Virus record (IMG/VR): IMGVR_UViG_3300042287_000568
Direction: 5' to 3' (one strand)
DNA from: an uncultured virus (IMG/VR IMGVR_UViG_3300042287_000568)
Lineage: Duplodnaviria; Heunggongvirae; Uroviricota; Caudoviricetes
Length of the DNA: 64,000 nt
Shown here: in pieces, positions 1 to 64,000 of the stretch
How the letters are laid out: every line of letters begins with the position of its first letter
Numbering within the stretch: position 1 is the first letter of the stretch
The notes under the pieces: model-generated
What the model was told of the DNA's origin: nothing
The model's database searches: none
Seen by the model: the letters and a program-made list of their open reading frames with translations, nothing else
Position numbers and translations under genes: made by a program

Positions 1-1
1 C

Positions 2-448
2 ATGAGGGCCATAAACCTTCTTCACCATGCCTTCCAACCTCCTGCTCCTACAGTAGGGCTAAAGGGGAAGAGACTAGACTCCTTTATGACGACCAAGTTT
101 ATCCCGGCACTAAGGTCTTGTTTTGAAACCCACGGGTATTCGGCTGGGAACAATAACAACAACACTATTGCTGAGCAGGATTCATCAATAATGGTTGTCA
201 TCAATTCCACGATTTATATCGTTGAGAACGACTACTCATGGACACCGGAAGCGTCTGGTCTGTATGCGACTGGCACTGGAGCGCCTTACGCACTAGGAGC
301 GCTACAAGTATTGGTCGCCGGCAAGAAGTTATCGCCGGCTCAAGCAAAGAGCGCATTACTCAAAGCACTGCAGGTTTCTGCCAAGTTTGACCCTTATACG
401 GGTAGCCCATTTAACACTTACGTACAGGAATCGGAGAAGACGAAGTGA
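2..448 (+). CDS. Proteasome-beta/HslV-like Ntn peptidase, probably 5'-truncated by the window edge
   Basis: YATGTGAPYALGAL and AKFDPYTG resemble the C-terminal half of HslV/proteasome-beta proteins; the N-terminal Thr is not in the window. Confidence 0.6.
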   Translation: MRAINLLHHAFQPPAPTVGLKGKRLDSFMTTKFIPALRSCFETHGYSAGNNNNNTIAEQDSSIMVVINSTIYIVENDYSWTPEASGLYATGTGAPYALGALQVLVAGKKLSPAQAKSALLKALQVSAKFDPYTGSPFNTYVQESEKTK

Positions 449-535
449 CGCCCATTAATACCTACCATGTTTCTGAATTCAGGGATATCCCTAAGGAGAG
501 AGAGAACAATCTATATAGGGAGAGAAGAAGATTTT

Positions 536-868
536 ATGCCCAATAAAGATAGCCCTAATATAATTGCCCAATCAGATAAATCTGTGGATATACAGGATTT
601 AGACCTGTTTGAGTATGCAGGTTGCAAAGGCAAAACTCATTTGATGTTCCCCAAAGAACATAAGGATATTACCTATATTGCAGAAGCAAGAGCCATATGC
701 AAATCGTGTCCGGTTCAAAGCAAGTGCTTAGAGTACGCACTAGAGTTTCCGGCTGCCGATATGCACGGAGTATGGGCAGGACTTACCAGTAGACAACTAG
801 CCGCTGAGCAAAGAAGAAGAGGGGTCAAACCTATTAGACCGACCCTTAGTCAAATGTGGGGAAACTAG
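536..868 (+). CDS. whiB: WhiB-family Fe-S transcription factor
   Basis: C...C-x2-C-x5-C plus GVWAG turn; ATG 536 preferred over 467. Confidence 0.9.
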   Translation: MPNKDSPNIIAQSDKSVDIQDLDLFEYAGCKGKTHLMFPKEHKDITYIAEARAICKSCPVQSKCLEYALEFPAADMHGVWAGLTSRQLAAEQRRRGVKPIRPTLSQMWGN

Positions 869-1206
869 CCCACCCTGAAAGAACAGGTGTTGCAGTACTC
901 GGCTTTATCAAAGGTAACTATCTGCATGTTGCATTCTTCTTTACCGCAAGGCATAAGGATTTTCTCACCCTCTAGATAGGAACGTAAGTAATCCGCAGGG
1001 GTTGGTTTCGGATTGGGGGCAGGAGCAGGGGGAATACTCTTTTCCGACTGGCAGAACTCCCAGATGGTGTAGTTCATGAATCCTGATAGAGACATACCGG
1101 CTTCTTCGGCGGCTTTTATCAGAAGGTTCTTTTGAGCACCAGTTACCTTTACGGTCACAACATGCTCACTCTTGGGATGTCTTGATTGCTTGGGTTTACG
1201 ACCCAT
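865..1206 (-). CDS. Ribbon-helix-helix-like DNA-binding protein with Cys-rich tail
   Basis: VTVKVT...AAEEAGMSLSGFM pattern; N-terminal GRKP. Confidence 0.5.
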   Translation of the reverse strand: MGRKPKQSRHPKSEHVVTVKVTGAQKNLLIKAAEEAGMSLSGFMNYTIWEFCQSEKSIPPAPAPNPKPTPADYLRSYLEGEKILMPCGKEECNMQIVTFDKAEYCNTCSFRVG

Positions 1207-1393
1207 CTCGTTCCACCAACATCGTTAGGTATTCGGTAAGCGTCATATCAAACGCCCGTGCCTTAGACATTAGCAGAAGTTTCAGTTCGGCTGGAATCCG
1301 TAGAGTCAGGGTAACGAAAGGAGTTTCAGGGTCTTTTGGGGGACGGCCTGGGTTGCGCTTCACTTCGTGAACATTCCGTGGAGAGAGGTCCAT
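1196..1393 (-). CDS. Arc/RHH-like DNA-binding protein
   Basis: PGRPP, LTLRIPAELK...MTLTEYL. Confidence 0.6.
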   Translation of the reverse strand: MDLSPRNVHEVKRNPGRPPKDPETPFVTLTLRIPAELKLLLMSKARAFDMTLTEYLTMLVERDGS

Positions 1394-1590
1394 TCACCAC
1401 ACCAGTATTCAGTAGCAACTGTCTCTGACTTCGGATATCGGTGACAGGTGCCGTAGTTCGTATGCTGAATGTCGGAAAAGTACCTACAGGTGGAACAGCC
1501 CTTAGATGGGAAGTCTGATGTGATGGATACGGTTATGGCTTCATATCCAGGACTTGAAGTTGTTTGACTAGGGAAATTGTCTGTATTCAC
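1360..1590 (-). CDS. Small Cys-rich hypothetical protein
   Basis: CxxC...C...WCGEW; coupled to neighbouring ORFs. Confidence 0.5.
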   Translation of the reverse strand: MNTDNFPSQTTSSPGYEAITVSITSDFPSKGCSTCRYFSDIQHTNYGTCHRYPKSETVATEYWCGEWTSLHGMFTK

Positions 1591-2066
1591 AACGAATGCG
1601 TCTCCTTTTCGGAAATTTTGAATTTTTGTTGTTGGTAATCGGCTACGACTTGTTCGTAGGTCTTGAGGAATTGAATCTGGTCAGTAGTGCTATGCAACTG
1701 ATGAGCGGTCTCGCCAAGCATGTCAACCACTTTGGCGATGCACGGGTGAAGCCCCATATTAATTGGCAAACCAGAATTGGCCAATTTTATTTGGCTAATT
1801 AAAGTGGCCCATGCAACTAGAGGTGTAGGCGCATCCCCCACTTTAGTTTGGGAATTAATGTACGCCCTTCGTAAGTCTCCAGGCTTAGGCATGAACGGAC
1901 TGACCGCAGCGTAGTCAAGGAGAGATATCTTGCAGCCGAGGAAGGGGAGGTCTTCCAGCATCTCGTACCAAGCGCGAAGGATTGTCTTGCGGTCTATATC
2001 CAAAAGAGTTTGGTTGTACAGTGCAAATACTTGAGTTACTAGTTCTTCTAGTTCTTGCTTAGTCAC
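1587..2066 (-). CDS. Replicative helicase loader/inhibitor-like protein (G39P/lambda P-like)
   Basis: MTKQE...AWYEMLEDLP...FMPKPGDLR pattern. Confidence 0.5.
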   Translation of the reverse strand: MTKQELEELVTQVFALYNQTLLDIDRKTILRAWYEMLEDLPFLGCKISLLDYAAVSPFMPKPGDLRRAYINSQTKVGDAPTPLVAWATLISQIKLANSGLPINMGLHPCIAKVVDMLGETAHQLHSTTDQIQFLKTYEQVVADYQQQKFKISEKETHSL

Positions 2067-2506
2067 CAGTCTTCCTTCTCTTCTGTTGATTTATCCAGAA
2101 TGTCGTGGAACTTCTCAATATGTTCTGCGTCTCTGAAAATCAACTCAATGGAATCATATCGCTTGTTCATCTTATTCCTCCCCATATGGAACTCAGAGAG
2201 AGCGCATCCATCTATGGCTTCCATACATCCCTCTAGGGTGTGGTCAAAGATTGCAGCGCCTAAGTATTGTCTACGTGTCTCATCTAAGACTGGCTTGCGT
2301 TTGGAGCCAGAGCGCATGACTGTTGTCCAGTACTCCCAAAGTTGTTCTATCTGACTGGAAGGAACAGACATTGCTTTTCTGGAACGAGAAAGTTTTTGCG
2401 CTGACACTGGTCTACCGCGCTTAGAAGACTCTGACATGGTAATACCATAATCCTTTCCACCACCGATAGTCAAATCGTTAAACAATGTTTGAATTGAATT
2501 TGACAT
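2063..2506 (-). CDS. Phage replication-initiator C-terminal-like protein (start may be about 2437)
   Basis: WEYW...SEFHMGRN...IELIFR; directly upstream of the loader-like gene. Confidence 0.4.
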   Translation of the reverse strand: MSNSIQTLFNDLTIGGGKDYGITMSESSKRGRPVSAQKLSRSRKAMSVPSSQIEQLWEYWTTVMRSGSKRKPVLDETRRQYLGAAIFDHTLEGCMEAIDGCALSEFHMGRNKMNKRYDSIELIFRDAEHIEKFHDILDKSTEEKEDW

Positions 2507-2848
2507 ATCTACTAACTAACCCCCATTTTGGAAGGGGTCCGGGGAAACCTTTACAAAATTAATTTTTTATTTTTCTGCAGCGCAAATAGAATTTCTTTTT
2601 TCAGAAATGTTTTTTTTACGATGAGGAGGGCGCGCCATCTGTTGTGAAGTACACCATAGCAGTAAGAGCGGAGAACCGCAACGCACCTATCAAAGTTTTT
2701 TTCAAAATGCGTGAAGCCGGCGAATATGGTAATGTTGAGATACCAAAGGAGAGTTTCCTCCTTTCGCTCCTTTGGTTCCCCCGGGGCTTCGTAGACGGCA
2801 CAGTTGCTAGCGCGCCTATGTCGCTCGGCTTCGGGGGATTGGGGAGGC

Positions 2849-3358
2849 TTACTGTGAGTTGCTTTCCGCCACCGTCAATGGAAGCAAGAACTCTCCGGAC
2901 TCCCACATGACACCAACGGTGCAGTATCCGATTACGTCTAGGTAATTGTCGGATACTGATTCGTTCATTGGGGGCTCACCTTTCGCGGTGAGGTTTTCTA
3001 ACCGTGCGATTTTGTCGTGCAGCCTGACCAGGATGCCATCACGTCCGAAGCGTGCGATGTTCTCTGGACCGTAGTCGTTTTGTTTACGTATCAGGGTCTC
3101 AACTAAATTTTCTTCGTTTATTTGAACTCCCGCCGCGCCGGCCGCACGTACTGCAGCGGCCCCGACATTAAAGAATGCTGCTTCGCCACTGAATTCTGGA
3201 CTAGTGCTCAGCATGGCCCAGACCTCGTCGTACATGCGGCGGATGTCCTGGAGGTTGATGCTGATGTCTACGTACTCCGCATTTAGGATTTGAAAAATGA
3301 TTTTTACAACGCGCGCGGCCGCAGCGTCCCAGGTATTAGATTCCATTGATTTCTCCAT
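2849..3358 (-). CDS. Nucleotide modification-associated domain protein (DUF1599/Nmad1-like)
   Basis: KQNDYG...GILVRLHDKIARLENL...ESVSDNYLDVIGY. Confidence 0.75.
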   Translation of the reverse strand: MEKSMESNTWDAAAARVVKIIFQILNAEYVDISINLQDIRRMYDEVWAMLSTSPEFSGEAAFFNVGAAAVRAAGAAGVQINEENLVETLIRKQNDYGPENIARFGRDGILVRLHDKIARLENLTAKGEPPMNESVSDNYLDVIGYCTVGVMWESGEFLLPLTVAESNSQ

Positions 3359-3749
3359 TTTTGATTTTGACGAGCGCTTCTTCTAGAAGACCGTTGAGAA
3401 TAAGTTCCCAGCCTTTTTCGTGTTTTGATTTATCAAAGTTATTAACAAGTGTTTCCATTAATATTTTTACAATTGAGCGCGGCCAGGCAGCGATAACAAC
3501 TCCATCATCAAACGTTTGGAATACTATCGGGTAATCGTCATTTTCAAACGCGCCATCTGGATAATGCATCCCGCGGACAATCATCCCTTCACCGGCCGCG
3601 ACAAATAGAAAGTTTTCGTGATTTTCTTTTTCCGACTCTTCAATATACTTTTCAAGTTCCGGAAATTTTGATGTCACTGAACGTACATCCTTGATGAACT
3701 TTTTCCATTTTTCGTTTTTCTTACTCACGTAGACCGGCCTTTCCGCCAC
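3336..3749 (-). CDS. Hypothetical protein
   Basis: 137-aa ORF overlapping the next gene of the operon. Confidence 0.6.
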   Translation of the reverse strand: MAERPVYVSKKNEKWKKFIKDVRSVTSKFPELEKYIEESEKENHENFLFVAAGEGMIVRGMHYPDGAFENDDYPIVFQTFDDGVVIAAWPRSIVKILMETLVNNFDKSKHEKGWELILNGLLEEALVKIKNGEINGI

Positions 3750-3833
3750 CGTAACAACTTGTAAAGAGTTGTCTTCATTAATTTATCAGAACCATTCGCG
3801 CATTGCAATTCTAAATGTTCTATATTTCTATAC

Positions 3834-4205
3834 ATGGACAACAACACTAGATTTAATCTTTATGTCAGAGCCCTTCGCCAATTCATTGAACGTGCCGGAC
3901 ACTCTCGGGTCCCGGCTGTTTACATTGAGATTGTTGATGGGGCAGAAGTAAACATCGGGGCTTGGGTGGGCTACATCCGGCAGCGCCGCAAAAAGAACCA
4001 GATGGCGGCAGACAAGATTGAAATTCTTGAAAATCTTGCCGGTTGGTCGTGGGGCCCCCTGAAGCCAGGGCCGGCGACGAATCATAATAGAAATTCGGAA
4101 ATTCTGCAGATGCGCAGCCAGGGAATGACCCTCCGCCAAATTGCAGACTCTTACGACCTGAGCCGTCAACGCGTTCATCAGATTGTGAAGAAGATTGATG
4201 CCTGA
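3834..4205 (+). CDS. Helicase-associated (HA) domain plus sigma-region-4-like HTH protein
   Basis: GHSRVP...IGAWV..IRQ (HA) and MTLRQIADSYDLSRQRVHQI (HTH). Confidence 0.75.
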   Translation: MDNNTRFNLYVRALRQFIERAGHSRVPAVYIEIVDGAEVNIGAWVGYIRQRRKKNQMAADKIEILENLAGWSWGPLKPGPATNHNRNSEILQMRSQGMTLRQIADSYDLSRQRVHQIVKKIDA

Positions 4206-4449
4206 CCAGTGGCCGGAGCCCGACTTCGTTAGCCCCGAAGAAGAGCGCCAGTATGCTTTAGATATTGTGAAGCAAGGAATTCGTTTCATAATTTTTAGTG
4301 TCCTAGCGACGACTGTCTTCCTGTGGGTTGTAACAAACATACTTGCTAACGCTAACGTTATTAGTTCAAGCATCTCTTGGGTGAATTGCGGAATACTTTC
4401 TTTGTTTTACGTAATACTCCGCGTTTGGAATTCAACTTTTTTTAAATAA
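4195..4449 (+). CDS. Small two-TM membrane protein
   Basis: Two hydrophobic segments. Confidence 0.55.
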   Translation: MMPDQWPEPDFVSPEEERQYALDIVKQGIRFIIFSVLATTVFLWVVTNILANANVISSSISWVNCGILSLFYVILRVWNSTFFK

Positions 4450-4648
4450 CGCGGTTACGTACGGGCCAATCACTGATTGGTTCACAGGCCCCAGTTGCGT
4501 ATTGGGTTATTGCTTCTTCAGTCCCACAACCAGAACAGATTTCTGTTTTATCGTCGGCTCTGGAGATTGCTCCAGGGTATTCGCCTGGTTGCAGGTTAGT
4601 AGGGATAAAACTGTCGTTGCAACGTGGGCAGATTCTGGGAACTTTCAT
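4442..4648 (-). CDS. Small zinc-ribbon protein
   Basis: CPRC...AISRADDKTEICSGCG. Confidence 0.6.
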   Translation of the reverse strand: MKVPRICPRCNDSFIPTNLQPGEYPGAISRADDKTEICSGCGTEEAITQYATGACEPISDWPVRNRVI

Positions 4649-4867
4649 TTTTTTCTCTTTTTCTTACGGCCGCAGCCGGCAAGTAGTATTGTACAGATTT
4701 AACGGAGGCTTTCCACCACCGTCAGTGCTAAAGACTAATAATATTCCGGTCAATGGCGCACTCTATGCAGCATGCAACTCGGCAACCGTGTTTGATTTCC
4801 CAGACTGGCTCGTCATCAACGAACTCGTCGCAGTAATGGCAGTAGCCCCGACGCGAGCCCCAGAACT

Positions 4868-5137
4868 CTACCATTGTCTTTCCCCGTGTTTGAGGAATGA
4901 GTAGCAGTCTTCGTGGTAGTTGCCGTAGTAAGACACTCCGTCTTTCTCGTAATCAACTCGGACTTCAGTGTCAAGGTAGATAGTTTGTTCGCACTCGTCA
5001 CATTCAAAGCCTGCACACTCAGCGCAAGCCCACCCGTCATCGGTTGGTAGACGGTTCACAAAGAGACCAAAGCCTGAGTTGAACGCTGTTGAGCGTCCAC
5101 AGTGCACACATTCGTCAGTTTCAATCTTGTGTTGCAT
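4868..5137 (-). CDS. Cys-rich zinc-finger hypothetical protein
   Basis: Several CxxC pairs; AAGGAG RBS before ATG 5137. Confidence 0.6.
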   Translation of the reverse strand: MQHKIETDECVHCGRSTAFNSGFGLFVNRLPTDDGWACAECAGFECDECEQTIYLDTEVRVDYEKDGVSYYGNYHEDCYSFLKHGERQW

Positions 5138-5327
5138 TGTTTTCTCCTTGTAGGTAGACCATGTATCCGTTGTCGTCTTGGGCGATGCCAGTAACCCACA
5201 GGTCGTCTGCACCATCTTGGTCGTCTCCGACAGCGCTACGCACCTTGTGGAGAGCCATAGAAAAAGCCTCTTTTTCGTCGTTCGTCTCCACATCAGTGGT
5301 GACCATCACGGTTACTCGGTAAGTCAT
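5121..5327 (-). CDS. Hypothetical protein
   Basis: Translationally coupled 68-aa ORF. Confidence 0.55.
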   Translation of the reverse strand: MTYRVTVMVTTDVETNDEKEAFSMALHKVRSAVGDDQDGADDLWVTGIAQDDNGYMVYLQGENNATQD

Positions 5328-5941
5328 ACTGATATCCCCTTTCGGAACTGGGCGTACTCAGAAAAGATAGCGTCAGTTTTTTCTTCTTTCCATGCTTCGT
5401 ACTTCTGCATTGAAACTTCATCGTCCCAATCAACTTCGCCTTCGTATGAGCAAGGCTCGTACATGGACTCAAATACGGTTGCTCCGTCTTGCATCACCTG
5501 AGTGCCTGCAAAGAAACCAGCCTCTTCGTCATAATCAAATATGAAGAACAGTGTAGGGAACATTGCAGAGACCTTGAGGAACCCAGCATCTGCTGGTCCC
5601 CATGCAGTCTGATAGTGAACTAGAACTTCCCATGAGCCGTCACTGAACTCCATGGGGTTACCGATGTCGGTATCGCAGTCGCCCCACTTGGTTCCCCAAA
5701 TGTCGTACTGCCAGTTGTACCAGTCTTGGTGACCGTACTTAGCAATGTTCAATTCTTGTTGCTTGCGCAGTTCTGCCATTTTCTCTTCGTCCTGAAAGGA
5801 ACCCGAGACAGTGTCTCGCAGTTCTGCAGGGCAGGGAATGTATGACTCAAGGATACTGTTGTCCTTGATTCCGTCTGCGAATCTTTTTATTTCTTCTTCT
5901 GAGCCTTTGACGGTCAGTGTGGTTGATACCCAGTTAGGCAT
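5324..5941 (-). CDS. DUF1281/YubB-like ferredoxin-fold protein
   Basis: MPNW start, WYNW...WGTKW, QTAWGP. Confidence 0.75.
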   Translation of the reverse strand: MPNWVSTTLTVKGSEEEIKRFADGIKDNSILESYIPCPAELRDTVSGSFQDEEKMAELRKQQELNIAKYGHQDWYNWQYDIWGTKWGDCDTDIGNPMEFSDGSWEVLVHYQTAWGPADAGFLKVSAMFPTLFFIFDYDEEAGFFAGTQVMQDGATVFESMYEPCSYEGEVDWDDEVSMQKYEAWKEEKTDAIFSEYAQFRKGISV

Positions 5942-6035
5942 AATAACTCCTTAGTAGAACTTCATTTTACGGGTAGTAAGGGCTAGCCACAACCCCACAA
6001 CCAACAAAGGAGCAAGTGGTTGTGGGGCGTAGCGG

Positions 6036-7490
6036 TCAGTAAGGAAGTTTCCCACCTCGTGCTTCCCACGCATGCTTCAACATGTATGGGAAAGGTGCCT
6101 TCGGTACCGTCATTCCTTTTGAGAGCGCTCCGAGAAGAGCGATGGTGGCTTCGGCGTTTTCGGTCAGGTGAATCTTCTTCTCCAAACAGAACGCAGTGCA
6201 TTGGTTCGCAAGTAGTTCAGAGAATCCTTGGTGAGGACCACAGACTCCACCGTCAGTCATCCAAATGACTGGAGCAGTTGAGTGCTGGCGACGCTTCACT
6301 GCCCATTCAAGCGCAGGGAAGTCAACGCCGTTGCCTTGACCCATCTCGGGCATTTCGTCAACCATACGACCCTTGTCAGCAAGAATCCAAGCGTTCGGAT
6401 GACCATCACGAATATCGGAGTACGCAATGACGGTAGCCCCCGGACTTGCTTCAAGAATTCTGCGAACATCATCTTGAGATAGAGACATTGAACCCGATGC
6501 ATCAACGCACACGACTCCACCCATTCCTCGTCTCTTGTTGTCAAAGATTCGCTTCTGTGGGTCAGTCATGTATCGGTGGATACGGCGTGGTGAGCGACCA
6601 ACATTGGATGCTGTTTTCTTCTTTCCCAAATTACCTTTAGCAATAATAGGAAGTGGCAACTTCTCAATCATTAGTTCTCCCCAATAAGGAACACTGTTGT
6701 CCATTCTGTCGGGAGTAATTGTTTTTAGTTTTTCACGAAACTCAGTTTCTTTTACTTTTACACTTCCGATGTTTGAGTGTTCACGCTTGCTTTCTTTGTC
6801 ATCACCTTCGGTACTCATTGAAGAGTCGTCACTTGATTCTGATTCATCTTCCGACGGTGGTTCCATACCAGCGAGACGGTCAACCCATTCAGCAAGTTTC
6901 TCTGTGTAGATGAATCCAAATGGAGCGAGACCAGTAGAGGCATGCACTTCGGTGCTTGATAAGCGGTGACCAGCCTTGTTCATTTCTTTCACTGCTCGCT
7001 TAGAGATATCAGCAAGCGCAGTACCCCATAAGCGGTTATGTCGGCGTATGCCGTTCAGGAACAACTTGTTACTTGCGGTACCAGCAGTGGCGACAGCCAT
7101 GTGTACTGCACCCTTCCAGTCTTCGGTGCAAGCAAGGCGTTCTCCGTCTGCGGTCTCTCCACCGTCAGACAGTTGGTTCTTCACATCAAAGCCAGCCCTA
7201 TCGCACAGTAAGTTCACACGCAATTCTTCACACGCCATCATTGCTGGAAGAGTGGCAATCTTTCTGTTCTGCCACTTCTCCCAATCATTAGCAGGAGAAA
7301 CTTTTGCATGCATCATTTCGTGCGCTCGGATTACTCTTGCTTGTTCAGTGTCGTGTGCAGGTGCAAGCATCTTGCGTTCCACGATAGAAGTAGCAGGGAT
7401 GCCACGGCGAGGTTCGCAATCTTCAACTTGCCAAGCGCCATGCTCGGCGTCGTTACGCCCAAGCCATTCGGGTTCGGCAATGTGTCTCAT
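6036..7490 (-). CDS. HEXXH metallopeptidase-like plus VWA domain protein (MoxR partner)
   Basis: AHEMMH, acidic linker, VCVDASGSM MIDAS motif, WMTDG. Confidence 0.75.
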   Translation of the reverse strand: MRHIAEPEWLGRNDAEHGAWQVEDCEPRRGIPATSIVERKMLAPAHDTEQARVIRAHEMMHAKVSPANDWEKWQNRKIATLPAMMACEELRVNLLCDRAGFDVKNQLSDGGETADGERLACTEDWKGAVHMAVATAGTASNKLFLNGIRRHNRLWGTALADISKRAVKEMNKAGHRLSSTEVHASTGLAPFGFIYTEKLAEWVDRLAGMEPPSEDESESSDDSSMSTEGDDKESKREHSNIGSVKVKETEFREKLKTITPDRMDNSVPYWGELMIEKLPLPIIAKGNLGKKKTASNVGRSPRRIHRYMTDPQKRIFDNKRRGMGGVVCVDASGSMSLSQDDVRRILEASPGATVIAYSDIRDGHPNAWILADKGRMVDEMPEMGQGNGVDFPALEWAVKRRQHSTAPVIWMTDGGVCGPHQGFSELLANQCTAFCLEKKIHLTENAEATIALLGALSKGMTVPKAPFPYMLKHAWEARGGKLPY

Positions 7491-8209
7491 TAGTGAACCT
7501 TGTCAATCGCAATGGCGTCCAGTACAGAAGTTGCTCGGTCACCAAAGATAATCTTTGCAGACTTCTCGTCACCTAGTTGCTTACGCAGTTTGTCAAATGC
7601 GTAGAAAGTACGCAATGAGATTCGGCGCTTGCCAGCATCAGCCATACGGACTGCGTACTCACGCAACTCGTACGACAACTTCTCAAGCGCACTCGGGTGA
7701 GGGGCGTTGATTCGGATACGAACAGGGAATCGGTCAGCGAGCGCCATTGGCAACTCTTCCATATTCTCAATGTTCGTGGTCATGACTGCAGAGAACCCGT
7801 CTTTCGGACGATGGATACGACCAGTCTCGGGATGCTCCCAAGTTGCTGATTCAGGTGAGTCAAGCATCGCAAGCAGAAGTGCGAACACATCTCCCGACGC
7901 CTTGTCAATCTCATCCACGATGAGACGACCACCATTGAGTCCGTTGCCTTCCCAAGCCTTGAGACCAGCACCAGCGACCCATGAGAATCTGCCGTTACCG
8001 TCAGGCATGAATGCTCCAGTCACATCCATTGAAGTCATGTCTTCTGTGCAGACCAAACGGTGTGCGCCAGCGCCGACATTTCCAAATGTGAGACCAGCAA
8101 AGGTCTTGCCAGTTCCAGCAGGTCCAAACAGGATGACTCGGTCAATCCCTGAGTCCATGCAGTCTTTGAGTGTTTGCCAGCACTCGGGTAGTGTTATTTC
8201 TTTTTCCAT
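7490..8209 (-). CDS. MoxR/CbbQ-like AAA+ ATPase
   Basis: GPAGTGKT, LIVDEIDKA, ALADRF; AAGGAG RBS before ATG 8209. Confidence 0.85.
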   Translation of the reverse strand: MEKEITLPECWQTLKDCMDSGIDRVILFGPAGTGKTFAGLTFGNVGAGAHRLVCTEDMTSMDVTGAFMPDGNGRFSWVAGAGLKAWEGNGLNGGRLIVDEIDKASGDVFALLLAMLDSPESATWEHPETGRIHRPKDGFSAVMTTNIENMEELPMALADRFPVRIRINAPHPSALEKLSYELREYAVRMADAGKRRISLRTFYAFDKLRKQLGDEKSAKIIFGDRATSVLDAIAIDKVH

Positions 8210-8277
8210 TTTATTGCTCCTTTGCAATTGGTTATGACTCCATGTTACGGGTAGTAAGCCCTAATCACAACATCTCT

Positions 8278-8763
8278 TTACAGATTCTTTTCGGCTTTCT
8301 TATCAGCCTCAGCGTCACGCACTTCCCATAGACCCTTCTTGACTTTGCGGAAAGTCGGAGACTCCTGCAAGAACTTCAAGGTGGTGGGATAAGAGAAGCC
8401 TGATACTTCAACCAACTGCTCGGTAGTGAACTGTTCAAATAGGTGGTCTTTTGACCAAGTCAGTAGGGCATCGTACTTGTCGGCTCGGCGGGGCCTCGGG
8501 GTAAGTAGTTCCTCGGGGTCAACGACTTCGTCACAGTATTCAGCGACCACATCAGCGATTACCTCTGTCGGTACGGAGTAAGTAGATAGGTAGCGAGCAG
8601 GATTGCCCGACCCGTTCCAACCCATCAGCGCATAGAGCGCACGAGTATGAGTGGATATCTTGTGTATCTCCTCAAAGGGCACCTTGAACTTGTCGCCATG
8701 TCTTTCTATGGCGTCGTCCCATAGGGAACGATGGACGTCGTTTATCTGTTCTATGGTAATCAT
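8278..8763 (-). CDS. Hypothetical protein, possible C-terminal winged helix
   Basis: GAGGAG RBS; FTTEQLVEVSGFSYPT...KKGLWEV. Confidence 0.6.
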   Translation of the reverse strand: MITIEQINDVHRSLWDDAIERHGDKFKVPFEEIHKISTHTRALYALMGWNGSGNPARYLSTYSVPTEVIADVVAEYCDEVVDPEELLTPRPRRADKYDALLTWSKDHLFEQFTTEQLVEVSGFSYPTTLKFLQESPTFRKVKKGLWEVRDAEADKKAEKNL

Positions 8764-8930
8764 CTAAATAACTCCTCTTTGCATCCTATGCACACCCAAT
8801 GCCCTGGCTCAAAGTCGTAGGGCTTGATGAATGTGAACTCCTGACCATCATCATGAGGTACGCCACATTCGTCGCACTCAAGTTCTAAGTCAGATTCAGT
8901 AATTGTTTCTAGGTCTTTGTATTCCTTCAT
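8760..8930 (-). CDS. 56-aa zinc-ribbon protein (not in ORF track)
   Basis: MKEYKDLE...CDECG...CIGC; leaderless start after a motif promoter. Confidence 0.65.
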   Translation of the reverse strand: MKEYKDLETITESDLELECDECGVPHDDGQEFTFIKPYDFEPGHWVCIGCKEELFR

Positions 8931-9059
8931 GCCTCCATCTTATGGATAGTAAGGGGTACTTCCAACATTCTTAGAAAAATTTATAAGAAATTTGCGTCGT
9001 GACTGGGTGCCCCGGTGTTGTATTATTGTTTCACGAGATTTATTCAGAAGGAAAATATC

Positions 9060-9296
9060 ATGAGAAAACTTACTCCAGAAGAAGCATTGGCAAAAGTAGA
9101 AGCATTTGAGAAAGCATCCGGGGCTACCGTTGCAGCGCCAGTAAGGGCAGCAGATGTTGAGCCGAAGGGTATTGGTTCAGACTCCTTCGTAATGCCAGCC
9201 GCTAAAGTAGTTGAAGTTGCTGAGGTAGTTGAAGTCGCCGAAGTTGTTCTGGCCCCAGAGGCCGCTGTAAAAAGTAAGAAAAAAGAAGAAAATTAA
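9060..9296 (+). CDS. Low-complexity Val/Glu/Ala-rich protein
   Basis: GAAGGA RBS; VVEVAE repeats. Confidence 0.55.
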   Translation: MRKLTPEEALAKVEAFEKASGATVAAPVRAADVEPKGIGSDSFVMPAAKVVEVAEVVEVAEVVLAPEAAVKSKKKEEN

Positions 9297-9380
9297 AAAA
9301 GGCTAGGGGTAAGTCATTTACCCAAAAGTTTGATTTCTGAATAAACGCGCAGCGTGGTTCTTCCGCCACCGTCAGTGCTA

Positions 9381-9656
9381 CTAAAAGGGGTTGATGAAAT
9401 CCACTACTATTGCTGTTTCTGTTTGGGAACCCTCTGCTTGATTGTCTTCAATCCAAGTCTCGTGGTCCCGAGTAATCTCTTGCCAGCCTTTATTCCAGTG
9501 TCCGCCTTCGTTTAAAAAGTCGTAAAAATCTTCTGGTTTGAATTCTTTCCAGGTATCTGGAAGGTCTTCGTCTTTTATAAGGAAGTAGTCATACTTGTCG
9601 TATGCTGGTCCACCATTTGGGTAGACCACTTCAGTTCTGATGCGAATCTGATGCAT
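9381..9656 (-). CDS. Hypothetical protein
   Basis: ATG overlaps the stop of the upstream ORF. Confidence 0.55.
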   Translation of the reverse strand: MHQIRIRTEVVYPNGGPAYDKYDYFLIKDEDLPDTWKEFKPEDFYDFLNEGGHWNKGWQEITRDHETWIEDNQAEGSQTETAIVVDFINPF

Positions 9657-9835
9657 TAGATGACTTCCGTGACGTCCCATGGTCGGTCCCAGCCACTGTC
9701 ACCGTCTAGGTCTCGTGTCTTGAGTTGTGTATCAGTGAGACGGTCATAGGCTTCTAGTGCACCATCTTCGTCCTCCGCTTCAACCTCGTATTGGTGATTG
9801 ATGCTTTCGGTTACCTGAATAATGTATTTCTTCAT
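9656..9835 (-). CDS. 59-aa hypothetical protein (not in ORF track)
   Basis: MKKYIIQVTESINHQYEVEAEDEDGA...; leaderless start after a motif promoter. Confidence 0.65.
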   Translation of the reverse strand: MKKYIIQVTESINHQYEVEAEDEDGALEAYDRLTDTQLKTRDLDGDSGWDRPWDVTEVI

Positions 9836-9860
9836 GGCTTCACTCTATAGGTAGTAAGGG

Positions 9861-10118
9861 TTAAACACAACCTGCAGGGTCGTTATTGAGGACGATGTTT
9901 TTGCGCTCAACCCAGCGACGCCCAGTTCCGAGCACTGGAGTTACTTCCAAGTCAAGGTGACCGTATCGTCGGCGAGCCCCGAGAACCATCACATTGACAG
10001 TGAGACCCTCTTGCTCAATCGTTCCGTGACAGTTGAGATATGCGTTTAGGTCTAACTTGCCATCTGTGGTGCGGGCTACCGCTGTGTCGTTAGTTGAGGG
10101 TGTGTCTACAATGTTCAT
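9861..10118 (-). CDS. Hypothetical protein (SH3-like beta protein)
   Basis: AAGGA RBS; 85 aa. Confidence 0.55.
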   Translation of the reverse strand: MNIVDTPSTNDTAVARTTDGKLDLNAYLNCHGTIEQEGLTVNVMVLGARRRYGHLDLEVTPVLGTGRRWVERKNIVLNNDPAGCV

Positions 10119-10222
10119 TTTTTCCTTTTAGTTGATTGTGGTTTGTAGGGTACTGGTAGAAAGCCCCCGTAACAACCTGTTGCCAGATGTCACGAGGGCT
10201 CCCGGGGCTTCGCCCTGAGTCT

Positions 10223-10705
10223 CTACCAAGAACTCTGGTAAGAGAAGTCCCATTCAGGGGGCATGGCGAGGCAAGCCGTGGCGATGTCAATCGTGTCACG
10301 CAAGTCCGAGTAGTAATACTCGTCATACTCGGTGCCACCGAAAAAGAAACCTGACTGCGTTGGGAGCATTGTCTGTGCTGACTCGTCTGTATCTAGCAAG
10401 CCTTTGTCCATGAGAACAATCTCACAGACCTTTTTCAGTTCCTCTAACTTTTCACGGTCTACTGACACCTCACGACAGTCGTCTACGCCACCTTGACAGT
10501 TGTCCACAAACCATTGGTGGATAGCGTTAGCCTTGCGCCAGTATCCAACGCTGATAGAAACTTCGGCACTAGGGAACTCTTTGCGTACAAAGGTCTCTGC
10601 TCCGATAGTTTTCAGAACTCCGTCAAACTGCTCTTTGCTTTTTTCGCCACGCCATTCGGCTGGTGATAGATATTTCTTTGCTGATAGGTATTGGTCTAGT
10701 CCCAT
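10223..10705 (-). CDS. Conserved phage hypothetical protein
   Basis: MGLDQY...YWRKANAIHQWFV...GFFFG...YQSSW pattern. Confidence 0.75.
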   Translation of the reverse strand: MGLDQYLSAKKYLSPAEWRGEKSKEQFDGVLKTIGAETFVRKEFPSAEVSISVGYWRKANAIHQWFVDNCQGGVDDCREVSVDREKLEELKKVCEIVLMDKGLLDTDESAQTMLPTQSGFFFGGTEYDEYYYSDLRDTIDIATACLAMPPEWDFSYQSSW

Positions 10706-10706
10706 T

Positions 10707-10853
10707 TCAGTTTCTTTCTGTGTGTTGTGTGATTAGTAATGACAGAACGGCAACACGCTGTTGCTGATAATCATCTTCGTCAATGGCGTTAGTGCCTCTT
10801 AGGTATTCCAAGTGGTCAAGTTCCATGATTGCTTGTTCCATGTATTCGTTCAT
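10707..10853 (-). CDS. 48-aa hypothetical protein (not in ORF track)
   Basis: Leaderless start after a motif promoter. Confidence 0.55.
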   Translation of the reverse strand: MNEYMEQAIMELDHLEYLRGTNAIDEDDYQQQRVAVLSLLITQHTERN

Positions 10854-10991
10854 GATTACATACTATGGGTAGTAAGGCACAAACACAACCTGACGCAAAA
10901 CTTATCCTGCGAGTCCCGGCGCACACCCCAAAAGGGGGCGGGGTCGCTACCTGTCGGTGCGTGTCCCACCCCCCAATTCGCGGGGAGGCGA

Positions 10992-11411
10992 TTATTTGAT
11001 GAAGCGAGCCACACCCTTGTAGGTGCTGGTGTTGATTGTTTCTTCGTCAGTCATTCTTAGAACGGCAACAGCGTTTTCCAATTCTTCAATTTCGGACTTC
11101 ATTACCCAATCGTTTAGGTTTTCAGGCTCTTTCGGTGCTTTTACGGAAGCAGGGAACTCAATGGTGAGTTCGTACTTGTTCTGTTCCTCGTTGTAGCGGA
11201 AGTTGTGAGACTTGCTGACGCTAGTGACCTTTCCCTTGCCTGCTCGGAACATCTCGGCAAGACTGTCTTGGAAGTCCTTGACAGCCTTTTCGTATTCTTT
11301 TTTCGCCTTTTCGTTGTCGGCGACAGTTTTGTTACGCTCTGCGAGAGCCTTTTCTAATGCGTCAATCACCTTCTTGGTGCTGACCTTTACGCTAATTGGT
11401 TTTTGTGCCAC
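10992..11411 (-). CDS. Hypothetical coiled-coil protein
   Basis: AAGGAG RBS, GTG start, own motif promoter. Confidence 0.7.
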   Translation of the reverse strand: MAQKPISVKVSTKKVIDALEKALAERNKTVADNEKAKKEYEKAVKDFQDSLAEMFRAGKGKVTSVSKSHNFRYNEEQNKYELTIEFPASVKAPKEPENLNDWVMKSEIEELENAVAVLRMTDEETINTSTYKGVARFIK

Positions 11412-11529
11412 TTCGTTTCTCCTTTGTTGTGGTGTAACTCCACTCTAGGGGTAGTAAGGGACACTTCCAACCTTTAGATAGATTTGTTTAGAGGTTGGTA
11501 TTGGGGGTTACTAACCGTAATATGGAGTT

Positions 11530-11955
11530 ATGAATATCTCACAGTTAGAACTAATAAGCATGGTCAAAGAACTGGACAACCTCTTACCCGTTCCAGACAA
11601 CCCAGAGGACTACTCAACGCCTGTGGATTTTGGAACTACTGGCGTTGTTGTCATGTGCGATAGCGGAACTCCGCTGGTCATTAGCACATTTGACGAACCA
11701 ACAGAGATGTTTGGTAATCAGGAAATATCTATTTTTGCTAATGGCTTTGGTCATGTTTTTGTAGTCGCCTACGGTGGTGCTATGAATGTTGATTCAGAAG
11801 AAGCCCATGTCGCTCGTGTTATCTTCGGCTTAACCTGTGACGGACTACAAACTTCGCTCATGCGTTTCTTGGACACAGACGAAGTTATGTGTGATGAGAA
11901 CGGTGAGGCTGGAGATGGAAGTATCCAAACAGAACTCCGAAAGTTGTTCGGCTAG
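11530..11955 (+). CDS. Hypothetical protein
   Basis: Leaderless start after a motif promoter. Confidence 0.7.
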   Translation: MNISQLELISMVKELDNLLPVPDNPEDYSTPVDFGTTGVVVMCDSGTPLVISTFDEPTEMFGNQEISIFANGFGHVFVVAYGGAMNVDSEEAHVARVIFGLTCDGLQTSLMRFLDTDEVMCDENGEAGDGSIQTELRKLFG

Positions 11956-12199
11956 GGCTTTCCGCCACCGTTAGACGATTAGTAACACAGAAAAGACGAA
12001 CCCATGCCGCAGTCCCGAATGTTGAAATACTTGTTTATGATGCTCGTGTTCGCTTACCCCGTGCTGTTCGTGCACCCGGGGCTTGCGCTCATCTGCGCTG
12101 GCGTGAGCATTTGGGCTTGGTCGGTTGCAAAAGATGAGTTTCATAAAGAAATGTAAACCACAGGTTGTTGTTACCCCTTACTACCCGTAGAGTGAAGGC

Positions 12200-12373
12200 A
12201 TGAGTGATTACGAAACCTACATAACACAAACCCACCTAGACATTCGCACGGCAATCATTGCCTACAAGGCGTTGCCTGACACAATTCCCAACCAAGTCAA
12301 GAAGGACATCTGGCAAGCCCTCGTGGAAGCCCTGAACTTGGTTCAGAACGAAATGGCAAAGATTCCCTCGTAA
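12200..12373 (+). CDS. 57-aa hypothetical protein (not in ORF track)
   Basis: MSDYETYITQTH...KIPS; leaderless start. Confidence 0.65.
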   Translation: MSDYETYITQTHLDIRTAIIAYKALPDTIPNQVKKDIWQALVEALNLVQNEMAKIPS

Positions 12374-12412
12374 GAGGTTGTCTTTACCCCCTACTATCCA
12401 TAGAATGAAGTT

Positions 12413-12709
12413 ATGAGCAATACAATTACTTACGAAAACACATCAATCGGACAATGCCTGACCTACGCCAACGACGAGTGGGCATGGGTTATCGGAGACG
12501 CAATAGCGTGTACTGTCAAGAACAGCACCGCCATTGAGTACTGGTCGTACGACACCGTGCGTAACGAACTACTGGTGAAGTACAAGTCGTCACCAACTGG
12601 CTACACCTACTACGGCGTTCCTTTCTCAACCATGTTTGCACTTATGTCTGCTGACAGTCTCGGTGCCTTTATTGCAAAAGAAATCAAGCCCAACTTCTCC
12701 ATTGCGTGA
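12413..12709 (+). CDS. KTSC domain protein
   Basis: STAI...YD....L.V.Y....Y.Y.GVP....ALMSADSLGAFIAKEIK. Confidence 0.8.
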   Translation: MSNTITYENTSIGQCLTYANDEWAWVIGDAIACTVKNSTAIEYWSYDTVRNELLVKYKSSPTGYTYYGVPFSTMFALMSADSLGAFIAKEIKPNFSIA

Positions 12710-12746
12710 AGTTGGCATTACTGCTTACTACCGATAGGATAAGAGT

Positions 12747-13154
12747 ATGAATGTAACACCAATCTCGGTTGCCGAGAAAATAATCAAGGACACAGAACAC
12801 CAAATGAATAACGCCGTACTGTACGGAGTTACCGAAGATGGTTCCAACTTTGAGTTGGGTCGTGCGCCCGATATCTACGACCTGCTTGACAGCGAGTACC
12901 CAAGCAAGGGAATTGTCGGATTAGCCGTACACACAACTGGCTGGGCTGCGCCACTCAACGAAAACGGCGAAGTAGATGGGCAACCAAGCAAACACCCTGA
13001 ACGCAGACGAGTCGCCATTGTGACCGTCATGACAGCCGAAGGCATGGGTTCCGCCCTTTCGTTCGCTGACGAGCCTGACGATATCATCACAGACTCAAGC
13101 GGAACAGGGCAACTCTCCGACGCACTCAAAGAGTGTCTATTGAGACTGTCGTGA
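12747..13154 (+). CDS. Hypothetical protein
   Basis: Leaderless start; GWAAP...PSKHPERRRV. Confidence 0.7.
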   Translation: MNVTPISVAEKIIKDTEHQMNNAVLYGVTEDGSNFELGRAPDIYDLLDSEYPSKGIVGLAVHTTGWAAPLNENGEVDGQPSKHPERRRVAIVTVMTAEGMGSALSFADEPDDIITDSSGTGQLSDALKECLLRLS

Positions 13155-13444
13155 ACAACTGGCAAGGTGGTTGGGCTATCGTCAAAGACGACGACGGCAC
13201 CACGCCTCGCTACATATCTTTCGGTGAACGCCTTGAAGGCCCCGGCACGGATAGTTTCGGAGTTGCGGAAGACAAAATCTTTTGCTATTCCAACTTTGAC
13301 GAAGTGATGCAATTTTATAATGGTCACGCTGATGGTTGGCGCATGGTTGCATGGTTGCCCGTAGAAGTCGGGGCTCATGTCGCATCGCCCTCACTAACTA
13401 TCCCAATGCAACTAATAGACACTCAAGGAATTATTAACACCTAG
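13151..13444 (+). CDS. Hypothetical protein
   Basis: GTG overlaps the upstream stop (GTGA). Confidence 0.55.
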   Translation: MNNWQGGWAIVKDDDGTTPRYISFGERLEGPGTDSFGVAEDKIFCYSNFDEVMQFYNGHADGWRMVAWLPVEVGAHVASPSLTIPMQLIDTQGIINT

Positions 13445-13480
13445 GTTGTTTCTACCCTTTACTATCCGTAGAATGAAGTT

Positions 13481-13681
13481 ATGAATACAGACATAACAAA
13501 GACCCCCTTTTCAGAACTAGACCACGAAGTGCAGGACGCTTATGTCCTAGATGCGTTCAATGCCCTAGTAAATAGTGGTGGAGAAGTGCCGTACGGATTA
13601 GTGACAGGTGACGATGGTGACCATTGGGATTACCAGCCAGCGTGTGACTTGGCAGAGCAGAACTACAACGACGAAGATTAA
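13481..13681 (+). CDS. Small acidic hypothetical protein
   Basis: Leaderless start after a motif promoter. Confidence 0.65.
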   Translation: MNTDITKTPFSELDHEVQDAYVLDAFNALVNSGGEVPYGLVTGDDGDHWDYQPACDLAEQNYNDED

Positions 13682-13717
13682 GTTGTGTCTGTCCCTTACT
13701 ACCGATAAGATGAAGTT

Positions 13718-14143
13718 ATGAATGAAACAATTATCGCTACTGGCGAAATAACCAATTCCTGCAACTGTCTTACCTTTGAGGAAGATGGTGAAACAAAGTC
13801 GGTAGATACCGATTACGGCTCAACTTGCTACGGCGATTGTTGGCAATTTGCGGTTGAGGACTTTGCAATGATTACGGAAGAACTCCGTAACTCTAACGAA
13901 ACTGACTGGTGGAAAGTGTCTAACTTGCGCCTATGGAGTGGCGAAGTATCAGGATACTTCCATGCTAAGACGGTTGCAGACCTGATTGAGGGCATGACAG
14001 TCCGTAGCGACTGGCGCATGACTTACGAAATACACGCCGACAGAATTGAGTATTCTCTCTCGCACCATGACGCCCCAATGGGTAGCACAAGCACCTTGAC
14101 AGCCGTATCGGAAGAACAGCGTGAAGAATTGGGCTTGTACTAA
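13718..14143 (+). CDS. Acidic hypothetical protein
   Basis: Leaderless start after a motif promoter. Confidence 0.7.
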   Translation: MNETIIATGEITNSCNCLTFEEDGETKSVDTDYGSTCYGDCWQFAVEDFAMITEELRNSNETDWWKVSNLRLWSGEVSGYFHAKTVADLIEGMTVRSDWRMTYEIHADRIEYSLSHHDAPMGSTSTLTAVSEEQREELGLY

Positions 14144-14279
14144 TGAAGCCCCAACAACCCCGTGAGGAAGACGGACAACTCCATTACGGCAAGTGTCCCT
14201 GCAACGAGTGTGAAACTTGGGCTTGGGCATTGCTTGACTGGGAAGACCAAGAACGAAAAGAAGGAAGAGACCCACACTC

Positions 14280-14510
14280 ATGAAAGTAAAGACACTCTTA
14301 GAGATGCTCAGTCGCCACAGCCCCGAAGAAGAACTCTGCGTTCTGTATTGGGACAAAGAACAGTTTGACTACCGTGACGACGAACACGAAGTCCTCACCA
14401 CGGAAGCGTGGGCAGAAGTATGCAAAGAGTTTGACGAATGGGAAGACGCGGGGCACCAGGTCTCGGAGTGGATTGCAGATGCAGTCATAGAAAAAGTAGA
14501 ACTGAAATGA
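14280..14510 (+). CDS. Small acidic hypothetical protein
   Basis: 76-aa ORF in the operon. Confidence 0.6.
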   Translation: MKVKTLLEMLSRHSPEEELCVLYWDKEQFDYRDDEHEVLTTEAWAEVCKEFDEWEDAGHQVSEWIADAVIEKVELK

Positions 14511-14818
14511 GTCAAGGCAAAAGACTCACCGACGAACACTTGCGTGAAGTAGCCCGTGTATACAACGAGGCACTTGAGTCCCGTTCGGCGACTCAAGCGT
14601 ATGGTCACGTGCAGAGTACGGTAGCAAAACACTTTGACTTGCCGAAATCAACTGCGCAAAAACAAATCATGGCGTGCCGTGACCGGGGCTATATTCTGAC
14701 GGCTGAAGAACTTAGGTTGCGACAAAGAGTAGAAAAGTTGCAGAGAGAATATGACAAGGCAAAAGAAACGATAGAAAGGTTGTCGTTAGTCCTTACTACC
14801 GATAAAGTGAAACTATGA
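14507..14818 (+). CDS. HTH DNA-binding protein with coiled-coil tail
   Basis: VAKHFDLPKSTAQKQIMACRDRGYI; ATGA coupling. Confidence 0.6.
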   Translation: MSQGKRLTDEHLREVARVYNEALESRSATQAYGHVQSTVAKHFDLPKSTAQKQIMACRDRGYILTAEELRLRQRVEKLQREYDKAKETIERLSLVLTTDKVKL

Positions 14819-15180
14819 AACTTACTAGAGCACTTATTATCCCCGCCGAAGGTATGCCGACTACAACCATGGTCGCATCACCCGCAGGTGACTTCATCAA
14901 CGCCACAGTCGGCGGTTGGTTTGACTGCGTTCGTAGTGAGCGTTTCCATGGCTATGTCAATGACACGGGTCTGATTGACGGACTTCCGTTCAACCCGATT
15001 GCAAGCATTGTCTTTGGTCAAGTCATTTGTGGCAACGCCATTGCGTTCGGTTCTTTCAACTTGGAGAACGAGTACGATGGCGATGAACACCATATCGGTG
15101 AAGACATCATTGAGGCTGTGAAGCGCCAGTGGTTCTTGTGGAAGCACAACGCTGACGAACGAGAAATGAGAACTGTCTAA
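14815..15180 (+). CDS. DUF3846-like protein
   Basis: VGGWFD.V...YVND.G...GLPFNPIAS...ICGNA. Confidence 0.7.
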   Translation: MKLTRALIIPAEGMPTTTMVASPAGDFINATVGGWFDCVRSERFHGYVNDTGLIDGLPFNPIASIVFGQVICGNAIAFGSFNLENEYDGDEHHIGEDIIEAVKRQWFLWKHNADEREMRTV

Positions 15181-15462
15181 TGGGTTGGTACATTTACTGT
15201 TTCATTTTGGGTTTTGCTATTGCTAAGGCAGACTGGTCGGGAATGTTCTCAGATGCCCCGATGGATTGCACTCACGCATGGCAGAACAACCATTGTTATG
15301 TGTGTGGAGATGAACGATGAGACTCTTCCGCCACCGTAAGACGATTAGAAAAGTGATAATCCCCCCGAACGGCACTAAATCGTTCACGAACAAGGGCTCA
15401 TACTCGGGCTCGGGTCTCGGGGCTGTGCGTGTGAGCGCAGGCTTGCCGAACGCAGGAATGTT

Positions 15463-15483
15463 TGTGGATAAATCTGTGGATAA
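15463..15483 (-). promoter_or_regulatory. Two perfect DnaA boxes (TTATCCACA)
   Basis: TGTGGATAA at 15463-15471 and 15475-15483, just upstream of promoter 15501. Confidence 0.7.
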
Positions 15484-15535
15484 GTTTCTGAACGAAAAAG
15501 TTGTTTTTACCCCCTACTACCCCCATAATGGAGAC

Positions 15536-15700
15536 ATGAAGGGGAAGGAGGAAAAATTGAACAAGTCACATCGTGTGGCAATGGCGCAGGCTCTCTTGGC
15601 AGAGTTGTCTGAGGCTACTGCCCGTTACGGTGCTGGCAACAAAGGCGTAAAGCGTCTCCACCGCATGGTGCGAGCGATGGTCGCCGAGTTGCTCGCCTAG
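15536..15700 (+). CDS. Small hypothetical protein
   Basis: ATG at promoter TTG+35. Confidence 0.55.
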   Translation: MKGKEEKLNKSHRVAMAQALLAELSEATARYGAGNKGVKRLHRMVRAMVAELLA

Positions 15701-15714
15701 TAGCGCAACAGCAC

Positions 15715-15948
15715 ACCGAGTGAGACTCGGCGCACGGGGGAGCGTGGCAACAGAATCCCCCTACCACCCCCACAGGCGTTGCCGTGGGCGTTCACGGAGC
15801 ATGGCTCTGAGGCGCAGGGTTGGTGTCCCCCACACGGGGGCCCCGCTACCAGCCTGCCTTGCGTTGGAACTCAGAGTGCCGTGAATACCTACGGGAGCGT
15901 CGGGCGGGACCCCTTCCCTCATTCATTCCCGTCCGACCCCATTTTTTA
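15715..15948 (+). ncRNA. Candidate structured ncRNA ending in a terminator
   Basis: GC-rich nested stems (CCGAGT/ACTCGG, GGGGG/CCCCC, TTCACGG/CCGTGAA, CTCTGAG/CTCAGAG, GCAGG/CCTGC), then GTCGGGCGGGA/TCCCGTCCGAC and a T run. Confidence 0.5.
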
Positions 15949-15990
15949 TTGAGGGTTGTTATTGCCCTTTACTACCCGTAAGATGAATGT

Positions 15991-16161
15991 ATGCCTAAAA
16001 GAACAGCAGTAATACAAGAAGTGACTCAAAAGGAACTGGATAAAATAATCCAATGGGCTGACAGGCTCGGAGCACACTACGGGTACAACGCTTCCAAGCG
16101 TGGGTACCAAATCAATGGTGTCGTTTACCGAACGCCAGCGTTCTCGCTAGGGGACGAGTGA
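15991..16161 (+). CDS. 56-aa hypothetical protein (not in ORF track)
   Basis: MPKRTAVIQEV...; leaderless start. Confidence 0.6.
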   Translation: MPKRTAVIQEVTQKELDKIIQWADRLGAHYGYNASKRGYQINGVVYRTPAFSLGDE

Positions 16162-16332
16162 TGAGCGAGCCCCGACTTCTGTCTGACCTCATTCGTGAAG
16201 TGACTGGTTACTCCAAATGCTGGAACTGTGGAACTGTTGCGAAGGTGTCCGGGACTCCGCCAGTGTGCGCTAACTGTGAAAACGACCCAACAAAAAGTTG
16301 TGATTACCCCTTACTACCCGTAGAATGAAGTC

Positions 16333-16581
16333 ATGGATATAAAAGAAATAAGACCCGAACTACTGGCGTACTACAAAACCTATGTAGGTAAGCGAGTACA
16401 ACTAATCAGTTGCTCTGACCCGTACACGAAACTTGTTCGTGGCGATGAGGGCATTGTTACTTCCGTAGATTCGTTCGGAACTGTTCATGTGAACTGGGAC
16501 AACGGCTCTAGTCTCGGACTTGTGTACCGAGAAGATAACTTCTCTTTGGTTGAGCCTCTTCCGCCACCGTCTGACGATTAG
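16333..16581 (+). CDS. DUF4314-like protein
   Basis: GKRVQL...DPY..L..G.EG.V..VD..GTVHVNWDNGSSLGL....D. Confidence 0.8.
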   Translation: MDIKEIRPELLAYYKTYVGKRVQLISCSDPYTKLVRGDEGIVTSVDSFGTVHVNWDNGSSLGLVYREDNFSLVEPLPPPSDD

Positions 16582-16650
16582 AAAACACAAAAACCCCTCA
16601 CCCCGCTGCGAGCAGGGTCGGGGCTGCGCCCACGACGAAAACTGTCGCAC

Positions 16651-16672
16651 TTTTCCACAACCCTGTGGATAA
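16651..16672. promoter_or_regulatory. DnaA box pair (one 8/9, one perfect)
   Basis: TTTTCCACA 16651-16659 and TGTGGATAA 16664-16672, upstream of promoter 16691. Confidence 0.6.
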
Positions 16673-16750
16673 GTTTATTTGTGCATGAGGTTGTCTTTAC
16701 CCTTTACTACCCATAAAGTGAAGTATCAAACAACACAGAAAGAGGAAAGT

Positions 16751-16936
16751 ATGAGTGACTGCACACAGACACAACCTAATTGCGAAGAACCACCCGAATA
16801 CGAGTTCTCAAAAAACGAGACCGTAGATACGGATTGCGGCGATTGCGGCGAGACATTTAGTTTTACGCCTGACGGTGGCTGGCTCATATGGTACGCCTAC
16901 GAAGTTGAGTGCCCAAATTGCTACGGGGAGTGGTAA
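16751..16936 (+). CDS. Small zinc-ribbon protein
   Basis: GAGG RBS; CGDCG...CPNC. Confidence 0.6.
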   Translation: MSDCTQTQPNCEEPPEYEFSKNETVDTDCGDCGETFSFTPDGGWLIWYAYEVECPNCYGEW

Positions 16937-17166
16937 TGATTACGGAAACTGAAATAACGGTGGCACTTCCGAAAGGAGACCCTGAATGGGTGGACAAGTT
17001 CCTCATCGCTTGGGGCGCACTTGCCGAGTCGTTAGACTCGTTCTACGAACTCGCCGAGCAGACGCCACTTGGCTTCATGGGACTCGTGAACTCGGGGCTC
17101 AAAATCACGGAGAAAGCACTCATTGACATTGAGAAGGCAGTTGTGAAGCACAACATGGTGAACTGA
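16936..17166 (+). CDS. Hypothetical protein
   Basis: GGAG RBS, TAATG coupling. Confidence 0.6.
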   Translation: MITETEITVALPKGDPEWVDKFLIAWGALAESLDSFYELAEQTPLGFMGLVNSGLKITEKALIDIEKAVVKHNMVN

Positions 17167-17440
17167 TGGGACTGATTACGAACTACATTGCGTACAGAGT
17201 TGGCAAGCGAGTTGCGACACGCAGTCGCCCTTCGGGAGCCCAGCATTACGCCGTTCAGGGCGACCCTGAGTGTTTGAACTACGAGTCGTTCTGCAAGAAC
17301 TACGGAAGTTGCGATGACATGGAATGTGAGTACGAGCAATGAACCCGGGGCACCCACGTGCGACGCCCCTAATGCGAGAACTTCTGAAATAATCCGCAAT
17401 AAAAGTTGTGATTACCCCTTACTACCCATATCATGGAGTT

Positions 17441-17674
17441 ATGAAAGAAAAATACACAGACACTTTTCAGGGCTTACTTGACATGGAGTACTACTCCATC
17501 GGCGTAACTGGCGCTGAGGCGCTATGCAATATGCTTGGCGACTTCAACGATGGTAGCCTCACCGAGTTTCTTGCCGAGCAGGAAGTCGCTGAAGCCGAGT
17601 TCCTGATGACCGTGAACCGTCTCGCTGTGAAGTGGGCTAGCGAGAACGTACTGAACGTGATGGTGAAAGGGTGA
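17441..17674 (+). CDS. Hypothetical protein
   Basis: Leaderless ATG at TTG+35. Confidence 0.65.
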   Translation: MKEKYTDTFQGLLDMEYYSIGVTGAEALCNMLGDFNDGSLTEFLAEQEVAEAEFLMTVNRLAVKWASENVLNVMVKG

Positions 17675-18132
17675 CGCTCATCTGCACTAACTGCGGTGTG
17701 GGGGCCCCGGCTACTCAGCAACAAGGCAACTTTATTGACTACGGCTGGTCGCTAAACAACTGCTCTCTAGGTCACTACGGTGGCTTCTCTGACAACTTCC
17801 CATGTGATGAGAGAAATCTGTCTACTGACAAACAGTACGCACACTTATGCCATGACTGCTGCGTGAAGATGCTTGAAGCACTTCCGGGGCTGGCTAAGTA
17901 CCTGTTTCCCAACGGCGGTGGTCACCCGAACGTAAATGGCTTTCCAAACAGCGGTAGGAACACAAGTGTTGACGGCACTGGCATAGACATTCCCTCGTGC
18001 TGTGAGTACGCATGGACTTGGAGTGGAGAGTGCGAGGGTTGCAATGACCCAATCACTTACTTCGGAGCCCCGAATGGCGGATGGCGCAAACGAGAGTGCC
18101 TTAGATGCAAGGTGAAACAAATTCCAGAATGA
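17671..18132 (+). CDS. Cys-rich zinc-binding hypothetical protein
   Basis: Multiple CxxC; GTGA coupling. Confidence 0.6.
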   Translation: MTLICTNCGVGAPATQQQGNFIDYGWSLNNCSLGHYGGFSDNFPCDERNLSTDKQYAHLCHDCCVKMLEALPGLAKYLFPNGGGHPNVNGFPNSGRNTSVDGTGIDIPSCCEYAWTWSGECEGCNDPITYFGAPNGGWRKRECLRCKVKQIPE

Positions 18133-18320
18133 GGTTGTTATTACCCGTTACTACCCGTAAGATAGAAGTATGAAGTTGTGAAACTGGCGGACACGCGAAG
18201 ACACAACCTCTACCTACAACAAGAGAGTAAACAATGGAATATTTAGGCTTTCTTGCAACAGTATGTTTTTTATTCGTACTGGTTGCTTACACAATCAAGC
18301 ACTATTAGACTCGGGGCTAC

Positions 18321-18512
18321 ATGGCTCAGTACAAATGCGACTTTTGCGACCACGAAGTAGACCCTAGGTCAGCAAGCGTTTATCACTTAATTACAGGGTG
18401 GGCTAAAGGCGCAACACAGAATGTGAAGTATGTGGACACAAACCACCACAAGTACGCACATGAGTTCTGCATGCCCCGCAATGCCGGTGACGACCAACCA
18501 TCTTTGTTCTGA
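18321..18512 (+). CDS. Small zinc-finger protein
   Basis: CDFC...HEFC. Confidence 0.55.
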   Translation: MAQYKCDFCDHEVDPRSASVYHLITGWAKGATQNVKYVDTNHHKYAHEFCMPRNAGDDQPSLF

Positions 18513-18564
18513 TAAATCTCAACGAGAGGTTGTTGTTTTGACTTCTTATCGGTATTATGGACTT

Positions 18565-18876
18565 ATGAACAACATTACTATGACAGGAACAAACCTCATG
18601 GTTGATGGAAAGGTTGTTGCATCTATCAGCAACTTCCCATCTCTCCGTGATGCTTTGTTTGACAAATTGACTCGTACCGAAGCCGTGTATCTAGCAGTAG
18701 CCCTAATGGGTGAGGCTCGCACAGTTGCCGTAGCAGAACTGCTTGACATGGACAAGGCTAACGCAACCAAGCGTCTGCTGTCTTTGGAAGAAGAAGGCAG
18801 AGTGGAAGTCATTGACGACTGCAACACACTCGGTAAGCCGGGGCGTCCTTCACGAGTCTGGGCAATCGCCGACTAA
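18565..18876 (+). CDS. Winged-helix (MarR/TrmB-like) DNA-binding protein
   Basis: VAELLDMDKANATKRLLSLEEEGRV...GRPSRVW; leaderless start. Confidence 0.7.
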   Translation: MNNITMTGTNLMVDGKVVASISNFPSLRDALFDKLTRTEAVYLAVALMGEARTVAVAELLDMDKANATKRLLSLEEEGRVEVIDDCNTLGKPGRPSRVWAIAD

Positions 18877-19002
18877 ATGCTTTCCGCCACCGTTAAAGGA
18901 TTAGAAACACTTAATTCTTGTGACGCAAGGAAACAAAAACCACTAAAACCGTCGGAATAATCCGATGTTGCTTTTACCCTTTACTACCGATAGACTGGAA
19001 TT

Positions 19003-19170
19003 ATGAAAGATGAACTAACAGGAAACCCCTATGTCTGCGAACACGCCAGATATGTCCGCCTCTACGACCTCACCGGGGCTCAAGCCGCAGGCGTACTGCT
19101 GTGCGAAGACGAGTCTGAGCGTGACCAAGCCTGCTTCCGCTTCATTGACATCAACGCCCGTGCTCGGTAG
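19003..19170 (+). CDS. 55-aa hypothetical protein (not in ORF track)
   Basis: Leaderless ATG at TTG+35. Confidence 0.55.
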   Translation: MKDELTGNPYVCEHARYVRLYDLTGAQAAGVLLCEDESERDQACFRFIDINARAR

Positions 19171-19214
19171 CCCAGCATTTGTGTTTGCGACAATGTAGGG
19201 ATAATGTTTAGACT

Positions 19215-19565
19215 ATGAAGTACAGACACGACAGACCAATGAAAAACATGAGCAACAGCGAGTTTATTACTTTTGTGCTTGAACTACCAGACGAGAAGGT
19301 GGATGCTGGGCTCATGGACGAGTGTTTTCATCGCTTGGTTGAGTTGGAGGGTCAGCGTTTTGATTTTCATCAGGCATTACATTTTGTTATAGATTGCGTA
19401 GAGGATAAGTCCCGACTGGACGGACTTGACCTAGTTGAGTTGTGTGTCATTGCAGGGTCAGACGGAAAGCCTCGTGATAACAGCGAAAGTAACCCAGACC
19501 TTGAACTTGAAGAATGTGAGCCGTTCCTTCGTTCTTGTGGGGCTTACGAAGATGACGAAGATTAG
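19215..19565 (+). CDS. Acidic hypothetical protein
   Basis: 116-aa ORF. Confidence 0.6.
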   Translation: MKYRHDRPMKNMSNSEFITFVLELPDEKVDAGLMDECFHRLVELEGQRFDFHQALHFVIDCVEDKSRLDGLDLVELCVIAGSDGKPRDNSESNPDLELEECEPFLRSCGAYEDDED

Positions 19566-19601
19566 GTTGTTTTTTTGACCTCTTATGGATAGATTGGTGT
19601 T

Positions 19602-19805
19602 ATGAGTAATCCTCCACTTCCATCCCGTCTGTCTTGCCTGCGCTTTGCGTTGGCTTCCGTCCTTGTGCGCTACGCCTTCCGTGTGTGCCCTCTCATCTTC
19701 GCTCCTCGCTTCATTGAGGAGACGGATGAAATAAGTCAGTACAAAGGCGAACTGTGGGCTGACAACGACTACATCAGTAACGACGACTGGAGTTTCCACA
19801 ACTGA
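19602..19805 (+). CDS. Hypothetical protein
   Basis: Leaderless ATG at TTG+35. Confidence 0.55.
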   Translation: MSNPPLPSRLSCLRFALASVLVRYAFRVCPLIFAPRFIEETDEISQYKGELWADNDYISNDDWSFHN

Positions 19806-19820
19806 GAGTTTTCTCAAACG

Positions 19821-19853
19821 AAAGCCATCTGCCTTCGGGTGGGTGGCTTTTTT
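19821..19853. terminator. Intrinsic terminator between convergent genes
   Basis: AAAGCCATCTGCC-TTCG-GGTGGGTGGCTTT followed by T run. Confidence 0.75.
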
Positions 19854-20118
19854 AGTTTTCCTCGGGGCTGAGAAGACGCATCTGTTTTTTCACTTCTGTG
19901 TAACAGGAGTTGAACGCATCTCCGAGTGACTCAAACTTCTTTGATACAGCCCACACATCGTCTTCACCGCGAGTCCACGCCAGAACGTCCCAGAGCCCCG
20001 AGACGCGTCGCATCTCAAAGTCCATGTCATGCAAGTCAAAGAACTTCGTGTATTGAGGAATATCGTTCCCTGCGTATGAGTTGTCTTCTTCGGGGCTACT
20101 CCCCCACGTGCTTGGCAT
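19852..20118 (-). CDS. Hypothetical protein
   Basis: TATTCT-N6-ATG leaderless start at 20118. Confidence 0.6.
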   Translation of the reverse strand: MPSTWGSSPEEDNSYAGNDIPQYTKFFDLHDMDFEMRRVSGLWDVLAWTRGEDDVWAVSKKFESLGDAFNSCYTEVKKQMRLLSPEEN

Positions 20119-20211
20119 AAACGCAGAATACCACAAACTTTATTTTTGCTGCAAGGTTGTTTTTACCTTTTATTACCGCTATGATGAAGTTATGAATGGG
20201 GGGAGGTGAAA

Positions 20212-20334
20212 ATGATTACAACCACGACTTGCTGGTTTTGCGGTGTGCTATGCCCAATCCAAGGCTTTGTGGAACTGCCCAACGGCGGTACCGAGCCTGC
20301 AGGGACTTGCCCTGACTGCGAAGCAGAACAATAA
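20212..20334 (+). CDS. 40-aa zinc-ribbon protein (not in ORF track)
   Basis: GGAGGTG RBS; CWFC...CPDC. Confidence 0.6.
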   Translation: MITTTTCWFCGVLCPIQGFVELPNGGTEPAGTCPDCEAEQ

Positions 20335-20610
20335 CCACACAGCCCCCGAAGCCCTCCGACAGGACAGGCTAGGGGGCTTTTCGCTGTCCCCTTTTATGCG
20401 CCTTCGTTGTTCTGCCCGCAGCCCCGGAGCCAGCACCAGAACGTTCTGTAACCAGATGCGAGAGTCGGGGCTCGCCGGCCGCCGGGCCGTAATTTAGAAA
20501 GTAGCGTCACGCAATTTTCTAGTTGCTTCACGAAACCTAGTCAGTTTCATTATCTAACCCAGTCAGTTTCGTAACGCTAGTAGGTTGCGTAATGCTTGTT
20601 AGGCATGCCT

Positions 20611-20630
20611 AATGTTTCACGTGAAACATT
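20611..20630. promoter_or_regulatory. parS: Chromosomal-type parS site
   Basis: AATGTTTCACGTGAAACATT, a perfect 20-bp palindrome containing the parS consensus TGTTTCACGTGAAACA; intergenic. Confidence 0.85.
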
Positions 20631-20688
20631 CTGAAAAAAAGTTTGGGGTGAGGTTGTTTCTACCCTTTACTATCTATATATTGGAGTT

Positions 20689-20901
20689 ATGGATAAGCAA
20701 CAAGTAGCGGAAATCGCAAGACTGGCAGAAGAACTAAGAGGAGCCCTCAAGGCCCTGACTGGTCCGAGTGGAAAGATGACATCATGGTGGTTCGGAAAAC
20801 CAGAGGACTGGCCCGAGGGTCTGCCGTGGACCGACGAGCAAATCGCAGCAGCAAGTAACGCTCTCGGGTCGCTGACCCTAGACGAAGAATACGGGGACTG
20901 A
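20689..20901 (+). CDS. Hypothetical protein
   Basis: Leaderless start. Confidence 0.65.
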   Translation: MDKQQVAEIARLAEELRGALKALTGPSGKMTSWWFGKPEDWPEGLPWTDEQIAAASNALGSLTLDEEYGD

Positions 20902-20938
20902 GGTTGTTATTACCTCTTACTACCGATAGGTTGGAGTT

Positions 20939-21235
20939 ATGAAGAAAATAGCCAAAGACATCAAGAAACTTGCCGAGGCTCTGGGCATCACGACAGACGA
21001 ACTGTTGAAGGAGATGGAAGTCGGTTCGCCGACGAAACCCTTCACGGTCTCAATCTCGTTCGGTCGCCTGAGCCAGATGGAGAGTTTCGCCGAGGAATAC
21101 CTAGCCAAGACGGGGCTTGCCCTGTACCACGCCGACGCACTTGACTACGAGTACAAGGGTCGTGCGCCAGGAAATACATTCGTGGTTCGTAACCCGAACG
21201 ACACGCACAAGCCTGAGGACATGAGAGTTTTCTGA
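20939..21235 (+). CDS. Hypothetical protein
   Basis: Leaderless start. Confidence 0.65.
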   Translation: MKKIAKDIKKLAEALGITTDELLKEMEVGSPTKPFTVSISFGRLSQMESFAEEYLAKTGLALYHADALDYEYKGRAPGNTFVVRNPNDTHKPEDMRVF

Positions 21236-21356
21236 CTCTCAGTCTTCTGGTGGGGCCCCGAGAATTGCTTTCCGCCACCGTTAAAGGATTAGAAACCCTG
21301 ACACACCCCCTGGGGTGCGGGATTTTTTTTGATTTTTTCGTCGGTTCAGAACGGTA

Positions 21357-21377
21357 TGTGGATAAACCTGTGGATAA
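21357..21377 (-). promoter_or_regulatory. Two perfect DnaA boxes
   Basis: TGTGGATAA at 21357-21365 and 21369-21377, upstream of promoter 21394. Confidence 0.7.
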
Positions 21378-21517
21378 CTTTTTTGGTTGCAGGTTGGAAC
21401 TACCCCTTACTACCGATAGAGTGAAGGTATGAATGAATACACAGTCCCCGAGATGCCCGACCATTGCCATTGCAGTAGCAACGGCGAGTGCAATTACTGT
21501 CTCAAACTGATAGAGGA

Positions 21518-21811
21518 ATGATGGAGAGAATTAGTCCCGCTCAGCGTAGAGCGCAACGACAAGCCGAGTACAAGCGTCTCTCACGAAACAGTAAGCGCAG
21601 ACGGGCGTACTACCTCAAATTCGTAGCCGACAGACCAGCCCACTGTAACGCATGCGGGGCCACGAAGACCGCAAAAGAGATGGTTGATTACGCACGACGA
21701 GAAGTAAGCGTCAAGAACAAGTGTCGTCCGTGCTTTGATAAAGAACTAGAAGAGGAATACGGGTACGAAGACGAGTACGAAGACGACCGAATTTGGTGGA
21801 AGACGGGATGA
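21518..21811 (+). CDS. Basic zinc-finger hypothetical protein
   Basis: CNACG...CRPC; follows a 30-aa leaderless Cys-rich ORF at 21429-21521. Confidence 0.6.
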   Translation: MMERISPAQRRAQRQAEYKRLSRNSKRRRAYYLKFVADRPAHCNACGATKTAKEMVDYARREVSVKNKCRPCFDKELEEEYGYEDEYEDDRIWWKTG

Positions 21812-22204
21812 TGTGTTATTGTGACACGATGAGACGACCAGCCGAAACCGAAGAAGAAATAGCAATCTCTAAAAAGAAGTTGCTAGATGCTTGGGAAAAG
21901 GCGAAGATGAATTCTCCATTCTTTACTCCAAAAGTTCCCGACGAGAAGCCCCGAGAAGACTAAGTTTTACAAAAGACCTCACACACCCCCATTCATTGAG
22001 GCGCAAGTGCCCCCACCCTGTTTTTGTTCAAACTTTTAGGTGGGGGCATTTGACGTATTATGGGTACATGACAAATGAACCAGACGACGGGGCTCCGAAA
22101 GAGCCGGAAGAGCCGAAGGAAGAACCGCAACCACGCCCTCGCTTTCTTCAGAGAAAACGACGCACGGGTTGTCGTACCTGCTTCTAACCTGTAACCTGCA
22201 AGGC

Positions 22205-22534
22205 ATGGTAGGAAAAGACGCAAAAAACTTTGACCCGACTGATGTCATGATGAGAACCAAGAGACCCCCGACACCCGCTCAGGTGCAAGAGCATCTTGAA
22301 GCGATGGGCGAGACGACCCTTCTGATGGACGGCTTTGGGGACGCACTCATTGGTTTCTCACAACGCATAAACGAACCGTTCCTTGCTGTGTACTCATGGG
22401 AGAAGATGATGGAAGTCTGTATGGTTCGTGACGGTATGGACGAAGAAGAAGCAGAAGAGTACATCAGTTACAACTGCACCGGGGCTTGGGTGGGCGAGCA
22501 AACTCCAATTATTGTTATGCCCGTGTTGTACTGA
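22205..22534 (+). CDS. Conserved phage hypothetical protein
   Basis: DGFGDALIG...AVYS...EEAEEYISYN..GAWVGEQTP. Confidence 0.7.
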   Translation: MVGKDAKNFDPTDVMMRTKRPPTPAQVQEHLEAMGETTLLMDGFGDALIGFSQRINEPFLAVYSWEKMMEVCMVRDGMDEEEAEEYISYNCTGAWVGEQTPIIVMPVLY

Positions 22535-23054
22535 TGAGCAAAGAAGTGTCTCCCGAAGGCAATGTCAATGTCACCATCGCCAATGTCCTCAAATGGTTTG
22601 AGGAGTCAGAGAGTTGTTTGTTTCACAACCATGCTGAGCGAATCCCGATAACGAAGACACAGAGCCCCGACTTGGTTCAGTCAATAATAGACAGTCACTT
22701 CTGCTAGTTCCGCCGACTAGATAAATCTTTCTCACCATGTTGGTATTAGTGTTTACTACCTGTAAAGTGTAACTATGGAAGTACAAGAAACACGTAAACC
22801 AAAAGCATGGCGTAACGGCAGATACATTTACTGCATGACTCATAGTCAGACACAGTGCTACGACATTGAACTCCTCTATGGAGACGACCCTGCGATAGAC
22901 GGTGGACGTAAGTGCGATTGGTGCAAGGGGAGACTCAAGTGAAGGACTGGACATGGGAAGATATGCAGGCGTATGACGACTTCATGGAGTCATGGGCTAA
23001 CGCTTACCTGTGCGAAACAGCGAACGAAGACGGGGCCGCCGAATGCGCATAAGT

Positions 23055-23429
23055 ATGCGTTCATTAAGTATTGGATTCATTTCTTTAGTCGCATTGACGG
23101 GAGTTGTGAAACTGTCGCATCTTTCCACTGAGTTTTTTCTACCTACGCATTGGGCTTACAATGACGCATACAACCCTAATGCTGAACCGGTGTATGGTGA
23201 TGAGTGTGGATACTCTTACGCAGAAGGAGAACAGTGCGATTCCGTGTTGCTCAACAACACCGACTACGAGCAGTATATTCCATACCATACATACATCGGC
23301 AGTGATGAATATGTTTACTGGGACGAGGAAACGCCTCTCGGGCCATTGGTAACGTTCCTTGTGATATATGGAGTCGGCACTTACTTCGCAGTAAAGAAAC
23401 TATACGACGAAGATGGGGTTAGCGAATGA
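23055..23429 (+). CDS. Membrane protein
   Basis: N- and C-terminal hydrophobic helices. Confidence 0.55.
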   Translation: MRSLSIGFISLVALTGVVKLSHLSTEFFLPTHWAYNDAYNPNAEPVYGDECGYSYAEGEQCDSVLLNNTDYEQYIPYHTYIGSDEYVYWDEETPLGPLVTFLVIYGVGTYFAVKKLYDEDGVSE

Positions 23430-23677
23430 CGTTTGACGACCACTACGAAGACGGTACCTACGAAGAGTTCGTGGATAGAGTGTACGCCTCTTGGGAGCAT
23501 CCAGCGAATCAGAAGCGTCTAGGTCAGGTGTTCTTCAACAAACTCCACAAGGAGCGCCCCGCAATAGCGGCTCACATTCAAGGCACCATGTTTGACCCAT
23601 TCCACCAAGACTACATCCACATCAAGGTGGCTGAAGTGGTGAAGACGTTGTGGTACGAAGAGAACAACAAGGACTGA
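23426..23677 (+). CDS. Hypothetical protein
   Basis: RLGQVFFN.L....P......GT.FDPF pattern. Confidence 0.65.
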   Translation: MTFDDHYEDGTYEEFVDRVYASWEHPANQKRLGQVFFNKLHKERPAIAAHIQGTMFDPFHQDYIHIKVAEVVKTLWYEENNKD

Positions 23678-23715
23678 AGGTTGCAGTCGCCTTCTACTAT
23701 CCGTATAATGGAAGT

Positions 23716-23820
23716 AGCCAGCCAACTGGCGGTGGTTAATCGGATTCGGTAAGACCACACAATTAGTTTCGCTAACGGGAAATGGGAAATAAACCTCAGC
23801 CTTCGGGTTGGGGTTTTTTC
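23716..23820 (+). ncRNA. Candidate small RNA of about 105 nt
   Basis: Motif promoter with TATAAT but no ATG at +1; three hairpins and a UUCG terminator with T run. Confidence 0.55.
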
Positions 23821-23976
23821 TTGTTTTATCGCACGTTCCCGCTGCAGCCCCGTCGTTGTCCTCTTGCGTCTAGACGGTTACTCCGAATTCCTTTCCGCCA
23901 CCGTTAGTAGATTAGGGATGATATTTTCTGGCTGCCGTAATCCGGGACTTCGGCTGATAAGAATCTACAAAAAGGC

Positions 23977-23985
23977 TGTGGATAA
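23977..23985 (-). promoter_or_regulatory. Perfect DnaA box
   Basis: TGTGGATAA upstream of promoter 24003. Confidence 0.6.
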
Positions 23986-24037
23986 CTTTCTTTTGTTTGG
24001 GGTTGCTTTTACCTTTTATTACAGATAGAGTGAAGAT

Positions 24038-24301
24038 ATGAGTAAATACATCAAAAGACGCATAGCCGTTGGCATTATCGTATTGGTGCCAGTAGCCCTG
24101 CTATTCAGCAACGTTATTGACAGCAAGTACAACTACTCGTGTCCCACTGCAAGCGTGACAGTAGAGCGAGGCGACACACTCTCAGGCATTACCGAAAGAC
24201 ACTGTAAGGGGCACACACTTCAAGCAAGTTGGGACATAGCCAATGAGCGTGGTACTAGCACGCTTGATACAGGCGACATCATTCAATTGAGCGATAAGTA
24301 A
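24038..24301 (+). CDS. Membrane-anchored LysM domain protein
   Basis: N-terminal TM segment; VTVERGDTLSGI...LDTGDIIQL. Confidence 0.75.
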   Translation: MSKYIKRRIAVGIIVLVPVALLFSNVIDSKYNYSCPTASVTVERGDTLSGITERHCKGHTLQASWDIANERGTSTLDTGDIIQLSDK

Positions 24302-24334
24302 GGTGAAGCGCAAACGCTGGGCTATGATGCGGGT

Positions 24335-26248
24335 GTGAAAAAACTCAGCCTTGATGATGACCACCTAGTCCTTGACTTTCCTTACGACCCCGAGCAGGTT
24401 GTAAAGGTTAAACAGATAAAGGGAGCCAAGTGGGACAAGGTCGCACGTGTGTGGCGAGCCCCGATGGTGAGTCTCAGCGAAGCAAGGCAGTTCGCACAGG
24501 ACAACGACTTTGACATTGACCCCGAAGTCCTGTTATTCACGTTGCCTACTCACAAGAACGAGGCGAAGGGCATTAACTACGACGGCAAATGGCTTACCAT
24601 GTCTTTTGGTTATGACAGAGTAATGATTCAGTCAGTCAAACAAGTGGCAGGAGTTACTTGGGACAAGAAGACGATGGCATGGCGAGCCCCGGTTACCAGT
24701 ATTGCCGACGTTGTGAAGTGGGGAGACACCTTCAAGCAACAGGTTCCTGACGAAGTTCGTGAAATGCTCAAAGAAGTAGACACATCGCTGTCGGAACTTA
24801 GAGAAGCATCACGGCTGACTGACGCCGAGATTGAAGTGTCGGGACTGACGGGAACGTTATTGCCGTATCAAAGGGCAGGGGTTGCTTACGCAAGTAACGC
24901 ACGGCGCACTTTCATCGCAGACGAGATGGGCTTGGGGAAAACATTGCAAGCAATTGCGACATTGGAACATGTAGGTAATTCGTACCCAGCGGTCGTCGTT
25001 TGCCCCGCAACACTCGTGCTGAACTGGAAAGCGGAATATAACAGGTGGCTTCCACACATCAGGGTTGCAGTCGTAAAAGACCGTAAAGAGTTTCCATCTG
25101 ATTATGATGTGGTTGTTATTAGTTATTCTAACCTTAATAAGTGGGAAAAGCAACTCTCAAACCACAAGTCTTACGTTTTTGATGAGAGTCATTACTGCAA
25201 GACGCCAACAGCACAGCGAACAAAGAGTGCGGTGAAGATTGCACGTTCAGCCCCGAAGAACGGAATTGTTCTGTGTTTGACGGGAACTCCAGTTACCAAC
25301 CGACCTGCCGAGTACGCAAGCCAACTAAACATTCTTGGAAAGTTAGATAAGTTCGGAGGAGAGTGGGGTTTTTACCGACGCTATTGCGGGGCCTTCAAAG
25401 ACAAGTGGGGCCAATGGCATCTTGATGGACATAGCAATCTTGATGAACTAAATGACTTGCTTCGCTCAACTTGTTACATAAGGCGCACAAAAGAACAGGT
25501 TTTATCAGACCTACCCCCAGTTGTTCATGACCCCGTGCTTGTTGACGGGACTGCAGCCGGCATGAAGGAATACAAAAAAGCCGAAACTGACATCGTTGAG
25601 TACCTCATGCAACGAGCAAAAGAGATAGCACTTGAACTTGGGCTGAACCCTAACTCCGCAGCGGTTGTTGCAAAAATCAAGGCAGAGTCAAATCAGCACT
25701 TAGTTCGCCTGTCTGTATTGCGCCGTCTGTCAGCCAAAGCAAAGATGCCCGTCATCAAGGAGTGGGTGGAGTCCCGTGTTGCCGAAGGACGCAAAGTCGT
25801 AATCGCTGCTCACCACAGAGATGTAGTAGATGAACTCGCACTTGCGTTCGGCAACCTACGCATTCAAGGGGGCATGGACATCAACGAGATAGAAGCGCAG
25901 AAGCACAAGTTTATGACATTGCCATGTGAAGAAGCACCAGTCATTGTCCTCTCAATCCAAGCGGCAAAGACGGGGCACAACCTGCAAGTCGCACAAGATG
26001 TTTTGTTTGTGGAATTACCGTGGACACCCGCCGATGTAGACCAAACTTATAGTCGCTGTCATAGGCTCGGACAGAAGTCGTCAGTCACGGCGACCTACCT
26101 GCTGTGTGATGGAACGATAGATGAAGATATCTACTCTCTCATTGAGCGCAAGCGTGGTGTGGTGAATCAGGCTGTGGACGGAGGTCCCGCTGCTGAAGGT
26201 GATTCTCTAGGGGAACTGCTGATGGGTTTATTTAAAAAAGGTGTTTGA
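24335..26248 (+). CDS. SNF2-family (HARP/SMARCAL1-like) helicase
   Basis: Two HARP-like repeats (VKQI.G..WDK....WRAP), ADEMGLGKT, DESH, LTGTP, QTYSRCHRLGQ. Confidence 0.9.
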   Translation: MKKLSLDDDHLVLDFPYDPEQVVKVKQIKGAKWDKVARVWRAPMVSLSEARQFAQDNDFDIDPEVLLFTLPTHKNEAKGINYDGKWLTMSFGYDRVMIQSVKQVAGVTWDKKTMAWRAPVTSIADVVKWGDTFKQQVPDEVREMLKEVDTSLSELREASRLTDAEIEVSGLTGTLLPYQRAGVAYASNARRTFIADEMGLGKTLQAIATLEHVGNSYPAVVVCPATLVLNWKAEYNRWLPHIRVAVVKDRKEFPSDYDVVVISYSNLNKWEKQLSNHKSYVFDESHYCKTPTAQRTKSAVKIARSAPKNGIVLCLTGTPVTNRPAEYASQLNILGKLDKFGGEWGFYRRYCGAFKDKWGQWHLDGHSNLDELNDLLRSTCYIRRTKEQVLSDLPPVVHDPVLVDGTAAGMKEYKKAETDIVEYLMQRAKEIALELGLNPNSAAVVAKIKAESNQHLVRLSVLRRLSAKAKMPVIKEWVESRVAEGRKVVIAAHHRDVVDELALAFGNLRIQGGMDINEIEAQKHKFMTLPCEEAPVIVLSIQAAKTGHNLQVAQDVLFVELPWTPADVDQTYSRCHRLGQKSSVTATYLLCDGTIDEDIYSLIERKRGVVNQAVDGGPAAEGDSLGELLMGLFKKGV

Positions 26249-26287
26249 GAGGTTGTATCTACCTCTTACTACCGATAGTATGAAGGC

Positions 26288-26434
26288 ATGAACAAGAAGA
26301 AGGACATCATCCGTCTAGCACTTAACCAAAAGGGAATAGTGGTTACTGACGGAATACCCGAACACATCATGGAACTACTTCGTTTCAACGGATACAAAAT
26401 CAAGGTGCGAAAGAAGGTCAAGAAATGGACTTAG
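26288..26434 (+). CDS. 48-aa basic hypothetical protein (not in ORF track)
   Basis: Leaderless ATG at TTG+35. Confidence 0.55.
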   Translation: MNKKKDIIRLALNQKGIVVTDGIPEHIMELLRFNGYKIKVRKKVKKWT

Positions 26435-26726
26435 CAATCAACATTCACCCCCTGCTAGCAGTAGCAATCATCACGGGCTTCGTTGCCCTACGAATTACAC
26501 GAGTGGAACTAAAAAGTGTAATGAAAAAGAAAACAAAATCCCCATTCTGATAAGGCTGTAAAGCCTCCAAGTTTAAAACCCACCTGTTGCCCTCCGACAG
26601 GTGGGTTTTTGCTGTCCCACCCCTGACTCGCAAGACAAAACGCTGGGCTCACAAACTTCCCGGCGGAGTTGTTTGTTTCATCATTACGTAGTATGCTTTC
26701 TCATAAATCTAACGAAAGGTTTAGAG

Positions 26727-27752
26727 ATGGCACATGAACTAGAACGAGACGTAATGGGTAGAGCCAAGATGGCTTATGCTGACAGGGAAATCCCTTGGCA
26801 CAGACTCGGACAGCCAATGGCTGGTCTCCAGACCGCTGAAGCAATGCTCACGGCAGCACAGGCAGACTTTGATGTCGCCTTGACTAAGGTAATCGCAGTT
26901 GATGATGACCTCAACCCGCTGCGCAATCCCGACGGTAGTCCCGTATTCATCTCAGACAGCCGTGCGACAGTTCGGGTAAATCCAGACGGAACTATTGATG
27001 GGCTTTCAACGGTTGGAACCCGTTTTGTAGTTCAACAAAACAAGGACTGTCTTGACCGTGCGCTAGCGATTGTCGGGGCCTCAGCGGGCGACGCAATCGT
27101 GGATACCTGTGGCGTACTAAACGATGGTCGTGAGTTTTTCGCATGTCTTGACTTGGGTGCACTCATTATTGACCCAAATGGAATCAACGACAAGATTCAG
27201 CGTTACCTGCTTGTTCGTAATGGACACGATGGCAAGACAGCAATCACATACGCAAACACATCAATCCGAGCCGTCTGCAAGAATACGGTCATCGCAGGAC
27301 TTGGTGCGGCAAGCGCAGTTTTCACAGCACGACACACCCGTAATGCAGAAGCCGCAATTGAGGATGCAACCGAAGTAATCAAACTCTCAACTATTTGGGC
27401 AACAGGTTTTGAGAGAACTGCCAAGCAACTTCTTGAAGTACCAGTCCCGGCCGGTTCTTCGGCCCTTGATAAAATCGTAAACGGTGTGTTTCCTCACAAG
27501 AAAGACGAAACCGACCGTCAAAAGAAAAACGTTGACGACATTCATCTGCTTGTTCGTGGTTTGTACATCAATGACAAGAATGCTGGTGGCTACGGTTTTA
27601 ATGGTTGGTCAGCATACAACGCTGTTGGTGAGTACCTTGACCATTATCGGGACGCCAGACCAGAAGAACGAGCAATCGCATCAATGGATAGCAACTCATG
27701 GGTTTCACGCAAAAAGGCAGAAACACAGTCAATTATCCTTGCGCTTGCTTGA
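26727..27752 (+). CDS. DUF932-family phage/plasmid protein
   Basis: MAHEL...PWHRLG, QN, NGHDG, IRAVCKNT, RHT, W.AYNAVGEYLDH. Confidence 0.85.
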   Translation: MAHELERDVMGRAKMAYADREIPWHRLGQPMAGLQTAEAMLTAAQADFDVALTKVIAVDDDLNPLRNPDGSPVFISDSRATVRVNPDGTIDGLSTVGTRFVVQQNKDCLDRALAIVGASAGDAIVDTCGVLNDGREFFACLDLGALIIDPNGINDKIQRYLLVRNGHDGKTAITYANTSIRAVCKNTVIAGLGAASAVFTARHTRNAEAAIEDATEVIKLSTIWATGFERTAKQLLEVPVPAGSSALDKIVNGVFPHKKDETDRQKKNVDDIHLLVRGLYINDKNAGGYGFNGWSAYNAVGEYLDHYRDARPEERAIASMDSNSWVSRKKAETQSIILALA

Positions 27753-27794
27753 CACACCCGAGTGTCATAATTAGTATGACTACAATGGGGGCTT

Positions 27795-28193
27795 ATGGAC
27801 GAAGAATCATTTGAATCCGAAGGTGAACCAACCGAGATGATGGCTGAGTTTCTTAGTCAATTCATGAGCGCAGGAACATCAGAGCAGATTTACCGCAAGC
27901 ACTATTGCGACATTGTTGCACATAAGGTTTACAACGAATTCGGTTACGACGGAATGTGTGAACTGATGCTTTCAATGGACAAGAAAGCCGACTGGATTTC
28001 AGACATCATTCTTGAGTCGCCCGACCTTGACAATATCGCTTTCAAGAAGTACGGGACTTTTGACCCGCACATGTCTTCAAAGGCACGACACACGAGGTCG
28101 TTCAAGGAACTAAATGAGAAGTTGTGGCGCTTACGCCGTAAGTACGCCAAACTGATTGTTGATGAAATCATGGAGCCCGAGGTGGGAGCATGA
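27795..28193 (+). CDS. Hypothetical protein
   Basis: 132-aa ORF. Confidence 0.65.
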   Translation: MDEESFESEGEPTEMMAEFLSQFMSAGTSEQIYRKHYCDIVAHKVYNEFGYDGMCELMLSMDKKADWISDIILESPDLDNIAFKKYGTFDPHMSSKARHTRSFKELNEKLWRLRRKYAKLIVDEIMEPEVGA

Positions 28194-28510
28194 GCCTGTT
28201 TGGGGGAAGATATCAACTTGCGCCCGGAGATGCGGTCCCGTTTTCTGGTTCGGAAGAAGAAGTGCAAGCAAACCTTTTAACGCACAAGTTTGAGATAGTG
28301 GAAGACCCGATGTCCATAGGAGTGAGTCCAAAGCCTGAGTATCAAATGGTTGAGCGATGCTCTGTATGTTTGATGTACACGCCTAGTGAAGCAATCAAGT
28401 ATCCGTGTGGCAAAGTTGCCAGACTCGGACCTTCGGAGTATTTAATGCTTGATAAACGACCCAAAGGTTGGATTTATCAGAATCGTGTTACTCATAACCT
28501 GTTACCTTAA
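28190..28510 (+). CDS. Hypothetical protein
   Basis: ATGA coupling. Confidence 0.55.
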   Translation: MSLFGGRYQLAPGDAVPFSGSEEEVQANLLTHKFEIVEDPMSIGVSPKPEYQMVERCSVCLMYTPSEAIKYPCGKVARLGPSEYLMLDKRPKGWIYQNRVTHNLLP

Positions 28511-28695
28511 TTATACCTATAAGAGGTTGTAGTTACAACTTTTATCTGTATTTGTCTTTTATTGATTCCCAGTTCTCACCAAAAAGAATCTCCGTAGTCT
28601 CACGACAAACCGGGCATCTCGGGGCTTTGAGGTCCATCATGTGCGAGGGAGTATTTCCGCATTTGCAACGAAGTATTACTTCGGCACCGTATTGG

Positions 28696-29037
28696 TCAAT
28701 CAGCGATTTGCGTGACATCGTATTTTTTCCAACGGATTGGGTCGTCATCAAAGTCTTCCAACTTTACCGAATCGTCCCAGAAAGGAATTTCTCCCAGTAG
28801 TCCCGCGGCGATGGCCACTGAAGGAACCATTTGAGGAAGTCGCACTTCAAGGTCTTGAAGCCAGCCAGCACACCATATCTCTTCCGAGTAGTTCTGCATC
28901 ATCGGAATAAACCATTCACGCACTACGCCGAGAAGCAGTTTGATTGTTTCCGCGTTGTCCCTAAGAAGGAGTTCAACTTCTCCAACTGTTAGGTCCGGGA
29001 CTCTGAACGTTGGGTCTTCAAATGGTGATGAGTACAT
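28696..29037 (-). CDS. Hypothetical protein
   Basis: TACATT-N6-ATG leaderless start. Confidence 0.6.
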   Translation of the reverse strand: MYSSPFEDPTFRVPDLTVGEVELLLRDNAETIKLLLGVVREWFIPMMQNYSEEIWCAGWLQDLEVRLPQMVPSVAIAAGLLGEIPFWDDSVKLEDFDDDPIRWKKYDVTQIAD

Positions 29038-29055
29038 AAACCGAATGTATCAGTT

Positions 29056-29811
29056 TTATTGAGTAATTACCACTCTGTTTGAAGGAGTTGTTGGTACCCC
29101 TTCGGTGGAGTGACCTTTAAGTTTTAGCCATCTAACGTGGGCCTCTCTGGTCTTAGCCCCGTAGTGGCCGTCCACCGTGACACGAAGAAACGTTTGCAAG
29201 TCTTTAACAATCATGCCTCGCTCGTTGAAATAGAACTGCGCAAGAGGAACTAAGTGTGGTTTGTCGTGGTAGTAAAGGCGAGGCTTAGCCATTCTGTACT
29301 TGCCTGTTGACTTTGATTTGTAGCAACCCCAGCCACCGAAGCCAACTGCTTCCTTTTCCCATACGTAAGAGACGGGAACGCCGTGTATCTTTGCCCATTT
29401 AGGGTCACGATGACGGATTGTTTTGTAACCCTGAGTAGAGACTCTATTGGCAACAATGATTTGTTCTTCTTTGGTTGCTTTTGGTGGAGTAGGGGCAAAC
29501 TCGTCCCCGCCCCAGTTTTCCCAAGTTCCTTGATAGATGCCAAGACCACCAGACCACTTGCCACCATCTTGCCAGTTGCTATTTGTCTCACACACTGCAA
29601 CTTCTTCCCAGAACTTTGTAGTTGCTTTTGGTTTTTTTGTTTTTGTGAGAGTTGACCTGATTAATACACTGTTTTTTGACGTCACCTCCTCAATCACTAC
29701 TGGAACGTTTCCGTTTGGAAATTCTTGTAGTGAACTTTGAGCAAATACCACAGTGGGTATCAATACAACAAAGAGGATGGCAAAAGCCAATAGGAAGTGT
29801 TTCTTGGTCAA
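29056..29811 (-). CDS. Secreted Rpf-like lytic transglycosylase with C-terminal PG-binding-like domain
   Basis: Signal peptide; WEEVAVCETNSNW...GGLGI...TW...ATKEEQIIVA; VKDLQ.FL....DGHYG..T. Confidence 0.8.
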   Translation of the reverse strand: MTKKHFLLAFAILFVVLIPTVVFAQSSLQEFPNGNVPVVIEEVTSKNSVLIRSTLTKTKKPKATTKFWEEVAVCETNSNWQDGGKWSGGLGIYQGTWENWGGDEFAPTPPKATKEEQIIVANRVSTQGYKTIRHRDPKWAKIHGVPVSYVWEKEAVGFGGWGCYKSKSTGKYRMAKPRLYYHDKPHLVPLAQFYFNERGMIVKDLQTFLRVTVDGHYGAKTREAHVRWLKLKGHSTEGVPTTPSNRVVITQ

Positions 29812-29994
29812 TGGGTGCTCCAGTGTTCGGCGGATAGGTCAACAAGCAGATAACAAGCGCTTGCCTATGTCGTCGTCAGTGTTTAACTGAACATAACTAT
29901 TTTACCAATTTTTGTCACACAGTCAACCATTAGGAAACCCTTGGTACGCAAAGGATTCATATTTTGACCTTGGGAAACCCTTACGGAGCAAGGG

Positions 29995-30270
29995 TCAGGA
30001 GTCACTGCTTTTATCTAAAAAATCCGTAATATATTTTTCAGGGTCAATAATGCTGAATTCTGCAGTGAAATTAACCCCATTTTCACTATTTGAGGGCTTA
30101 AATCCGATGGAATCAAGTAAGTGACCAGCAACTTCTTCAAAGTCTTCCAACATTATTAACTCGTCTTCGGGGCTCATTGCTTCAAAGTCAACTTCTGACA
30201 TCTCTAGAAGCATTTTTGACATGTGCTTTACAACGTCAAGGCGAACTTCAAATTCATTTTTCTTACTCAT
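29995..30270 (-). CDS. Acidic hypothetical protein
   Basis: TACACT-N7-ATG start. Confidence 0.6.
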   Translation of the reverse strand: MSKKNEFEVRLDVVKHMSKMLLEMSEVDFEAMSPEDELIMLEDFEEVAGHLLDSIGFKPSNSENGVNFTAEFSIIDPEKYITDFLDKSSDS

Positions 30271-30343
30271 GGTTGCGAGTGTACACATAAGAAGATAGTC
30301 TTACAACCAGTTGGACAACCCCCCGAACATTGGAGAAATCAAC

Positions 30344-30775
30344 ATGGCAATTACACCAACAACAATTGTGGGAAACCTCACATCAGACCCAGAACTGAAG
30401 TTCACTACAAATCAGAAGGCTCAATTGAAGTTTTCTGTTGCTGTGAATGACAACTACGTAGACGCTTCCGGCGAGAAGGTGGAAAAGACTTCGTTCTTTA
30501 ACATCGTCGCTTGGGGATACCTTGCAGAGAACTCAGTGAACGTACTTGAAAAGGGCGTAGGCGTAGTAATCGTCGGCACTCTGGACCAGCGTTCATGGGA
30601 CGACAAGGAAAGTGGACAAAAGCGTTCAACGATTGAAATCAAAGCGATGGAAATCGGCATCCGTACAGGCTCTCTTGAGTCAATTGAGCGTCGTCGTGCT
30701 TCGTCAAACGATTCATCGGCAAAGCCAACACCTAAGCGAACTAAAGAAACAGTCCCATCAGACGAACCTTTCTAA
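30344..30775 (+). CDS. ssb: Single-stranded DNA-binding protein
   Basis: VGNLTSDPELKFT, AWGYLAEN, acidic DEPF tail; GGAG RBS. Confidence 0.93.
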   Translation: MAITPTTIVGNLTSDPELKFTTNQKAQLKFSVAVNDNYVDASGEKVEKTSFFNIVAWGYLAENSVNVLEKGVGVVIVGTLDQRSWDDKESGQKRSTIEIKAMEIGIRTGSLESIERRRASSNDSSAKPTPKRTKETVPSDEPF

Positions 30776-30859
30776 TCATTTAAGTGCGCCCGTGAGCGCA
30801 TAACGATTTATCAATGCCCCATCCGTTTATTCGGGTGGGGTTTTGTTATTGTATGACTC

Positions 30860-31285
30860 ATGACGACAGAACACCGCCGTGCGCCCCGTAGAGACGTCGT
30901 TGAAATAAGACGAGTTGGAGGTTGGGGTGCCGTCACTTATCACCATGTTCTTTCATGTGGTCACATAGAACAACGGCCGAGAGCAACGACAGCAACAAAA
31001 CTTGCTTGCGTGTGGTGTTTACGTGCAGAAAAAGTAGAGAGCACTATGGCTTCTTTAGCAATCGCACAACCTCGCAACACGTTTATTGATGATGACGAAC
31101 TTGCATCAATAGAAACAGAAACACAAATGATGAAAGCATCGTTGTCTGCACATTTTGGAATACCAATTGATGCTGTTGATGTTGTAATGACGGATGACGC
31201 AGGTAACCTTCGGATGCGTTACGCAACAATTTTTCTTACTGAAAGAGATGTGCGTAGAATAACGGGGCAACAGCATGGAGGTTGA
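30860..31285 (+). CDS. Zinc-binding hypothetical protein
   Basis: LSCGH...CVWC. Confidence 0.6.
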   Translation: MTTEHRRAPRRDVVEIRRVGGWGAVTYHHVLSCGHIEQRPRATTATKLACVWCLRAEKVESTMASLAIAQPRNTFIDDDELASIETETQMMKASLSAHFGIPIDAVDVVMTDDAGNLRMRYATIFLTERDVRRITGQQHGG

Positions 31286-31637
31286 TTTGGAACAGGGTAG
31301 TTTTTCACCAGATAATGGTAACTGCAAGGGTTATCCAACAGAGTGGTGGTTCCCTCTACAAAAAACTGGCAAGCGTGAAGAACTAAACGAAATTAGGGTC
31401 AACACAGCAAAAGCAAAAGCAGTATGTTCTTCTTGCCCCATTTCAGTACAGTGCTTGGAGTACTCAATTAAGTGGGAACCATGGGGTATTTGGGGCGGAT
31501 ACGAAGAGCAACAGCGTGCAGAGATGCGTTGGTCAAAGAACGTAACACTCGGACGTGAAGGTCGCATAGTATTCCGAGGCGTAGGACTTCGTGATGCTAA
31601 CGGCGGAGAGTTCTTAGAAAGAGCAGCAGCGAAGTAA
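31275..31637 (+). CDS. whiB: WhiB-family transcription factor (second copy)
   Basis: C...CSSC-x5-C and GIWGG. Confidence 0.88.
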   Translation: MEVDLEQGSFSPDNGNCKGYPTEWWFPLQKTGKREELNEIRVNTAKAKAVCSSCPISVQCLEYSIKWEPWGIWGGYEEQQRAEMRWSKNVTLGREGRIVFRGVGLRDANGGEFLERAAAK

Positions 31638-33367
31638 TGGCTTCACATACAGACGAGTTTCTTGCTCGCCTAAAGGGAGTTAGTGAAACTTCCAATGGTT
31701 GGGAAGCACGGTGTCCTTGTCGTAACGATGACGACAACCCGTCCCTTTCAATCTCTGAAGATGCAAACACTGGGAACATTCTGGTTTCTTGTCATCGGGG
31801 CTCACCCTGCAGCAGTAAGGAGATTTGTGAATCAATCGGTTTGACACAAGCATCTTTATTTCCTCCACAAAAACGAACTAAAGAAAAACTTGAACTCATC
31901 AAGACTTACAACTACACTGATAAAGACGGAGAACTTCTGTTTCAGAAACTTCGTTATGTAGATAGTGCTGGAAAGAAAACATTCCGACAACGCAAGCCAG
32001 ACGGTCGTGGTGGCTGGGACTACTCCCTCGGTGATACACCAAAGGTTCTTTACAATCTTCCAGCAGTAATGAATGCTGTAAAAGATGGGTTCCCTATTTG
32101 GGTTGTTGAGGGCGAAAAAGACGCCGACACTCTCATGGACTTAGGAATTATTGCAACAACAATGCCAGGTGGCGCTGGTAAGTGGTTGCCAATACATACG
32201 TCGGCTCTTGCTGGTGCAGAAGTTGAGATTATCGCAGACAACGACGAGCCAGGAATGGCGCATGCAAAGACTGTATGCAGTGAGTTATTGAAGGCTGGTT
32301 GTGAAGCACGTGTTTGGCACACACCAAAGCAAAAAGACATAACTGACTTCTTGTCTATTGGTGGAGACATAGATGAACTTCTAATAGTTGACGAAGACAC
32401 ACCGGCACCAAGTGCCCCGGTTGTTGCAACTGCGACAGTTGTTGAAGCAGTGCCTGACCCTGACGTCTTTGTTGAGGCGAAGAGCAAACTGGAACAACTA
32501 CTTCTTCGTAACGACTTGTCGCCGCATCAGTTACTAATAAAAGCGCAAGGCATCGCAATGTCAGCAGGCAGAGAGAAGCCGAGAGATTTTGGTAGACTGG
32601 TATCGTGGAGTGAGTTTGTTTCCGAGAGCAGTGATGACACTTACGATTGGGTCATTGACGATTTGATTGAGCGCACAGAACGAGTTATTGTTGTTGCTGC
32701 CGAAGGCGTTGGTAAGACAATGCTTGCTAGACAGGTTGCGATACTTTCAGGTTGCGGCGTACACCCGTTCACTTATCAGCGGATGCGACAAGTACGCACG
32801 TTAACTGTTGACTTGGAGAACCCAGAGCGCATCATCAGACGTACCTCTCGTGAAATCTACAATGCTGCTTTTGCTCGTGGATACACAAAGTCTCCGACAG
32901 CAGAACTACTCGTCAAGCCATCAGGTTTTGACTTGATGAAACCTGAAGATAGAGAAGTGTTGGAACGTGCCATTGAGGACACCAAACCCGAGTTGCTTAT
33001 TATGGGTCCTCTTTACAAGGCTTTCGTAGACCCAGGTGGTCGCACGGCAGAAGCAGTAGCGGTAGAGGTTGCTAAGTACCTTGACTACATCAGAGACTCT
33101 TATCAGTGTGCTCTTTGGTTGGAACACCATGCTCCTCTAGGTGAAAGCATGACTAATCGTCAGTTGCGTCCATTTGGTTCTGCGGTATGGTCTCGCTGGC
33201 CAGAGTTTGGTATTGCCTTAACTCCTGACATTTCGTCTGGCATGGCGTACACTTATGATGTCAAGCATTTCCGAGGTGCTCGTGACGACAGGCCATGGCC
33301 TACCAAGATTAAGAGGGGTAGGCTTTTCCCGTTTGAAGTAGTGGAGTACGCTAAGGTAAACAAATGA
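31637..33367 (+). CDS. DNA primase-helicase (Zn finger, TOPRIM, RecA-type helicase)
   Basis: CPCRNDDDNPSL, VEGEKDAD, ADNDEPG, AAEGVGKT. Confidence 0.88.
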   Translation: MASHTDEFLARLKGVSETSNGWEARCPCRNDDDNPSLSISEDANTGNILVSCHRGSPCSSKEICESIGLTQASLFPPQKRTKEKLELIKTYNYTDKDGELLFQKLRYVDSAGKKTFRQRKPDGRGGWDYSLGDTPKVLYNLPAVMNAVKDGFPIWVVEGEKDADTLMDLGIIATTMPGGAGKWLPIHTSALAGAEVEIIADNDEPGMAHAKTVCSELLKAGCEARVWHTPKQKDITDFLSIGGDIDELLIVDEDTPAPSAPVVATATVVEAVPDPDVFVEAKSKLEQLLLRNDLSPHQLLIKAQGIAMSAGREKPRDFGRLVSWSEFVSESSDDTYDWVIDDLIERTERVIVVAAEGVGKTMLARQVAILSGCGVHPFTYQRMRQVRTLTVDLENPERIIRRTSREIYNAAFARGYTKSPTAELLVKPSGFDLMKPEDREVLERAIEDTKPELLIMGPLYKAFVDPGGRTAEAVAVEVAKYLDYIRDSYQCALWLEHHAPLGESMTNRQLRPFGSAVWSRWPEFGIALTPDISSGMAYTYDVKHFRGARDDRPWPTKIKRGRLFPFEVVEYAKVNK

Positions 33368-33966
33368 GTCAAGAACGCAATAATAAAGTGATGACTAAAG
33401 AGTTCATCGCAGAGCGAGACTTACGTATCTTCAAGATGAGACAGGCTGGCGTCGCAGTATCTGAGATTGCCAGAAGATTTGACCTGACGTCTGCTTCCGT
33501 ACACAGGGCTGTACAGCGCCAGTTGGAGAAACTGAACAGAGAAGCACTCATGGCATACCCGGAGGTGCTACGGATGGAACTAGAGCGTCTGGACAACCTC
33601 CAAGCGGCAATCTGGCCACTGACTCAGCACCGAAAGGTGAAGATGGATGACGGTACCGAGGTGGCAGTAGAGCCAGACCTCAAAGCCATACAACAAGTTC
33701 TCTCAATCATGGACAGAAGAACAAAACTTCTAGGTATGGAAGCCACCAATATCAACGTTCAGATGGATGTACGGGGCTCGGAGTCGGTGAAGGCCACTCT
33801 TGCTGGTGAATCAGGACGTCCTGCGGCTATTGACGCCTTTGACCCAGAGACAGAGGCTCGTAAACTGTTGGAAATCATGGGCATGTCGGGTGTGCTTCCA
33901 CCGGACATGGTTGCTGGTATCCTCGGGCAAGCACCAATACAGGACGCAGAGATAGTTGATGAGTGA
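33364..33966 (+). CDS. HTH protein, terminase-small-subunit-like
   Basis: N-terminal HTH; ELERLD.LQ...MDRRTKLLG. Confidence 0.5.
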   Translation: MSQERNNKVMTKEFIAERDLRIFKMRQAGVAVSEIARRFDLTSASVHRAVQRQLEKLNREALMAYPEVLRMELERLDNLQAAIWPLTQHRKVKMDDGTEVAVEPDLKAIQQVLSIMDRRTKLLGMEATNINVQMDVRGSESVKATLAGESGRPAAIDAFDPETEARKLLEIMGMSGVLPPDMVAGILGQAPIQDAEIVDE

Positions 33967-34276
33967 AAAAGACCAAGAGATTAGTAATTTAGTTTCGGCT
34001 ATTGACCGTGAGGCTCATGGAGATAAATCCATTTCTACCGAGGTTTCGCCAGAAGATGGTCCTGCCGACAAGAATATTCTTGTTCGTTTGACGAACAAAG
34101 ACAGAGAACGTTGGAAGGAAGCCTCGGAGAAGATTGGGGTTACCATGTCTCAGATGATTAGAGACACGGTGAACGATAAGGTCACTGAAATTATTGACTG
34201 TTCTCACCCCATAAACATGCGCAGGTACTACCCATGGTCGGAGTTCTGCCTTAAATGTCAGCGTAGAATGCGCTAA
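33956..34276 (+). CDS. RHH-like DNA-binding protein
   Basis: ILVRLT...WKEASEKIGVTMSQMIR. Confidence 0.6.
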   Translation: MMSEKDQEISNLVSAIDREAHGDKSISTEVSPEDGPADKNILVRLTNKDRERWKEASEKIGVTMSQMIRDTVNDKVTEIIDCSHPINMRRYYPWSEFCLKCQRRMR

Positions 34277-34434
34277 TGGAAGAAGTATCAGCGTCAATCG
34301 CTGCTCGTAGATACGCAGTCTGTAAAGAATGTCCACACATGAAGAAGTGGAAGAAGACCTGCAAGGTTTGTGGTTGCCCACTACTTATGAAGGTGCGTTT
34401 TGTAGGCGAGGCTTGCCCACTAGGTAAGTGGTGA
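34276..34434 (+). CDS. 52-aa Cys-rich protein (not in ORF track)
   Basis: R.AVCKECP...CKVCGC...K.....CPLGKW. Confidence 0.6.
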   Translation: MEEVSASIAARRYAVCKECPHMKKWKKTCKVCGCPLLMKVRFVGEACPLGKW

Positions 34435-34468
34435 AGACTATCGGAACTCGTTCCTGCTGGGGATAACG

Positions 34469-37400
34469 TCAGTTTCTCGCTCTGCGCGAAGCATTCTCTG
34501 CACTTCGTGTATTTGCAACAAACTGATTGCCTTGCCGACTTCCGATGATTTTCTTACGATTAGTCGCCGCTCTCTGTGCCGGCGTAAGGCGACTCCAAGC
34601 AGTAGAAGGAAGGTAACGGCGAGTGCCGCCTTTGCGAATCGCTGGTTTTCCATCTGAAGTTGTCCATTTCTCTCGTGTCCATTTATTGAGCGAACGCTGA
34701 GTCTTACGCAGGCCGCCCTTGTAGCCACCGCCTGCTTTACGATACTCCAAAGCAACCAGTTGCGCTTTGCGGGCAGACCACTGACCCGGGTTTCCACCTT
34801 TGCTACCAGCCATAATACGGTTCTTGATTCTTTCACGCAACTCTGGTTTTGTGTACTTGAGTGACTTGGTGTCAAATGACGGAGCACTGGATACAAAGGA
34901 CTTGGTTGCTAGGTCTACCCATTGAACCGATTTTCCTCTTATCTCACGTCCTGGCATGTCTGGCATTCTTCCATCTTCCGAGAGTGTTATTGCATCATTC
35001 TTGCCGATGTCCTGTTGGATGACCAAATCAAGCCAACCCTTCCATATTTCACGACCAGGATTGTCACTACTTGCATTACTGTCTACAACAAGAGAAGCAA
35101 TCGGAGTGTGTTTACCAACAAGGTGAGTCTCACCAACGTTGTTTTCTTCGGTTGCGTCATCGCCAATTCTTACTTTGAATATGTGAATTCCCGTGTTTGA
35201 TGAACGTTTTGTGTCGTCACCCTCTGCGTATCTTCCTCCATACGAGCCGAACAAGTCTTGCAACGATGATGCTCTGTATGTGCTGGAATACTGATAGTCG
35301 TCTGCGACCAATTTGTCCGCTACTTTGTCAAGTCTGGACAGCACTATGTTCTTGTCTCCGATAGCGCCGTCAATATTGGCAATCTGTCGTGCTTCAGGGG
35401 TGATTGTTGAACTTTCTGGGTCACTGCGATTAAGACCCAACAGCATTCTTGCTCTTCCAACTCTTTGTGGGTCCTTGAGGTCGGCTTTTCTTATTGCGTC
35501 AAAATCAACAACTCCATCAGAATCAATCTGACGCTTCATGTCTTCAAGGATGGATATGTCCCGCTTGGCATCATCACGCTTTCCGACCATATATCTGGCC
35601 GTTTCGTCATTGATTTGACGAGTATTGCCCATAATTGCTTGTCCAACTTGTCCTCGTGAGCGAGCAGGGTCAAGTTCTCCGCCTTCTAGTTTTGCTGCTC
35701 CGTAGTGGACTACATATATTGCATTTGGGTCGTTCGGGTCTGTGAATCTTTCCATTCTCTGGTTTTCACTCATTGAACTGACTTCTAGTGCTCTTGCTTT
35801 GACCTTCTCAACATTGGCTTCGTCAAGAAGCAACTCCTCAATGAGTACTGTTGTTTCTGGATAGTCACCGGTTAGGCGTTTCTTGTCATCTTCAAGACTG
35901 TCTCTATCTTTCTTGAGAACATCTATCTTTCTCTGCCTTGCCGATATAGCATTTCTTGAGTCTTGCACTACTATTTCAGACCAGCCGTTGCTCTCTAACT
36001 GCTCCTTGCTGTAAGTCTTTGGGTCATTGCCTTCGGTGATGAACACGTCATGCTTAACTCCTTCCCAGTTACCCGTGGCTTCAAGTTCACTTATTGCTCT
36101 AGTCAGGCGAGCATTGACGGATTCAAGTTCTGCCACCTGTGTGTCAATGTCACTAATGCGCTGGTCTGTCCGTGTAGACAAATTTTCCCGTGCTGTCGTA
36201 GATGAGAAGCCAAAACGACCACCAGGATAAGGACCTGGCTTTGGTTCCGTAATCGCAGTAGGACCAATGCCTTGTTCTCTGCGGAAGTCTTCCATATCGT
36301 CTTTGTCCATAGCGCCGACAGCGAGCCTGCGTAGACGCTTGGATAGTTTTTGGTAAGCAAGAAGTTTGCCGTCTGGGTTTTCTTTCTGGCTTGGGTCTTC
36401 GTTGAACCCGTTGTTGAGTATCTCAATGACGACATTCATTAGGTCAAATGCGTCTTCTTGGGATATCTCCCCACTGCGTAGTTTCTCTATTGTCTTCTGT
36501 GCCCACTGGTCATCTAGGTCTTTGCCACCCTTGCCGATTGGTGGATTGTCACGAAGGAAGTCCATATTGTCCGTCAGCGTACGGATGGCACTATCTGACA
36601 CTCGTCGCTCTGGCCTCATACTGGAAGAAGCAAAACCTTCACGAGCGTTTGTGGGAATCATTCTTCCTGCTAATGGGTCAAACGTATTTACATGAGACAG
36701 TTCTACTACTGTGTACCCGTCTTTCTCGCTCTTGGAGACGACAGTAAATTCTCCCTGAGTAACAGATTCAATAGGTACTTCTATCCAGTCGCTTTCTAGG
36801 TCTCTTATTTGTGTCGTGTAATCGCTAGATGCTACATGGGCACCATCTCTGAGTTGGAGGATTACTTTTTTGTCACTCTCGGCATTCATGTCAGCAAACG
36901 TTGTAGCAAGGCTTCTGTCTGGAGTGAAAGCACTAAGTGGGAATGTTATCGTCTCGCCTTGTTCTGCCATGAGTATCTCTGAATCGTCAGGAACAGAACC
37001 CAAGCCTCTGTAGAGGGGTCTATCACTAATAGTCTCACCCATGGATATCTTTTCCATAGTCTTGTGAGTGTTGATTAGAGATTCACGAACCGATTCTTTG
37101 ACGTGGTCTGGTGCGTTTGACAGTTCACCCGAACGCATTATCTCGTGGACGGTTGATAATGACTCTTCGCCACCCTTGGTTGGTTGCTGTTCTATACCCA
37201 TCATTGCTGAGGATAAGTGACGCATACGCCAGTTACCCGACCATGTTGTCCACTGGTCGTAGGCGGTATCCCAATCGTATGTAGATAGGTCTTCGTCGGT
37301 TATGTCAAAGTCGTAGTCACCAACAGTGAAACGTGAAGTACTAGAGGCTTCACGACTCATCTTTGCAGTTGATGCTCCAGTAGTTCTGCTTGCTAACCCG

Positions 37401-40400
37401 TCATCTTTGTCAGAGACTCTGTCGGGAATACTGTCCTCTGCTGCATGAAGTCTTCTTACCCGTGAAGAAGAAGAGAAGCCACTGCGAGATGCCCAAGGTT
37501 TTTGATATGGAGTATTGGGGTCTCTGTCTGGCTTCAACCCAAAAGCGTAAGCAATAAACGCTTCTATCTCTGGCGTTAGGTACTTGGCTTTCAACTTTGA
37601 GTCAGGTGAAGAGAATAGTAATACTGCCTCTGCCCACAGTTCTTGACGAGTTGCTGTTGCATAGGTTCCCGCTATTAGTGGAGGCATGTCATTTACTAGG
37701 TACGGAAACTCAAGCGCTATTTGGTCAGCAAACTCTTGTGCGCGTGATGGAGACCACCCGCGTGATGAGTTAACTACGTTATTTAAATAGTCTTGTACTA
37801 AGTCGGTGAACCTTTGAGCAGCAGCCAGTTGTTCTGGTAGTGGTCTGTTTCTTAAGTTGTTACCTATGCTTCTGTATGCCGCTTTGGCTATTGAGTCAAT
37901 ATGCATTTCACTCATGGTGTTGAAAGGAATAAAACCCTCTGCGTCAAAAGCATCAAGGAATTCTTTTGTCATTTTTTCAACGTCCGCAGTAGGAACACCA
38001 GGAAATAGGTACGAAAGACGAGATTGTCTGTCTCCCATTTTTCCTCTAATTCCATACGTCTTGTATAGTAATTTGTTTCCTAGAACGGTTGAATAAAACC
38101 AGTGACCCCATTCATGAATACCGACATCAGGAAGAGAAATACCGAAGTTGTTCATCCAGTGTTCTGTTTCGTCCTCTATGGTGCCGTCTGGGTTAGTTAT
38201 TTTTCTTCCCGTTCTTCTTCTCGCTGCTATCCCTCTATTGAAGCCCATCGGCAAGTCATCTCTGCCTGGTTTTGTTCTAAGCGTAATACCAAGAGTTGCT
38301 ATTGAAAAACCACCAATAGAGTCACTATCAAGATGGGGAGGCAACTGTATGTCCATTCCTGAATCACGCAGCGCCTGAACCTGGTTTCTTAGGTCGGTAA
38401 GTTTTTGTTCATCCATAATCAATACCGGTGGACACCCGAAGCGTCTAATCATCCATGCAAACTCTGGTGATTCTGCCATCATTCGTCTGAGCATGTCTTT
38501 GGCTTTTTGTCTACCTGCTGGAGTGAAGTCAATCGGTACATCAAACACAAAAGCAGCGTTTCCGTTTGCATCACGAATTAGGGCACCCGTACTGTCTGTG
38601 CATTCTGCTTTGAATAGCAATCTTTCCGCTAGTTCAGCAATTACTGTTGCTTCTGTGGGAAAATTTGCTGGGTCTGCACCGTACGCCGTGTTCATCACGG
38701 TTAGCGCTATGGAGTCATCCATGTTTGTAGGTACGACAGCCTCTGCTATTTCTTCATCCGTAGCATCTTTTAGCCAGTCAGGACCATTGAGTGGAGTGAA
38801 CGGGTCGGACTTGGTAATAAGCCTTACGCCAAGACCTCTTGTTACTGTCTTTGAGGCGAATCCAGCACTTCTTCCTTCTGAACTACCCGCTCTATCTACT
38901 TCTTTTGCTGATGGCGAGAAACCGAGTATGTCAAGAACGTCCTTGCGTAGTTCAGGACTGACCATATCCTTCTCGTCTATGTCGCTAGAGAGCACTGCTG
39001 TCACTGCTTCGGCAAACGCTTCTGATGGTTGTGACTGCCCATACTGAGTCTTTACATGGGGGTAACCCGTGAAGTTGACTGACTTATTATTTTTTACTGC
39101 TTTACCGAATCTCTGAGCGTAAGAGTATCTACCTGACACTCTGTCGTCTGGCTTTATGAATCTGCGTAGAAGTTTTGAAATACGTGGTATGTATTCATCT
39201 AGGTCCCAAGTATCTAGCCACCAAAAGCGTGCTAAGTCTTTCATGTCTTCATCTGGGTGTACGTTCATCACTAAACGATTCAGATAATGACCCCATTCAT
39301 GAACGAACATCCCATCACTCGTGGGGTCCATTAGGAATTGTGATGTTCCCTTGATGAATGGTTCATCTTCCCACATGCGATTAGGGAACCCATTGACTAG
39401 GGCTTCTTCCCTAACAGTAGAGTCAATAGTGATAGCAGGAAAACCTTCTACACCCGCAACAGCGTAGGAGCCATCTAGTCTTTCCCCTGGTTTGGTTGTC
39501 ATGACAGGTGGCATGCCGAATCTTTGTACTGCTTCATAGAAGTTGGGGTTGTTTGATAATGCTTCTACTATCATCTCTTTCATACGAGACACTGCTTCTG
39601 GTGAGAAGTCCATACCGTCAATGCCCTTGGGGGTAATCAACTTCAGTGTGTTTGGTTCTGATGCGGTGTATGGAGTACCACCTGGGTCAACAAGCAAAGC
39701 GTTATGTGCGTCGGCTAATGCGATTGCTTCCTCTTTGGTCTTAGGTACTACAATGTCTGCAATTTCTTGTGGCGTCTTACCACGCATGGAGTTACCCGTA
39801 CTGCTTTTGAGACCGCTTGTTTGTGACGAAAATCCACTACGAGATACTTGTCTAATGCCAAGCATTTGCTCAACAATCACTGTTCCTTCGTAGTTGAGAA
39901 GTTCACTATCTTTAGGGTTGGGGGAGAAGTATGCTTGCACTGATTCGGCAAAGAACTCAACTGGTGATGTGGTTCCATACACGCTCTTGATGAACGGAAC
40001 ATCCTCATCGGGCAGTTCATGTTTCTTGTTCCAGTTTTCACTGCTTGTAATCTCGCCAAAGTAGGAGAATAATCTTTCTGCCCCTTTGGGTAACGCTGTG
40101 AATGCTGTTCTTCTCCACTGTGCATAACCCCACGAGTCTGATGCCATTGCCGCTGCGAGTTCACGCAGTTGTGCGTCTGGTGCGATGTTTGCTACTAGGT
40201 AGTTCAAGTAGTGACCCCACTCATGAGTGATGGTGTCCTCTGCGTTGTCTCCTGAGAATGCTCGCTTCACGCCCTTTATCTTGGGCGCTATCATGGATTC
40301 ATTGAATAGTTTTGCTAGTGCCGGTGTTTTACCTAGCCAGCGTGATACTGCGCCCTCATCTATGGCTGCTTCGTTAATGAAGATAGCGTAATGACCATGT

Positions 40401-40981
40401 GCTTGACCTTTGTATGGCTTGCCCTTGGGGTGTAGACCTATGGGTGGACAACCAAACCTGTCAAAGGCAGAACGTAATGCAGGTCTATCATCTAATGTTT
40501 TAATTAGTGATTGACGTATTTTAGCAACGCCCTCAGGGTCAAAGATAACATCGTTGAGAGCCTCTAGTAGGTACACATCTGTACTACCCATGGGGCCTTG
40601 AGCGTTGAGCATGCCAATGAAAACAGCAGGGTTGTCAGGTATTGCCCTCTCTGCCACCTCTTCATTGGTGAGGCCTACTGTCCAAGAACCTGCTGGTGTG
40701 TATGACCCGTAGCCACCCGTGGTGCTTGAGAGACCTCTTGCTATGGAGGCAATGTTAGACAACACCGCCGGTCTTTCAAAGGGTGTGCTGTCTTGTACTA
40801 GTCCATCACCATCACCATCGTATGCGTTAGGGTCAAAGACTTGTGCGCCTCTTGCGAGTTGACCTAGGTTCATGCCTAGTGCTTTGACTTCTATTCTTTG
40901 AGCGTCATCACTCTTTACTCTTGACATGTGACGTCTTAGACGAGACGAGTCGTTTGGTTCTATGTCATAAGAGAAGGGCAT
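34469..40981 (-). CDS. Giant multidomain putative virion/effector protein (3 zincin domains, ART-like domain, DUF5872-like C-terminus)
   Basis: HEWGH three times, each with a downstream E-x-(F/W)-AE; LYRG...SAFT...E ART-like; GQWSARKAQL tail; TACAAT-N6-ATG supports the 40981 start. Confidence 0.75.
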   Translation of the reverse strand: MPFSYDIEPNDSSRLRRHMSRVKSDDAQRIEVKALGMNLGQLARGAQVFDPNAYDGDGDGLVQDSTPFERPAVLSNIASIARGLSSTTGGYGSYTPAGSWTVGLTNEEVAERAIPDNPAVFIGMLNAQGPMGSTDVYLLEALNDVIFDPEGVAKIRQSLIKTLDDRPALRSAFDRFGCPPIGLHPKGKPYKGQAHGHYAIFINEAAIDEGAVSRWLGKTPALAKLFNESMIAPKIKGVKRAFSGDNAEDTITHEWGHYLNYLVANIAPDAQLRELAAAMASDSWGYAQWRRTAFTALPKGAERLFSYFGEITSSENWNKKHELPDEDVPFIKSVYGTTSPVEFFAESVQAYFSPNPKDSELLNYEGTVIVEQMLGIRQVSRSGFSSQTSGLKSSTGNSMRGKTPQEIADIVVPKTKEEAIALADAHNALLVDPGGTPYTASEPNTLKLITPKGIDGMDFSPEAVSRMKEMIVEALSNNPNFYEAVQRFGMPPVMTTKPGERLDGSYAVAGVEGFPAITIDSTVREEALVNGFPNRMWEDEPFIKGTSQFLMDPTSDGMFVHEWGHYLNRLVMNVHPDEDMKDLARFWWLDTWDLDEYIPRISKLLRRFIKPDDRVSGRYSYAQRFGKAVKNNKSVNFTGYPHVKTQYGQSQPSEAFAEAVTAVLSSDIDEKDMVSPELRKDVLDILGFSPSAKEVDRAGSSEGRSAGFASKTVTRGLGVRLITKSDPFTPLNGPDWLKDATDEEIAEAVVPTNMDDSIALTVMNTAYGADPANFPTEATVIAELAERLLFKAECTDSTGALIRDANGNAAFVFDVPIDFTPAGRQKAKDMLRRMMAESPEFAWMIRRFGCPPVLIMDEQKLTDLRNQVQALRDSGMDIQLPPHLDSDSIGGFSIATLGITLRTKPGRDDLPMGFNRGIAARRRTGRKITNPDGTIEDETEHWMNNFGISLPDVGIHEWGHWFYSTVLGNKLLYKTYGIRGKMGDRQSRLSYLFPGVPTADVEKMTKEFLDAFDAEGFIPFNTMSEMHIDSIAKAAYRSIGNNLRNRPLPEQLAAAQRFTDLVQDYLNNVVNSSRGWSPSRAQEFADQIALEFPYLVNDMPPLIAGTYATATRQELWAEAVLLFSSPDSKLKAKYLTPEIEAFIAYAFGLKPDRDPNTPYQKPWASRSGFSSSSRVRRLHAAEDSIPDRVSDKDDGLASRTTGASTAKMSREASSTSRFTVGDYDFDITDEDLSTYDWDTAYDQWTTWSGNWRMRHLSSAMMGIEQQPTKGGEESLSTVHEIMRSGELSNAPDHVKESVRESLINTHKTMEKISMGETISDRPLYRGLGSVPDDSEILMAEQGETITFPLSAFTPDRSLATTFADMNAESDKKVILQLRDGAHVASSDYTTQIRDLESDWIEVPIESVTQGEFTVVSKSEKDGYTVVELSHVNTFDPLAGRMIPTNAREGFASSSMRPERRVSDSAIRTLTDNMDFLRDNPPIGKGGKDLDDQWAQKTIEKLRSGEISQEDAFDLMNVVIEILNNGFNEDPSQKENPDGKLLAYQKLSKRLRRLAVGAMDKDDMEDFRREQGIGPTAITEPKPGPYPGGRFGFSSTTARENLSTRTDQRISDIDTQVAELESVNARLTRAISELEATGNWEGVKHDVFITEGNDPKTYSKEQLESNGWSEIVVQDSRNAISARQRKIDVLKKDRDSLEDDKKRLTGDYPETTVLIEELLLDEANVEKVKARALEVSSMSENQRMERFTDPNDPNAIYVVHYGAAKLEGGELDPARSRGQVGQAIMGNTRQINDETARYMVGKRDDAKRDISILEDMKRQIDSDGVVDFDAIRKADLKDPQRVGRARMLLGLNRSDPESSTITPEARQIANIDGAIGDKNIVLSRLDKVADKLVADDYQYSSTYRASSLQDLFGSYGGRYAEGDDTKRSSNTGIHIFKVRIGDDATEENNVGETHLVGKHTPIASLVVDSNASSDNPGREIWKGWLDLVIQQDIGKNDAITLSEDGRMPDMPGREIRGKSVQWVDLATKSFVSSAPSFDTKSLKYTKPELRERIKNRIMAGSKGGNPGQWSARKAQLVALEYRKAGGGYKGGLRKTQRSLNKWTREKWTTSDGKPAIRKGGTRRYLPSTAWSRLTPAQRAATNRKKIIGSRQGNQFVANTRSAENASRRARN

Positions 40982-41260
40982 TGATTCATTGTAGAACACC
41001 TCGCTGTGTGGTGTGTGAAGTGTGTGTAACTAATAGTTTGATGCGACTTGGTGATGTGATTGATGTGTGTGCAAAAGCGTGCTTGAGAGGCGCACTTTTG
41101 GATATGCCAGAGGGTGATATTCACAATCAGGTATGGCGTCATGGTTGATGGGCTATTTACTTGACACTGTTTGTATGAGGTGTTCATATGGTGGGTCCAT
41201 AGGCACTTCCATAGGTACCTGTAGTACATGTGTTCGTCGTACAGATGTTCGCTTTGACCT

Positions 41261-41314
41261 TTATCCACAGGGTGTGGACAACCACAGGGGGTGGTATTCA
41301 CAGGGTGTGGATAA
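41261..41314. promoter_or_regulatory. oriC-like cluster of paired DnaA boxes
   Basis: TTATCCACA-GGG-TGTGGACAA and GTATTCACA-GGG-TGTGGATAA in a 500-bp intergenic gap. Confidence 0.7.
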
Positions 41315-41483
41315 CTACTATAAGTGGTCGTTTTCTGACCCCGTAAGGCGATTCTCGGGGCTTCTTTTCAGACGGGCCGGCCGTGCGTGGGGGGGCACAC
41401 CACAAATTTTGAGGTCTAGCCCACTATTGGATAAATCCATACAAAACGTTTGAGTTCCTACTTCTCTCCGGTACGATGGAGAT

Positions 41484-41978
41484 ATGTCAATATTTGTTAC
41501 CGCCGACACCCATTGGGGACACCAACGCATTTGCGAGTTCTCAGCCAAGCACGGCGACAAGTTACGTCCGTGGGATTCCGCTTCAGATATGGACGAAGAG
41601 ATGATTCAGTTGTGGAATGAGACAGTAGGCCCTGAGGATACGGTTATCCACCTTGGTGATGTTGCCATAGACAAGCAAGGTGTCAAAACGATGCGGTTCT
41701 TACATGGTAGGAAATTATTAATAAAGGGCAATCACGACAGACTTCCTTTAAATGTTTACACCCCATATTTTTATGACATCATGGGCACTTTTTCGTACGA
41801 CGGATTTGTTTTAACTCACATTCCAGTCTCTGACCACCAGAAATACCGCTATAAAGGCAACATTCATGGACACTTACACTCCGAATCCCTTCCAGACCCC
41901 TGGTATCAGTGCGTAAGCGTTGAACAGACTGGTTACAAACCAATCCTTTTAGATGAGGTGCTTGATAGATATGTATAG
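41484..41978 (+). CDS. Calcineurin-like metallophosphoesterase
   Basis: DTHWGH, HLGDV, KGNHD, THIP, HGHLH. Confidence 0.9.
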   Translation: MSIFVTADTHWGHQRICEFSAKHGDKLRPWDSASDMDEEMIQLWNETVGPEDTVIHLGDVAIDKQGVKTMRFLHGRKLLIKGNHDRLPLNVYTPYFYDIMGTFSYDGFVLTHIPVSDHQKYRYKGNIHGHLHSESLPDPWYQCVSVEQTGYKPILLDEVLDRYV

Positions 41979-42564
41979 TCTTTTGTTCTCCCTACTAATG
42001 AATGTCCCTGGGACATGTTCAAACGTGGTCCACATCGGGGACTCTTTAACGCTTCATTCAAAACAGTTTCAGGCTGCTGAATATAAAAAAATCGGTTTGC
42101 CTGACGCCATAATTTCTGCTGCCGGAAGTAGGTCGGTGTTTACGAAGATGCCTAACGACCGTCACACGGGCTTAGAAGCGGTCAGGTACTACAAGAAGCG
42201 CGTTGACAAGGACGCTTGTTGGGTGATTGCGCTTGGTACGAACGATACTGGCCTTCATAAGCCAGAGGCTTTTGGTAATAACGTTTCGGCAGTCATGAGG
42301 GAACTTAAAGGCAAGAATGTTGCTTGGGTTTCGGTGTGGAAAGGCTGGAAGAAGGGCAACAACCGCTCAGCGACCTTATGGAACGTAATGCTTAAAGACA
42401 GGGCTAGTAGAAATACCAATATGCACGTTGTTGGTTGGGATAGATTTATCCAAAGTAGGCGGTTTCTATTGAATCCTGATAAGGTCCATTACGGTTCTAC
42501 GGGTTCTAAATTGCGTGCTGAGTTCATTTCTAAATGGATTAAAAAGAACTGGCTAGAACAGTGA
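41971..42564 (+). CDS. SGNH/GDSL hydrolase (OatA C-domain-like)
   Basis: IGDSL, ALGTND, DKVH. Confidence 0.8.
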   Translation: MYSLLFSLLMNVPGTCSNVVHIGDSLTLHSKQFQAAEYKKIGLPDAIISAAGSRSVFTKMPNDRHTGLEAVRYYKKRVDKDACWVIALGTNDTGLHKPEAFGNNVSAVMRELKGKNVAWVSVWKGWKKGNNRSATLWNVMLKDRASRNTNMHVVGWDRFIQSRRFLLNPDKVHYGSTGSKLRAEFISKWIKKNWLEQ

Positions 42565-42683
42565 CGCCCATAAATACAAATACATCGTTGATGTGTGCGG
42601 ATAGATTTATCTAATGAGTTTTATAAATGACATAGAACCGATGATAAAGATGTGGATATATGGAACTGCCATGTTTTATCTAG

Positions 42684-43181
42684 TTATGAAGTACGTTTTT
42701 GGAGTTTGAGGATGTGCTCTACAAGTTCATCCATACTTCGCAAGTCACGTTTGTCAACTATGTAGAAGTTGTCTGTTAGTTCCTGTTTCTTGTCGTACAG
42801 GTTCTTGTTCTTCCATCTGTCTTTTGATGATGGTCCCACAGCGAGCATTGCGCCAGTTTTCTTACTGCGCAAAATATATGCAAGCGGTTTCTGTTGTTTG
42901 TCTTCGTAACTGTTAACTGTGTCAACAATCGTTGTGGGGAACGGGAAGTCTTTGGGGTCCCAACCAAATTCCACGCTGACGTTCTTTACTTCCAAGATAT
43001 GTGGCAATAAATCAAGCGTAATGTCTTTTTCTGTCAATGTCATCTGCCGGCGCTCTTCACGATTTTTTGCTATTTGCAGTTCGGGGACAGTACACGGTAT
43101 TCCTTTGTCAATTAAATACTTCGCAACGACTTTGTTATAAGAATGACCTTCGGTGAAGGCCTCAATGTAGTTGTATGCCAT
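42684..43181 (-). CDS. PD-(D/E)XK-like nuclease fold protein
   Basis: KDI...LEVK motif. Confidence 0.5.
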   Translation of the reverse strand: MAYNYIEAFTEGHSYNKVVAKYLIDKGIPCTVPELQIAKNREERRQMTLTEKDITLDLLPHILEVKNVSVEFGWDPKDFPFPTTIVDTVNSYEDKQQKPLAYILRSKKTGAMLAVGPSSKDRWKNKNLYDKKQELTDNFYIVDKRDLRSMDELVEHILKLQKRTS

Positions 43182-43231
43182 TTTTGCCTTTCTTGCATTC
43201 TTTATCTGGAGAGGCTAGATTGTAGCCATAA

Positions 43232-43304
43232 GCCCTTGTGGCGCAGTGGATAGCGCAACGGACTTCTAATCCGCAGGTCGTTGGTTCAAATCCAACCAAG
43301 GGCA
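43232..43304 (+). tRNA. tRNA-Arg(TCT)
   Basis: Cloverleaf GCCCTTG/CAAGGGC, anticodon loop CT-TCT-AA, GGTTCAAATCC T-arm; no encoded CCA; upstream TTGCAT-N17-TAGATT. Confidence 0.93.
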
Positions 43305-43305
43305 C

Positions 43306-43575
43306 TCATTGAGCCGAAGATAAGTACTTTTTGCCTATCTTGGAAACTCTTATTGACCGAGGGATGCGTGCATCAAGGTCTACGTACCCTGCATCAACGC
43401 ATTGACGTATGAATTTATGGATAGTTGACGACGAACTAACGCCGATTTTCTCGCCCACTTCTCTAACGGACGGTGGATAACCACGTTCTTTGGTGAAGTC
43501 AACAATAAAGTTAAGCGTTAGTGCTGTCTGCTCAGGGCTGTAGAAAATTTTTTTCTTATTGTGTGATTCTTTCAT
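43306..43575 (-). CDS. LexA-type DNA-binding domain only (no peptidase domain)
   Basis: FI......GYPPSVREVGEKIGVSSSSTIH......GY.......RSI. Confidence 0.8.
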   Translation of the reverse strand: MKESHNKKKIFYSPEQTALTLNFIVDFTKERGYPPSVREVGEKIGVSSSSTIHKFIRQCVDAGYVDLDARIPRSIRVSKIGKKYLSSAQ

Positions 43576-43933
43576 CTCTCTTTTCCTTTCTCGCAATAGA
43601 ACGCCGAAGAACGAGTTTTTCCCGTTTTCTACGTGCCATTATGGTTTGACGGTTTGCTTCCATGTAGGTTGCGATGTGATATTCAGGACCCCAAATCAAG
43701 GCAGGATGGGTGTTTATTTTCTCAGCCATGTTTTCGGCGACTCTGAGGTTGATGCCGTTCTCTATCCACCTGTAGATGGCGTTGCGTTCTGTTCCTAAGC
43801 GCATTGCTAGAGCCGAAATGCTATTTTCGGAGCCCTCAATCCTAAAAAGAGCAAGAAGCGGCTCTGCCGACAGTCTTACTTCTGGTGGTTGTGGCTCCAG
43901 AACGCCATACATCTCTTTTTCTGGGTAAATCAT
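43556..43933 (-). CDS. HTH DNA-binding protein
   Basis: ALAMRLGTERNAIYRW...HPALIW. Confidence 0.6.
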   Translation of the reverse strand: MIYPEKEMYGVLEPQPPEVRLSAEPLLALFRIEGSENSISALAMRLGTERNAIYRWIENGINLRVAENMAEKINTHPALIWGPEYHIATYMEANRQTIMARRKREKLVLRRSIARKEKRDERITQ

Positions 43934-44148
43934 ATTGAGGCCAAGTCAATGCCGTAGATTTTACGAAACTCGCTTTTGATGGCTTTCATCGCCTTTGGTG
44001 TTCCGTGGGTTGTGTACATACGCCCACCAATACTGAGTGGCGGGTAAATCTTGTAAACGCCACGCTTGGTCTGTTCAACCCTGAAGCCGATGCGTTCAAT
44101 CTCTCGCACTACGGCGGCAAACTCTTTGTTGCCATGTGTTCTTGCCAT
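43930..44148 (-). CDS. HicA-like fold small basic protein
   Basis: IERIGFRVEQTKRGVYKIYPP...HGTP; canonical GSH His absent. Confidence 0.4.
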   Translation of the reverse strand: MARTHGNKEFAAVVREIERIGFRVEQTKRGVYKIYPPLSIGGRMYTTHGTPKAMKAIKSEFRKIYGIDLASI

Positions 44149-44250
44149 CTGAGACCTTCCTTTATTAAAAGAAAGCGTATCTAGGCATATAAATAAAACA
44201 ACCCCCGAGGCGAACAAATTTTCGCCCCAGGGGTTGTTTTGAGTGGTTTT

Positions 44251-44541
44251 TTACTTCTTAATCCAAGCAAACAGTTTGCTGAGTAAGCCCTTGCGATTTT
44301 TTACAAATTCGGCGACTACTTTTTCTGACGCTTCTTCAATTGCTTCAATTGCTTTTTCTTCGTAAGTATCAAAATCAATGCCATTTTCTTTGGCAACTTT
44401 TTCAACTTTGTTGTAGGCGCGCTTTACTGGGTCTGCCTTTTTTGTTGCAGCCTTCTTCGCAGGAGCAGCCTTCTTCTTGGGAGCGGCTTTTTTTGTTGCC
44501 GTCTTCTTCGCTGCTGTTTTCTTTGCTGGTTGCTTACTCAT
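44251..44541 (-). CDS. Histone H1-like Lys/Ala-rich protein (alternative start 44583)
   Basis: Repeated AKK/PKK units. Confidence 0.65.
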   Translation of the reverse strand: MSKQPAKKTAAKKTATKKAAPKKKAAPAKKAATKKADPVKRAYNKVEKVAKENGIDFDTYEEKAIEAIEEASEKVVAEFVKNRKGLLSKLFAWIKK

Positions 44542-44619
44542 GTCTTGTCTTTCTTTGTTAAGATTTTTGGCCCCATAGGACATCCCCGACTATAGCATTA
44601 AGTGCACTAATGTGGGCGT

Positions 44620-45249
44620 GTGGATGATTTATACCCAGACGAATTTTCAAAAATAGCATTAGCCTTGACATCTGCTCAATTAGCAAAACAAGGTTTTGTT
44701 AGTGAGTTAGGAGTCGGGGAAGATTTGGCATTCAATTTTATTGGATGGAAAGATGGCAAGGTTCTCGCCATTGTGCAGTTAAGTAAGAAGCACATGCAGG
44801 AAAAACCAATAGACAGGCTTCAAAGATGCGCGGCAATGCTTGGGATTCTTAAGGGTTTCTGGGATATTGACAGCCTCTCCATGGTGGCCGAGGGGTACTG
44901 TTCTCCGGATATAGAAAAAACACGAGGACTTGACCTTCAGAAAGCATTTCTTGACGAAACTACCGGAGTAAATGAGTGCATTACTGTAACTCACGCCGAA
45001 AGTGACGAAATGGGAGGAGCAGAACTAACGCTTGTTTCAATTTCTTATGAATATCTAGCCCAAAATAGGATGATTTTTAAGCCGATTACTGTTTATCCAG
45101 ACGGAGCGGTAAGAACATTGCGTGACAAGAGTTATCCAGCACTTTTGTACAAGACAATAATGGAACAATATATTGTCAACGAAAAAGATGAAGACGATGC
45201 AGCGGAAGCAATTAATAACCTCGGTTTTCACCTTCAGGTTTTCTATTAG
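44620..45249 (+). CDS. Hypothetical protein
   Basis: TAATGT-N6-GTG leaderless start. Confidence 0.7.
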   Translation: MDDLYPDEFSKIALALTSAQLAKQGFVSELGVGEDLAFNFIGWKDGKVLAIVQLSKKHMQEKPIDRLQRCAAMLGILKGFWDIDSLSMVAEGYCSPDIEKTRGLDLQKAFLDETTGVNECITVTHAESDEMGGAELTLVSISYEYLAQNRMIFKPITVYPDGAVRTLRDKSYPALLYKTIMEQYIVNEKDEDDAAEAINNLGFHLQVFY

Positions 45250-45339
45250 TCCTCGCCTAAGGAATTGAACCTTATGTTTAGACTGTGTTTATAAGACACA
45301 GTTCACCGACCAGGTGAACCAGGCGAGGTAAAATTGAGT

Positions 45340-45642
45340 ATGTTTAGAGATTCCGCAACTGAAAAACTTGGCGACGGAATATCTATTCTAAGAGCAACTC
45401 GTGAACCTTGTCCAGTTTGCGGTCACCCTACAGGTGATTGCGACGGAGAAGATGGTCCACCAAAAAAAATTGTTGGTCTTACCGGAGTTATTGAAACATT
45501 AAAAGAACTGCAGACATTTTTAGTAGAAGAAGACATCTACGAAGATAGGCAAATCACTCCATTCACAAAAGCACGTGTGATTATTCATCATAAAGGTTCA
45601 TACGTAACACTTGAGAAAGCAAAAAATTTGGGCATTGCTTAG
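45340..45642 (+). CDS. Hypothetical protein
   Basis: CPVCGH motif. Confidence 0.6.
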   Translation: MFRDSATEKLGDGISILRATREPCPVCGHPTGDCDGEDGPPKKIVGLTGVIETLKELQTFLVEEDIYEDRQITPFTKARVIIHHKGSYVTLEKAKNLGIA

Positions 45643-45712
45643 ACGGGTGTAAACAGGGTGTTGGTTGTATGATTGATTTCCTAAACATACAAATAGAAAG
45701 AGGAGCGAGTAA

Positions 45713-47758
45713 GTGTCTTCATTTTTCACATTCCGCCTATCAGAAGATTTTATTAGTTCTTACAGAACAAAAAAAGCACCATTTGGTTATGTTGATGCCG
45801 GCGGTAACTCTGTAGGAGAAATAACTTTTTTGCGTACTTATTCGCGCTTAAAAGAAGACGGAACAAAAGAAACATGGTCAGATGTTTGTGAACGCGTAAT
45901 CAACGGTATGTACTCCCTGCAGAAAGACCACTGCAAAACAAATCGTCTACCCTGGAACGATTCCAAAGCACAAGCATCTGCAAAAGAAGCGTTTGACCGT
46001 TTGTTTAACCTGAAGTGGACTCCACCTGGTCGTGGCTTGTGGGTTATGGGAACTCCGTTAGTCAATGTTCAGAAAAACTCTGCTGCGTTGCAGAACTGTG
46101 CATTTGTATCAACATCTGAAATGACAAAGAACAATCCTGCAAAGCCTTTTGCGTTTCTTATGGAAGCATCAATGCTTGGTGTCGGTGTTGGTTTTGACAA
46201 CAAGGGTGCAGAAAAAGAATTCACTATCTATGAGCCAACAAAGCCACCAGTTACAGAAGTCATTGAAGACAGCCGAGAAGGCTGGGTTTCTTCTGTCAGC
46301 ATGTTGATTAATTCTTACTTAAAGCAAGACCAGTCACCAATCATCTTTGATTATTCACTAATTCGCCCTGCAGGAACACCTATCAAAACATTTGGTGGTA
46401 CTGCTGCTGGTCACGCTTCGTTAGAACGACTGCATAAATACATTAGAAAGATGTTTGAAAACCGCAATGGTCAATTAATTACAAAGGTTGATATTGCAGA
46501 CATTGGAAACATGATTGGTGTTTGTGTTGTTTCTGGAAACGTTCGTCGCTCCGCAGAATTGCTGATTGGTAGTTTGGATGATGATGAATTTCTTAACTTG
46601 AAAAACTCATCAGTATTTCCTGAGCGCAACTCATACGACCCAGAATCACTTGGTTGGGGATGGATGTCAAACAACTCCGTTGAAACCTCTGTAGGCAAGG
46701 ACCTTTCTAAGATTGTTGACGGAATTGCGCTCAATGGAGAGCCAGGAGTTATCTGGCTTGACATGTCTCGTAAATACGGTCGTCTTGCAGACCCTGCAAA
46801 CAACAAAGACTGGCGTGTTGCTGGATATAACCCATGTGCAGAACAATCTCTTGAGTCATATGAGTGCTGTACTCTCGTGGAGACATACCTCAATCGCCAT
46901 GATTCTTTGGATGATTACAAGCGAACCTTGAAGTTTGCATATCTTTACGCAAAGACCGTAACGCTTCTTCCTACCCACTGGGAAGAGACAAACGCAATCA
47001 TGCAACGCAATCGTCGCATCGGTACTTCAATGTCCGGTGTTGCTAACTTCGCTGACCGCGTGGGAATGCCAGTTCTTCGTGAGTGGATGGACACTGGGTA
47101 CAACACGGTAAAGAATTATGATGTTTCTTACTCGGAGTGGCTCGGAATTCGTGAGTCAATCAAGATGACAACAGTAAAACCATCTGGAACAGTTTCTATC
47201 CTTGCCGGCGAATCTCCTGGTGTTCATTGGACTCCAGGCGGTGAGTATTTTGATAGAGCGATTAGATTCTCTAATGAAGACCCAATGCTTCCATTGTTCA
47301 GAATGGCCAACTATAGAGTTGAGCCTGCCTCGGAATCTCCAGATACAACATCCGTAGTGTTCTTCCCAATCAAGTCAGACGCACGTCGCTCCGAAAAGGA
47401 CGTAACAATCTTTGAAAAGATGTCACTAGCAGCAGTTGCACAACGCTACTGGTCGGACAACTCGGTGTCAGTTACGATTTCCTTTGACGCAGAGAAAGAA
47501 AAAGAACACATCGGCACCGTACTCCACATGTATGACGGTCAACTTAAAACTGTGTCGTTCTTGCCCCAAGGAAACTTCACCTATCCGCAAATGCCGTACA
47601 CACAGATAGAGCAGAGCGTATATGAAGAGGCAGGTAAATCATTATTTCCTATTGACTTCACGGGCGTATATGCAGGAATGGCTGCCGATGCAATCGGGGA
47701 GTCTTACTGCACAACGGATTCATGCGAAATAAAATTTATTAAGGACAATCAGGGGTAA
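45713..47758 (+). CDS. nrdJ: Class II (adenosylcobalamin-dependent) ribonucleotide reductase
   Basis: RTYSR, PPGRGLW, GNVRRSAE, NPCAE, KPSGT, C-terminal CTTDSC. Confidence 0.93.
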   Translation: MSSFFTFRLSEDFISSYRTKKAPFGYVDAGGNSVGEITFLRTYSRLKEDGTKETWSDVCERVINGMYSLQKDHCKTNRLPWNDSKAQASAKEAFDRLFNLKWTPPGRGLWVMGTPLVNVQKNSAALQNCAFVSTSEMTKNNPAKPFAFLMEASMLGVGVGFDNKGAEKEFTIYEPTKPPVTEVIEDSREGWVSSVSMLINSYLKQDQSPIIFDYSLIRPAGTPIKTFGGTAAGHASLERLHKYIRKMFENRNGQLITKVDIADIGNMIGVCVVSGNVRRSAELLIGSLDDDEFLNLKNSSVFPERNSYDPESLGWGWMSNNSVETSVGKDLSKIVDGIALNGEPGVIWLDMSRKYGRLADPANNKDWRVAGYNPCAEQSLESYECCTLVETYLNRHDSLDDYKRTLKFAYLYAKTVTLLPTHWEETNAIMQRNRRIGTSMSGVANFADRVGMPVLREWMDTGYNTVKNYDVSYSEWLGIRESIKMTTVKPSGTVSILAGESPGVHWTPGGEYFDRAIRFSNEDPMLPLFRMANYRVEPASESPDTTSVVFFPIKSDARRSEKDVTIFEKMSLAAVAQRYWSDNSVSVTISFDAEKEKEHIGTVLHMYDGQLKTVSFLPQGNFTYPQMPYTQIEQSVYEEAGKSLFPIDFTGVYAGMAADAIGESYCTTDSCEIKFIKDNQG

Positions 47759-47840
47759 TTCCGCACACGGGGTCACCCATGATGTATTATTTACATTAAG
47801 CGCCGAAAGGCAAAAAAACAGTTCGGCATAGGAGAACAAA

Positions 47841-48233
47841 ATGACAGCAATTATCGCACCACAGACAATCACTCTGACAATCCCAGGAACGCTTGCAACA
47901 ACCAGCGTCGTAACCATGAGAATGCCTTACAAGGGCGTAATCACTGGTGCTACATTGGCAGTTACTGGCGCACCAGCAGGTTCAGCACTTACCGCAGGAC
48001 TTCTTGTTGGAGCAAACACTGCAGCAACCTTCTCGGTAGCAGCCTCTGGAACTTCAGCAGATGGAACACTCTCGGCAACTGCATCAAACCTCGCTTTTGC
48101 AAAGGGCGCACTTGTTCACCTTGATATCTTGACCGTTGGTTCTGGTACAGCAGGAACTGGTGCAACAGCAACTTTCACTGTTTCTGAAGTATCAGACGCA
48201 ACACACATTCAAGCCGACGGCGTAAACGACTAA
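47841..48233 (+). CDS. Ala/Thr/Gly-rich beta protein, possibly a virion decoration protein
   Basis: Strong AGGAG RBS, own terminator, composition. Confidence 0.5.
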   Translation: MTAIIAPQTITLTIPGTLATTSVVTMRMPYKGVITGATLAVTGAPAGSALTAGLLVGANTAATFSVAASGTSADGTLSATASNLAFAKGALVHLDILTVGSGTAGTGATATFTVSEVSDATHIQADGVND

Positions 48234-48256
48234 TCATTACCTCCTAAGTAGTAAGA

Positions 48257-48290
48257 AACCCCGCTCCTTAATTGGGGTGGGGTTTTTTAT
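48257..48290. terminator. Intrinsic terminator between convergent genes
   Basis: AAACCCCGCTCC/GGGGTGGGGTTT hairpin with T run. Confidence 0.7.
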
Positions 48291-48691
48291 TTCTTAAACT
48301 CAGTCCAAGTTTTGTCGCCTACGCCAAAATATTCACGAGCGTAGCCAGACTGGATAATGTCTTTGTTGAGACAAGCGGTGGTCGGGTCATCAATATCGTC
48401 CGAAGAAAAAATACGAGCCAAAATACGCCCGTATTTGTCGTTCTTATCGGGAATCGTATTAACAAATACCCACTTATGATTGGTTAGCCAATCCTGCGTA
48501 TAAGCCTTTGCTTTAAGACCCATTGCTTTTTCGGCAAGGTCTTTGGTGCGTGATTCTGGAGTGTTTACTCCGTAAAGACGAACACGAATTTTGTGATGGA
48601 TATTAAACCCAAGGTCAATCATGAGTTCAATTGTGTCACCATCAATAACTTTTAACAGGGTTGCTCCGTACCAGAATCTTTCGTTTGTCAT
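48287..48691 (-). CDS. Thermonuclease (SNase-like)
   Basis: VIDGDTI, VRLYGVNTPE, DKYGRILA. Confidence 0.9.
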   Translation of the reverse strand: MTNERFWYGATLLKVIDGDTIELMIDLGFNIHHKIRVRLYGVNTPESRTKDLAEKAMGLKAKAYTQDWLTNHKWVFVNTIPDKNDKYGRILARIFSSDDIDDPTTACLNKDIIQSGYAREYFGVGDKTWTEFKK

Positions 48692-49143
48692 TAGTCTGGT
48701 TTCCGACTGTCGTTGTCCGTTACGGTTGGCCCACCCACGACCCATGCGTCGCAGGTGCGTTCGGCGTGGCACTTGAAGTCAAATGCTTCGCAGTAGCCAA
48801 TCTTTCCTGCTTCAATTACGTCCCACGCTGCGCCAGACTCGTTCCCGAGTCCTGTTTCAATGCAGTCAAGAATTCTTGGCGAACGTACGAAAAGAATGCA
48901 GTTTCCACATTTCTGCTTCTTTGCCGAAGGGATAGATACGTCCCATCTATCTGCTTTATCCTGCCAAAACTTATCGTTTGGCTGCTTGGGGTTGAGGGGT
49001 CCATACGCTGCGGACTGAATAGCCTTCTGACGGTTCTTTATGTTTATAGCAATGTCTTGTGTCGCTGGAGGGCATTTCTTATCCGCCTTTGTTTCAAACC
49101 TGAAACCCTTTATTTCGCCCTTGTATTCTCCCCATGTGGTCAT
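48691..49143 (-). CDS. Cys-rich conserved phage protein
   Basis: CPPATQD...CGNC...GYC...FKC...RTCDAW. Confidence 0.65.
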   Translation of the reverse strand: MTTWGEYKGEIKGFRFETKADKKCPPATQDIAINIKNRQKAIQSAAYGPLNPKQPNDKFWQDKADRWDVSIPSAKKQKCGNCILFVRSPRILDCIETGLGNESGAAWDVIEAGKIGYCEAFDFKCHAERTCDAWVVGGPTVTDNDSRKPD

Positions 49144-49146
49144 TAT

Positions 49147-50151
49147 TTACCTTCTTCTTTTGCGCCGTCTGTTTGTTATTGACCTTCTCAGGAAAGCACC
49201 AGCAACATCAAATATCCACTTTTCTTCCGTTGGTATATTCCAACTACTTTGGTCATCGTCTGGAAATAATTCTTCAAACTTTTTGTCGTCTAAAGAATCA
49301 ATATAACTCTTGAATTTTCCTTCATTAGAAGAATCAGTAAATACTTTTGTTTCAATGTTTTCAAAAGAATCTTTTTTCTTGGCTCTCTCGTACCTATCAA
49401 GCATTCTGCGGCCCTTAGCAGCCAGCGCAGCAGCGTCTGAGGCGTCCTGAGGGACAGGTTCCCCCCACGCTGCAGCCGACAAAGCAAGACGCGTAGGGCG
49501 TCCCCTGTCGTCCTTCATTGGCCCAGACGGGTTGGTGAAGAATCTGGTGAGGAACGACCCTTTTCTGCGCATCTTCTCTGGGGTGTTGGCAGCGCCTTTT
49601 ACTCCAGGTTTCAGGTCTGCCCCCTCCGTGCGTTTAAAGAACTTTCGTCCTGCGGCGGTAAGGCCGCCTTTGGGGTCTTTGAGTTGAGCGCTCTTGGTCT
49701 TAATGGGGACACAGTTGGGAACCATTTTCCCCTTTTTCCCCATCTTCATTCCGACTTGCTCGTAGCCCTTCCAGCAGGGAAGACCTTTTTCAAGAATCCA
49801 TTCTGTTCTTGTGTGGAATTTTGAAACTTCTTCGTTGATTTTTCTTTTCTGCCACGCTTCGCCATTTGAAGATACGGCAAGCCACTTAACTTGAGCCACG
49901 TAACCTGCTGGCTGACTGTCGTAAACATGCCTGTTAATCCATGATTCTCTCAGTTCAAGAACTTCCACTTGTTCCGGTGTTGTCGCCACTCCACCACTTT
50001 CAAATATCTCTAACAAGACTTCATGTATGTAGTCTGACTTGGAGCCACCAGACATAGCCCAAATCTCTGGGTACTGTTCTTTGAGTTCAATAGAGTACGA
50101 AACATCAAAAACAGACCATTTGCTTTCGTCAAAAGAAAAAATTGAATCCAT
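49147..50151 (-). CDS. Multidomain phage protein (PCWKGY module plus DUF6321-like domain)
   Basis: PCWKGYEQVGMK...VPNCVP; KDPKGGLTAAGR...RKGSFLTRF. Confidence 0.6.
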   Translation of the reverse strand: MDSIFSFDESKWSVFDVSYSIELKEQYPEIWAMSGGSKSDYIHEVLLEIFESGGVATTPEQVEVLELRESWINRHVYDSQPAGYVAQVKWLAVSSNGEAWQKRKINEEVSKFHTRTEWILEKGLPCWKGYEQVGMKMGKKGKMVPNCVPIKTKSAQLKDPKGGLTAAGRKFFKRTEGADLKPGVKGAANTPEKMRRKGSFLTRFFTNPSGPMKDDRGRPTRLALSAAAWGEPVPQDASDAAALAAKGRRMLDRYERAKKKDSFENIETKVFTDSSNEGKFKSYIDSLDDKKFEELFPDDDQSSWNIPTEEKWIFDVAGAFLRRSITNRRRKRRR

Positions 50152-50417
50152 TAGTTTTTCTCGTCTTTTTCTTGAGTATCAATATCTTTACCGAACATTC
50201 TTGCTATTCTGGCTTTCAACGCTTTGCCTTCTTTTGTGTTCTCGTCAAGCGCTGGATTGTCCCACCCATATACCGCTTTCCACGCATCCTTTGCAGGATT
50301 GTCTGACTCAATAGTGTCTTTGAGTGTTAAGAAGTCATCAATCTGCTGATGAATTTTATTCATTGAAGCCCTCAGTTTTGCGGCTTCTTCTGGGTCTGTT
50401 CCTGGCTTGAGTATCAC
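50151..50417 (-). CDS. Hypothetical protein
   Basis: Coupled 88-aa ORF. Confidence 0.55.
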   Translation of the reverse strand: MILKPGTDPEEAAKLRASMNKIHQQIDDFLTLKDTIESDNPAKDAWKAVYGWDNPALDENTKEGKALKARIARMFGKDIDTQEKDEKN

Positions 50418-50611
50418 TGTTCGCCGGCTTCTCTTATTTCTCGTTCTCTCTTGAGAATTGTGAAGGGATTATTTGGGTCTTTTGTAAAAGGATGCGGCGC
50501 TGCTTCCATTGACTTAATTATTTCTTCAGGTGACATTCCGGGAGAGTTTCTTTTCTTCCATCTTTCCCATGTTCCCTTATCTTTGAATGCGTCCGGACTA
50601 GGTATCGTCAT
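50414..50611 (-). CDS. Hypothetical protein
   Basis: GAGG RBS, 65 aa. Confidence 0.55.
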   Translation of the reverse strand: MTIPSPDAFKDKGTWERWKKRNSPGMSPEEIIKSMEAAPHPFTKDPNNPFTILKREREIREAGEQ

Positions 50612-50762
50612 AATTATCCTCTGGTTTGTTTGTTTTCTTTTTTGCAGGCAACTTTACATTGTTGTCTACTGCCCAATCTTCAAAATCGTCGGGCGCGCCT
50701 CTTAGTTTACTGACGTATTGGATGTATTTGTCCAGTGGCTCGTCTTCGTCTCTTCTAGGCAC
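50598..50762 (-). CDS. 54-aa hypothetical protein (not in ORF track)
   Basis: MPRRDEDEPLDKYIQYV... Confidence 0.45.
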   Translation of the reverse strand: MPRRDEDEPLDKYIQYVSKLRGAPDDFEDWAVDNNVKLPAKKKTNKPEDNYDDT

Positions 50763-50915
50763 AACAATCAACTTTATATGTCATGAACAAATTGTAGTTC
50801 ATAAACGCAAAACGCCCAGATAACCCTATTAAACAAGAAATCCCCCGCCTTCAAAACAAGGACGAGAGATTTCCTGGATTAGCCCTAAGGTGGCATGTCT
50901 TAATTGTCCCACAGT

Positions 50916-51464
50916 TCAGATGGCGTCTATGATTAGGTGCACTCGGTCTTCGTCTCCACTATTCTTGACACCATGGTGTCTTCCTACGTTGTCTACAATC
51001 CATATTTGGCCAGGCTTTAGGTTCTTTGATTCATCACCAATGGTAAATATGCAATTTTCATTGGTTATAACTGGAACGTGTATTCTGTGAGTCTGGCTAT
51101 GGATTTTTGCGGTTAATGGATTTCCGACATCTTTATGTTTGGGAATAGTTGTTTTTGCCCTAAGTCTTGCCAGTATTGATTGTTGAATTTTTACTTCTCC
51201 AATTGTTTCCATCGTGGCAAGAACGACTTCATCTAGATACTTACTAAATTGTCTGTAATGTTCGTGCACTACGTCCGAGTTGAGTTTTTGCATCACGTCA
51301 TAGACCAATGGGATGGTGTCAGTATTACCCCCTGCTGCACCGCCAATTTTTTTACGTTGCACGTATTTCAACCAGTCTTCTGGGGTTAGGGACGAGACAT
51401 CACCGAGAAGTTCATTGAAAGATGGCATGTCTCCAATAAATTTAAACGCATCGTTTTCCTTCAT
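50916..51464 (-). CDS. Asp/Asn beta-hydroxylase-like 2OG-Fe(II) oxygenase
   Basis: IPKHKD, RIHVPVITN, HGVKNSG.EDRVHLIID. Confidence 0.85.
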   Translation of the reverse strand: MKENDAFKFIGDMPSFNELLGDVSSLTPEDWLKYVQRKKIGGAAGGNTDTIPLVYDVMQKLNSDVVHEHYRQFSKYLDEVVLATMETIGEVKIQQSILARLRAKTTIPKHKDVGNPLTAKIHSQTHRIHVPVITNENCIFTIGDESKNLKPGQIWIVDNVGRHHGVKNSGDEDRVHLIIDAI

Positions 51465-51485
51465 AATGAATTATCCCATATATAG

Positions 51486-51524
51486 CAAAAACCCCGCCCA
51501 TCCCCAAAGGAACGAGCGGGGTTC
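51486..51524 (-). terminator. Intrinsic terminator after the capsid gene
   Basis: AACCCCGC/GCGGGGTT stem with T run on the minus strand. Confidence 0.7.
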
Positions 51525-51534
51525 CGCTTAGTAG

Positions 51535-52896
51535 TTATTCGGCTGTTGGAGCGTTGTCAAATGTAACTTTGACGAATGACTCTGGGCGCTTAACCGCAAG
51601 GGCGAGGCGCTGTTCTGCGAGTACAACGATTGCGTTGCGAACGAAGAAGTCCGAGTGCTGCTCTGAGATGCGGATTGAAGCCTGCTCACGGTCGTACAAC
51701 TGTGCGCCCGTACCGAATGCGCCGACAAGTGCGGTGCCTTCTGGAATTGCAGGGGTCTCAACGACTGGCAAACGCCATACCTTTGGCTCGCCGCCCATTG
51801 CAACCGAAACTGCAACGAGATACTGGCCATTGCCATCCTTGGTCAACTCAATGTCTTCCCAATCGTTCGGGTGAAGAACGACACCAGATGGCTCGTAGTA
51901 AGCGAGGAACGACAGTGTAGCGGCGCGACGGATTGCGTCTGCCTTTGTGTCTGACATTCCTGCGGTTGCTGAGTACAAACCGCTTGACCATGAGTAGTTC
52001 TGGATACCTGAAGTCTGAAGAACACCAGTAAGGTTTTCGCCAGTTCCATCACCGTTGAGGATTTGAGCATCTTCTTGAAGACGGAGACCGTACATCAATT
52101 CGTTGTCAATGATTGAACGCAACTGTGGCTCGTCCGCAAGGACGTTACGGTGTGCTGCTTCCCAGTGAGCAATGGTGCGTACTGGGGCCTGGTGGCCTTC
52201 AAATACCATTGAGGACTGTGGCTTAGCGGCAAACGCGGTGTTTCCTGCGTTACGCTCAGCAACAACTCCTGCATTGTTGGTTCCGCCGCCTGTTGCGGTG
52301 AAACCAAGCATGCGGAAGTATTCAATAACTGCTGCTGAAGTGGTGCGGCTTGGGAACAAGTCACGAACACGCTTTACACGCTGTGGTGACATGACCATTG
52401 GGTCGCGCTGGATTGAACCGAAGTCAGCAGATGCACCACGGGCTAGTGTGCCTGATGGAAGTGCTGAGTAAACGTCCTTAACGCCGTATGCGCCGTGAGT
52501 TGTGAGTGATGCTCCGAGTTGGAATGGGGAAGGCATGTTTGCGCCATTCTTACCACCCAAAAGGGTCTTGAACTCTGGTGAGTTGAGGAACAAGTCACCG
52601 ATTGAGTATGAAGCGCCGAGGCCCTTCAATGAATAGCCTGCTGCTGCAGCAACTGCAACTGATTCTGCTGGTGCTTGTGAGCCCCATGATTCAACTGTGT
52701 TCATTGCCTCAAGGCCCTCAATGAGTCCCTTGATTTCCTTGATGTCGGTCATGTTTTTGTCAAATGCGCTCTTTTGCTGAGCGTTGACAACAACGGTTCC
52801 TTCTTCAATACGGAATGAGTCTGCAATCGCCTTGTTGTCTGCCATCTTGGCACGAAGGGTTGATTGCAATTCTGTAAGTCTTGCTTGGTCTGACAT
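51535..52896 (-). CDS. Major capsid protein (HK97 fold)
   Basis: N-terminal coiled-coil delta domain, TIAHW, EDAQILNGDG.GENLTG, F.RN...VLAEQRLALAV.RPESF; AGGAG RBS. Confidence 0.93.
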   Translation of the reverse strand: MSDQARLTELQSTLRAKMADNKAIADSFRIEEGTVVVNAQQKSAFDKNMTDIKEIKGLIEGLEAMNTVESWGSQAPAESVAVAAAAGYSLKGLGASYSIGDLFLNSPEFKTLLGGKNGANMPSPFQLGASLTTHGAYGVKDVYSALPSGTLARGASADFGSIQRDPMVMSPQRVKRVRDLFPSRTTSAAVIEYFRMLGFTATGGGTNNAGVVAERNAGNTAFAAKPQSSMVFEGHQAPVRTIAHWEAAHRNVLADEPQLRSIIDNELMYGLRLQEDAQILNGDGTGENLTGVLQTSGIQNYSWSSGLYSATAGMSDTKADAIRRAATLSFLAYYEPSGVVLHPNDWEDIELTKDGNGQYLVAVSVAMGGEPKVWRLPVVETPAIPEGTALVGAFGTGAQLYDREQASIRISEQHSDFFVRNAIVVLAEQRLALAVKRPESFVKVTFDNAPTAE

Positions 52897-53035
52897 TGTA
52901 TTTTCTCCTGGTTGGAATTATTTTTGTTTATTGATTGGACGGCCCAGGTAAGCACCAAGCCCTATTAAAAAATAATAACCTTATTTCAAGGGCTGTAGTG
53001 GAGGTATCACATGTTTGTTGTAATTGTTGAAACTT

Positions 53036-55411
53036 TCATTCCGGAAGCGCGTCTAGTAGTTCTTGTATTTCTTCTTTTGACATTTTCTCAATATCTTCTT
53101 TCGTGAACCCTTCACTTATCAACATTGAAATTTCTTTTTCCAAAAAACCAGCCTTTTTAGCAATTTGCTTTACTGTTTCATCAAACTCAACACCAACGTT
53201 AGTAAGCAACATATCGCCAAACCTTGATTCGCCGTTTGGACCAACAATAGGGGCTTTAGCAAAAAGTTCTGCTAAAACTTCTAGGTCGTTTGACATGAGT
53301 TGCATTTTAAATTTTTTACGATAGTTTTTGTCAACAATTTTTCTTTTATCAATACTCACCCCGAGCAACTTTTGTACGTCTTCAACAATTGGAATCCCTG
53401 GCAGGGTAAGTCGTGACGCGTGTGTGTTCGTTCTTCCAAATTTGTTTGGCATATATGGTAGAACTCGTTCTATAAAGAATTTTTCTGCATCACTTCCTGC
53501 AGGAAGACGAACTTCTATATTTTTGTCAATGATTACTTCAAAACCAGACTCTCTTAAAGCAACTGCGGCTTCTTTGCCTGTGTAACTTGAGGACTCAAAA
53601 CCTTTTCTTGACACGTCTCTGTCTTCTGACGTTTCCACCCACGTGTCTGCCCATTTTTTACTTCCAGCAAATTCTTCAAATTTTGACTGGTCAAATATCT
53701 CAAAATCTTTTCCTTTGGATTTTTTTGCAATTAGTTTTGGTGGTGAACCTGCTGGAACATCGTTGTCCCATAAATAGAACTCGTCTAGTAAGTCTTCTTC
53801 AAAGCCTGTTGAAATAACCTTAGGAATGCTTTGTGCCATGTGGGCGGTGTTGTCAGGTATATACCTGTTGGTCTCATCCACTCTCTTCTTAATGCGTCTA
53901 GATGCTTCTCGTTGCGGAACATGAACCCAGTGGCCCACTACTTTTTCACCACGCTCAGACGCTTCACGCATGTGTTGGATTTGTCTTGATGCCCCAGAAC
54001 CCGTAATTACCATGTCCAGTTCGTCCAAAACGGCATCCCTGATTGTCTTGTCGGTTGATGCTTGAGACTCTCTGTGAACACGACCAGCGCCTTGTCCATC
54101 GTCATATCCAACAAGACCTTTCTTAATAAAGTCTGGGTCAATAAGGGCAGCCTCTTCGTGTGAAGGAACCAATCCTTTTGGTATTAAGTGTTCGTCAAGT
54201 ACGGTGGTTTTTCCGGAACCAGTATTGCCTCCAATTAGATAGGTTGTTCTCTCTTGCTTACGTCTGTGTTCGGGCTTTACCATTCCTCTAATCAATTTGC
54301 TCATCAATCTTCCACCAAGATTTCTAAACGGATTGGTCGGACTGGCTTCTGGGTTTCTTAGTTCTGTTATGGCCAATGGCTTTGGTGCCATTCTTCCGCC
54401 CATTTGTTTTGGACCCTTGGGGTCAATAATGAAACCGGGCCCACTAGATGCCAAGCCACGTCTTGAACCAGGAACACCATCGTATGCTTCAATCGGTTCG
54501 CCTCGGAAGGAATCCATATCTGAAGAAGTCATGGCACTCATCCACTTGCGTACTGCCGAAACTTCGGAGGGAGAAACTTCCCTATCTACAGTCTTGGGGA
54601 TGCGAGCATTCGGAGTGTTGGGTCTTTCAAACGCTGTTCCGTCCTGGATAATTCCATCTTCGTCTCCGTCAAAAGCATCAGGGTCAAATCTAGACATTGC
54701 CGCACGGGCTATGCCTCGTATTCTTGGGCCAAGAGCCTTGCCGTATATATCTTCTTGAATCGTTGTTTTTTTCTTTTTAAGATTTTCTTTTATAACGGTT
54801 CTGACTATTTTTTCATTTCTTTTCTGAAGATTATTTCTTCCAAGAGCAGTCATTCCTGTCAAATTGTTGTAGTCGGTAATGTTGGTACATGGCATCCATA
54901 CGGTTTTGCCGCCTTTTGACATTCTTCTACTTATACCGATGCATCCAAGTTGTTGTGCTCTTTTTCTTGCTGATTCAATGTCCACAAATACGTCAGGGTC
55001 ATTGTCTCTGGGCATGAATGCTGGCTGAATGCTCTTCGTAGACATGCTTGAAGGATTTGAAGCACCATAAGTTATTGGGGGGTTAGTGCCACCATTAACC
55101 ATATTCATTGAATTTCTTGGAGAAACAAGACCACCGTTGTCAAGTGATTCAATTCCTAGAATTCTTCTCTCGCGAAGTTTTTCCCAACGCTTCTTGCGTT
55201 TTTTGCCTTTTGACTTTCTTATTGAAGACCAGTTCTCCATCTCGTCAAGAGAAATTCTTGACTTGACATCAAATCCGTTCATAATTGTCAAAAACTGTTT
55301 AGTTGATGAGCATGGAAGCCAATCGCCATTTGAAATTTGATGCGCGCCGAAGCAGCCCATGTCCGCTGCTTGCCTAACGGCAGCAATTTTACCAACAAGC
55401 GAATCTTCCAT
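53036..55411 (-). CDS. Multidomain protein: two DUF3721-like repeats, shared DGDxDG motif, zeta-toxin-like P-loop kinase
   Basis: GC.G...W(L/M)PC twice; GGNTGSGKT, IDPDFIK, LWDN. Confidence 0.7.
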   Translation of the reverse strand: MEDSLVGKIAAVRQAADMGCFGAHQISNGDWLPCSSTKQFLTIMNGFDVKSRISLDEMENWSSIRKSKGKKRKKRWEKLRERRILGIESLDNGGLVSPRNSMNMVNGGTNPPITYGASNPSSMSTKSIQPAFMPRDNDPDVFVDIESARKRAQQLGCIGISRRMSKGGKTVWMPCTNITDYNNLTGMTALGRNNLQKRNEKIVRTVIKENLKKKKTTIQEDIYGKALGPRIRGIARAAMSRFDPDAFDGDEDGIIQDGTAFERPNTPNARIPKTVDREVSPSEVSAVRKWMSAMTSSDMDSFRGEPIEAYDGVPGSRRGLASSGPGFIIDPKGPKQMGGRMAPKPLAITELRNPEASPTNPFRNLGGRLMSKLIRGMVKPEHRRKQERTTYLIGGNTGSGKTTVLDEHLIPKGLVPSHEEAALIDPDFIKKGLVGYDDGQGAGRVHRESQASTDKTIRDAVLDELDMVITGSGASRQIQHMREASERGEKVVGHWVHVPQREASRRIKKRVDETNRYIPDNTAHMAQSIPKVISTGFEEDLLDEFYLWDNDVPAGSPPKLIAKKSKGKDFEIFDQSKFEEFAGSKKWADTWVETSEDRDVSRKGFESSSYTGKEAAVALRESGFEVIIDKNIEVRLPAGSDAEKFFIERVLPYMPNKFGRTNTHASRLTLPGIPIVEDVQKLLGVSIDKRKIVDKNYRKKFKMQLMSNDLEVLAELFAKAPIVGPNGESRFGDMLLTNVGVEFDETVKQIAKKAGFLEKEISMLISEGFTKEDIEKMSKEEIQELLDALPE

Positions 55412-55413
55412 AA

Positions 55414-55743
55414 TTAAATAAACAGAGGAACGTCTTTGTCGTCTTCGGTTAGGTTGTTTAATTTCATTGCTGCTTTTCTTGCCTCAAGAATATTGTCACC
55501 GTATCGTTTTTGGTAAAGACGTGCTTCCTCAATATCGTCATCCCATTTTACTTCCATTGTTGAAAATGCGCGAGCCCATGCATCTTCGTTACCGGAATCA
55601 ACTTCAGAAAAAATCCTGTCTTCTTCTTTTAAAAAGTCATTCCCAAATTCGCGAGCCTTTTTCAAACTAATTGTAAAGGGAGGGTATTTTGTTAGTTTTG
55701 AATACTCCAAGTGTTTTTCATGAAACGTATCTTTGTCACTCAT
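55414..55743 (-). CDS. Small acidic protein (possible partner or immunity protein)
   Basis: Coupled directly downstream of the 1095-aa gene. Confidence 0.55.
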   Translation of the reverse strand: MSDKDTFHEKHLEYSKLTKYPPFTISLKKAREFGNDFLKEEDRIFSEVDSGNEDAWARAFSTMEVKWDDDIEEARLYQKRYGDNILEARKAAMKLNNLTEDDKDVPLFI

Positions 55744-58700
55744 TTTTTATCTGCTTCCTTAAGAATGTCATTAATTCCCTTAATGCTTATTGGCGTGTCA
55801 AGAACAGCAAGGCCCTGTCTATTGAAAATAAGGACTTGTTTTCCAGCGGCCGTTCCACCAGTTCTTACTGTGTTGTCTCCGGTATCAATGCCATCGTAGC
55901 CTAAAATTAAAGGAACATAGTTTTCCCATCTTGTTTGTCTTGTAAGTTGAGTAGACATAAAATTAATTACATTCCATAGTTGTGTTTTTTCTGGTCCACT
56001 GGATGATTCGTAAGCACTCATCAACGAAGACCACATTTGTCCAACTTCGCCATCCCATACTGGGTCGCCGTCTGCAACGTTCCTTGAAAGAGCGGTACGT
56101 AGTTCTCTCATGAAATCTGCGGGTTCCATTTTTTCTGCTTCGCCTTTGGGCATTACAGAAATTACATTTTCAAATGCTTGTGCAAACTTTTGATATTCCG
56201 AAGCCATACGTTCTCTATCAACTCTTGAAGCAACCCTATAATCAGGACTTAGAAATCCAAACAATCCATTGCTTTCGGTCGGTTTACCCCAATATCTTGG
56301 GTCATCCCAGTTTGTTGAAACAGCATTTGACCAGTATTCTCCAGGTCCTTCCATTTCTCCGTTGGAACCAGTAATTCTTCTGCGAGATTCTGTTAAATAT
56401 TCATCCGCATATTCTTCAGCAGAAACGCCTCTCTTGATTGGGTGCCATCCAGCATCAATCAAAGCCATTGCTTCATCTTCCGATAAGCGGGCTGGCTGTC
56501 TGTTGAAGCCATTGTTTTCCCACAAGAAACCAAGGAGCATGTTTGCGTCTGCTTGACCCTTGAATTCTCCACGACCGTTATTCTGGCGTGCCTTATTAAC
56601 GACTTCGTCAAGTAGTTGAATTGTTTCTTTTCCAATAACAATTTTTCCATCTGGGTCTCTTTCAAAAATTCTAACAGTTTGTTCTCTTCTGATTCCGTTA
56701 AGAATTTTTGATTCGTTTCTTTGTTTTCCAAAGGTTCTTTTGACTGCTCGTTTGGCTTTTTTAATTCTTTTTTTAATCTTGCTTGTAATATCAGGTTTGT
56801 CTTCTTGTTCAATTCTGAAACCTGAACGACCAGCCTTTTTCTGTTTTCTAACAGCGCGACGTGCTGCTCTTTGCGGATTCGGGCGAAGAATTCTGTTTGC
56901 AAGGTCTTCAAGTTTTGCGTCACCTTTTTCTCCGATGAGTCGTGGAGCGGCTCTCTTCATTCCACCAACTTCTTCAAAGATGGTTGATGGCTCCCCAACC
57001 TTCATTCCCTTTGGAAGTTTTCCATCAGCAAAAGGACTTACCGTCATGTCGGCTTCACTCTTGCTAAGTCCAAGACCAAAAGACTTTTTTCTTTGTTCTG
57101 GGTGAAGGTGCTCAAGAAGCGACCAGTCGTCAGATTTATCCATTTGGTCATAAGTTCTAAGGTCGTCTAAGACTTTTTGAAGTCTTTCAACTCTTTTTTT
57201 CTGTGCTGCAATTCTATTTTCTGCTTTTTTGATTTCAGCATCGGACAGAGTGGCCCTCATTGCTGCAAGACCAGACTCTGCAGACGCTATGTCTGAATTT
57301 TCACCAGAAAGAGCACCGTTTAACGCAACTTCAAAAGAAGTAAATGCTTCTCCAGAAATTCTTGACTGGTCGGACCAGGGTTTTCCGTCTGCGTCAGTTG
57401 CTTTCTTTTTGCGATTAAGACTCAAAAAGTCATTCCACCACGTGCTTAGGTATTTATCTTTCTTGATGTATGTCTGAAGTCCGTCGTACGCTGCTTGTGT
57501 GTTTTTCTTTACAACATCCTGTTGTTCCGGAGTAAGTGAAGCCCAAAGGGAACCATCTTTTTCGTCAACAGCATCACGGCCTGGTGTTGCTTTAAGTTTT
57601 GATTTTGTTTTTGAACGACCACTACGTGACGCAAGACCCTGAACCTGTCTATCCATTTGTGCTTTACCAACACGTGAACGCATGCCTGTTTGTTTTGGTT
57701 TTTGATTTACGGGAATCTTTTTTTGCAAAACATTTGCAATTTCCGAAATAAAATCTTCATTATTTTCATATTCGTCATTATCAAACGCATCAATAATGTC
57801 GTTAATTCTGTCTTGCTGGTCTCTGCTTAGTTCTGTTGCTCCGTCAGGACCGAGGCCACTAATCAGTGAACGTAAATCGGTGGACGTTGATTTCTTGGTA
57901 AGAACTTCTTTTGCCGTGTCTGTGACTTGCTTTGATACTTCTTTATCAATATCAGCCTGTGTTCGTGACGCTAGACCGCTTCTACTTATCGGCTTTGAGT
58001 CAGGTATTTTGCGACCTGCTGCGGCTGGCGTGCGAGTAGTAAAAACTTGTCTATCTGCTGAGCCTGCTGCGTTGGAAACCCTGCGTCTAGGGCTTGACTC
58101 TCTTGAAGGCGTTGAACTGCCTGGAGTCTTCTGAGATTCTTTCCATGCCTTTTTTGCAGCATCTGCATCAACAACTCCACCAGTTGTTTTGTCGTTGACT
58201 CCAGGAATTGCTGGTCTCTCAAAAGGAGTACCTTCTTGAACTACGCCGTCACCATCGCCGTCCCAAGCCTTTGGGTCAAACATGGCCATACTACGAGCCG
58301 CTCTTCTTCCGATGCGTGCTCCTCCGCCTATTCTTTCGCCAATTCCTTTTACCTCAAGAGAATCTTCAAGCGACTTGGTTTCTAGGGTTTGTGCATACCC
58401 AATTCTGTAGCGTCCGTCTCTTTCAACGAGGGCGGCCTTCAGTTTCATTCCTAAACGTCTTTCCGAAGAACGACCTACGTTTGTATCAATTCTGTTGCGA
58501 AGGGATTTAATCTCCGCTTTTGAAGGAGTTGAGTTGTACATCCAGTTTTCAAAGTTAAATGCATAATTATTTACTTTTGCCTCAAAAAGAAAACTTCCTT
58601 CTTTGATTTGAGTACGAATAACTAGACCTTTGTAATTTACTGCGCTTGCGTATTGGGATTTAGTAAAGTGCCCAATTGGTGTGTCCATTACTGCTGGAAC

Positions 58701-59027
58701 GCGAGCGCCATTATCCATCTTCATGGAACTTTTATATGAGTACGCCTTAGAGTCGGTGAAAGAGTTGTTAATTTCCGTAACGTTGTTACCAAAAGCATTC
58801 AGTAAGGACTTGAGAGAATGCTCACTAACGTTTTTATATGGACCCTGAATAATTCCTGCTGGAAGATTATTTGTGTCAAGTGTCTTGGTATTAAAAGAGT
58901 TTGCCCAGTCCGCCCATTCTCTTGCTTGACCTTCAGAGCCGTAGTATTTAACTCCATAGTCGTCCTGAACAGCAATAGCAAACTTTTCATTACGCAACGC
59001 ATCAAATAGGGTAGATACTTTTTTCAT
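55740..59027 (-). CDS. Large multidomain protein with shared DGDGDG motif and ART-like C-terminus
   Basis: FDPKAWDGDGDG...FERP; IKRGV...GPGEYWS...GYDGI...VLIFNR. Confidence 0.6.
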   Translation of the reverse strand: MKKVSTLFDALRNEKFAIAVQDDYGVKYYGSEGQAREWADWANSFNTKTLDTNNLPAGIIQGPYKNVSEHSLKSLLNAFGNNVTEINNSFTDSKAYSYKSSMKMDNGARVPAVMDTPIGHFTKSQYASAVNYKGLVIRTQIKEGSFLFEAKVNNYAFNFENWMYNSTPSKAEIKSLRNRIDTNVGRSSERRLGMKLKAALVERDGRYRIGYAQTLETKSLEDSLEVKGIGERIGGGARIGRRAARSMAMFDPKAWDGDGDGVVQEGTPFERPAIPGVNDKTTGGVVDADAAKKAWKESQKTPGSSTPSRESSPRRRVSNAAGSADRQVFTTRTPAAAGRKIPDSKPISRSGLASRTQADIDKEVSKQVTDTAKEVLTKKSTSTDLRSLISGLGPDGATELSRDQQDRINDIIDAFDNDEYENNEDFISEIANVLQKKIPVNQKPKQTGMRSRVGKAQMDRQVQGLASRSGRSKTKSKLKATPGRDAVDEKDGSLWASLTPEQQDVVKKNTQAAYDGLQTYIKKDKYLSTWWNDFLSLNRKKKATDADGKPWSDQSRISGEAFTSFEVALNGALSGENSDIASAESGLAAMRATLSDAEIKKAENRIAAQKKRVERLQKVLDDLRTYDQMDKSDDWSLLEHLHPEQRKKSFGLGLSKSEADMTVSPFADGKLPKGMKVGEPSTIFEEVGGMKRAAPRLIGEKGDAKLEDLANRILRPNPQRAARRAVRKQKKAGRSGFRIEQEDKPDITSKIKKRIKKAKRAVKRTFGKQRNESKILNGIRREQTVRIFERDPDGKIVIGKETIQLLDEVVNKARQNNGRGEFKGQADANMLLGFLWENNGFNRQPARLSEDEAMALIDAGWHPIKRGVSAEEYADEYLTESRRRITGSNGEMEGPGEYWSNAVSTNWDDPRYWGKPTESNGLFGFLSPDYRVASRVDRERMASEYQKFAQAFENVISVMPKGEAEKMEPADFMRELRTALSRNVADGDPVWDGEVGQMWSSLMSAYESSSGPEKTQLWNVINFMSTQLTRQTRWENYVPLILGYDGIDTGDNTVRTGGTAAGKQVLIFNRQGLAVLDTPISIKGINDILKEADKK

Positions 59028-61030
59028 TTTTTGACTCCGAGGATTTCCATTAAATTTTCCCTACTACCTGCGTAGTTTTGAATTCTTGTTTCTAAAATAC
59101 GCCCAATAATATTTAGGTGGGCTTTTTCAGCATCAGTTAAGCGACCATCACTGTAAAGGCGATTTTTGAATTGTGTAAAGTTAAATTGTCTTGCTCTTAA
59201 TAGTAGAGCGTCAATCTCTCTTCTGAAGGCAAATCTTTGCTGTTGCTGCAGGTTTTGAAAATACTGTGAGTATGTTTCAGTTCTTTTTACATCCATGAAT
59301 TGAGAGAAGGTCAGTTTTTGACGCTCAACAATTGACACTTCATCAAGGTCCGCAAGTCCGGAAGTGAAGTTATTGGTAACAACCGGTTTCGTGTCTGTTC
59401 CATTTGAAACTGGAACTATAGAACCAGGGTCTCTGTCTCTCTGGTCTGTGAGCCAGTCGGATACAAGCATTTTTGCCACATCTTCTGGTTTGTAGTCAGA
59501 GAATTTGCGCCTGCGGTCAACCTGAAATCCTCTAATTAGAGAAGAGGCATCCTCAACTATGTATTTTCTCTTATCTCCTTCACCGACAAAGAAAACGTCT
59601 GGCGACTCAAGACCAAGATGCTGCTGGATATCGCTTGCAAGTTTTTGACCAAGGTGCTCATATTTTCCAGACGAGGAATAGAGCATGTACTTATTGCCAT
59701 TAGGCGTTTCAAGCAATTCTCTTCTTTGGTCCAATTTTTGTCTCTTGAATACGTTTGCCTTTGTAAGTGCTTGCTGTAAAATCATTGGGTCAATTTCCGA
59801 AAGTGGTCTTCCAGACATTATTTGGTCAACTGCAGCGTCAACGCTTGTTATGTTTTTTCCTACGGCGCTATTTGAGTCTGTTGCTCTTTCTGCATTGGCT
59901 AGTGGCTTCGCTTTTCTGCCCTTACCAAACAATTCATCAGCCCATCGTGGGAGTGATTTCCCACCTGCGGAAACAACTTCATTGGGGTTTTTTACATTTA
60001 TGAAATTTTCTGAATAACCTATTCCGTCACCAGTTTGAGCAACCACTTCTTTTAATCGTGCAGTTGGGTCATTGGTAATGTCAATTTTTGACGCAGCATT
60101 AACCGTGCGTCCAAGTTTTCTTCTTTCACCAACAGTTAGTTGTCTCTTCTTTTCAAGGGACAGCGTTGAGCCTCCTGGAAGAACGTACGTAAGTTTTGTT
60201 ACCCCAGTATTTGAGAGGAGTCCAAGTTCTTCTCCGCCTAGTTGAGGAAGGCCCTGAACTGACAATATGTAATCAGCGCCTTCCATGTCTCTGTTGTCTG
60301 GAATCGCTCTTAGTACCTGTGCTGGAACTACTGGTTCTAACGCAAACCCGTCTTTTCTGACCATTCTTACGACAGCCGCATCAGACTGCCCGATTTGAGA
60401 GACAATGTTTTTTGCTGCAGCCGCGCGTGCTACTGGGTTGGGGTTTCCGACTCTCGGAATCTGGGGACGTCTTGAATCAACTATTGAATCTTGTGGAGTC
60501 TCGCCAGTGATTGGGGTTGACTGTCCTGCAATTGCTCTAGCGCCACGGGCTATTCTTCTTAGTGCTCCGATTGCCACACCAATAGCAGAAGGTATGTCAA
60601 ACAGTTTTGCGCCACATGTGGAAAAACGCGAGTCGGTAAAACGACCGCCGTATTGATACCCCTCTGGGCAACGACTAGCACGATTTGCTCCACCAGTACC
60701 GCCAGGGATTCTTGGTTTTCCGGGAGTTAGGGCACCCCACGCACCAGACCTGATAGGGCTTCGTAGAGGGCTCAGGTTGCCCGGAATGGCTGCCGAACCG
60801 ATGGCCTGCGCTCCTTGACCAATTGTAGAATGCGTACCAAGTATTCCGACCTTCACACTGTACTTGCGTGTCAGACCGGAGCGCTTTGCTAAAGCCTTGT
60901 AATCTATTACGTTTTGTTGGCCGTTTAAGCGCATGGTTATTACGGGATTTACCTTACGAACCGTTTTTACGGAAAGAAGAGTAATTCTTCTTTTGACGAA
61001 ATTTATTTCTCTATTGCTCAACGTCGTCAT
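59024..61030 (-). CDS. Multidomain protein with C-terminal HipA/PI3K-like kinase fold (degenerate)
   Basis: LASDIQQHLGLESP...DWLTDQRDRDPGSI. Confidence 0.55.
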   Translation of the reverse strand: MTTLSNREINFVKRRITLLSVKTVRKVNPVITMRLNGQQNVIDYKALAKRSGLTRKYSVKVGILGTHSTIGQGAQAIGSAAIPGNLSPLRSPIRSGAWGALTPGKPRIPGGTGGANRASRCPEGYQYGGRFTDSRFSTCGAKLFDIPSAIGVAIGALRRIARGARAIAGQSTPITGETPQDSIVDSRRPQIPRVGNPNPVARAAAAKNIVSQIGQSDAAVVRMVRKDGFALEPVVPAQVLRAIPDNRDMEGADYILSVQGLPQLGGEELGLLSNTGVTKLTYVLPGGSTLSLEKKRQLTVGERRKLGRTVNAASKIDITNDPTARLKEVVAQTGDGIGYSENFINVKNPNEVVSAGGKSLPRWADELFGKGRKAKPLANAERATDSNSAVGKNITSVDAAVDQIMSGRPLSEIDPMILQQALTKANVFKRQKLDQRRELLETPNGNKYMLYSSSGKYEHLGQKLASDIQQHLGLESPDVFFVGEGDKRKYIVEDASSLIRGFQVDRRRKFSDYKPEDVAKMLVSDWLTDQRDRDPGSIVPVSNGTDTKPVVTNNFTSGLADLDEVSIVERQKLTFSQFMDVKRTETYSQYFQNLQQQQRFAFRREIDALLLRARQFNFTQFKNRLYSDGRLTDAEKAHLNIIGRILETRIQNYAGSRENLMEILGVKK

Positions 61031-61610
61031 CCTGTTCAGAATCGTAGGGAACGGACTTGGTATTCCCCATTTCGTCTTCGCCTTCTATTTCCCAACTTGA
61101 ATCGTCGGACATGGTTTTACAGAAATCTGGTTCCATCTCAGAAAAGTCACGCATCACCAAGACTGAGTGTTTTTCGTCGGCATTAGTTACTACCGAGTCT
61201 TCGTATCGTTCGGTTTCTTGTTGTAAAGATTTCTTGCTATTTCCAGCAAGTTTCCTTACTCTGTTATCAAATTGAGAGTCAGAGAAAAGAGTACCGTTTA
61301 TTCCTTTTTTAATTTTCTTGCGGCAGTTTTTCATGCCAGGGTGATGACATCCCTCGTTTGGCCAAAGACCAGTAGTTTCGTGATGCAACCAAGCACAGAT
61401 ATTGTTCAACGGGTACAACTCTGGATGGTCGGCAAGGATGACTTTGCAACGCCTAAAGCCGCCTGGTTTTTTCATGATTGGCCGCCAATAGCGAAGAAGG
61501 CGCTCAAGATTTCCTCTTCTTGGTCCGCGACCTTTGAGTAGGTCTCCAGTAACCAGTTCCTGCGGGATTATCCCACCAAGGGGGTCTGCCTTAATGTCTC
61601 TGCTGTTCAT
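61011..61610 (-). CDS. Conserved phage head-region protein with Cys/His module
   Basis: LLRYW...GGFRRC...CAWLHHETTGLWP. Confidence 0.6.
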   Translation of the reverse strand: MNSRDIKADPLGGIIPQELVTGDLLKGRGPRRGNLERLLRYWRPIMKKPGGFRRCKVILADHPELYPLNNICAWLHHETTGLWPNEGCHHPGMKNCRKKIKKGINGTLFSDSQFDNRVRKLAGNSKKSLQQETERYEDSVVTNADEKHSVLVMRDFSEMEPDFCKTMSDDSSWEIEGEDEMGNTKSVPYDSEQDDDVEQ

Positions 61611-62017
61611 TGTTTACCCGTTCTGGAGCGTACTATATTTATGTTTTGCGTCTGCATCAGTGTTTTAAATTCTGTAGCACGATGATTGATTGATTTTTCT
61701 TTTGCTTTTGATTTCATTGCATCTGAGGAAAAAACAACACCAGAAGACATTCTTGGGGAAACAACCTGAGTTTTTCTTATGAAAACCCTTTCCCATTCAT
61801 CGCTATTATCCCAAGACGCTCCATCCCATAAAAAATCATGAAACTTCGTTGAACGTAATGGTACTAGATTTCTGGCATTCATAGCGGTTGCCCAAAAATT
61901 AACAACCTTTGGTTTGACGCCATCATCAAGTATTCCATCGGTTTTTTCGTCTTTTGCATCAATTACATAAAACAGTTTTTTGTCTCCAAAAACGGTCCCT
62001 ACCAATACCGCTTTCAT
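61607..62017 (-). CDS. Hypothetical protein
   Basis: Coupled 136-aa ORF. Confidence 0.6.
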   Translation of the reverse strand: MKAVLVGTVFGDKKLFYVIDAKDEKTDGILDDGVKPKVVNFWATAMNARNLVPLRSTKFHDFLWDGASWDNSDEWERVFIRKTQVVSPRMSSGVVFSSDAMKSKAKEKSINHRATEFKTLMQTQNINIVRSRTGKQ

Positions 62018-64000
62018 TTCTTTACAGTTTCCTTTTTGGGTTCTGCTTTTTTAGGTGCAGGAGCAATTTTGTCAATAATTGACATAACTTCTCGTCTTGC
62101 TATCTCTCTTAGTGCGTCCTTGCCCTTTTTCTTTGTTGGAGGAGGGGTCCTCCATGTATCTTCGCTCATGATGTCAATTCCATCTTTATTCGTAAATAAC
62201 ACTTCATCAATGCCAAGAGATATTAGATTTTCTTTGAATTCTTCTGCAGCCTCTAGTTCGTTTAAATAAGACAGATGCTTAGGCGTATACCCTCCACCTA
62301 TGGTTCCTTCACCGTCAAAGAAGTCTTTGATTTTTTCTTTTGGAACGCTTCTGTTCATAAATATCATATTTATTGAGTCTGCCCCACCAATCATACTGCT
62401 CTTGGAGACTCTTTTCTTTCTGATGTTGAATATTGACAAAGGTATTTTAATGTGCTCAACATCGTTGAGTGATATTTCACCAACTATAAACGCCTCAAAT
62501 ATATCTTCGTCGTTTTTCTTTATAAGTTTTGAATAGTCTTTTGAAAGGCTTGCTTCAATAATCTCCGCTAGATATTCTTCTGCACCACTTGTTGACATAA
62601 ACATTTGTCCAAAAATTGCTGCTTGAATAATTTGTTCGTCTTCTTCGTTTATCTGTACAAAAATTCCACCATTTTTGTATGACTCTTTTCTTCCGTATCC
62701 AATTCTTGGAGAATTTTCTGCGCGAAGCACCAATTCTATGCCTCTTCCGTAATCTGTAAATTCTTCAGAGCCAACGTGTGTTCCGTTTTTGTAAAGATTT
62801 TCTTCAACTTTTTCAATAAGTATTCCGTGTATCAACTCAATAGGCGTAAATGAAAATTCTTTAATCCCGGGGGCATTTCCAAGCATTGCGTCTCGTTTGG
62901 TTTTTAAAATCTTTAAAGATTCACTATCAACATCAATGTTTGCAATTTTTCCAGAACCAACAAATTGTTCTAATGACGATTTAGACATTGAAACACGTGC
63001 TCTTCTGTCTATGTCATTATGAATCAACACGGCTACTTCGTTAACTGCTTTTACCACTTCTTTAATAGGAGTTCCATAAATAAACTTTTTGGTATCCGCA
63101 CTTATTCCGTCATCAAAAAGACGGGTTGGTAAAGATTTGCTGTAATTATTAATTGTTGATATGAGTTTTTCTTGGTAGAGGCGCACATACTCCGATACGT
63201 CAATATCCGTATCGTTATTTTTTATCTTCTCTAAAGTAAAGAAATTAATTCCAGCCGCTTCGCCTCTTTCCATTATTGAGTTTGATTTATCAAATACAAT
63301 TTTTGAAATACCAGACATTGACTGGGGTGTTCCTGACTTGGCAACCATTTCTTGGCGCATTTTTTTAGCAGTGTCTGCTCTCAATTTTGCTGATTTTTTG
63401 ATACTTGGTTTATTGGAAGATGAGGAAACTTCTAGAGATATCTTTTCAACGTTTTTCATGTATTGTTCAGCGGACATTTGGTCAAAAATCTCTGCTTCAG
63501 GAACTCCGTCTTCGCCAACTCCAGTAAATTTTACTTTTCCTGGGGGAAGAATCATATTGCTTGCTTTTGTTTTTCCTGCTTCAATTTTTCCTTTTGAGCC
63601 AGCAGGTACAGCAATTCTAACTTTAGTTTTCTTTCCCTGCTTTTGTTCCATAAGGGAAGTTCCGAGTTGCTTGAATTCAATGTCAACAAATGCGGACTTA
63701 AACGGGTCAATATCTGGTGCTGGTATATCAAAAGGACTACCAGACGGAGGGAGCGAGAATGCGTCAGTTGCGTCTATTTCTTCGGAACCACCACCAAGAC
63801 GATTTCTTAATCTTCTTGCCGTTTCTCTTCCAGCACCAGTAAGTTCACGAGCCTTTTCTTTTCCGGAGGCAGCCATTGCTGATGCTTTCTCACGAGCGAC
63901 GTCGGATAATTCAATACTTCTATCCTGTAGGACTGAACCAAATTCAAGAGCCTTACGTTTTGAATCGTCTGTCAAAAGTTTACCTTTGGCTGATTCTGCT
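62014..64000 (-). CDS. Large protein (5'-truncated) with degenerate ART-like and DUF3626-like domains
   Basis: Frame is open to the window edge; IAVPAGSKG...ILPPG; YGRGIELVLR...EAFIVGEISLNDVEHI. Confidence 0.55.
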   Translation of the reverse strand, partial: AESAKGKLLTDDSKRKALEFGSVLQDRSIELSDVAREKASAMAASGKEKARELTGAGRETARRLRNRLGGGSEEIDATDAFSLPPSGSPFDIPAPDIDPFKSAFVDIEFKQLGTSLMEQKQGKKTKVRIAVPAGSKGKIEAGKTKASNMILPPGKVKFTGVGEDGVPEAEIFDQMSAEQYMKNVEKISLEVSSSSNKPSIKKSAKLRADTAKKMRQEMVAKSGTPQSMSGISKIVFDKSNSIMERGEAAGINFFTLEKIKNNDTDIDVSEYVRLYQEKLISTINNYSKSLPTRLFDDGISADTKKFIYGTPIKEVVKAVNEVAVLIHNDIDRRARVSMSKSSLEQFVGSGKIANIDVDSESLKILKTKRDAMLGNAPGIKEFSFTPIELIHGILIEKVEENLYKNGTHVGSEEFTDYGRGIELVLRAENSPRIGYGRKESYKNGGIFVQINEEDEQIIQAAIFGQMFMSTSGAEEYLAEIIEASLSKDYSKLIKKNDEDIFEAFIVGEISLNDVEHIKIPLSIFNIRKKRVSKSSMIGGADSINMIFMNRSVPKEKIKDFFDGEGTIGGGYTPKHLSYLNELEAAEEFKENLISLGIDEVLFTNKDGIDIMSEDTWRTPPPTKKKGKDALREIARREVMSIIDKIAPAPKKAEPKKETVKK

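Follow-up and report, generated by a model that had tools for sequence, protein, structure and literature searches.

Occurrence and placement of the motif

The early region of a large lake-water phage carries a short DNA word, the 12-mer TTCCGCCACCGT, which keeps to one strand among genes that are transcribed in both directions, and the question raised by this locus is what would read such a word and why its orientation is fixed. In the window, that is, the whole stretch of 64,000 nt that was analysed, nine exact copies were identified, all on the + strand, starting at 2864, 3741, 9361, 11960, 15326, 16559, 18882, 21270 and 23893. None is expected by chance, as 100 shuffles of the window gave 0 matches. 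The initial annotation had counted ten copies on the + strand; the strand holds for all ten, whereas the copy at 4711 is not exact but a variant with one mismatch, TTCCACCACCGT. The cluster spans 2864–23904 among early genes, + strand throughout, and no copy with zero or one mismatch was found past 23904 on either strand of the 24–64 kb part of the window, in agreement with the earlier statement that copies stop before 24 kb. Three hits with two mismatches near or past the cluster end, one on the − strand (23624) and two on the + strand (52044 and 62304), do not exceed chance, about 3.2 such hits being expected per window. The same limit applies to the degenerate copy that had been proposed at 2455 (TTCCACCACCGA, 2455..2466, + strand), which is indeed present but carries two mismatches and may be merely coding sequence (TIGGGKD) of an initiator-like gene; its membership is uncertain.

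Of the ten copies, seven fall between genes, and the other three, at the start or end of a gene, are those already described as touching coding ends. These are gCTTTCCGCCACCGT at 2862..2875 (+), within the last codons of the leftward gene 2849–3358; the copy at 16557..16581 (+), inside the last codons of the + gene 16333–16581; and the copy at 3739..3752 (+), located in the divergent gap between the leftward gene 3336–3749, whose start it abuts, and a rightward gene at 3834–4205, whose ATG is 81 nt away. The variant copy at 4709..4722 (+) is followed by the extension CAGTGCTA, and its − strand holds a promoter-like pair (TGGAAA, 16 nt, TACAAT) for gene 4442–4648. The same extension follows the copy at 9359..9372 (+), which lies between the convergent genes 9060–9296 (+) and 9381–9680 (−), 8 nt from the stop of the latter. 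All six right-arm copies extend instead to N5-GATTAG, both extensions being as first reported. Besides the one at 16557, they are found 4 nt past the stop of the + gene 11530–11955 (11958..11982), ahead of TGTGGATAA boxes and a promoter repeat (15324..15348), 5 nt past the stop of the + gene 18430–18876 (18880..18904), 34 nt past the stop of the + gene 20939–21235 with a hairpin and T-run next (21268..21292) and, for the copy that closes the cluster, 133 nt upstream of gene 24038–24301 (23891..23915), all on the + strand. The left arm had been taken as uniformly leftward, which is not the case: 3834–4205, 4195–4449 (second in a two-gene rightward unit, coding for 84 aa without a family match) and 9060–9296 are real + strand genes, thus the copies at 3741, 4711 and 9361 adjoin rightward genes.

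Conservation and strand polarity in relatives

The motif is kept as CTTTCCRCCACCGT in many IMG/VR relatives, with roughly 2 bits at each position of the 14-mer. Some of the motif-bearing relatives match the window at 65–73% DNA identity in conserved genes only; one of these (G003) has 11 copies inside 23 kb of its 136-kb genome. In another relative (G002), the sites are found at orthologous places. Over five records, 53 of 54 matches with at most one mismatch are on one strand, and the strand stays constant even where neighbouring genes are inverted. All 8 copies of G004 are on the + strand amid leftward genes, while, of 261 non-redundant sites, 136 are flanked by leftward genes on both sides and 53 by rightward genes on both sides, and homologous genes are found in both orientations relative to the sites. 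The initial suggestions that the strand ignores transcription direction and that the constraint acts on the DNA are hence borne out by the relatives, and the genome-wide map and conservation check that had been called for gave one strand in the window and a motif retained in relatives. The exception is L016, with both site orientations, one site after a helicase gene and one at the contig end, and a third motif copy within the primase gene.

The surroundings of the sites are heterogeneous: past rightward stops, upstream of leftward promoters, in the place of a −35 plus spacer, or serving as a Shine-Dalgarno-like stretch. Among the 89 sites with a + gene as left neighbour, 17 have a co-oriented stop 4–6 nt before them, a weak −35-like element (TTGAG, TTGCG or TTGTCA) is often seen 6 bp past the 14-mer, and in G004 three sites precede leftward promoters of the form TTGGTA-18-TAnnnT by 8 nt. 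Position 5 of the motif is mostly G in rightward contexts and mostly A in leftward ones, and the downstream half-site is weak, at about 1 bit per position where the context is rightward and lower still where it is leftward. A rightward sigma-70 promoter was considered and found no support, the TTG...TAnnnT pair following the motif on the + strand in 1 of 109 copies; likewise, no TAnnnT peak was detected in 265 non-redundant copies on the + strand. On the − strand a promoter fits in a subset only, as TTGACG-17-TAnnnT in 18 of 265 copies and in the G004-type register in 8 of 265.

A candidate binder encoded within the cluster

Gene 3834–4205 (+), which was absent from the initial annotation, tracks the motif, and its product of 123 aa is predicted to contain two DNA-binding modules. 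In 80 viral loci holding a homologue, collected via protein homology and oriented by the gene, 372 motif copies are on the strand of the gene and 0 on the opposite one. The loci reached by motif scan that hold the gene (n = 24) gave 110 copies against 0. At least two exact copies are present in 71 of the 80 loci; three more, from one phage, carry 6–7 copies of the variant ATCCACCACCGT, all on the gene's strand. The six loci without the motif hold the most distant homologues (42–44% identity), which differ in the HA helix (GAWVGYxRQR to GNWVSYMRTR). In about 40 of the 80 loci a copy lies 52–106 nt upstream of the ATG, exactly 81 nt in the family of the window, G002 and G003, and a second copy directly behind either the gene or the two-gene unit leaves the gene bracketed. 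It should be kept in mind that this link consists of co-occurrence in one phage lineage and of gene position, so synteny alone could yield it.

The protein matches the HA domain (PF03457, E 9e-12), Sigma70_r4 (2.7e-6), HTH_23 and HTH_7, and its predicted layout is an HA domain connected through a conserved proline-rich linker to a sigma-70-region-4/resolvase-like HTH, with the helix LSRQRVHQIVK invariant among homologues. Its AF2 model (pLDDT 86) predicts two helical modules and the linker. The C-terminal module is similar in fold to the DNA-binding domain of Tn3 resolvase (Z 7.3 over 43 aligned residues, rmsd 1.6); further matches are Tc3 transposase, domain 4 of sigma and, weakly, the Cluster A2 repressor 7tz1 (Z 5.4), all Z values being middling (<8). 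Foldseek with the model returned nothing at E <= 0.001, a PDB sequence search gave no gp71-type chain, and no recombinase catalytic domain was found by family search.

Proposed role of the sites

The conservation of the sites, their polarity, their co-occurrence with the gene and the domain predictions come from the sequence data themselves, while binding by this protein, an effect on transcription and the reason for the fixed strand are inferred. We tentatively propose, as a reading that may well be right without yet commanding full belief, that the sites are dispersed asymmetric operators, or stoperator-like sites, of the 3834–4205 regulator at early operon boundaries. The 12-mer would be the core of an asymmetric 14-bp site for a protein, the 123-aa protein being its most likely binder, with a predicted target carrying CTTTCCGCCACCGT; as the protein has two predicted DNA-binding modules and a linker, a single molecule could read an asymmetric site of such length. 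Since the sites occur only at operon boundaries of the early region, they most likely control early transcription. The bound candidate protein may block or insulate at operon ends and, in some relatives, may act immediately before the −35 element of leftward promoters, while its own gene is probably autoregulated via the bracketing sites. On the other hand, a classical regulator leaves unexplained an orientation that never flips along with the target genes, and the two orientations in L016, the heterogeneous contexts, the weak downstream half-site and the middling fold matches (Z below 8) all weigh against such a role.

This design resembles that of the Cluster A stoperators. The L5/TipsytheTRex repressor is described as a monomer with two DNA-binding domains that reads more than 20 asymmetric 13-mers, whose orientation follows transcription and whose reversal abolishes repression (PMC9283540). 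Both systems have many asymmetric sites of 13–14 bp in short intergenic spaces of an actinobacteriophage, and a small two-module protein, here the candidate binder, possibly binding as a monomer; moreover, the reverse complement of the window site starts with GGTGGC, as does the L5 consensus quoted in the initial annotation. Unlike stoperators, however, the present sites have an orientation tied to the genome and the regulator gene, not to neighbouring genes, and they are limited to the early region, whereas stoperators extend genome-wide over early and late operons. The candidate binder family (HA plus sigma-4-like HTH) is also unrelated to L5 gp71, and the phage appears to be a lytic myovirus of large size, with a tail sheath present; no integrase was seen among the 49 largest of the 164 called ORFs of G003.

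All sites point as the regulator gene does, whatever their neighbours do, and the bound protein could thus be one-directional in its action or in what it tolerates; for example, RNA polymerase might be stopped from one side only, or replication forks might pass one way only. Precedents are found in Tus-Ter, RTP and CTCF sites, which are asymmetric, act according to orientation and stop a translocating machine from one side only, their orientation being set by the chromosome and not by genes. Like these polar barriers, the present sites are asymmetric and oriented by the chromosome rather than by genes, but the protein is unrelated and the sites are clustered in the early gene region. By analogy, the co-oriented sites, once bound, could be one-way gates for RNA polymerase or the replisome with a genome-set orientation, a possibility that we consider doubtful, in which an early-expressed HA-HTH protein would impose a single direction through the divergent early region.

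To our knowledge, dispersed asymmetric operators with a monomeric two-domain reader are so far confined to one phage group, the Cluster A mycobacteriophages. The same general design apparently arises here from an unrelated protein family, in widespread large freshwater actinobacterial phages, with the contrast that orientation is genome-locked (372 versus 0 copies over 80 loci). If confirmed, the system would offer a second independent model for the directional action of an asymmetrically bound protein on polymerases and, with a 14-bp site and a 123-aa protein, a compact portable pair for polar-roadblock tests. It also indicates that motif-protein co-distribution can serve to decode the early regions of uncultured phages.

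Alternative explanations

The uniform strand regardless of gene direction could also be that of a polar DNA signal for a machine of fixed direction, such as a programmed single-strand nick site, a replication signal (iteron-like, priming or permissive fork barrier) or a DNA-entry signal, where the HA-HTH protein might at most be a specificity subunit. The N-terminal domain of that protein belongs to a family named “helicase associated”, and the cluster begins on the upstream side of a replication-initiator-like gene, beside an AT-rich non-coding stretch (2507–2848), with no copies to the left of the cluster start in G002–G005. The nicks of T5- and phiKMV-like phages fall on one strand at a bipartite consensus, in phiKMV with a fixed gap, and the window motif is likewise bipartite with a fixed gap and on one strand. 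Nevertheless, we regard this explanation as unlikely: the nick sequences are unrelated to the window motif, and known nick sites as well as Chi/KOPS-type words are spread genome-wide, whereas the present copies are limited to the early region. Their kb-scale spacing is unlike that of iterons, nothing in the sequence data indicates a nick or an origin, GC skew in the window follows transcription only, and L016 has both orientations. The Chi-like signal raised in the initial annotation finds no support on the same ground, the 14-bp word occupying only some 22 kb of early genes rather than covering the whole genome with an orientation toward its ends. In the 401 Actinomycetota genomes searched (9 of them unpublished), a partial check for a host word, the full 12-mer occurs 0–8 times per genome, about as often as a reversed-pattern control. 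A contig scan with the 12-mer gave at least 120 loci, of which the 80 listed, from unrelated phyla, had a single match each.

It is less probable still that the sites are bound by another factor, candidates being a phage WhiB-like protein working together with the sigma A of the host, a different early protein or a regulator from the host. WhiB-like genes are present in the window at 467–868 and 31275–31637, the former flanking the cluster in all relatives examined, and the association of protein and motif is one of phylogenetic co-distribution only. Yet we know of no WhiB-type protein that reads 14-bp words, the 12-mer shows no enrichment in the 401 Actinomycetota genomes searched, and the bracketing of 3834–4205 together with the invariant HTH helix favours the 3834–4205 protein.

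Action at the RNA level is improbable. As the motif is on one DNA strand, rightward RNA would carry CUUUCCRCCACCGU and leftward RNA its exact complement, the Shine-Dalgarno-like ACGGUGGYGGAAAG, and pairing of the two early mRNAs might exert antisense control of translation or stability. The rightward word lies 4–6 nt past stops and ahead of hairpins, like a 3′UTR seed, its leftward complement is often 4–16 nt before starts (3741, L053, L012), and G or A at position 5 would permit G:C, G:U and A:U pairs. However, the systematic G/A difference weakens pairing instead of keeping it, most leftward copies are away from start codons, many sites are upstream of promoters and maybe untranscribed, and the G004 copies are nearly all of one RNA polarity. 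No common RNA structure was detected, 1 of 6 folds reaching z −3.3 and the others not being significant, and there was no Rfam match at E <= 1 in 1–26000. The only tRNAs of the window are at 43232 and 45249.

Recombination joints for early cassette shuffling, as boundary or site-specific direct repeats, had also been suggested and are the least credible of all. In their favour, every copy is a direct repeat at a gene boundary, the HTH is similar to the DNA-binding domains of resolvases and transposases, and G002 has a different gene to the right of site 9361, the break falling 17 nt past the site. Against them, no recombinase catalytic domain was found in the protein, homologous genes occur in either orientation to the sites and, in the one genome pair compared (window and G002), only 2 of 32 homology block ends come within 30 nt of a site, where about 1.2 would be expected, and 8 of 10 sites lie well inside homology blocks. 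Repeated regulatory sequences between small early genes are also known from the PeSL (promoter-early stem-loop) cassettes of T4-type phages, a likeness shared by the early region of this large phage; a PeSL-like role, though, fits the 40-nt leaderless promoter repeat of the window and not the 12-mer, as 12 of the 32 block ends, against 2 for the sites, fall on promoter repeats.

Distribution and conservation of the motif

We found the motif in the early region of the window to be real, conserved and strand-locked. Exact TTCCGCCACCGT, the 12-mer core of an asymmetric 14-bp word, occurs in 9 copies in the 64-kb window, at 2864, 3741, 9361, 11960, 15326, 16559, 18882, 21270 and 23893, all on the + strand, and did not match in any dinucleotide-preserving shuffle of the window. 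One variant copy on the + strand at 4711, TTCCACCACCGT, has one mismatch to the 12-mer and represents a frequent variant of the word in relatives; a degenerate + strand copy with two mismatches, TTCCACCACCGA, lies at 2455 and encodes TIGGGKD in frame. Mismatch-tolerant searching of the window added three two-mismatch matches, which is the chance level, and no copy with 0-1 mismatch past 23904. The strand restriction reported in the initial annotation is therefore borne out by 9 exact copies and 1 one-mismatch copy, all on the + strand and none past 23904, and so are the flanks that it described, as N5-GATTAG follows the six copies from 11960 on and CAGTGCTA follows those at 4711 and 9361. Most window copies are preceded by CT.

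Scanning viral contigs for CTTTCCGCCACCGT returned at least 142 loci, many with several copies on a single strand. In the related viral records, matches with up to 1 mismatch numbered 0 forward and 10 reverse in G002, 1 and 13 in G003, 8 and 0 in G004, 12 and 0 in G005, and 10 and 0 in G006. G002 is a close, collinear relative in which all ten window site positions are occupied. G003, which shares 65-73% identity with the window in conserved genes only, carries 11 single-strand copies in the syntenic region from the WhiB gene to the helicase. The persistence of copies in G002 and in the divergent G003 indicates strong selection on the word together with conserved polarity; the doubt initially raised, that the motif might not be conserved in relatives, is answered by sites kept in G002, G003 and others. 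An exception was found in the relative represented by loci L016 (copies at 3507, 10001 and 14940) and L047 (3434 and 9716), where one site lies 6 nt past the helicase stop in the same orientation as the helicase gene, an opposite-strand copy within the primase gene encodes NGGGKTKK and may be mere coding sequence, and another opposite-strand bipartite site lies at a contig end. The early cluster thus keeps a single polarity, although this does not hold strictly across the whole genome of every relative. Read in frame, the reverse complement of the 12-mer specifies GGGK, both in this primase gene and at window 2455.

Position of the sites relative to genes

Nine of the ten window sites lie at operon 3′ ends, whichever the direction, and the tenth, at 3741, precedes gene 3834-4205 in the divergent gap. 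That this + strand gene is real is shown by its six-frame protein matches, which total 648 bits vs 250 for the opposite-strand shadow ORF; a codon model and the codon phase of mismatches between window and G002 agree. The longest local ORF, 3828-4373 (-) of 181 aa, is only the shadow of this gene; naive longest-ORF calling assigns the wrong strand here and therefore hides the regulator gene. Genes 4195-4449 and 9060-9296 are likewise real + strand genes within the supposedly leftward arm, so that sites 3741, 4711 and 9361 adjoin rightward genes; copies 2864 and 4711 still lie between leftward genes. In G004 the entire early region is leftward, with the homologues of window right-arm genes 12738-13151, 13709-14140, 14806-15177 and 16324-16578 on the - strand, and despite these inverted genes 8/8 copies stay on the + strand. 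Among 261 non-redundant sites from relatives, a left-arm-centred sample whose proportions are biased, 136 are flanked by two leftward genes, 53 by two rightward genes, 34 by convergent gene ends and 32 by divergent gene starts, and 6 are unclassed. The claim that the motif ignores transcription direction therefore stands on the G004 copies and these contexts, although the left arm on which it partly relied is not all leftward. Inside the otherwise rightward arm, we also observed a leftward gene at 19852-20136 (-; 94 aa, codon score 17.5), beside which, at 19820-19851, stands a terminator-like hairpin (14 pairs, then a T-run) stronger than any other in the region.

The logo from non-redundant copies reads gCTTTCCRCCACCGT at about 2 bits per position. 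Next to rightward genes, position 5 is mostly G and the logo goes on as.A...gTTGAG.AAa, and in 17/89 cases the preceding gene stops 4-6 nt before the site; in leftward contexts position 5 is mostly A, with a weaker continuation CAa...Ttga. After each right-arm site of the window comes a variable stretch of 60-130 nt, often with a hairpin, and then the promoter repeat of the next gene block. DnaA-box-like TGTGGATAA boxes, the reverse complement of DnaA-box-like TTATCCACA, follow four of the six right-arm sites. The exact early copies (15463, 15475, 16664, 21357, 21369 and 23977, all +) each fall between a 12-mer site and the promoter repeat that follows it, later exact copies are found at 41261 (-) and 41306 (+), and some copies build TCCACA-N3/4-TGTGGA palindromes. 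On the same side of the site, where the window has TGTGGATAA, G004 carries GCGAAC-N4-GTTCGC palindromes.

The candidate regulator

In the 123-aa protein of gene 3834-4205, an HA (“helicase associated”) domain at the N-terminus (E 9e-12) is combined with a C-terminal HTH matching Sigma70_r4 (2.7e-6), HTH_23 and the resolvase HTH_7, and the 194 homologous clusters of this protein carry the source annotations “Mor family transcriptional regulator” or NarL/FixJ. The AF2 model (pLDDT 86) has two helical modules joined by a linker, WGPLKPGPAT, which is invariant. All fold matches of the C-terminal module are middling: the DNA-binding domain of Tn3 resolvase (Z 7.3, rmsd 1.6, 43 aligned), those of Tc3 transposase and sigma domain 4, and a Cluster A2 mycobacteriophage repressor (Z 5.4). 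Foldseek against the PDB gave nothing at E <= 0.001, and a PDB sequence search gave weak HTH matches only.

The gene and the motif occur together with a fixed relative orientation. Already among the matches listed in the first motif scan, 24 gene-bearing loci held 110 copies on the gene's strand and 0 on the opposite one. Searching viral contigs with the protein gave 80 loci, each of which was turned to put the gene on the + strand; in these, exact TTCCRCCACCGT was found 372 times on the gene's strand and 0 times on the opposite strand, and 71/80 loci had at least 2 motif copies. Three loci belonging to one phage carry ATCCACCACCGT instead, in 6-7 copies, all +. The six motif-less loci encode the most distant homologues (42-44% identity), in which the HTH helix LSRQRVHQIVK is kept and the HA helix differs; no 8-10-mer repeat that could serve as a substitute motif was found in these six loci, and CCGCCACC, tried as such, was rejected, its matches being glycine codons. 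In about half of the 80 loci one site lies 52-106 nt upstream of the regulator gene, a distance that is exactly 81 nt in G002, G003 and the window's own family, and another site lies just past the gene or the two-gene unit that it forms with 4195-4449.

Putative role of the sites and alternative explanations

The simplest account, judged from sequence, is that the 14-mer would be the binding site of the candidate 3834-4205 protein. The 14-mers would then act as dispersed asymmetric operators across the early region, bound by this protein, and the motif most likely represents a putative stoperator-type design with an unrelated two-domain regulator. Among known systems, the Cluster A mycobacteriophage repressor comes closest: as described in PMC9283540, it binds more than twenty asymmetric 13-mers as a monomer with two DNA-binding domains, blocks initiation and elongation, and fails at a reversed site. 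Compared with that description, the window phage has a protein of a different family and sites restricted to early genes, and the most striking difference is that its site orientation is independent of transcription. If the action is polar as in L5, uniform orientation would stop only polymerases of one absolute direction. Blocking of leftward polymerases, whether antisense or read-through, appears slightly more attractive than blocking of rightward ones, since sites lie a few bases after rightward stops and ahead of rightward hairpin terminators (21270), and also just upstream of leftward promoters.

Alternatively, polarity may be a constraint of another kind, with, for example, tight complexes held in the orientation that a replication fork can pass. 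The site cluster does start at an initiator-like gene and an AT-rich non-coding stretch; in 2380-2960 the only origin features were this AT-rich stretch and small hairpins, and the GC skew of G003 tracks transcription only. The non-coding stretch itself (2507-2848) adjoins the replication-initiator-like gene 2063-2506, shows window/G002 mismatches without codon periodicity, and contains hairpins and an AT-rich core at about 2550-2625; it may serve as an origin or have a regulatory function.

The motif is not itself the early promoter, and a promoter role is conceivable for part of the copies only. On the - strand, 18/265 copies stand in a TTGACG-17-TAnnnT register in which the motif serves as -35 plus spacer, and 8/265 follow the G004 register, with the motif 8 nt upstream of TTGGTA-18-TAnnnT, so putative - strand promoters are formed by subsets of copies only. 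Downstream of the 12-mer on the + strand, a TTG...TAnnnT pair was found in only 1/109 copies and no TAnnnT peak appeared across 265 non-redundant copies; the TTGAG half-site as a rightward -35 was rejected, this -10 element being absent. The early genes have a separate promoter-like repeat of about 40 nt, AGGTTGTnnTTACCCyTTACTACCsrTAGAATGAAGTTATG, with 21 copies on the + strand (11491-24049) and 6 on the - strand (5959-11474), which follows transcription and is laid out as -35 TTGTnn, 17 nt, -10 TAGAAT, 6 nt and ATG. Since each copy ends at the ATG, most small early genes would be expressed from leaderless mRNAs.

The initial annotation had also proposed a Chi-like word, which is so far not supported by enrichment in the genomes covered: in 401 Actinomycetota genomes (nine of them unpublished and used for counts only) the 12-mer occurs 0-8 times per genome, about the same as a reversed control, with 2+6 copies in the searched genome G365, and a genome-contig scan gave at least 120 loci, of which the 80 listed are all single matches in unrelated phyla. 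Nor did the sites behave as joints for cassette shuffling in the one genome pair compared, window and G002, where 2/32 homology block ends are no more than 30 nt from a site, against about 1.2 expected, and 8/10 sites lie well inside blocks. It is on the promoter repeats that 12/32 block ends fall (about 3.1 expected), and in this they resemble the PeSL cassettes of T4-type phages. Programmed nicks and injection signals, likewise proposed there, are conceivable alternatives. In the contigs of four runs, which carry no read ends, the breaks at 18879-18907 and 21267-21295 fall on a near-identical repeat of 37 nt and stem from the assembler. One loose end at 16571 and joints with a short side (<= 34 nt) were left aside. 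A known structured RNA is rejected, as neither Rfam nor tRNA searches matched the sites and no fold is shared by the six right-arm copies when folded together with what follows them. The papers listed as containing the exact 12-mer strings look unrelated to phages by their titles and abstract starts, and the strings in them are assumed to be primers.

Genome setting

The window is part of a large actinobacteriophage-like genome. It is annotated with a replication-initiator-like gene, a helicase-loader-like gene, helicase, primase, SSB, ribonucleotide reductase, major head protein and two WhiB-like transcription factor genes (467-868 and 31275-31637, both +), which point to an actinobacterial host; in every relative examined, gene 467-868 is found immediately to the left of the site cluster. 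The stretch was found in 24 lake-water metagenome runs, stored as contigs, and no DNA match was obtained in a phage GenBank collection, either to 11000-19000 in near mode or to 24335-27752 in distant mode. G001, the nearest record, is a fragment of 39 kb that has a single motif copy close to its end. G003 (136 kb, 91% complete) encodes tail sheath, portal and terminase, and its 49 largest ORFs, of 164 called, include no integrase. No physical terminus can be inferred from G002 and G004, since both sequences end inside one and the same large gene.

Some further features of the window were observed. A giant ORF of 2176 aa (34469-40999, -) has PHROG matches covering only its last ~130 residues, and tRNA genes for Arg (TCT) and Ile (TAT) lie at 43232-43305 (+) and 45249-45328 (-). 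A large protein without PHROG match (53036-55411, -) adjoins the major head protein; in its G003 counterpart (locus L145, 13923-16553), residues 414-536 match the sigma-factor family phrog_351 (E 1.2e-10).

Follow-up and report, generated by a model that had tools for sequence, protein, structure and literature searches.

Early-operon boundaries in a freshwater actinophage carry a repeated composite of polar motif, DnaA boxes and promoter that may place early genes under host DnaA

Why should perfect matches to the binding site of a host replication initiator stand at a fixed distance upstream of a subset of phage early promoters? The question arises from a stretch of 64,000 nt from an uncultured virus (the window), in which a polar 12-mer, one or two DnaA boxes and a promoter recur in the same order. 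The source is a phage of freshwater actinobacteria, its host clade putative, with a genome of roughly 120-130 kb and a hyperplastic early region. Two WhiB genes and an Rpf-like transglycosylase are encoded in the window, the capsid protein shares ~48% identity with its counterparts in Brevibacterium and Gordonia phages, and all 24 sequencing runs listed for the stretch are metagenomes of lake water. The early region covers 22 kb and comprises two divergently transcribed arms, both of which contain the 12-mer TTCCGCCACCGT. Its early promoter family has 26 members, 6 on the - strand and 20 on the + strand, and in 20 of the 26 the 7th nt past the -10 element is the first of an ATG, a leaderless arrangement.

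Four cassettes, all on the + strand, share the order 12-mer, box, promoter, and re-reading of the sequence confirmed both this order and every coordinate given in a preliminary description. Cassette 1 begins with an extended form of the polar motif (cT-TTCCGCCACCGT-N5-GATTAG-nAAC; 15324-15352), 5 nt past the stop of the ORF at 15180-15320. Two perfect DnaA boxes follow (15463-15471 and 15475-15483), separated by 3 bp and lying 29 and 17 nt from the -35 TTG of a sigma-A-type promoter (15501-15538; TTG at 15501, -10 at 15524-15529), their centres near -69 and -57 relative to the start. An ATG at 15536 falls on the 7th nt past the -10, giving on our reading a leaderless message for a 54-aa ORF. 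In cassette 2 the extended motif (16557-16585) overlaps the last codons and TAG stop of the ORF at 16333-16581, and the boxes form an inverted pair (16651-16672), TTTTCCACA at 16651-16659 on the - strand with one mismatch and perfect TGTGGATAA at 16664-16672 on the + strand; both are perfect in the relative G002. Eighteen nucleotides separate box and -35, and this sigma-A-type promoter (16691-16726) has a 5' leader, the ATG at 16751 coming after a Shine-Dalgarno-like aagaggaaag.

Cassettes 3 and 4 also contain a terminator-like hairpin followed by a T run, an element present in two of the four. Cassette 3 consists of the extended motif (21268-21296), the intrinsic-terminator-like hairpin (21304-21335), a perfect box pair with a 3-bp spacer (21357-21377; 28 and 16 nt to the -35) and a leaderless sigma-A-type promoter (21394-21431; ATG 21429). 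In cassette 4 a strong hairpin (23791-23826) lies upstream of the extended motif (23891-23919), and a single perfect box (23977-23985) stands 17 nt from the -35 of a leaderless sigma-A-type promoter (24003-24040; ATG 24038) that heads an 87-aa ORF, with an SNF2-type helicase gene (24335-26248) downstream. The proximal boxes thus end 17, 18, 16 and 17 nt before the -35, within the 16-18 bp originally reported, and the six perfect boxes of the cassettes do share one orientation. The spacers are indeed unrelated, since a repeat search recovered only promoter, 12-mer, box and terminator families.

Box frequency, on which the preliminary description had made its reading depend, is above chance. Perfect TGTGGATAA occurs 8 times in the window against 0.47 expected, a number reached by 0 of 100 shuffles. 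Six copies (15463, 15475, 16664, 21357, 21369 and 23977, all +) lie upstream of the -35 of the four promoters, proximal boxes at 16-18 nt and distal ones at 28-29 nt; the other two (41261, -; 41306, +) form a further conserved cluster at 41261-41314, in a 480-bp intergenic region. Among 143 distinct promoter-like sites in the window and 16 related contigs, 39 box matches fall within 120 nt upstream, where shuffled sequence gives 0.5, although these contig-wide counts overstate independence because the contigs and the window are related by descent. Twenty of the 39 lie at a gap of 16-18 and 13 at 28-29, in one orientation and across lineages A-E. Boxes are found at 4 of the 6 + strand promoters with an extended 12-mer upstream and at 0 of the 14 others (hypergeometric p = 0.003, calculated by hand); among the ~10 + strand promoters preceded by 100 nt or more of non-coding DNA the comparison is 4 of 6 with 0 of 4, which is not significant alone (p ~0.07, again by hand).

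Conservation singles out the boxes as well. In alignments of orthologous cassettes boxes and promoter are kept, whereas spacers carry indels or are unalignable, and this geometry persists in five diverged lineages despite changes in the flanks, which upholds the earlier argument for selection. Between 15302 and 15545, 27 substitutions are listed for a population variant of cassette 1, and both boxes are free of them. Orthologues of cassette 4 contain two TGTGTATAA boxes in lineage B and one TGTGGATAA in lineage C; another variant, TGTGGACAA, is found in a GC-rich lineage. The window's 9-mers and the variants of its relatives, TGTGTATAA included, fit TT(A/T)TNCACA, the DnaA-box consensus quoted in bioRxiv 10.1101/866236. 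Judged by their sequences, the variants follow the known degeneracy of DnaA sites, in which position 5 is free. In the relative G003, by contrast with this persistence, the boxes of the cassette 1 orthologue have decayed and the early arm holds just one perfect box, so that box function is either dispensable or lineage-specific.

The same sites recur in putative relatives of the host at their own chromosomal loci. A tandem pair with a 3-bp spacer occurs at more than 122 bacterial loci and stands directly beside dnaA in three of the eight actinobacterial loci examined: between dnaA and dnaN in an Aquiluna MAG and a Rubrobacteraceae MAG, and 20 bp before dnaA in a lake Actinomycetota MAG. Two more of the eight lie beside rnpA and between parA and gidB. 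The 21-mer spanning the boxes of cassette 3, TGTGGATAAaccTGTGGATAA, has an identical copy in the dnaA-dnaN spacer of the lake Aquiluna MAG. Moreover, the -35 TTG of another family member has a perfect parS 24 nt upstream, a site kept in lineages A-D and in keeping with the chromosome mimicry suggested at the outset.

DnaA acts as a transcription factor at promoter-proximal boxes of E. coli dnaA and nrdAB, of the B. subtilis dnaA regulon and of lambda pR. The phage cassettes resemble such promoters in having consensus 9-mers, single or paired, at a fixed position by a housekeeping-sigma promoter, and in that the same sequence serves the dnaA promoter and oriC of the host clade. They differ in that the genes are early genes of a virulent-looking phage, the boxes lie upstream of the -35 (~-57/-69) and the regulation is a prediction.

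The explanation we favour, with a probability of about 0.5, is that each cassette combines a polar end motif, sometimes a terminator, a predicted host-DnaA operator at ~-57/-69 and an early promoter on which DnaA acts. The four would be operon-boundary control regions of the early region. At the end of the upstream gene stands a phage-specific, strand-fixed motif of ~30 bp (cT-TTCCGCCACCGT-N5-GATTAG-AAAC), in some cases with an intrinsic terminator, the 12-mer marking the upstream edge of promoter-bearing intergenic regions. One or two host-type boxes come next, the proximal ending 16-18 nt before the -35 (centre ~-57) and the distal one 12-bp step further upstream (~-69), followed by a strong sigma-A-type promoter whose transcript would mostly begin at the A of the ATG. 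Host DnaA would bind the boxes and act as a transcription factor on 4 of the 20 rightward early promoters, so that some of the early operons would follow the level of the host initiator, or its nucleotide state, a form of cell-cycle sensing. Some early genes are probably tied in this way to host replication state. With boxes positioned upstream of the -35, DnaA would fit better as an activator, or as interfering with the alpha subunit of RNA polymerase, than as a classical repressor; boxed promoters look no weaker than unboxed members of the family, however, so the need for an activator is not evident.

Alternatively, the boxes of replicating phage DNA might titrate DnaA as datA does, or tether it, membrane-bound DnaA holding the entering DNA (as proposed for the T5 injection-stop region, iss), and exert no control over adjacent promoters. 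We consider this unlikely, since the fixed box geometry favours transcriptional control over datA-like titration. A datA-like sink is a dense cluster of boxes at one short locus, independent of promoters. Here single or paired boxes, every one tied to a -35, lie at 15.4, 16.6, 21.3 and 23.9 kb and are dispersed over 8.5 kb without a single cluster, and the sequestration proposed in the preliminary description would leave the 16-18-nt spacing unexplained. Neither titration nor tethering requires a set distance to the -35, yet 20 proximal boxes in five lineages keep it; box number, too, varies from 1 to 7 among relatives, although the six to seven perfect boxes per early arm of lineages A and B would suit a sink. 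Tandem boxes are also common in viral contigs (at least 119 loci), and of 120 such sites listed in other viral contigs 4 have the promoter geometry described here, so this wiring is not general to phage DnaA boxes.

A precedent for tethering comes from the non-coding first-step-transfer region of T5-like phages, where DnaA boxes are stated to be 'always in pairs separated by 3 bp' (bioRxiv 10.1101/866236), a spacing seen in two of the four cassettes. As that region is described there, both cases involve a large phage with several consensus or near-consensus boxes and 3-bp pairs in first-expressed non-coding DNA. In T5, however, the boxes form part of inverted repeats within a long untranslated region and have no tie to promoters, whereas here each proximal box keeps to 16-18 nt from its -35 and single boxes occur at some sites.

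Control by DnaA presupposes that DnaA is the protein bound, and a different protein sharing its recognition sequence, either a phage regulator or another host factor, is an improbable candidate. Conservation does extend past the 9-mer (cTGTGGATAAsTTT, common to all four proximal sites), and the phage encodes several small helix-turn-helix or uncharacterised proteins, including a sigma-region-4-like protein at 33364-33966. The variants are nevertheless those that DnaA tolerates or prefers, with position 5 free and TGTGGACAA in the GC-rich lineage, and the tandem arrangement recurs at actinobacterial dnaA/oriC. A search for the DnaA-type DNA-binding domain (Bac_DnaA_C) in G002 and G003 found none.

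Less probable still is that the composite is a mere recombination scaffold, a mobile regulatory cassette of the PeSL type whose elements stay together through descent and the shuffling of modules, its boxes having no present regulatory role. T4-type promoter-early stem-loops (PeSLs) offer a precedent as described in PMC2839356 and PMC4122927: they too are repeated composites of terminator-like element and early promoter before small genes in a mosaic, hyperplastic region, and here 26 promoters, hairpins in two of four cassettes and a mosaic arm of variable small genes conform to that pattern. Unlike PeSLs as reported, the cassettes also possess a site for the host initiator and the strand-fixed 30-bp motif, and their promoters run straight into leaderless starts. 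Mosaicism relative to G002 and G003 is high in the rightward arm, with many homology breaks at promoters, and one whole module differs, G003 having an additional gene, 12-mer, box and promoter where the window has a promoter only. A scaffold would not account for boxes kept to the base while neighbouring spacer bases change, for the untouched boxes of the cassette 1 variant, or for a -35 spacing that is constant across lineages with different promoter spacers. Finally, replication origins switched on by the neighbouring promoters are very improbable: the conserved cluster at 41261-41314 and the T-rich tracts after proximal boxes are what such origins might show, but the phage supplies an O-like initiator, a helicase loader and a primase-helicase of its own, at least four origins within 8.5 kb would be unusual, and inspection by eye found no tract of the repeated trinucleotide that defines the DnaA-trio between box and -35.

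The 12-mer has a wider distribution than the boxes. The window contains 10 copies (9 exact, one with a single mismatch) at 2864, 3741, 4711 (the mismatched copy), 9361, 11960, 15326, 16559, 18882, 21270 and 23893, all on the + strand, against an expectation of 0.17 and with 0 of 100 shuffles reaching 10; the family is therefore larger than the four copies first described. Six of the ten carry the extension N5-GATTAG-AAAC. Two of these precede boxless promoters: the motif at 11958-11986 (+) lies 4 nt past the stop of the ORF at 11530-11955, with promoter 12171 next, and that at 18880-18908 (+) lies 5 nt past the stop of the ORF at 18430-18876, with promoter 18974 next. The four core-only copies (2864-9372, +) lie inside the leftward-transcribed arm, antisense to the local genes and at gene boundaries, and their positions are kept in G002 and G003. 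Across the window and 16 related contigs, each of the 38 distinct extended 12-mers has a promoter-like site 39-265 nt downstream, which, like the additional module of G003, speaks for a cassette that behaves as a unit.

The motif was initially taken as part of the DnaA device, a view that does not hold: it also stands at the two boxless promoters and at four sites in the opposite arm, and G002 has a boxed promoter without it. Its copies are evenly spaced, about 2.4 kb apart, and confined to the 22 kb. No opposite-strand copies were found among the 16 related contigs; one strand holds 10 of 10 in G002 and 10 of 11 in G003, where the odd one is a one-mismatch match far outside the region. Bacterial genomes lack the 30-bp motif except for three chance-like matches. 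Its invariance across phages that differ in GC content and genes suggests that a protein or enzyme conserved in these phages acts directionally on DNA. The 12-mer is most likely a separate DNA-level signal, a candidate site for a phage-encoded directional protein that nicks DNA or forms a polar barrier or insulator.

Two known kinds of polar phage site bear comparison. Stoperators of cluster A mycobacteriophages, as described in PMC6550527, are likewise short, asymmetric, multicopy, mostly intergenic and orientation-biased sites of actinobacteriophages; the 12-mer, unlike them, keeps to one absolute strand in both arms and to 22 kb. A stoperator would be oriented with transcription in each arm, whereas 10 of 10 copies of the 12-mer are on the + strand, including those among the - strand genes of 2.8-9.4 kb. 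Localized single-strand nicks have the reported consensus 5'-TACT/RTGMC-3' in phage tf and 5'-CGACxxxxxCCTA/CTCCGG-3' in the phiKMV group (PMC3517423). These, according to that source, also occupy one strand only, in tf even across oppositely transcribed units, and the phiKMV consensus is similarly bipartite with a free 5-nt spacer. The 12-mer, a candidate nick site, differs in being limited to the early region, evenly spaced and always at gene boundaries.

More broadly, though tentatively, a family of large freshwater actinophages may build host-chromosome cis-elements (DnaA boxes at a fixed position on four promoters, a parS-like palindrome on another) into early promoters, to be switched by replication-initiation and segregation proteins. 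The strand-fixed 30-bp motif, recurring every ~2.4 kb and a puzzle apart from the boxes, might then be a new directional DNA signal, either a site of programmed nicking or a polar insulator shielding each host-controlled promoter from read-through. No description of DnaA control of early promoters in actinophages was found in the literature searched. Four natural boxed promoters and their unboxed siblings of the same family constitute ready-made test and control constructs. If the prediction is true, a virulent phage would read the replication-initiation state of its host before committing a subset of its early genes, a sensing of host physiology that would be relevant to slow-growing freshwater actinobacteria.

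The window contains eight perfect DnaA boxes (TGTGGATAA) against an expectation of 0.47. The preliminary description had located four cassettes in which a polar 12-mer (TTCCGCCACCGT) is followed by DnaA boxes and then by a promoter (12-mers at 15326, 16559, 21270 and 23893; cassettes 1–4), and its coordinates for all three elements are correct. The six perfect boxes of the cassette region share a single orientation, as had been claimed; at 16651, a box with one mismatch points the opposite way. The last box is separated from the −35 TTG by 17, 18, 16 and 17 nt in cassettes 1–4, respectively, and the computed positions relative to the start (+1) are about −61 to −53 for the proximal box and −73 to −65 for the distal box. 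The spacers between elements are indeed unrelated: apart from the promoter and 12-mer families, the boxes and hairpins resembling terminators, a repeat search of 11900–24100 returns nothing.

The four boxed promoters are members of a 26-copy family, with 6 leftward (5986–11464) and 20 rightward (12171–26259) copies. The family consensus, aGGTTGnnn-TTACCCnTTACTACC-nnTAnAnTG-aagnn-ATG, comprises a −35 TTGnnn, a conserved 17-bp spacer and a −10 TAnnnT. The A of the ATG is the seventh nucleotide past the −10 in 20/26 members, which points to leaderless messages; leaderless starts are frequent among actinobacteria. Two members, at 18526 and 19563, carry another conserved spacer (TTTTGACyTCTTAT in place of TTACCCnTTACTAC) with −35, −10 and leaderless ATG unchanged, suggesting that the spacer is a recognition element that exists in two classes. 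We infer from the promoter type and the small genes behind it that these promoters are early. PHROG and Pfam scans assigned no function to the genes behind the boxed promoters. A small RNA was sought behind the promoter at 18141, where short ORFs follow instead.

The box arrangement recurs beyond the window. Sixteen related viral contigs were gathered with the extended 12-mer (the 12-mer plus its right-hand GATTAG part, about 30 bp) as the search pattern, contig pieces were merged and lineages A–G were assigned by eye. Upstream of the 143 distinct promoter-like sites in this set and the window, 39 box matches fall within 120 nt, compared with 0.5 in shuffles. Gaps of 16–18 account for 20 of these and gaps of 28–29 for 13, all in the + orientation; the few that remain are inverted or farther off. 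This geometry is kept in lineages C, D and E, where the promoter spacers differ from those of the window. In the GC-rich lineage E, TGTGGACAA is found as well, a box that high-GC actinobacteria prefer. Lineage B has two copies of TGTGTATAA at the cassette where the window has a single TGTGGATAA, the two sequences differing at the free position of the DnaA-box consensus TT(A/T)TNCACA, as quoted in bioRxiv 10.1101/866236. The box variants in the related contigs match known DnaA-box degeneracy. A population variant of cassette 1 from four lake runs, weak evidence if taken alone, has 27 listed substitutions in 15302–15545 and none in the boxes.

The host is probably a freshwater actinobacterium. 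All 24 listed sequencing runs containing the window are lake-water metagenomes, its major capsid protein is ~48% identical to Brevibacterium and Gordonia phage counterparts, and it encodes two WhiB proteins, an Rpf-like transglycosylase and an SSB; window GC is ~47%. Its replication genes specify a Toprim/AAA primase-helicase, an SNF2-type helicase and an O-like initiator with a helicase loader. Megablast against deposited phages gave no match, and the longest related IMG/VR contigs measure 118 and 132 kb. The early region (window 1–30000) is rich in domains that we regard as characteristic of the leading or anti-defence regions of conjugative elements: DUF932, DUF3846, DUF4314, KTSC, Api92-like DUF1281_C, DUF1599 and SSB. 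A weak NikA-like protein lies at 865–1206.

In bacteria, the tandem TGTGGATAA-N3-TGTGGATAA occurs at more than 122 places among the matches listed. Of eight actinobacterial loci inspected by Pfam, those of a lake Aquiluna MAG and a Rubrobacteraceae MAG (15 boxes within 3 kb) lie in the dnaA–dnaN interval, that of a lake Actinomycetota MAG lies 20 bp upstream of dnaA, one adjoins rnpA, one occupies a parA–gidB interval and three are near other genes (ssb–rplI; sortase or glutamine amidotransferase with a rhomboid gene). In cassette 3, the 21-mer holding the box pair matches that of the Aquiluna MAG letter for letter. The promoter geometry was seen at 4/120 tandem boxes of other viral contigs and at 2/126 bacterial sites among the matches listed.

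DnaA is known to regulate transcription from boxes close to promoters, and our leading reading, with a probability of roughly 0.5, is that host DnaA binds the phage boxes and modulates these four promoters. Their constant distance and shared orientation lead us to propose that bound DnaA would contact RNA polymerase. We lean towards activation, since the boxes lie upstream of the −35 and activators or alpha-subunit contacts are usually located there. Of the two roles proposed in the preliminary description, DnaA control of early promoters is consistent with the box excess and the fixed geometry; datA-like sequestration was not borne out, as the boxes are not of the datA kind and form no cluster. 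Titration or tethering of DnaA more broadly, of the kind seen in datA or put forward in the T5 injection-stop model, is a doubtful alternative, for which the T5 first-step-transfer region, with DnaA-box pairs 3 bp apart, offers a near concept (10.1101/866236).

Use of the DnaA-box 9-mer by some other protein appears just as doubtful. The sites are unlikely to be read by a phage-borne version of the DnaA DNA-binding domain, since Bac_DnaA_C was not found in G002 or G003, two related viral records estimated to be 79% and 88% complete. Somewhat less probable still is a purely recombinational scaffold akin to the PeSL cassettes of T4-type phages, a near concept (PMC2839356 and PMC4122927); in aligned orthologous cassettes the 12-mer-to-box stretch has indels or is unalignable, and boxes and promoters are kept. 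Origin function for the boxes is very improbable, and inspection by eye revealed no DnaA-trio-like tract past them.

Two further sites involve DnaA-box or partition-like sequences. A perfect 16-bp parS (TGTTTCACGTGAAACA, 20613–20628; palindrome of 20 bp in all) stops 24 nt short of the −35 TTG of the family promoter at 20660. The 375-bp intergenic region before this promoter also holds, just 5′ of parS (20520–20580), two direct repeats of agtcagtttc and an inverted repeat (gcctaacaagcattacgc-like). The palindrome lies upstream of a promoter in lineages A–D, varying in the central 2 nt only, and in lineages C and D it stands directly 3′ of DnaA or DnaA-like boxes. A 270-aa ParB_N-domain protein is encoded at another place in the genomes of G002 and G003. 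A second box cluster at 41261–41314 (TTATCCACA-ggg-TGTGGACAA ... TGTGGATAA, with CACAGGG repeated) may represent an origin or else a divergent control region. It occupies a ~480-bp gap between a 2176-aa gene (34469–40999, −) and a leaderless phosphoesterase gene (41484), and G002 (66282/66327) and G003 (37913/37937) have one similarly spaced box pair each. The 2176-aa ORF has weak C-terminal matches only (DUF5872 and two PHROGs of unknown function); set beside it, a 2105-aa frame of G003 has a weak sigma-region-4-like match.

The 12-mer proved not to be a four-copy element. Nine exact copies and one with a single mismatch are present in the window, all ten on the + strand, where 0.17 are expected by chance, and they are placed at boundaries between genes. 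The six rightward-arm copies conform to the extended consensus cT-TTCCGCCACCGT-N5-GATTAG-(A/G)AAC: those at 11960, 15326 and 18882 lie 4, 5 and 5 nt past a stop, that at 16559 overlaps a stop region, and those at 21270 and 23893 lie 34 and 215 nt past a stop (distances measured on the ORF list). The four leftward-arm copies have a different right flank, often CAGTGCTA, and, being on the + strand, are antisense to the genes there; those at 4711, 9361 and 3741 are separated by 5, 8 and 75 nt from the stop codon of the leftward gene upstream, and that at 2864 falls within the last codons of an ORF. Leftward-arm positions are kept in G002 and G003, where 12-mers are restricted to one ~22-kb region of the whole record and occupy one strand in 10/10 and 10/11 cases, the G003 exception being a one-mismatch copy 11 kb outside the region. 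No opposite-strand copies were found in the 16 related contigs. Among 185,579 bacterial species genomes the extended 12-mer has three matches, each inside unrelated sequence, which we judge to be chance.

Extended 12-mers are spaced by 2.4–2.6 kb on average in lineages A–D (coefficient of variation 0.12–0.32) and by 1.8 kb in lineage E, with genes between them varying from lineage to lineage. Placement is far more regular than uniform (P = 0.0002–0.014; window 11960–23893 and relatives), although the lineages are related and these are hence not five independent tests. A promoter-like site follows 38/38 distinct copies across lineages A–G at 39 to 265 nt; with so variable a distance, the 12-mer does not act on the promoter from a fixed helical position. 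Terminator-like hairpins are located 3′ of the 12-mer in cassette 3 and 5′ of it in cassette 4. Contig pieces from four lake runs break off and overlap at 18879–18907 and 21267–21295; we attribute this to assembly-graph breaks at an identical 29-mer repeat and set DNA ends aside.

As to its role, our first candidate is a site for a directional phage protein, for example one that blocks rightward transcription or replication in a polar manner, which would account for the single absolute orientation in both arms. Second is a strand-specific nick site, with nick consensus sequences as a near concept: according to PMC3517423, the nick sites of phage tf are all in one strand across a pair of converging transcription units, and a free 5-nt spacer divides the bipartite consensus of the phiKMV group. 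A mere recombination linker ranks third and an RNA-level role last, as this suits the rightward copies just past stops but not the antisense copies. Rfam gave no match in window 1–30000 (E up to 0.1), so the 12-mer is not explained by a known RNA family, and a coding role is excluded because its frame relative to neighbouring ORFs varies among copies. Neither a T7-type RNA polymerase family (a weak search, run without a positive control) nor sigma region 2 was found in G002 or G003, giving no support for the 12-mer as a promoter of either. It also differs from stoperators, whose orientation rule, as given in PMC6550527, it does not follow.

Whether 12-mer and boxes form one unit can be judged from their association. 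Boxes are present at 4/6 window promoters with an extended 12-mer ahead and at 0/14 others (p = 0.003, hand calculation), the perfect boxes of lineages C, D and E all lie 83–160 nt past a 12-mer, and in G003 the helicase gene is followed by an extra full module (small gene, 12-mer, box, promoter) at a point where a promoter stands alone in the window. However, the extended 12-mers at 11960 and 18882 are without a box, G002 has one boxed promoter without a 12-mer, the link is not significant among the ~10 promoters with enough upstream non-coding DNA (p ~0.07) and the 12-mer occurs independently in the leftward arm. We therefore read the composite cassette, itself confirmed and extended here, as two devices in common intergenic regions: a polar motif marking the end of a unit, and an operator of DnaA boxes joined to the promoter that follows. 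The preliminary interpretation is supported in part. The open-access literature searched yielded no description of DnaA boxes wired to actinophage early promoters. DnaA-box operators and PeSL-like cassettes are known kinds of element, to which an additional polar motif is joined here.
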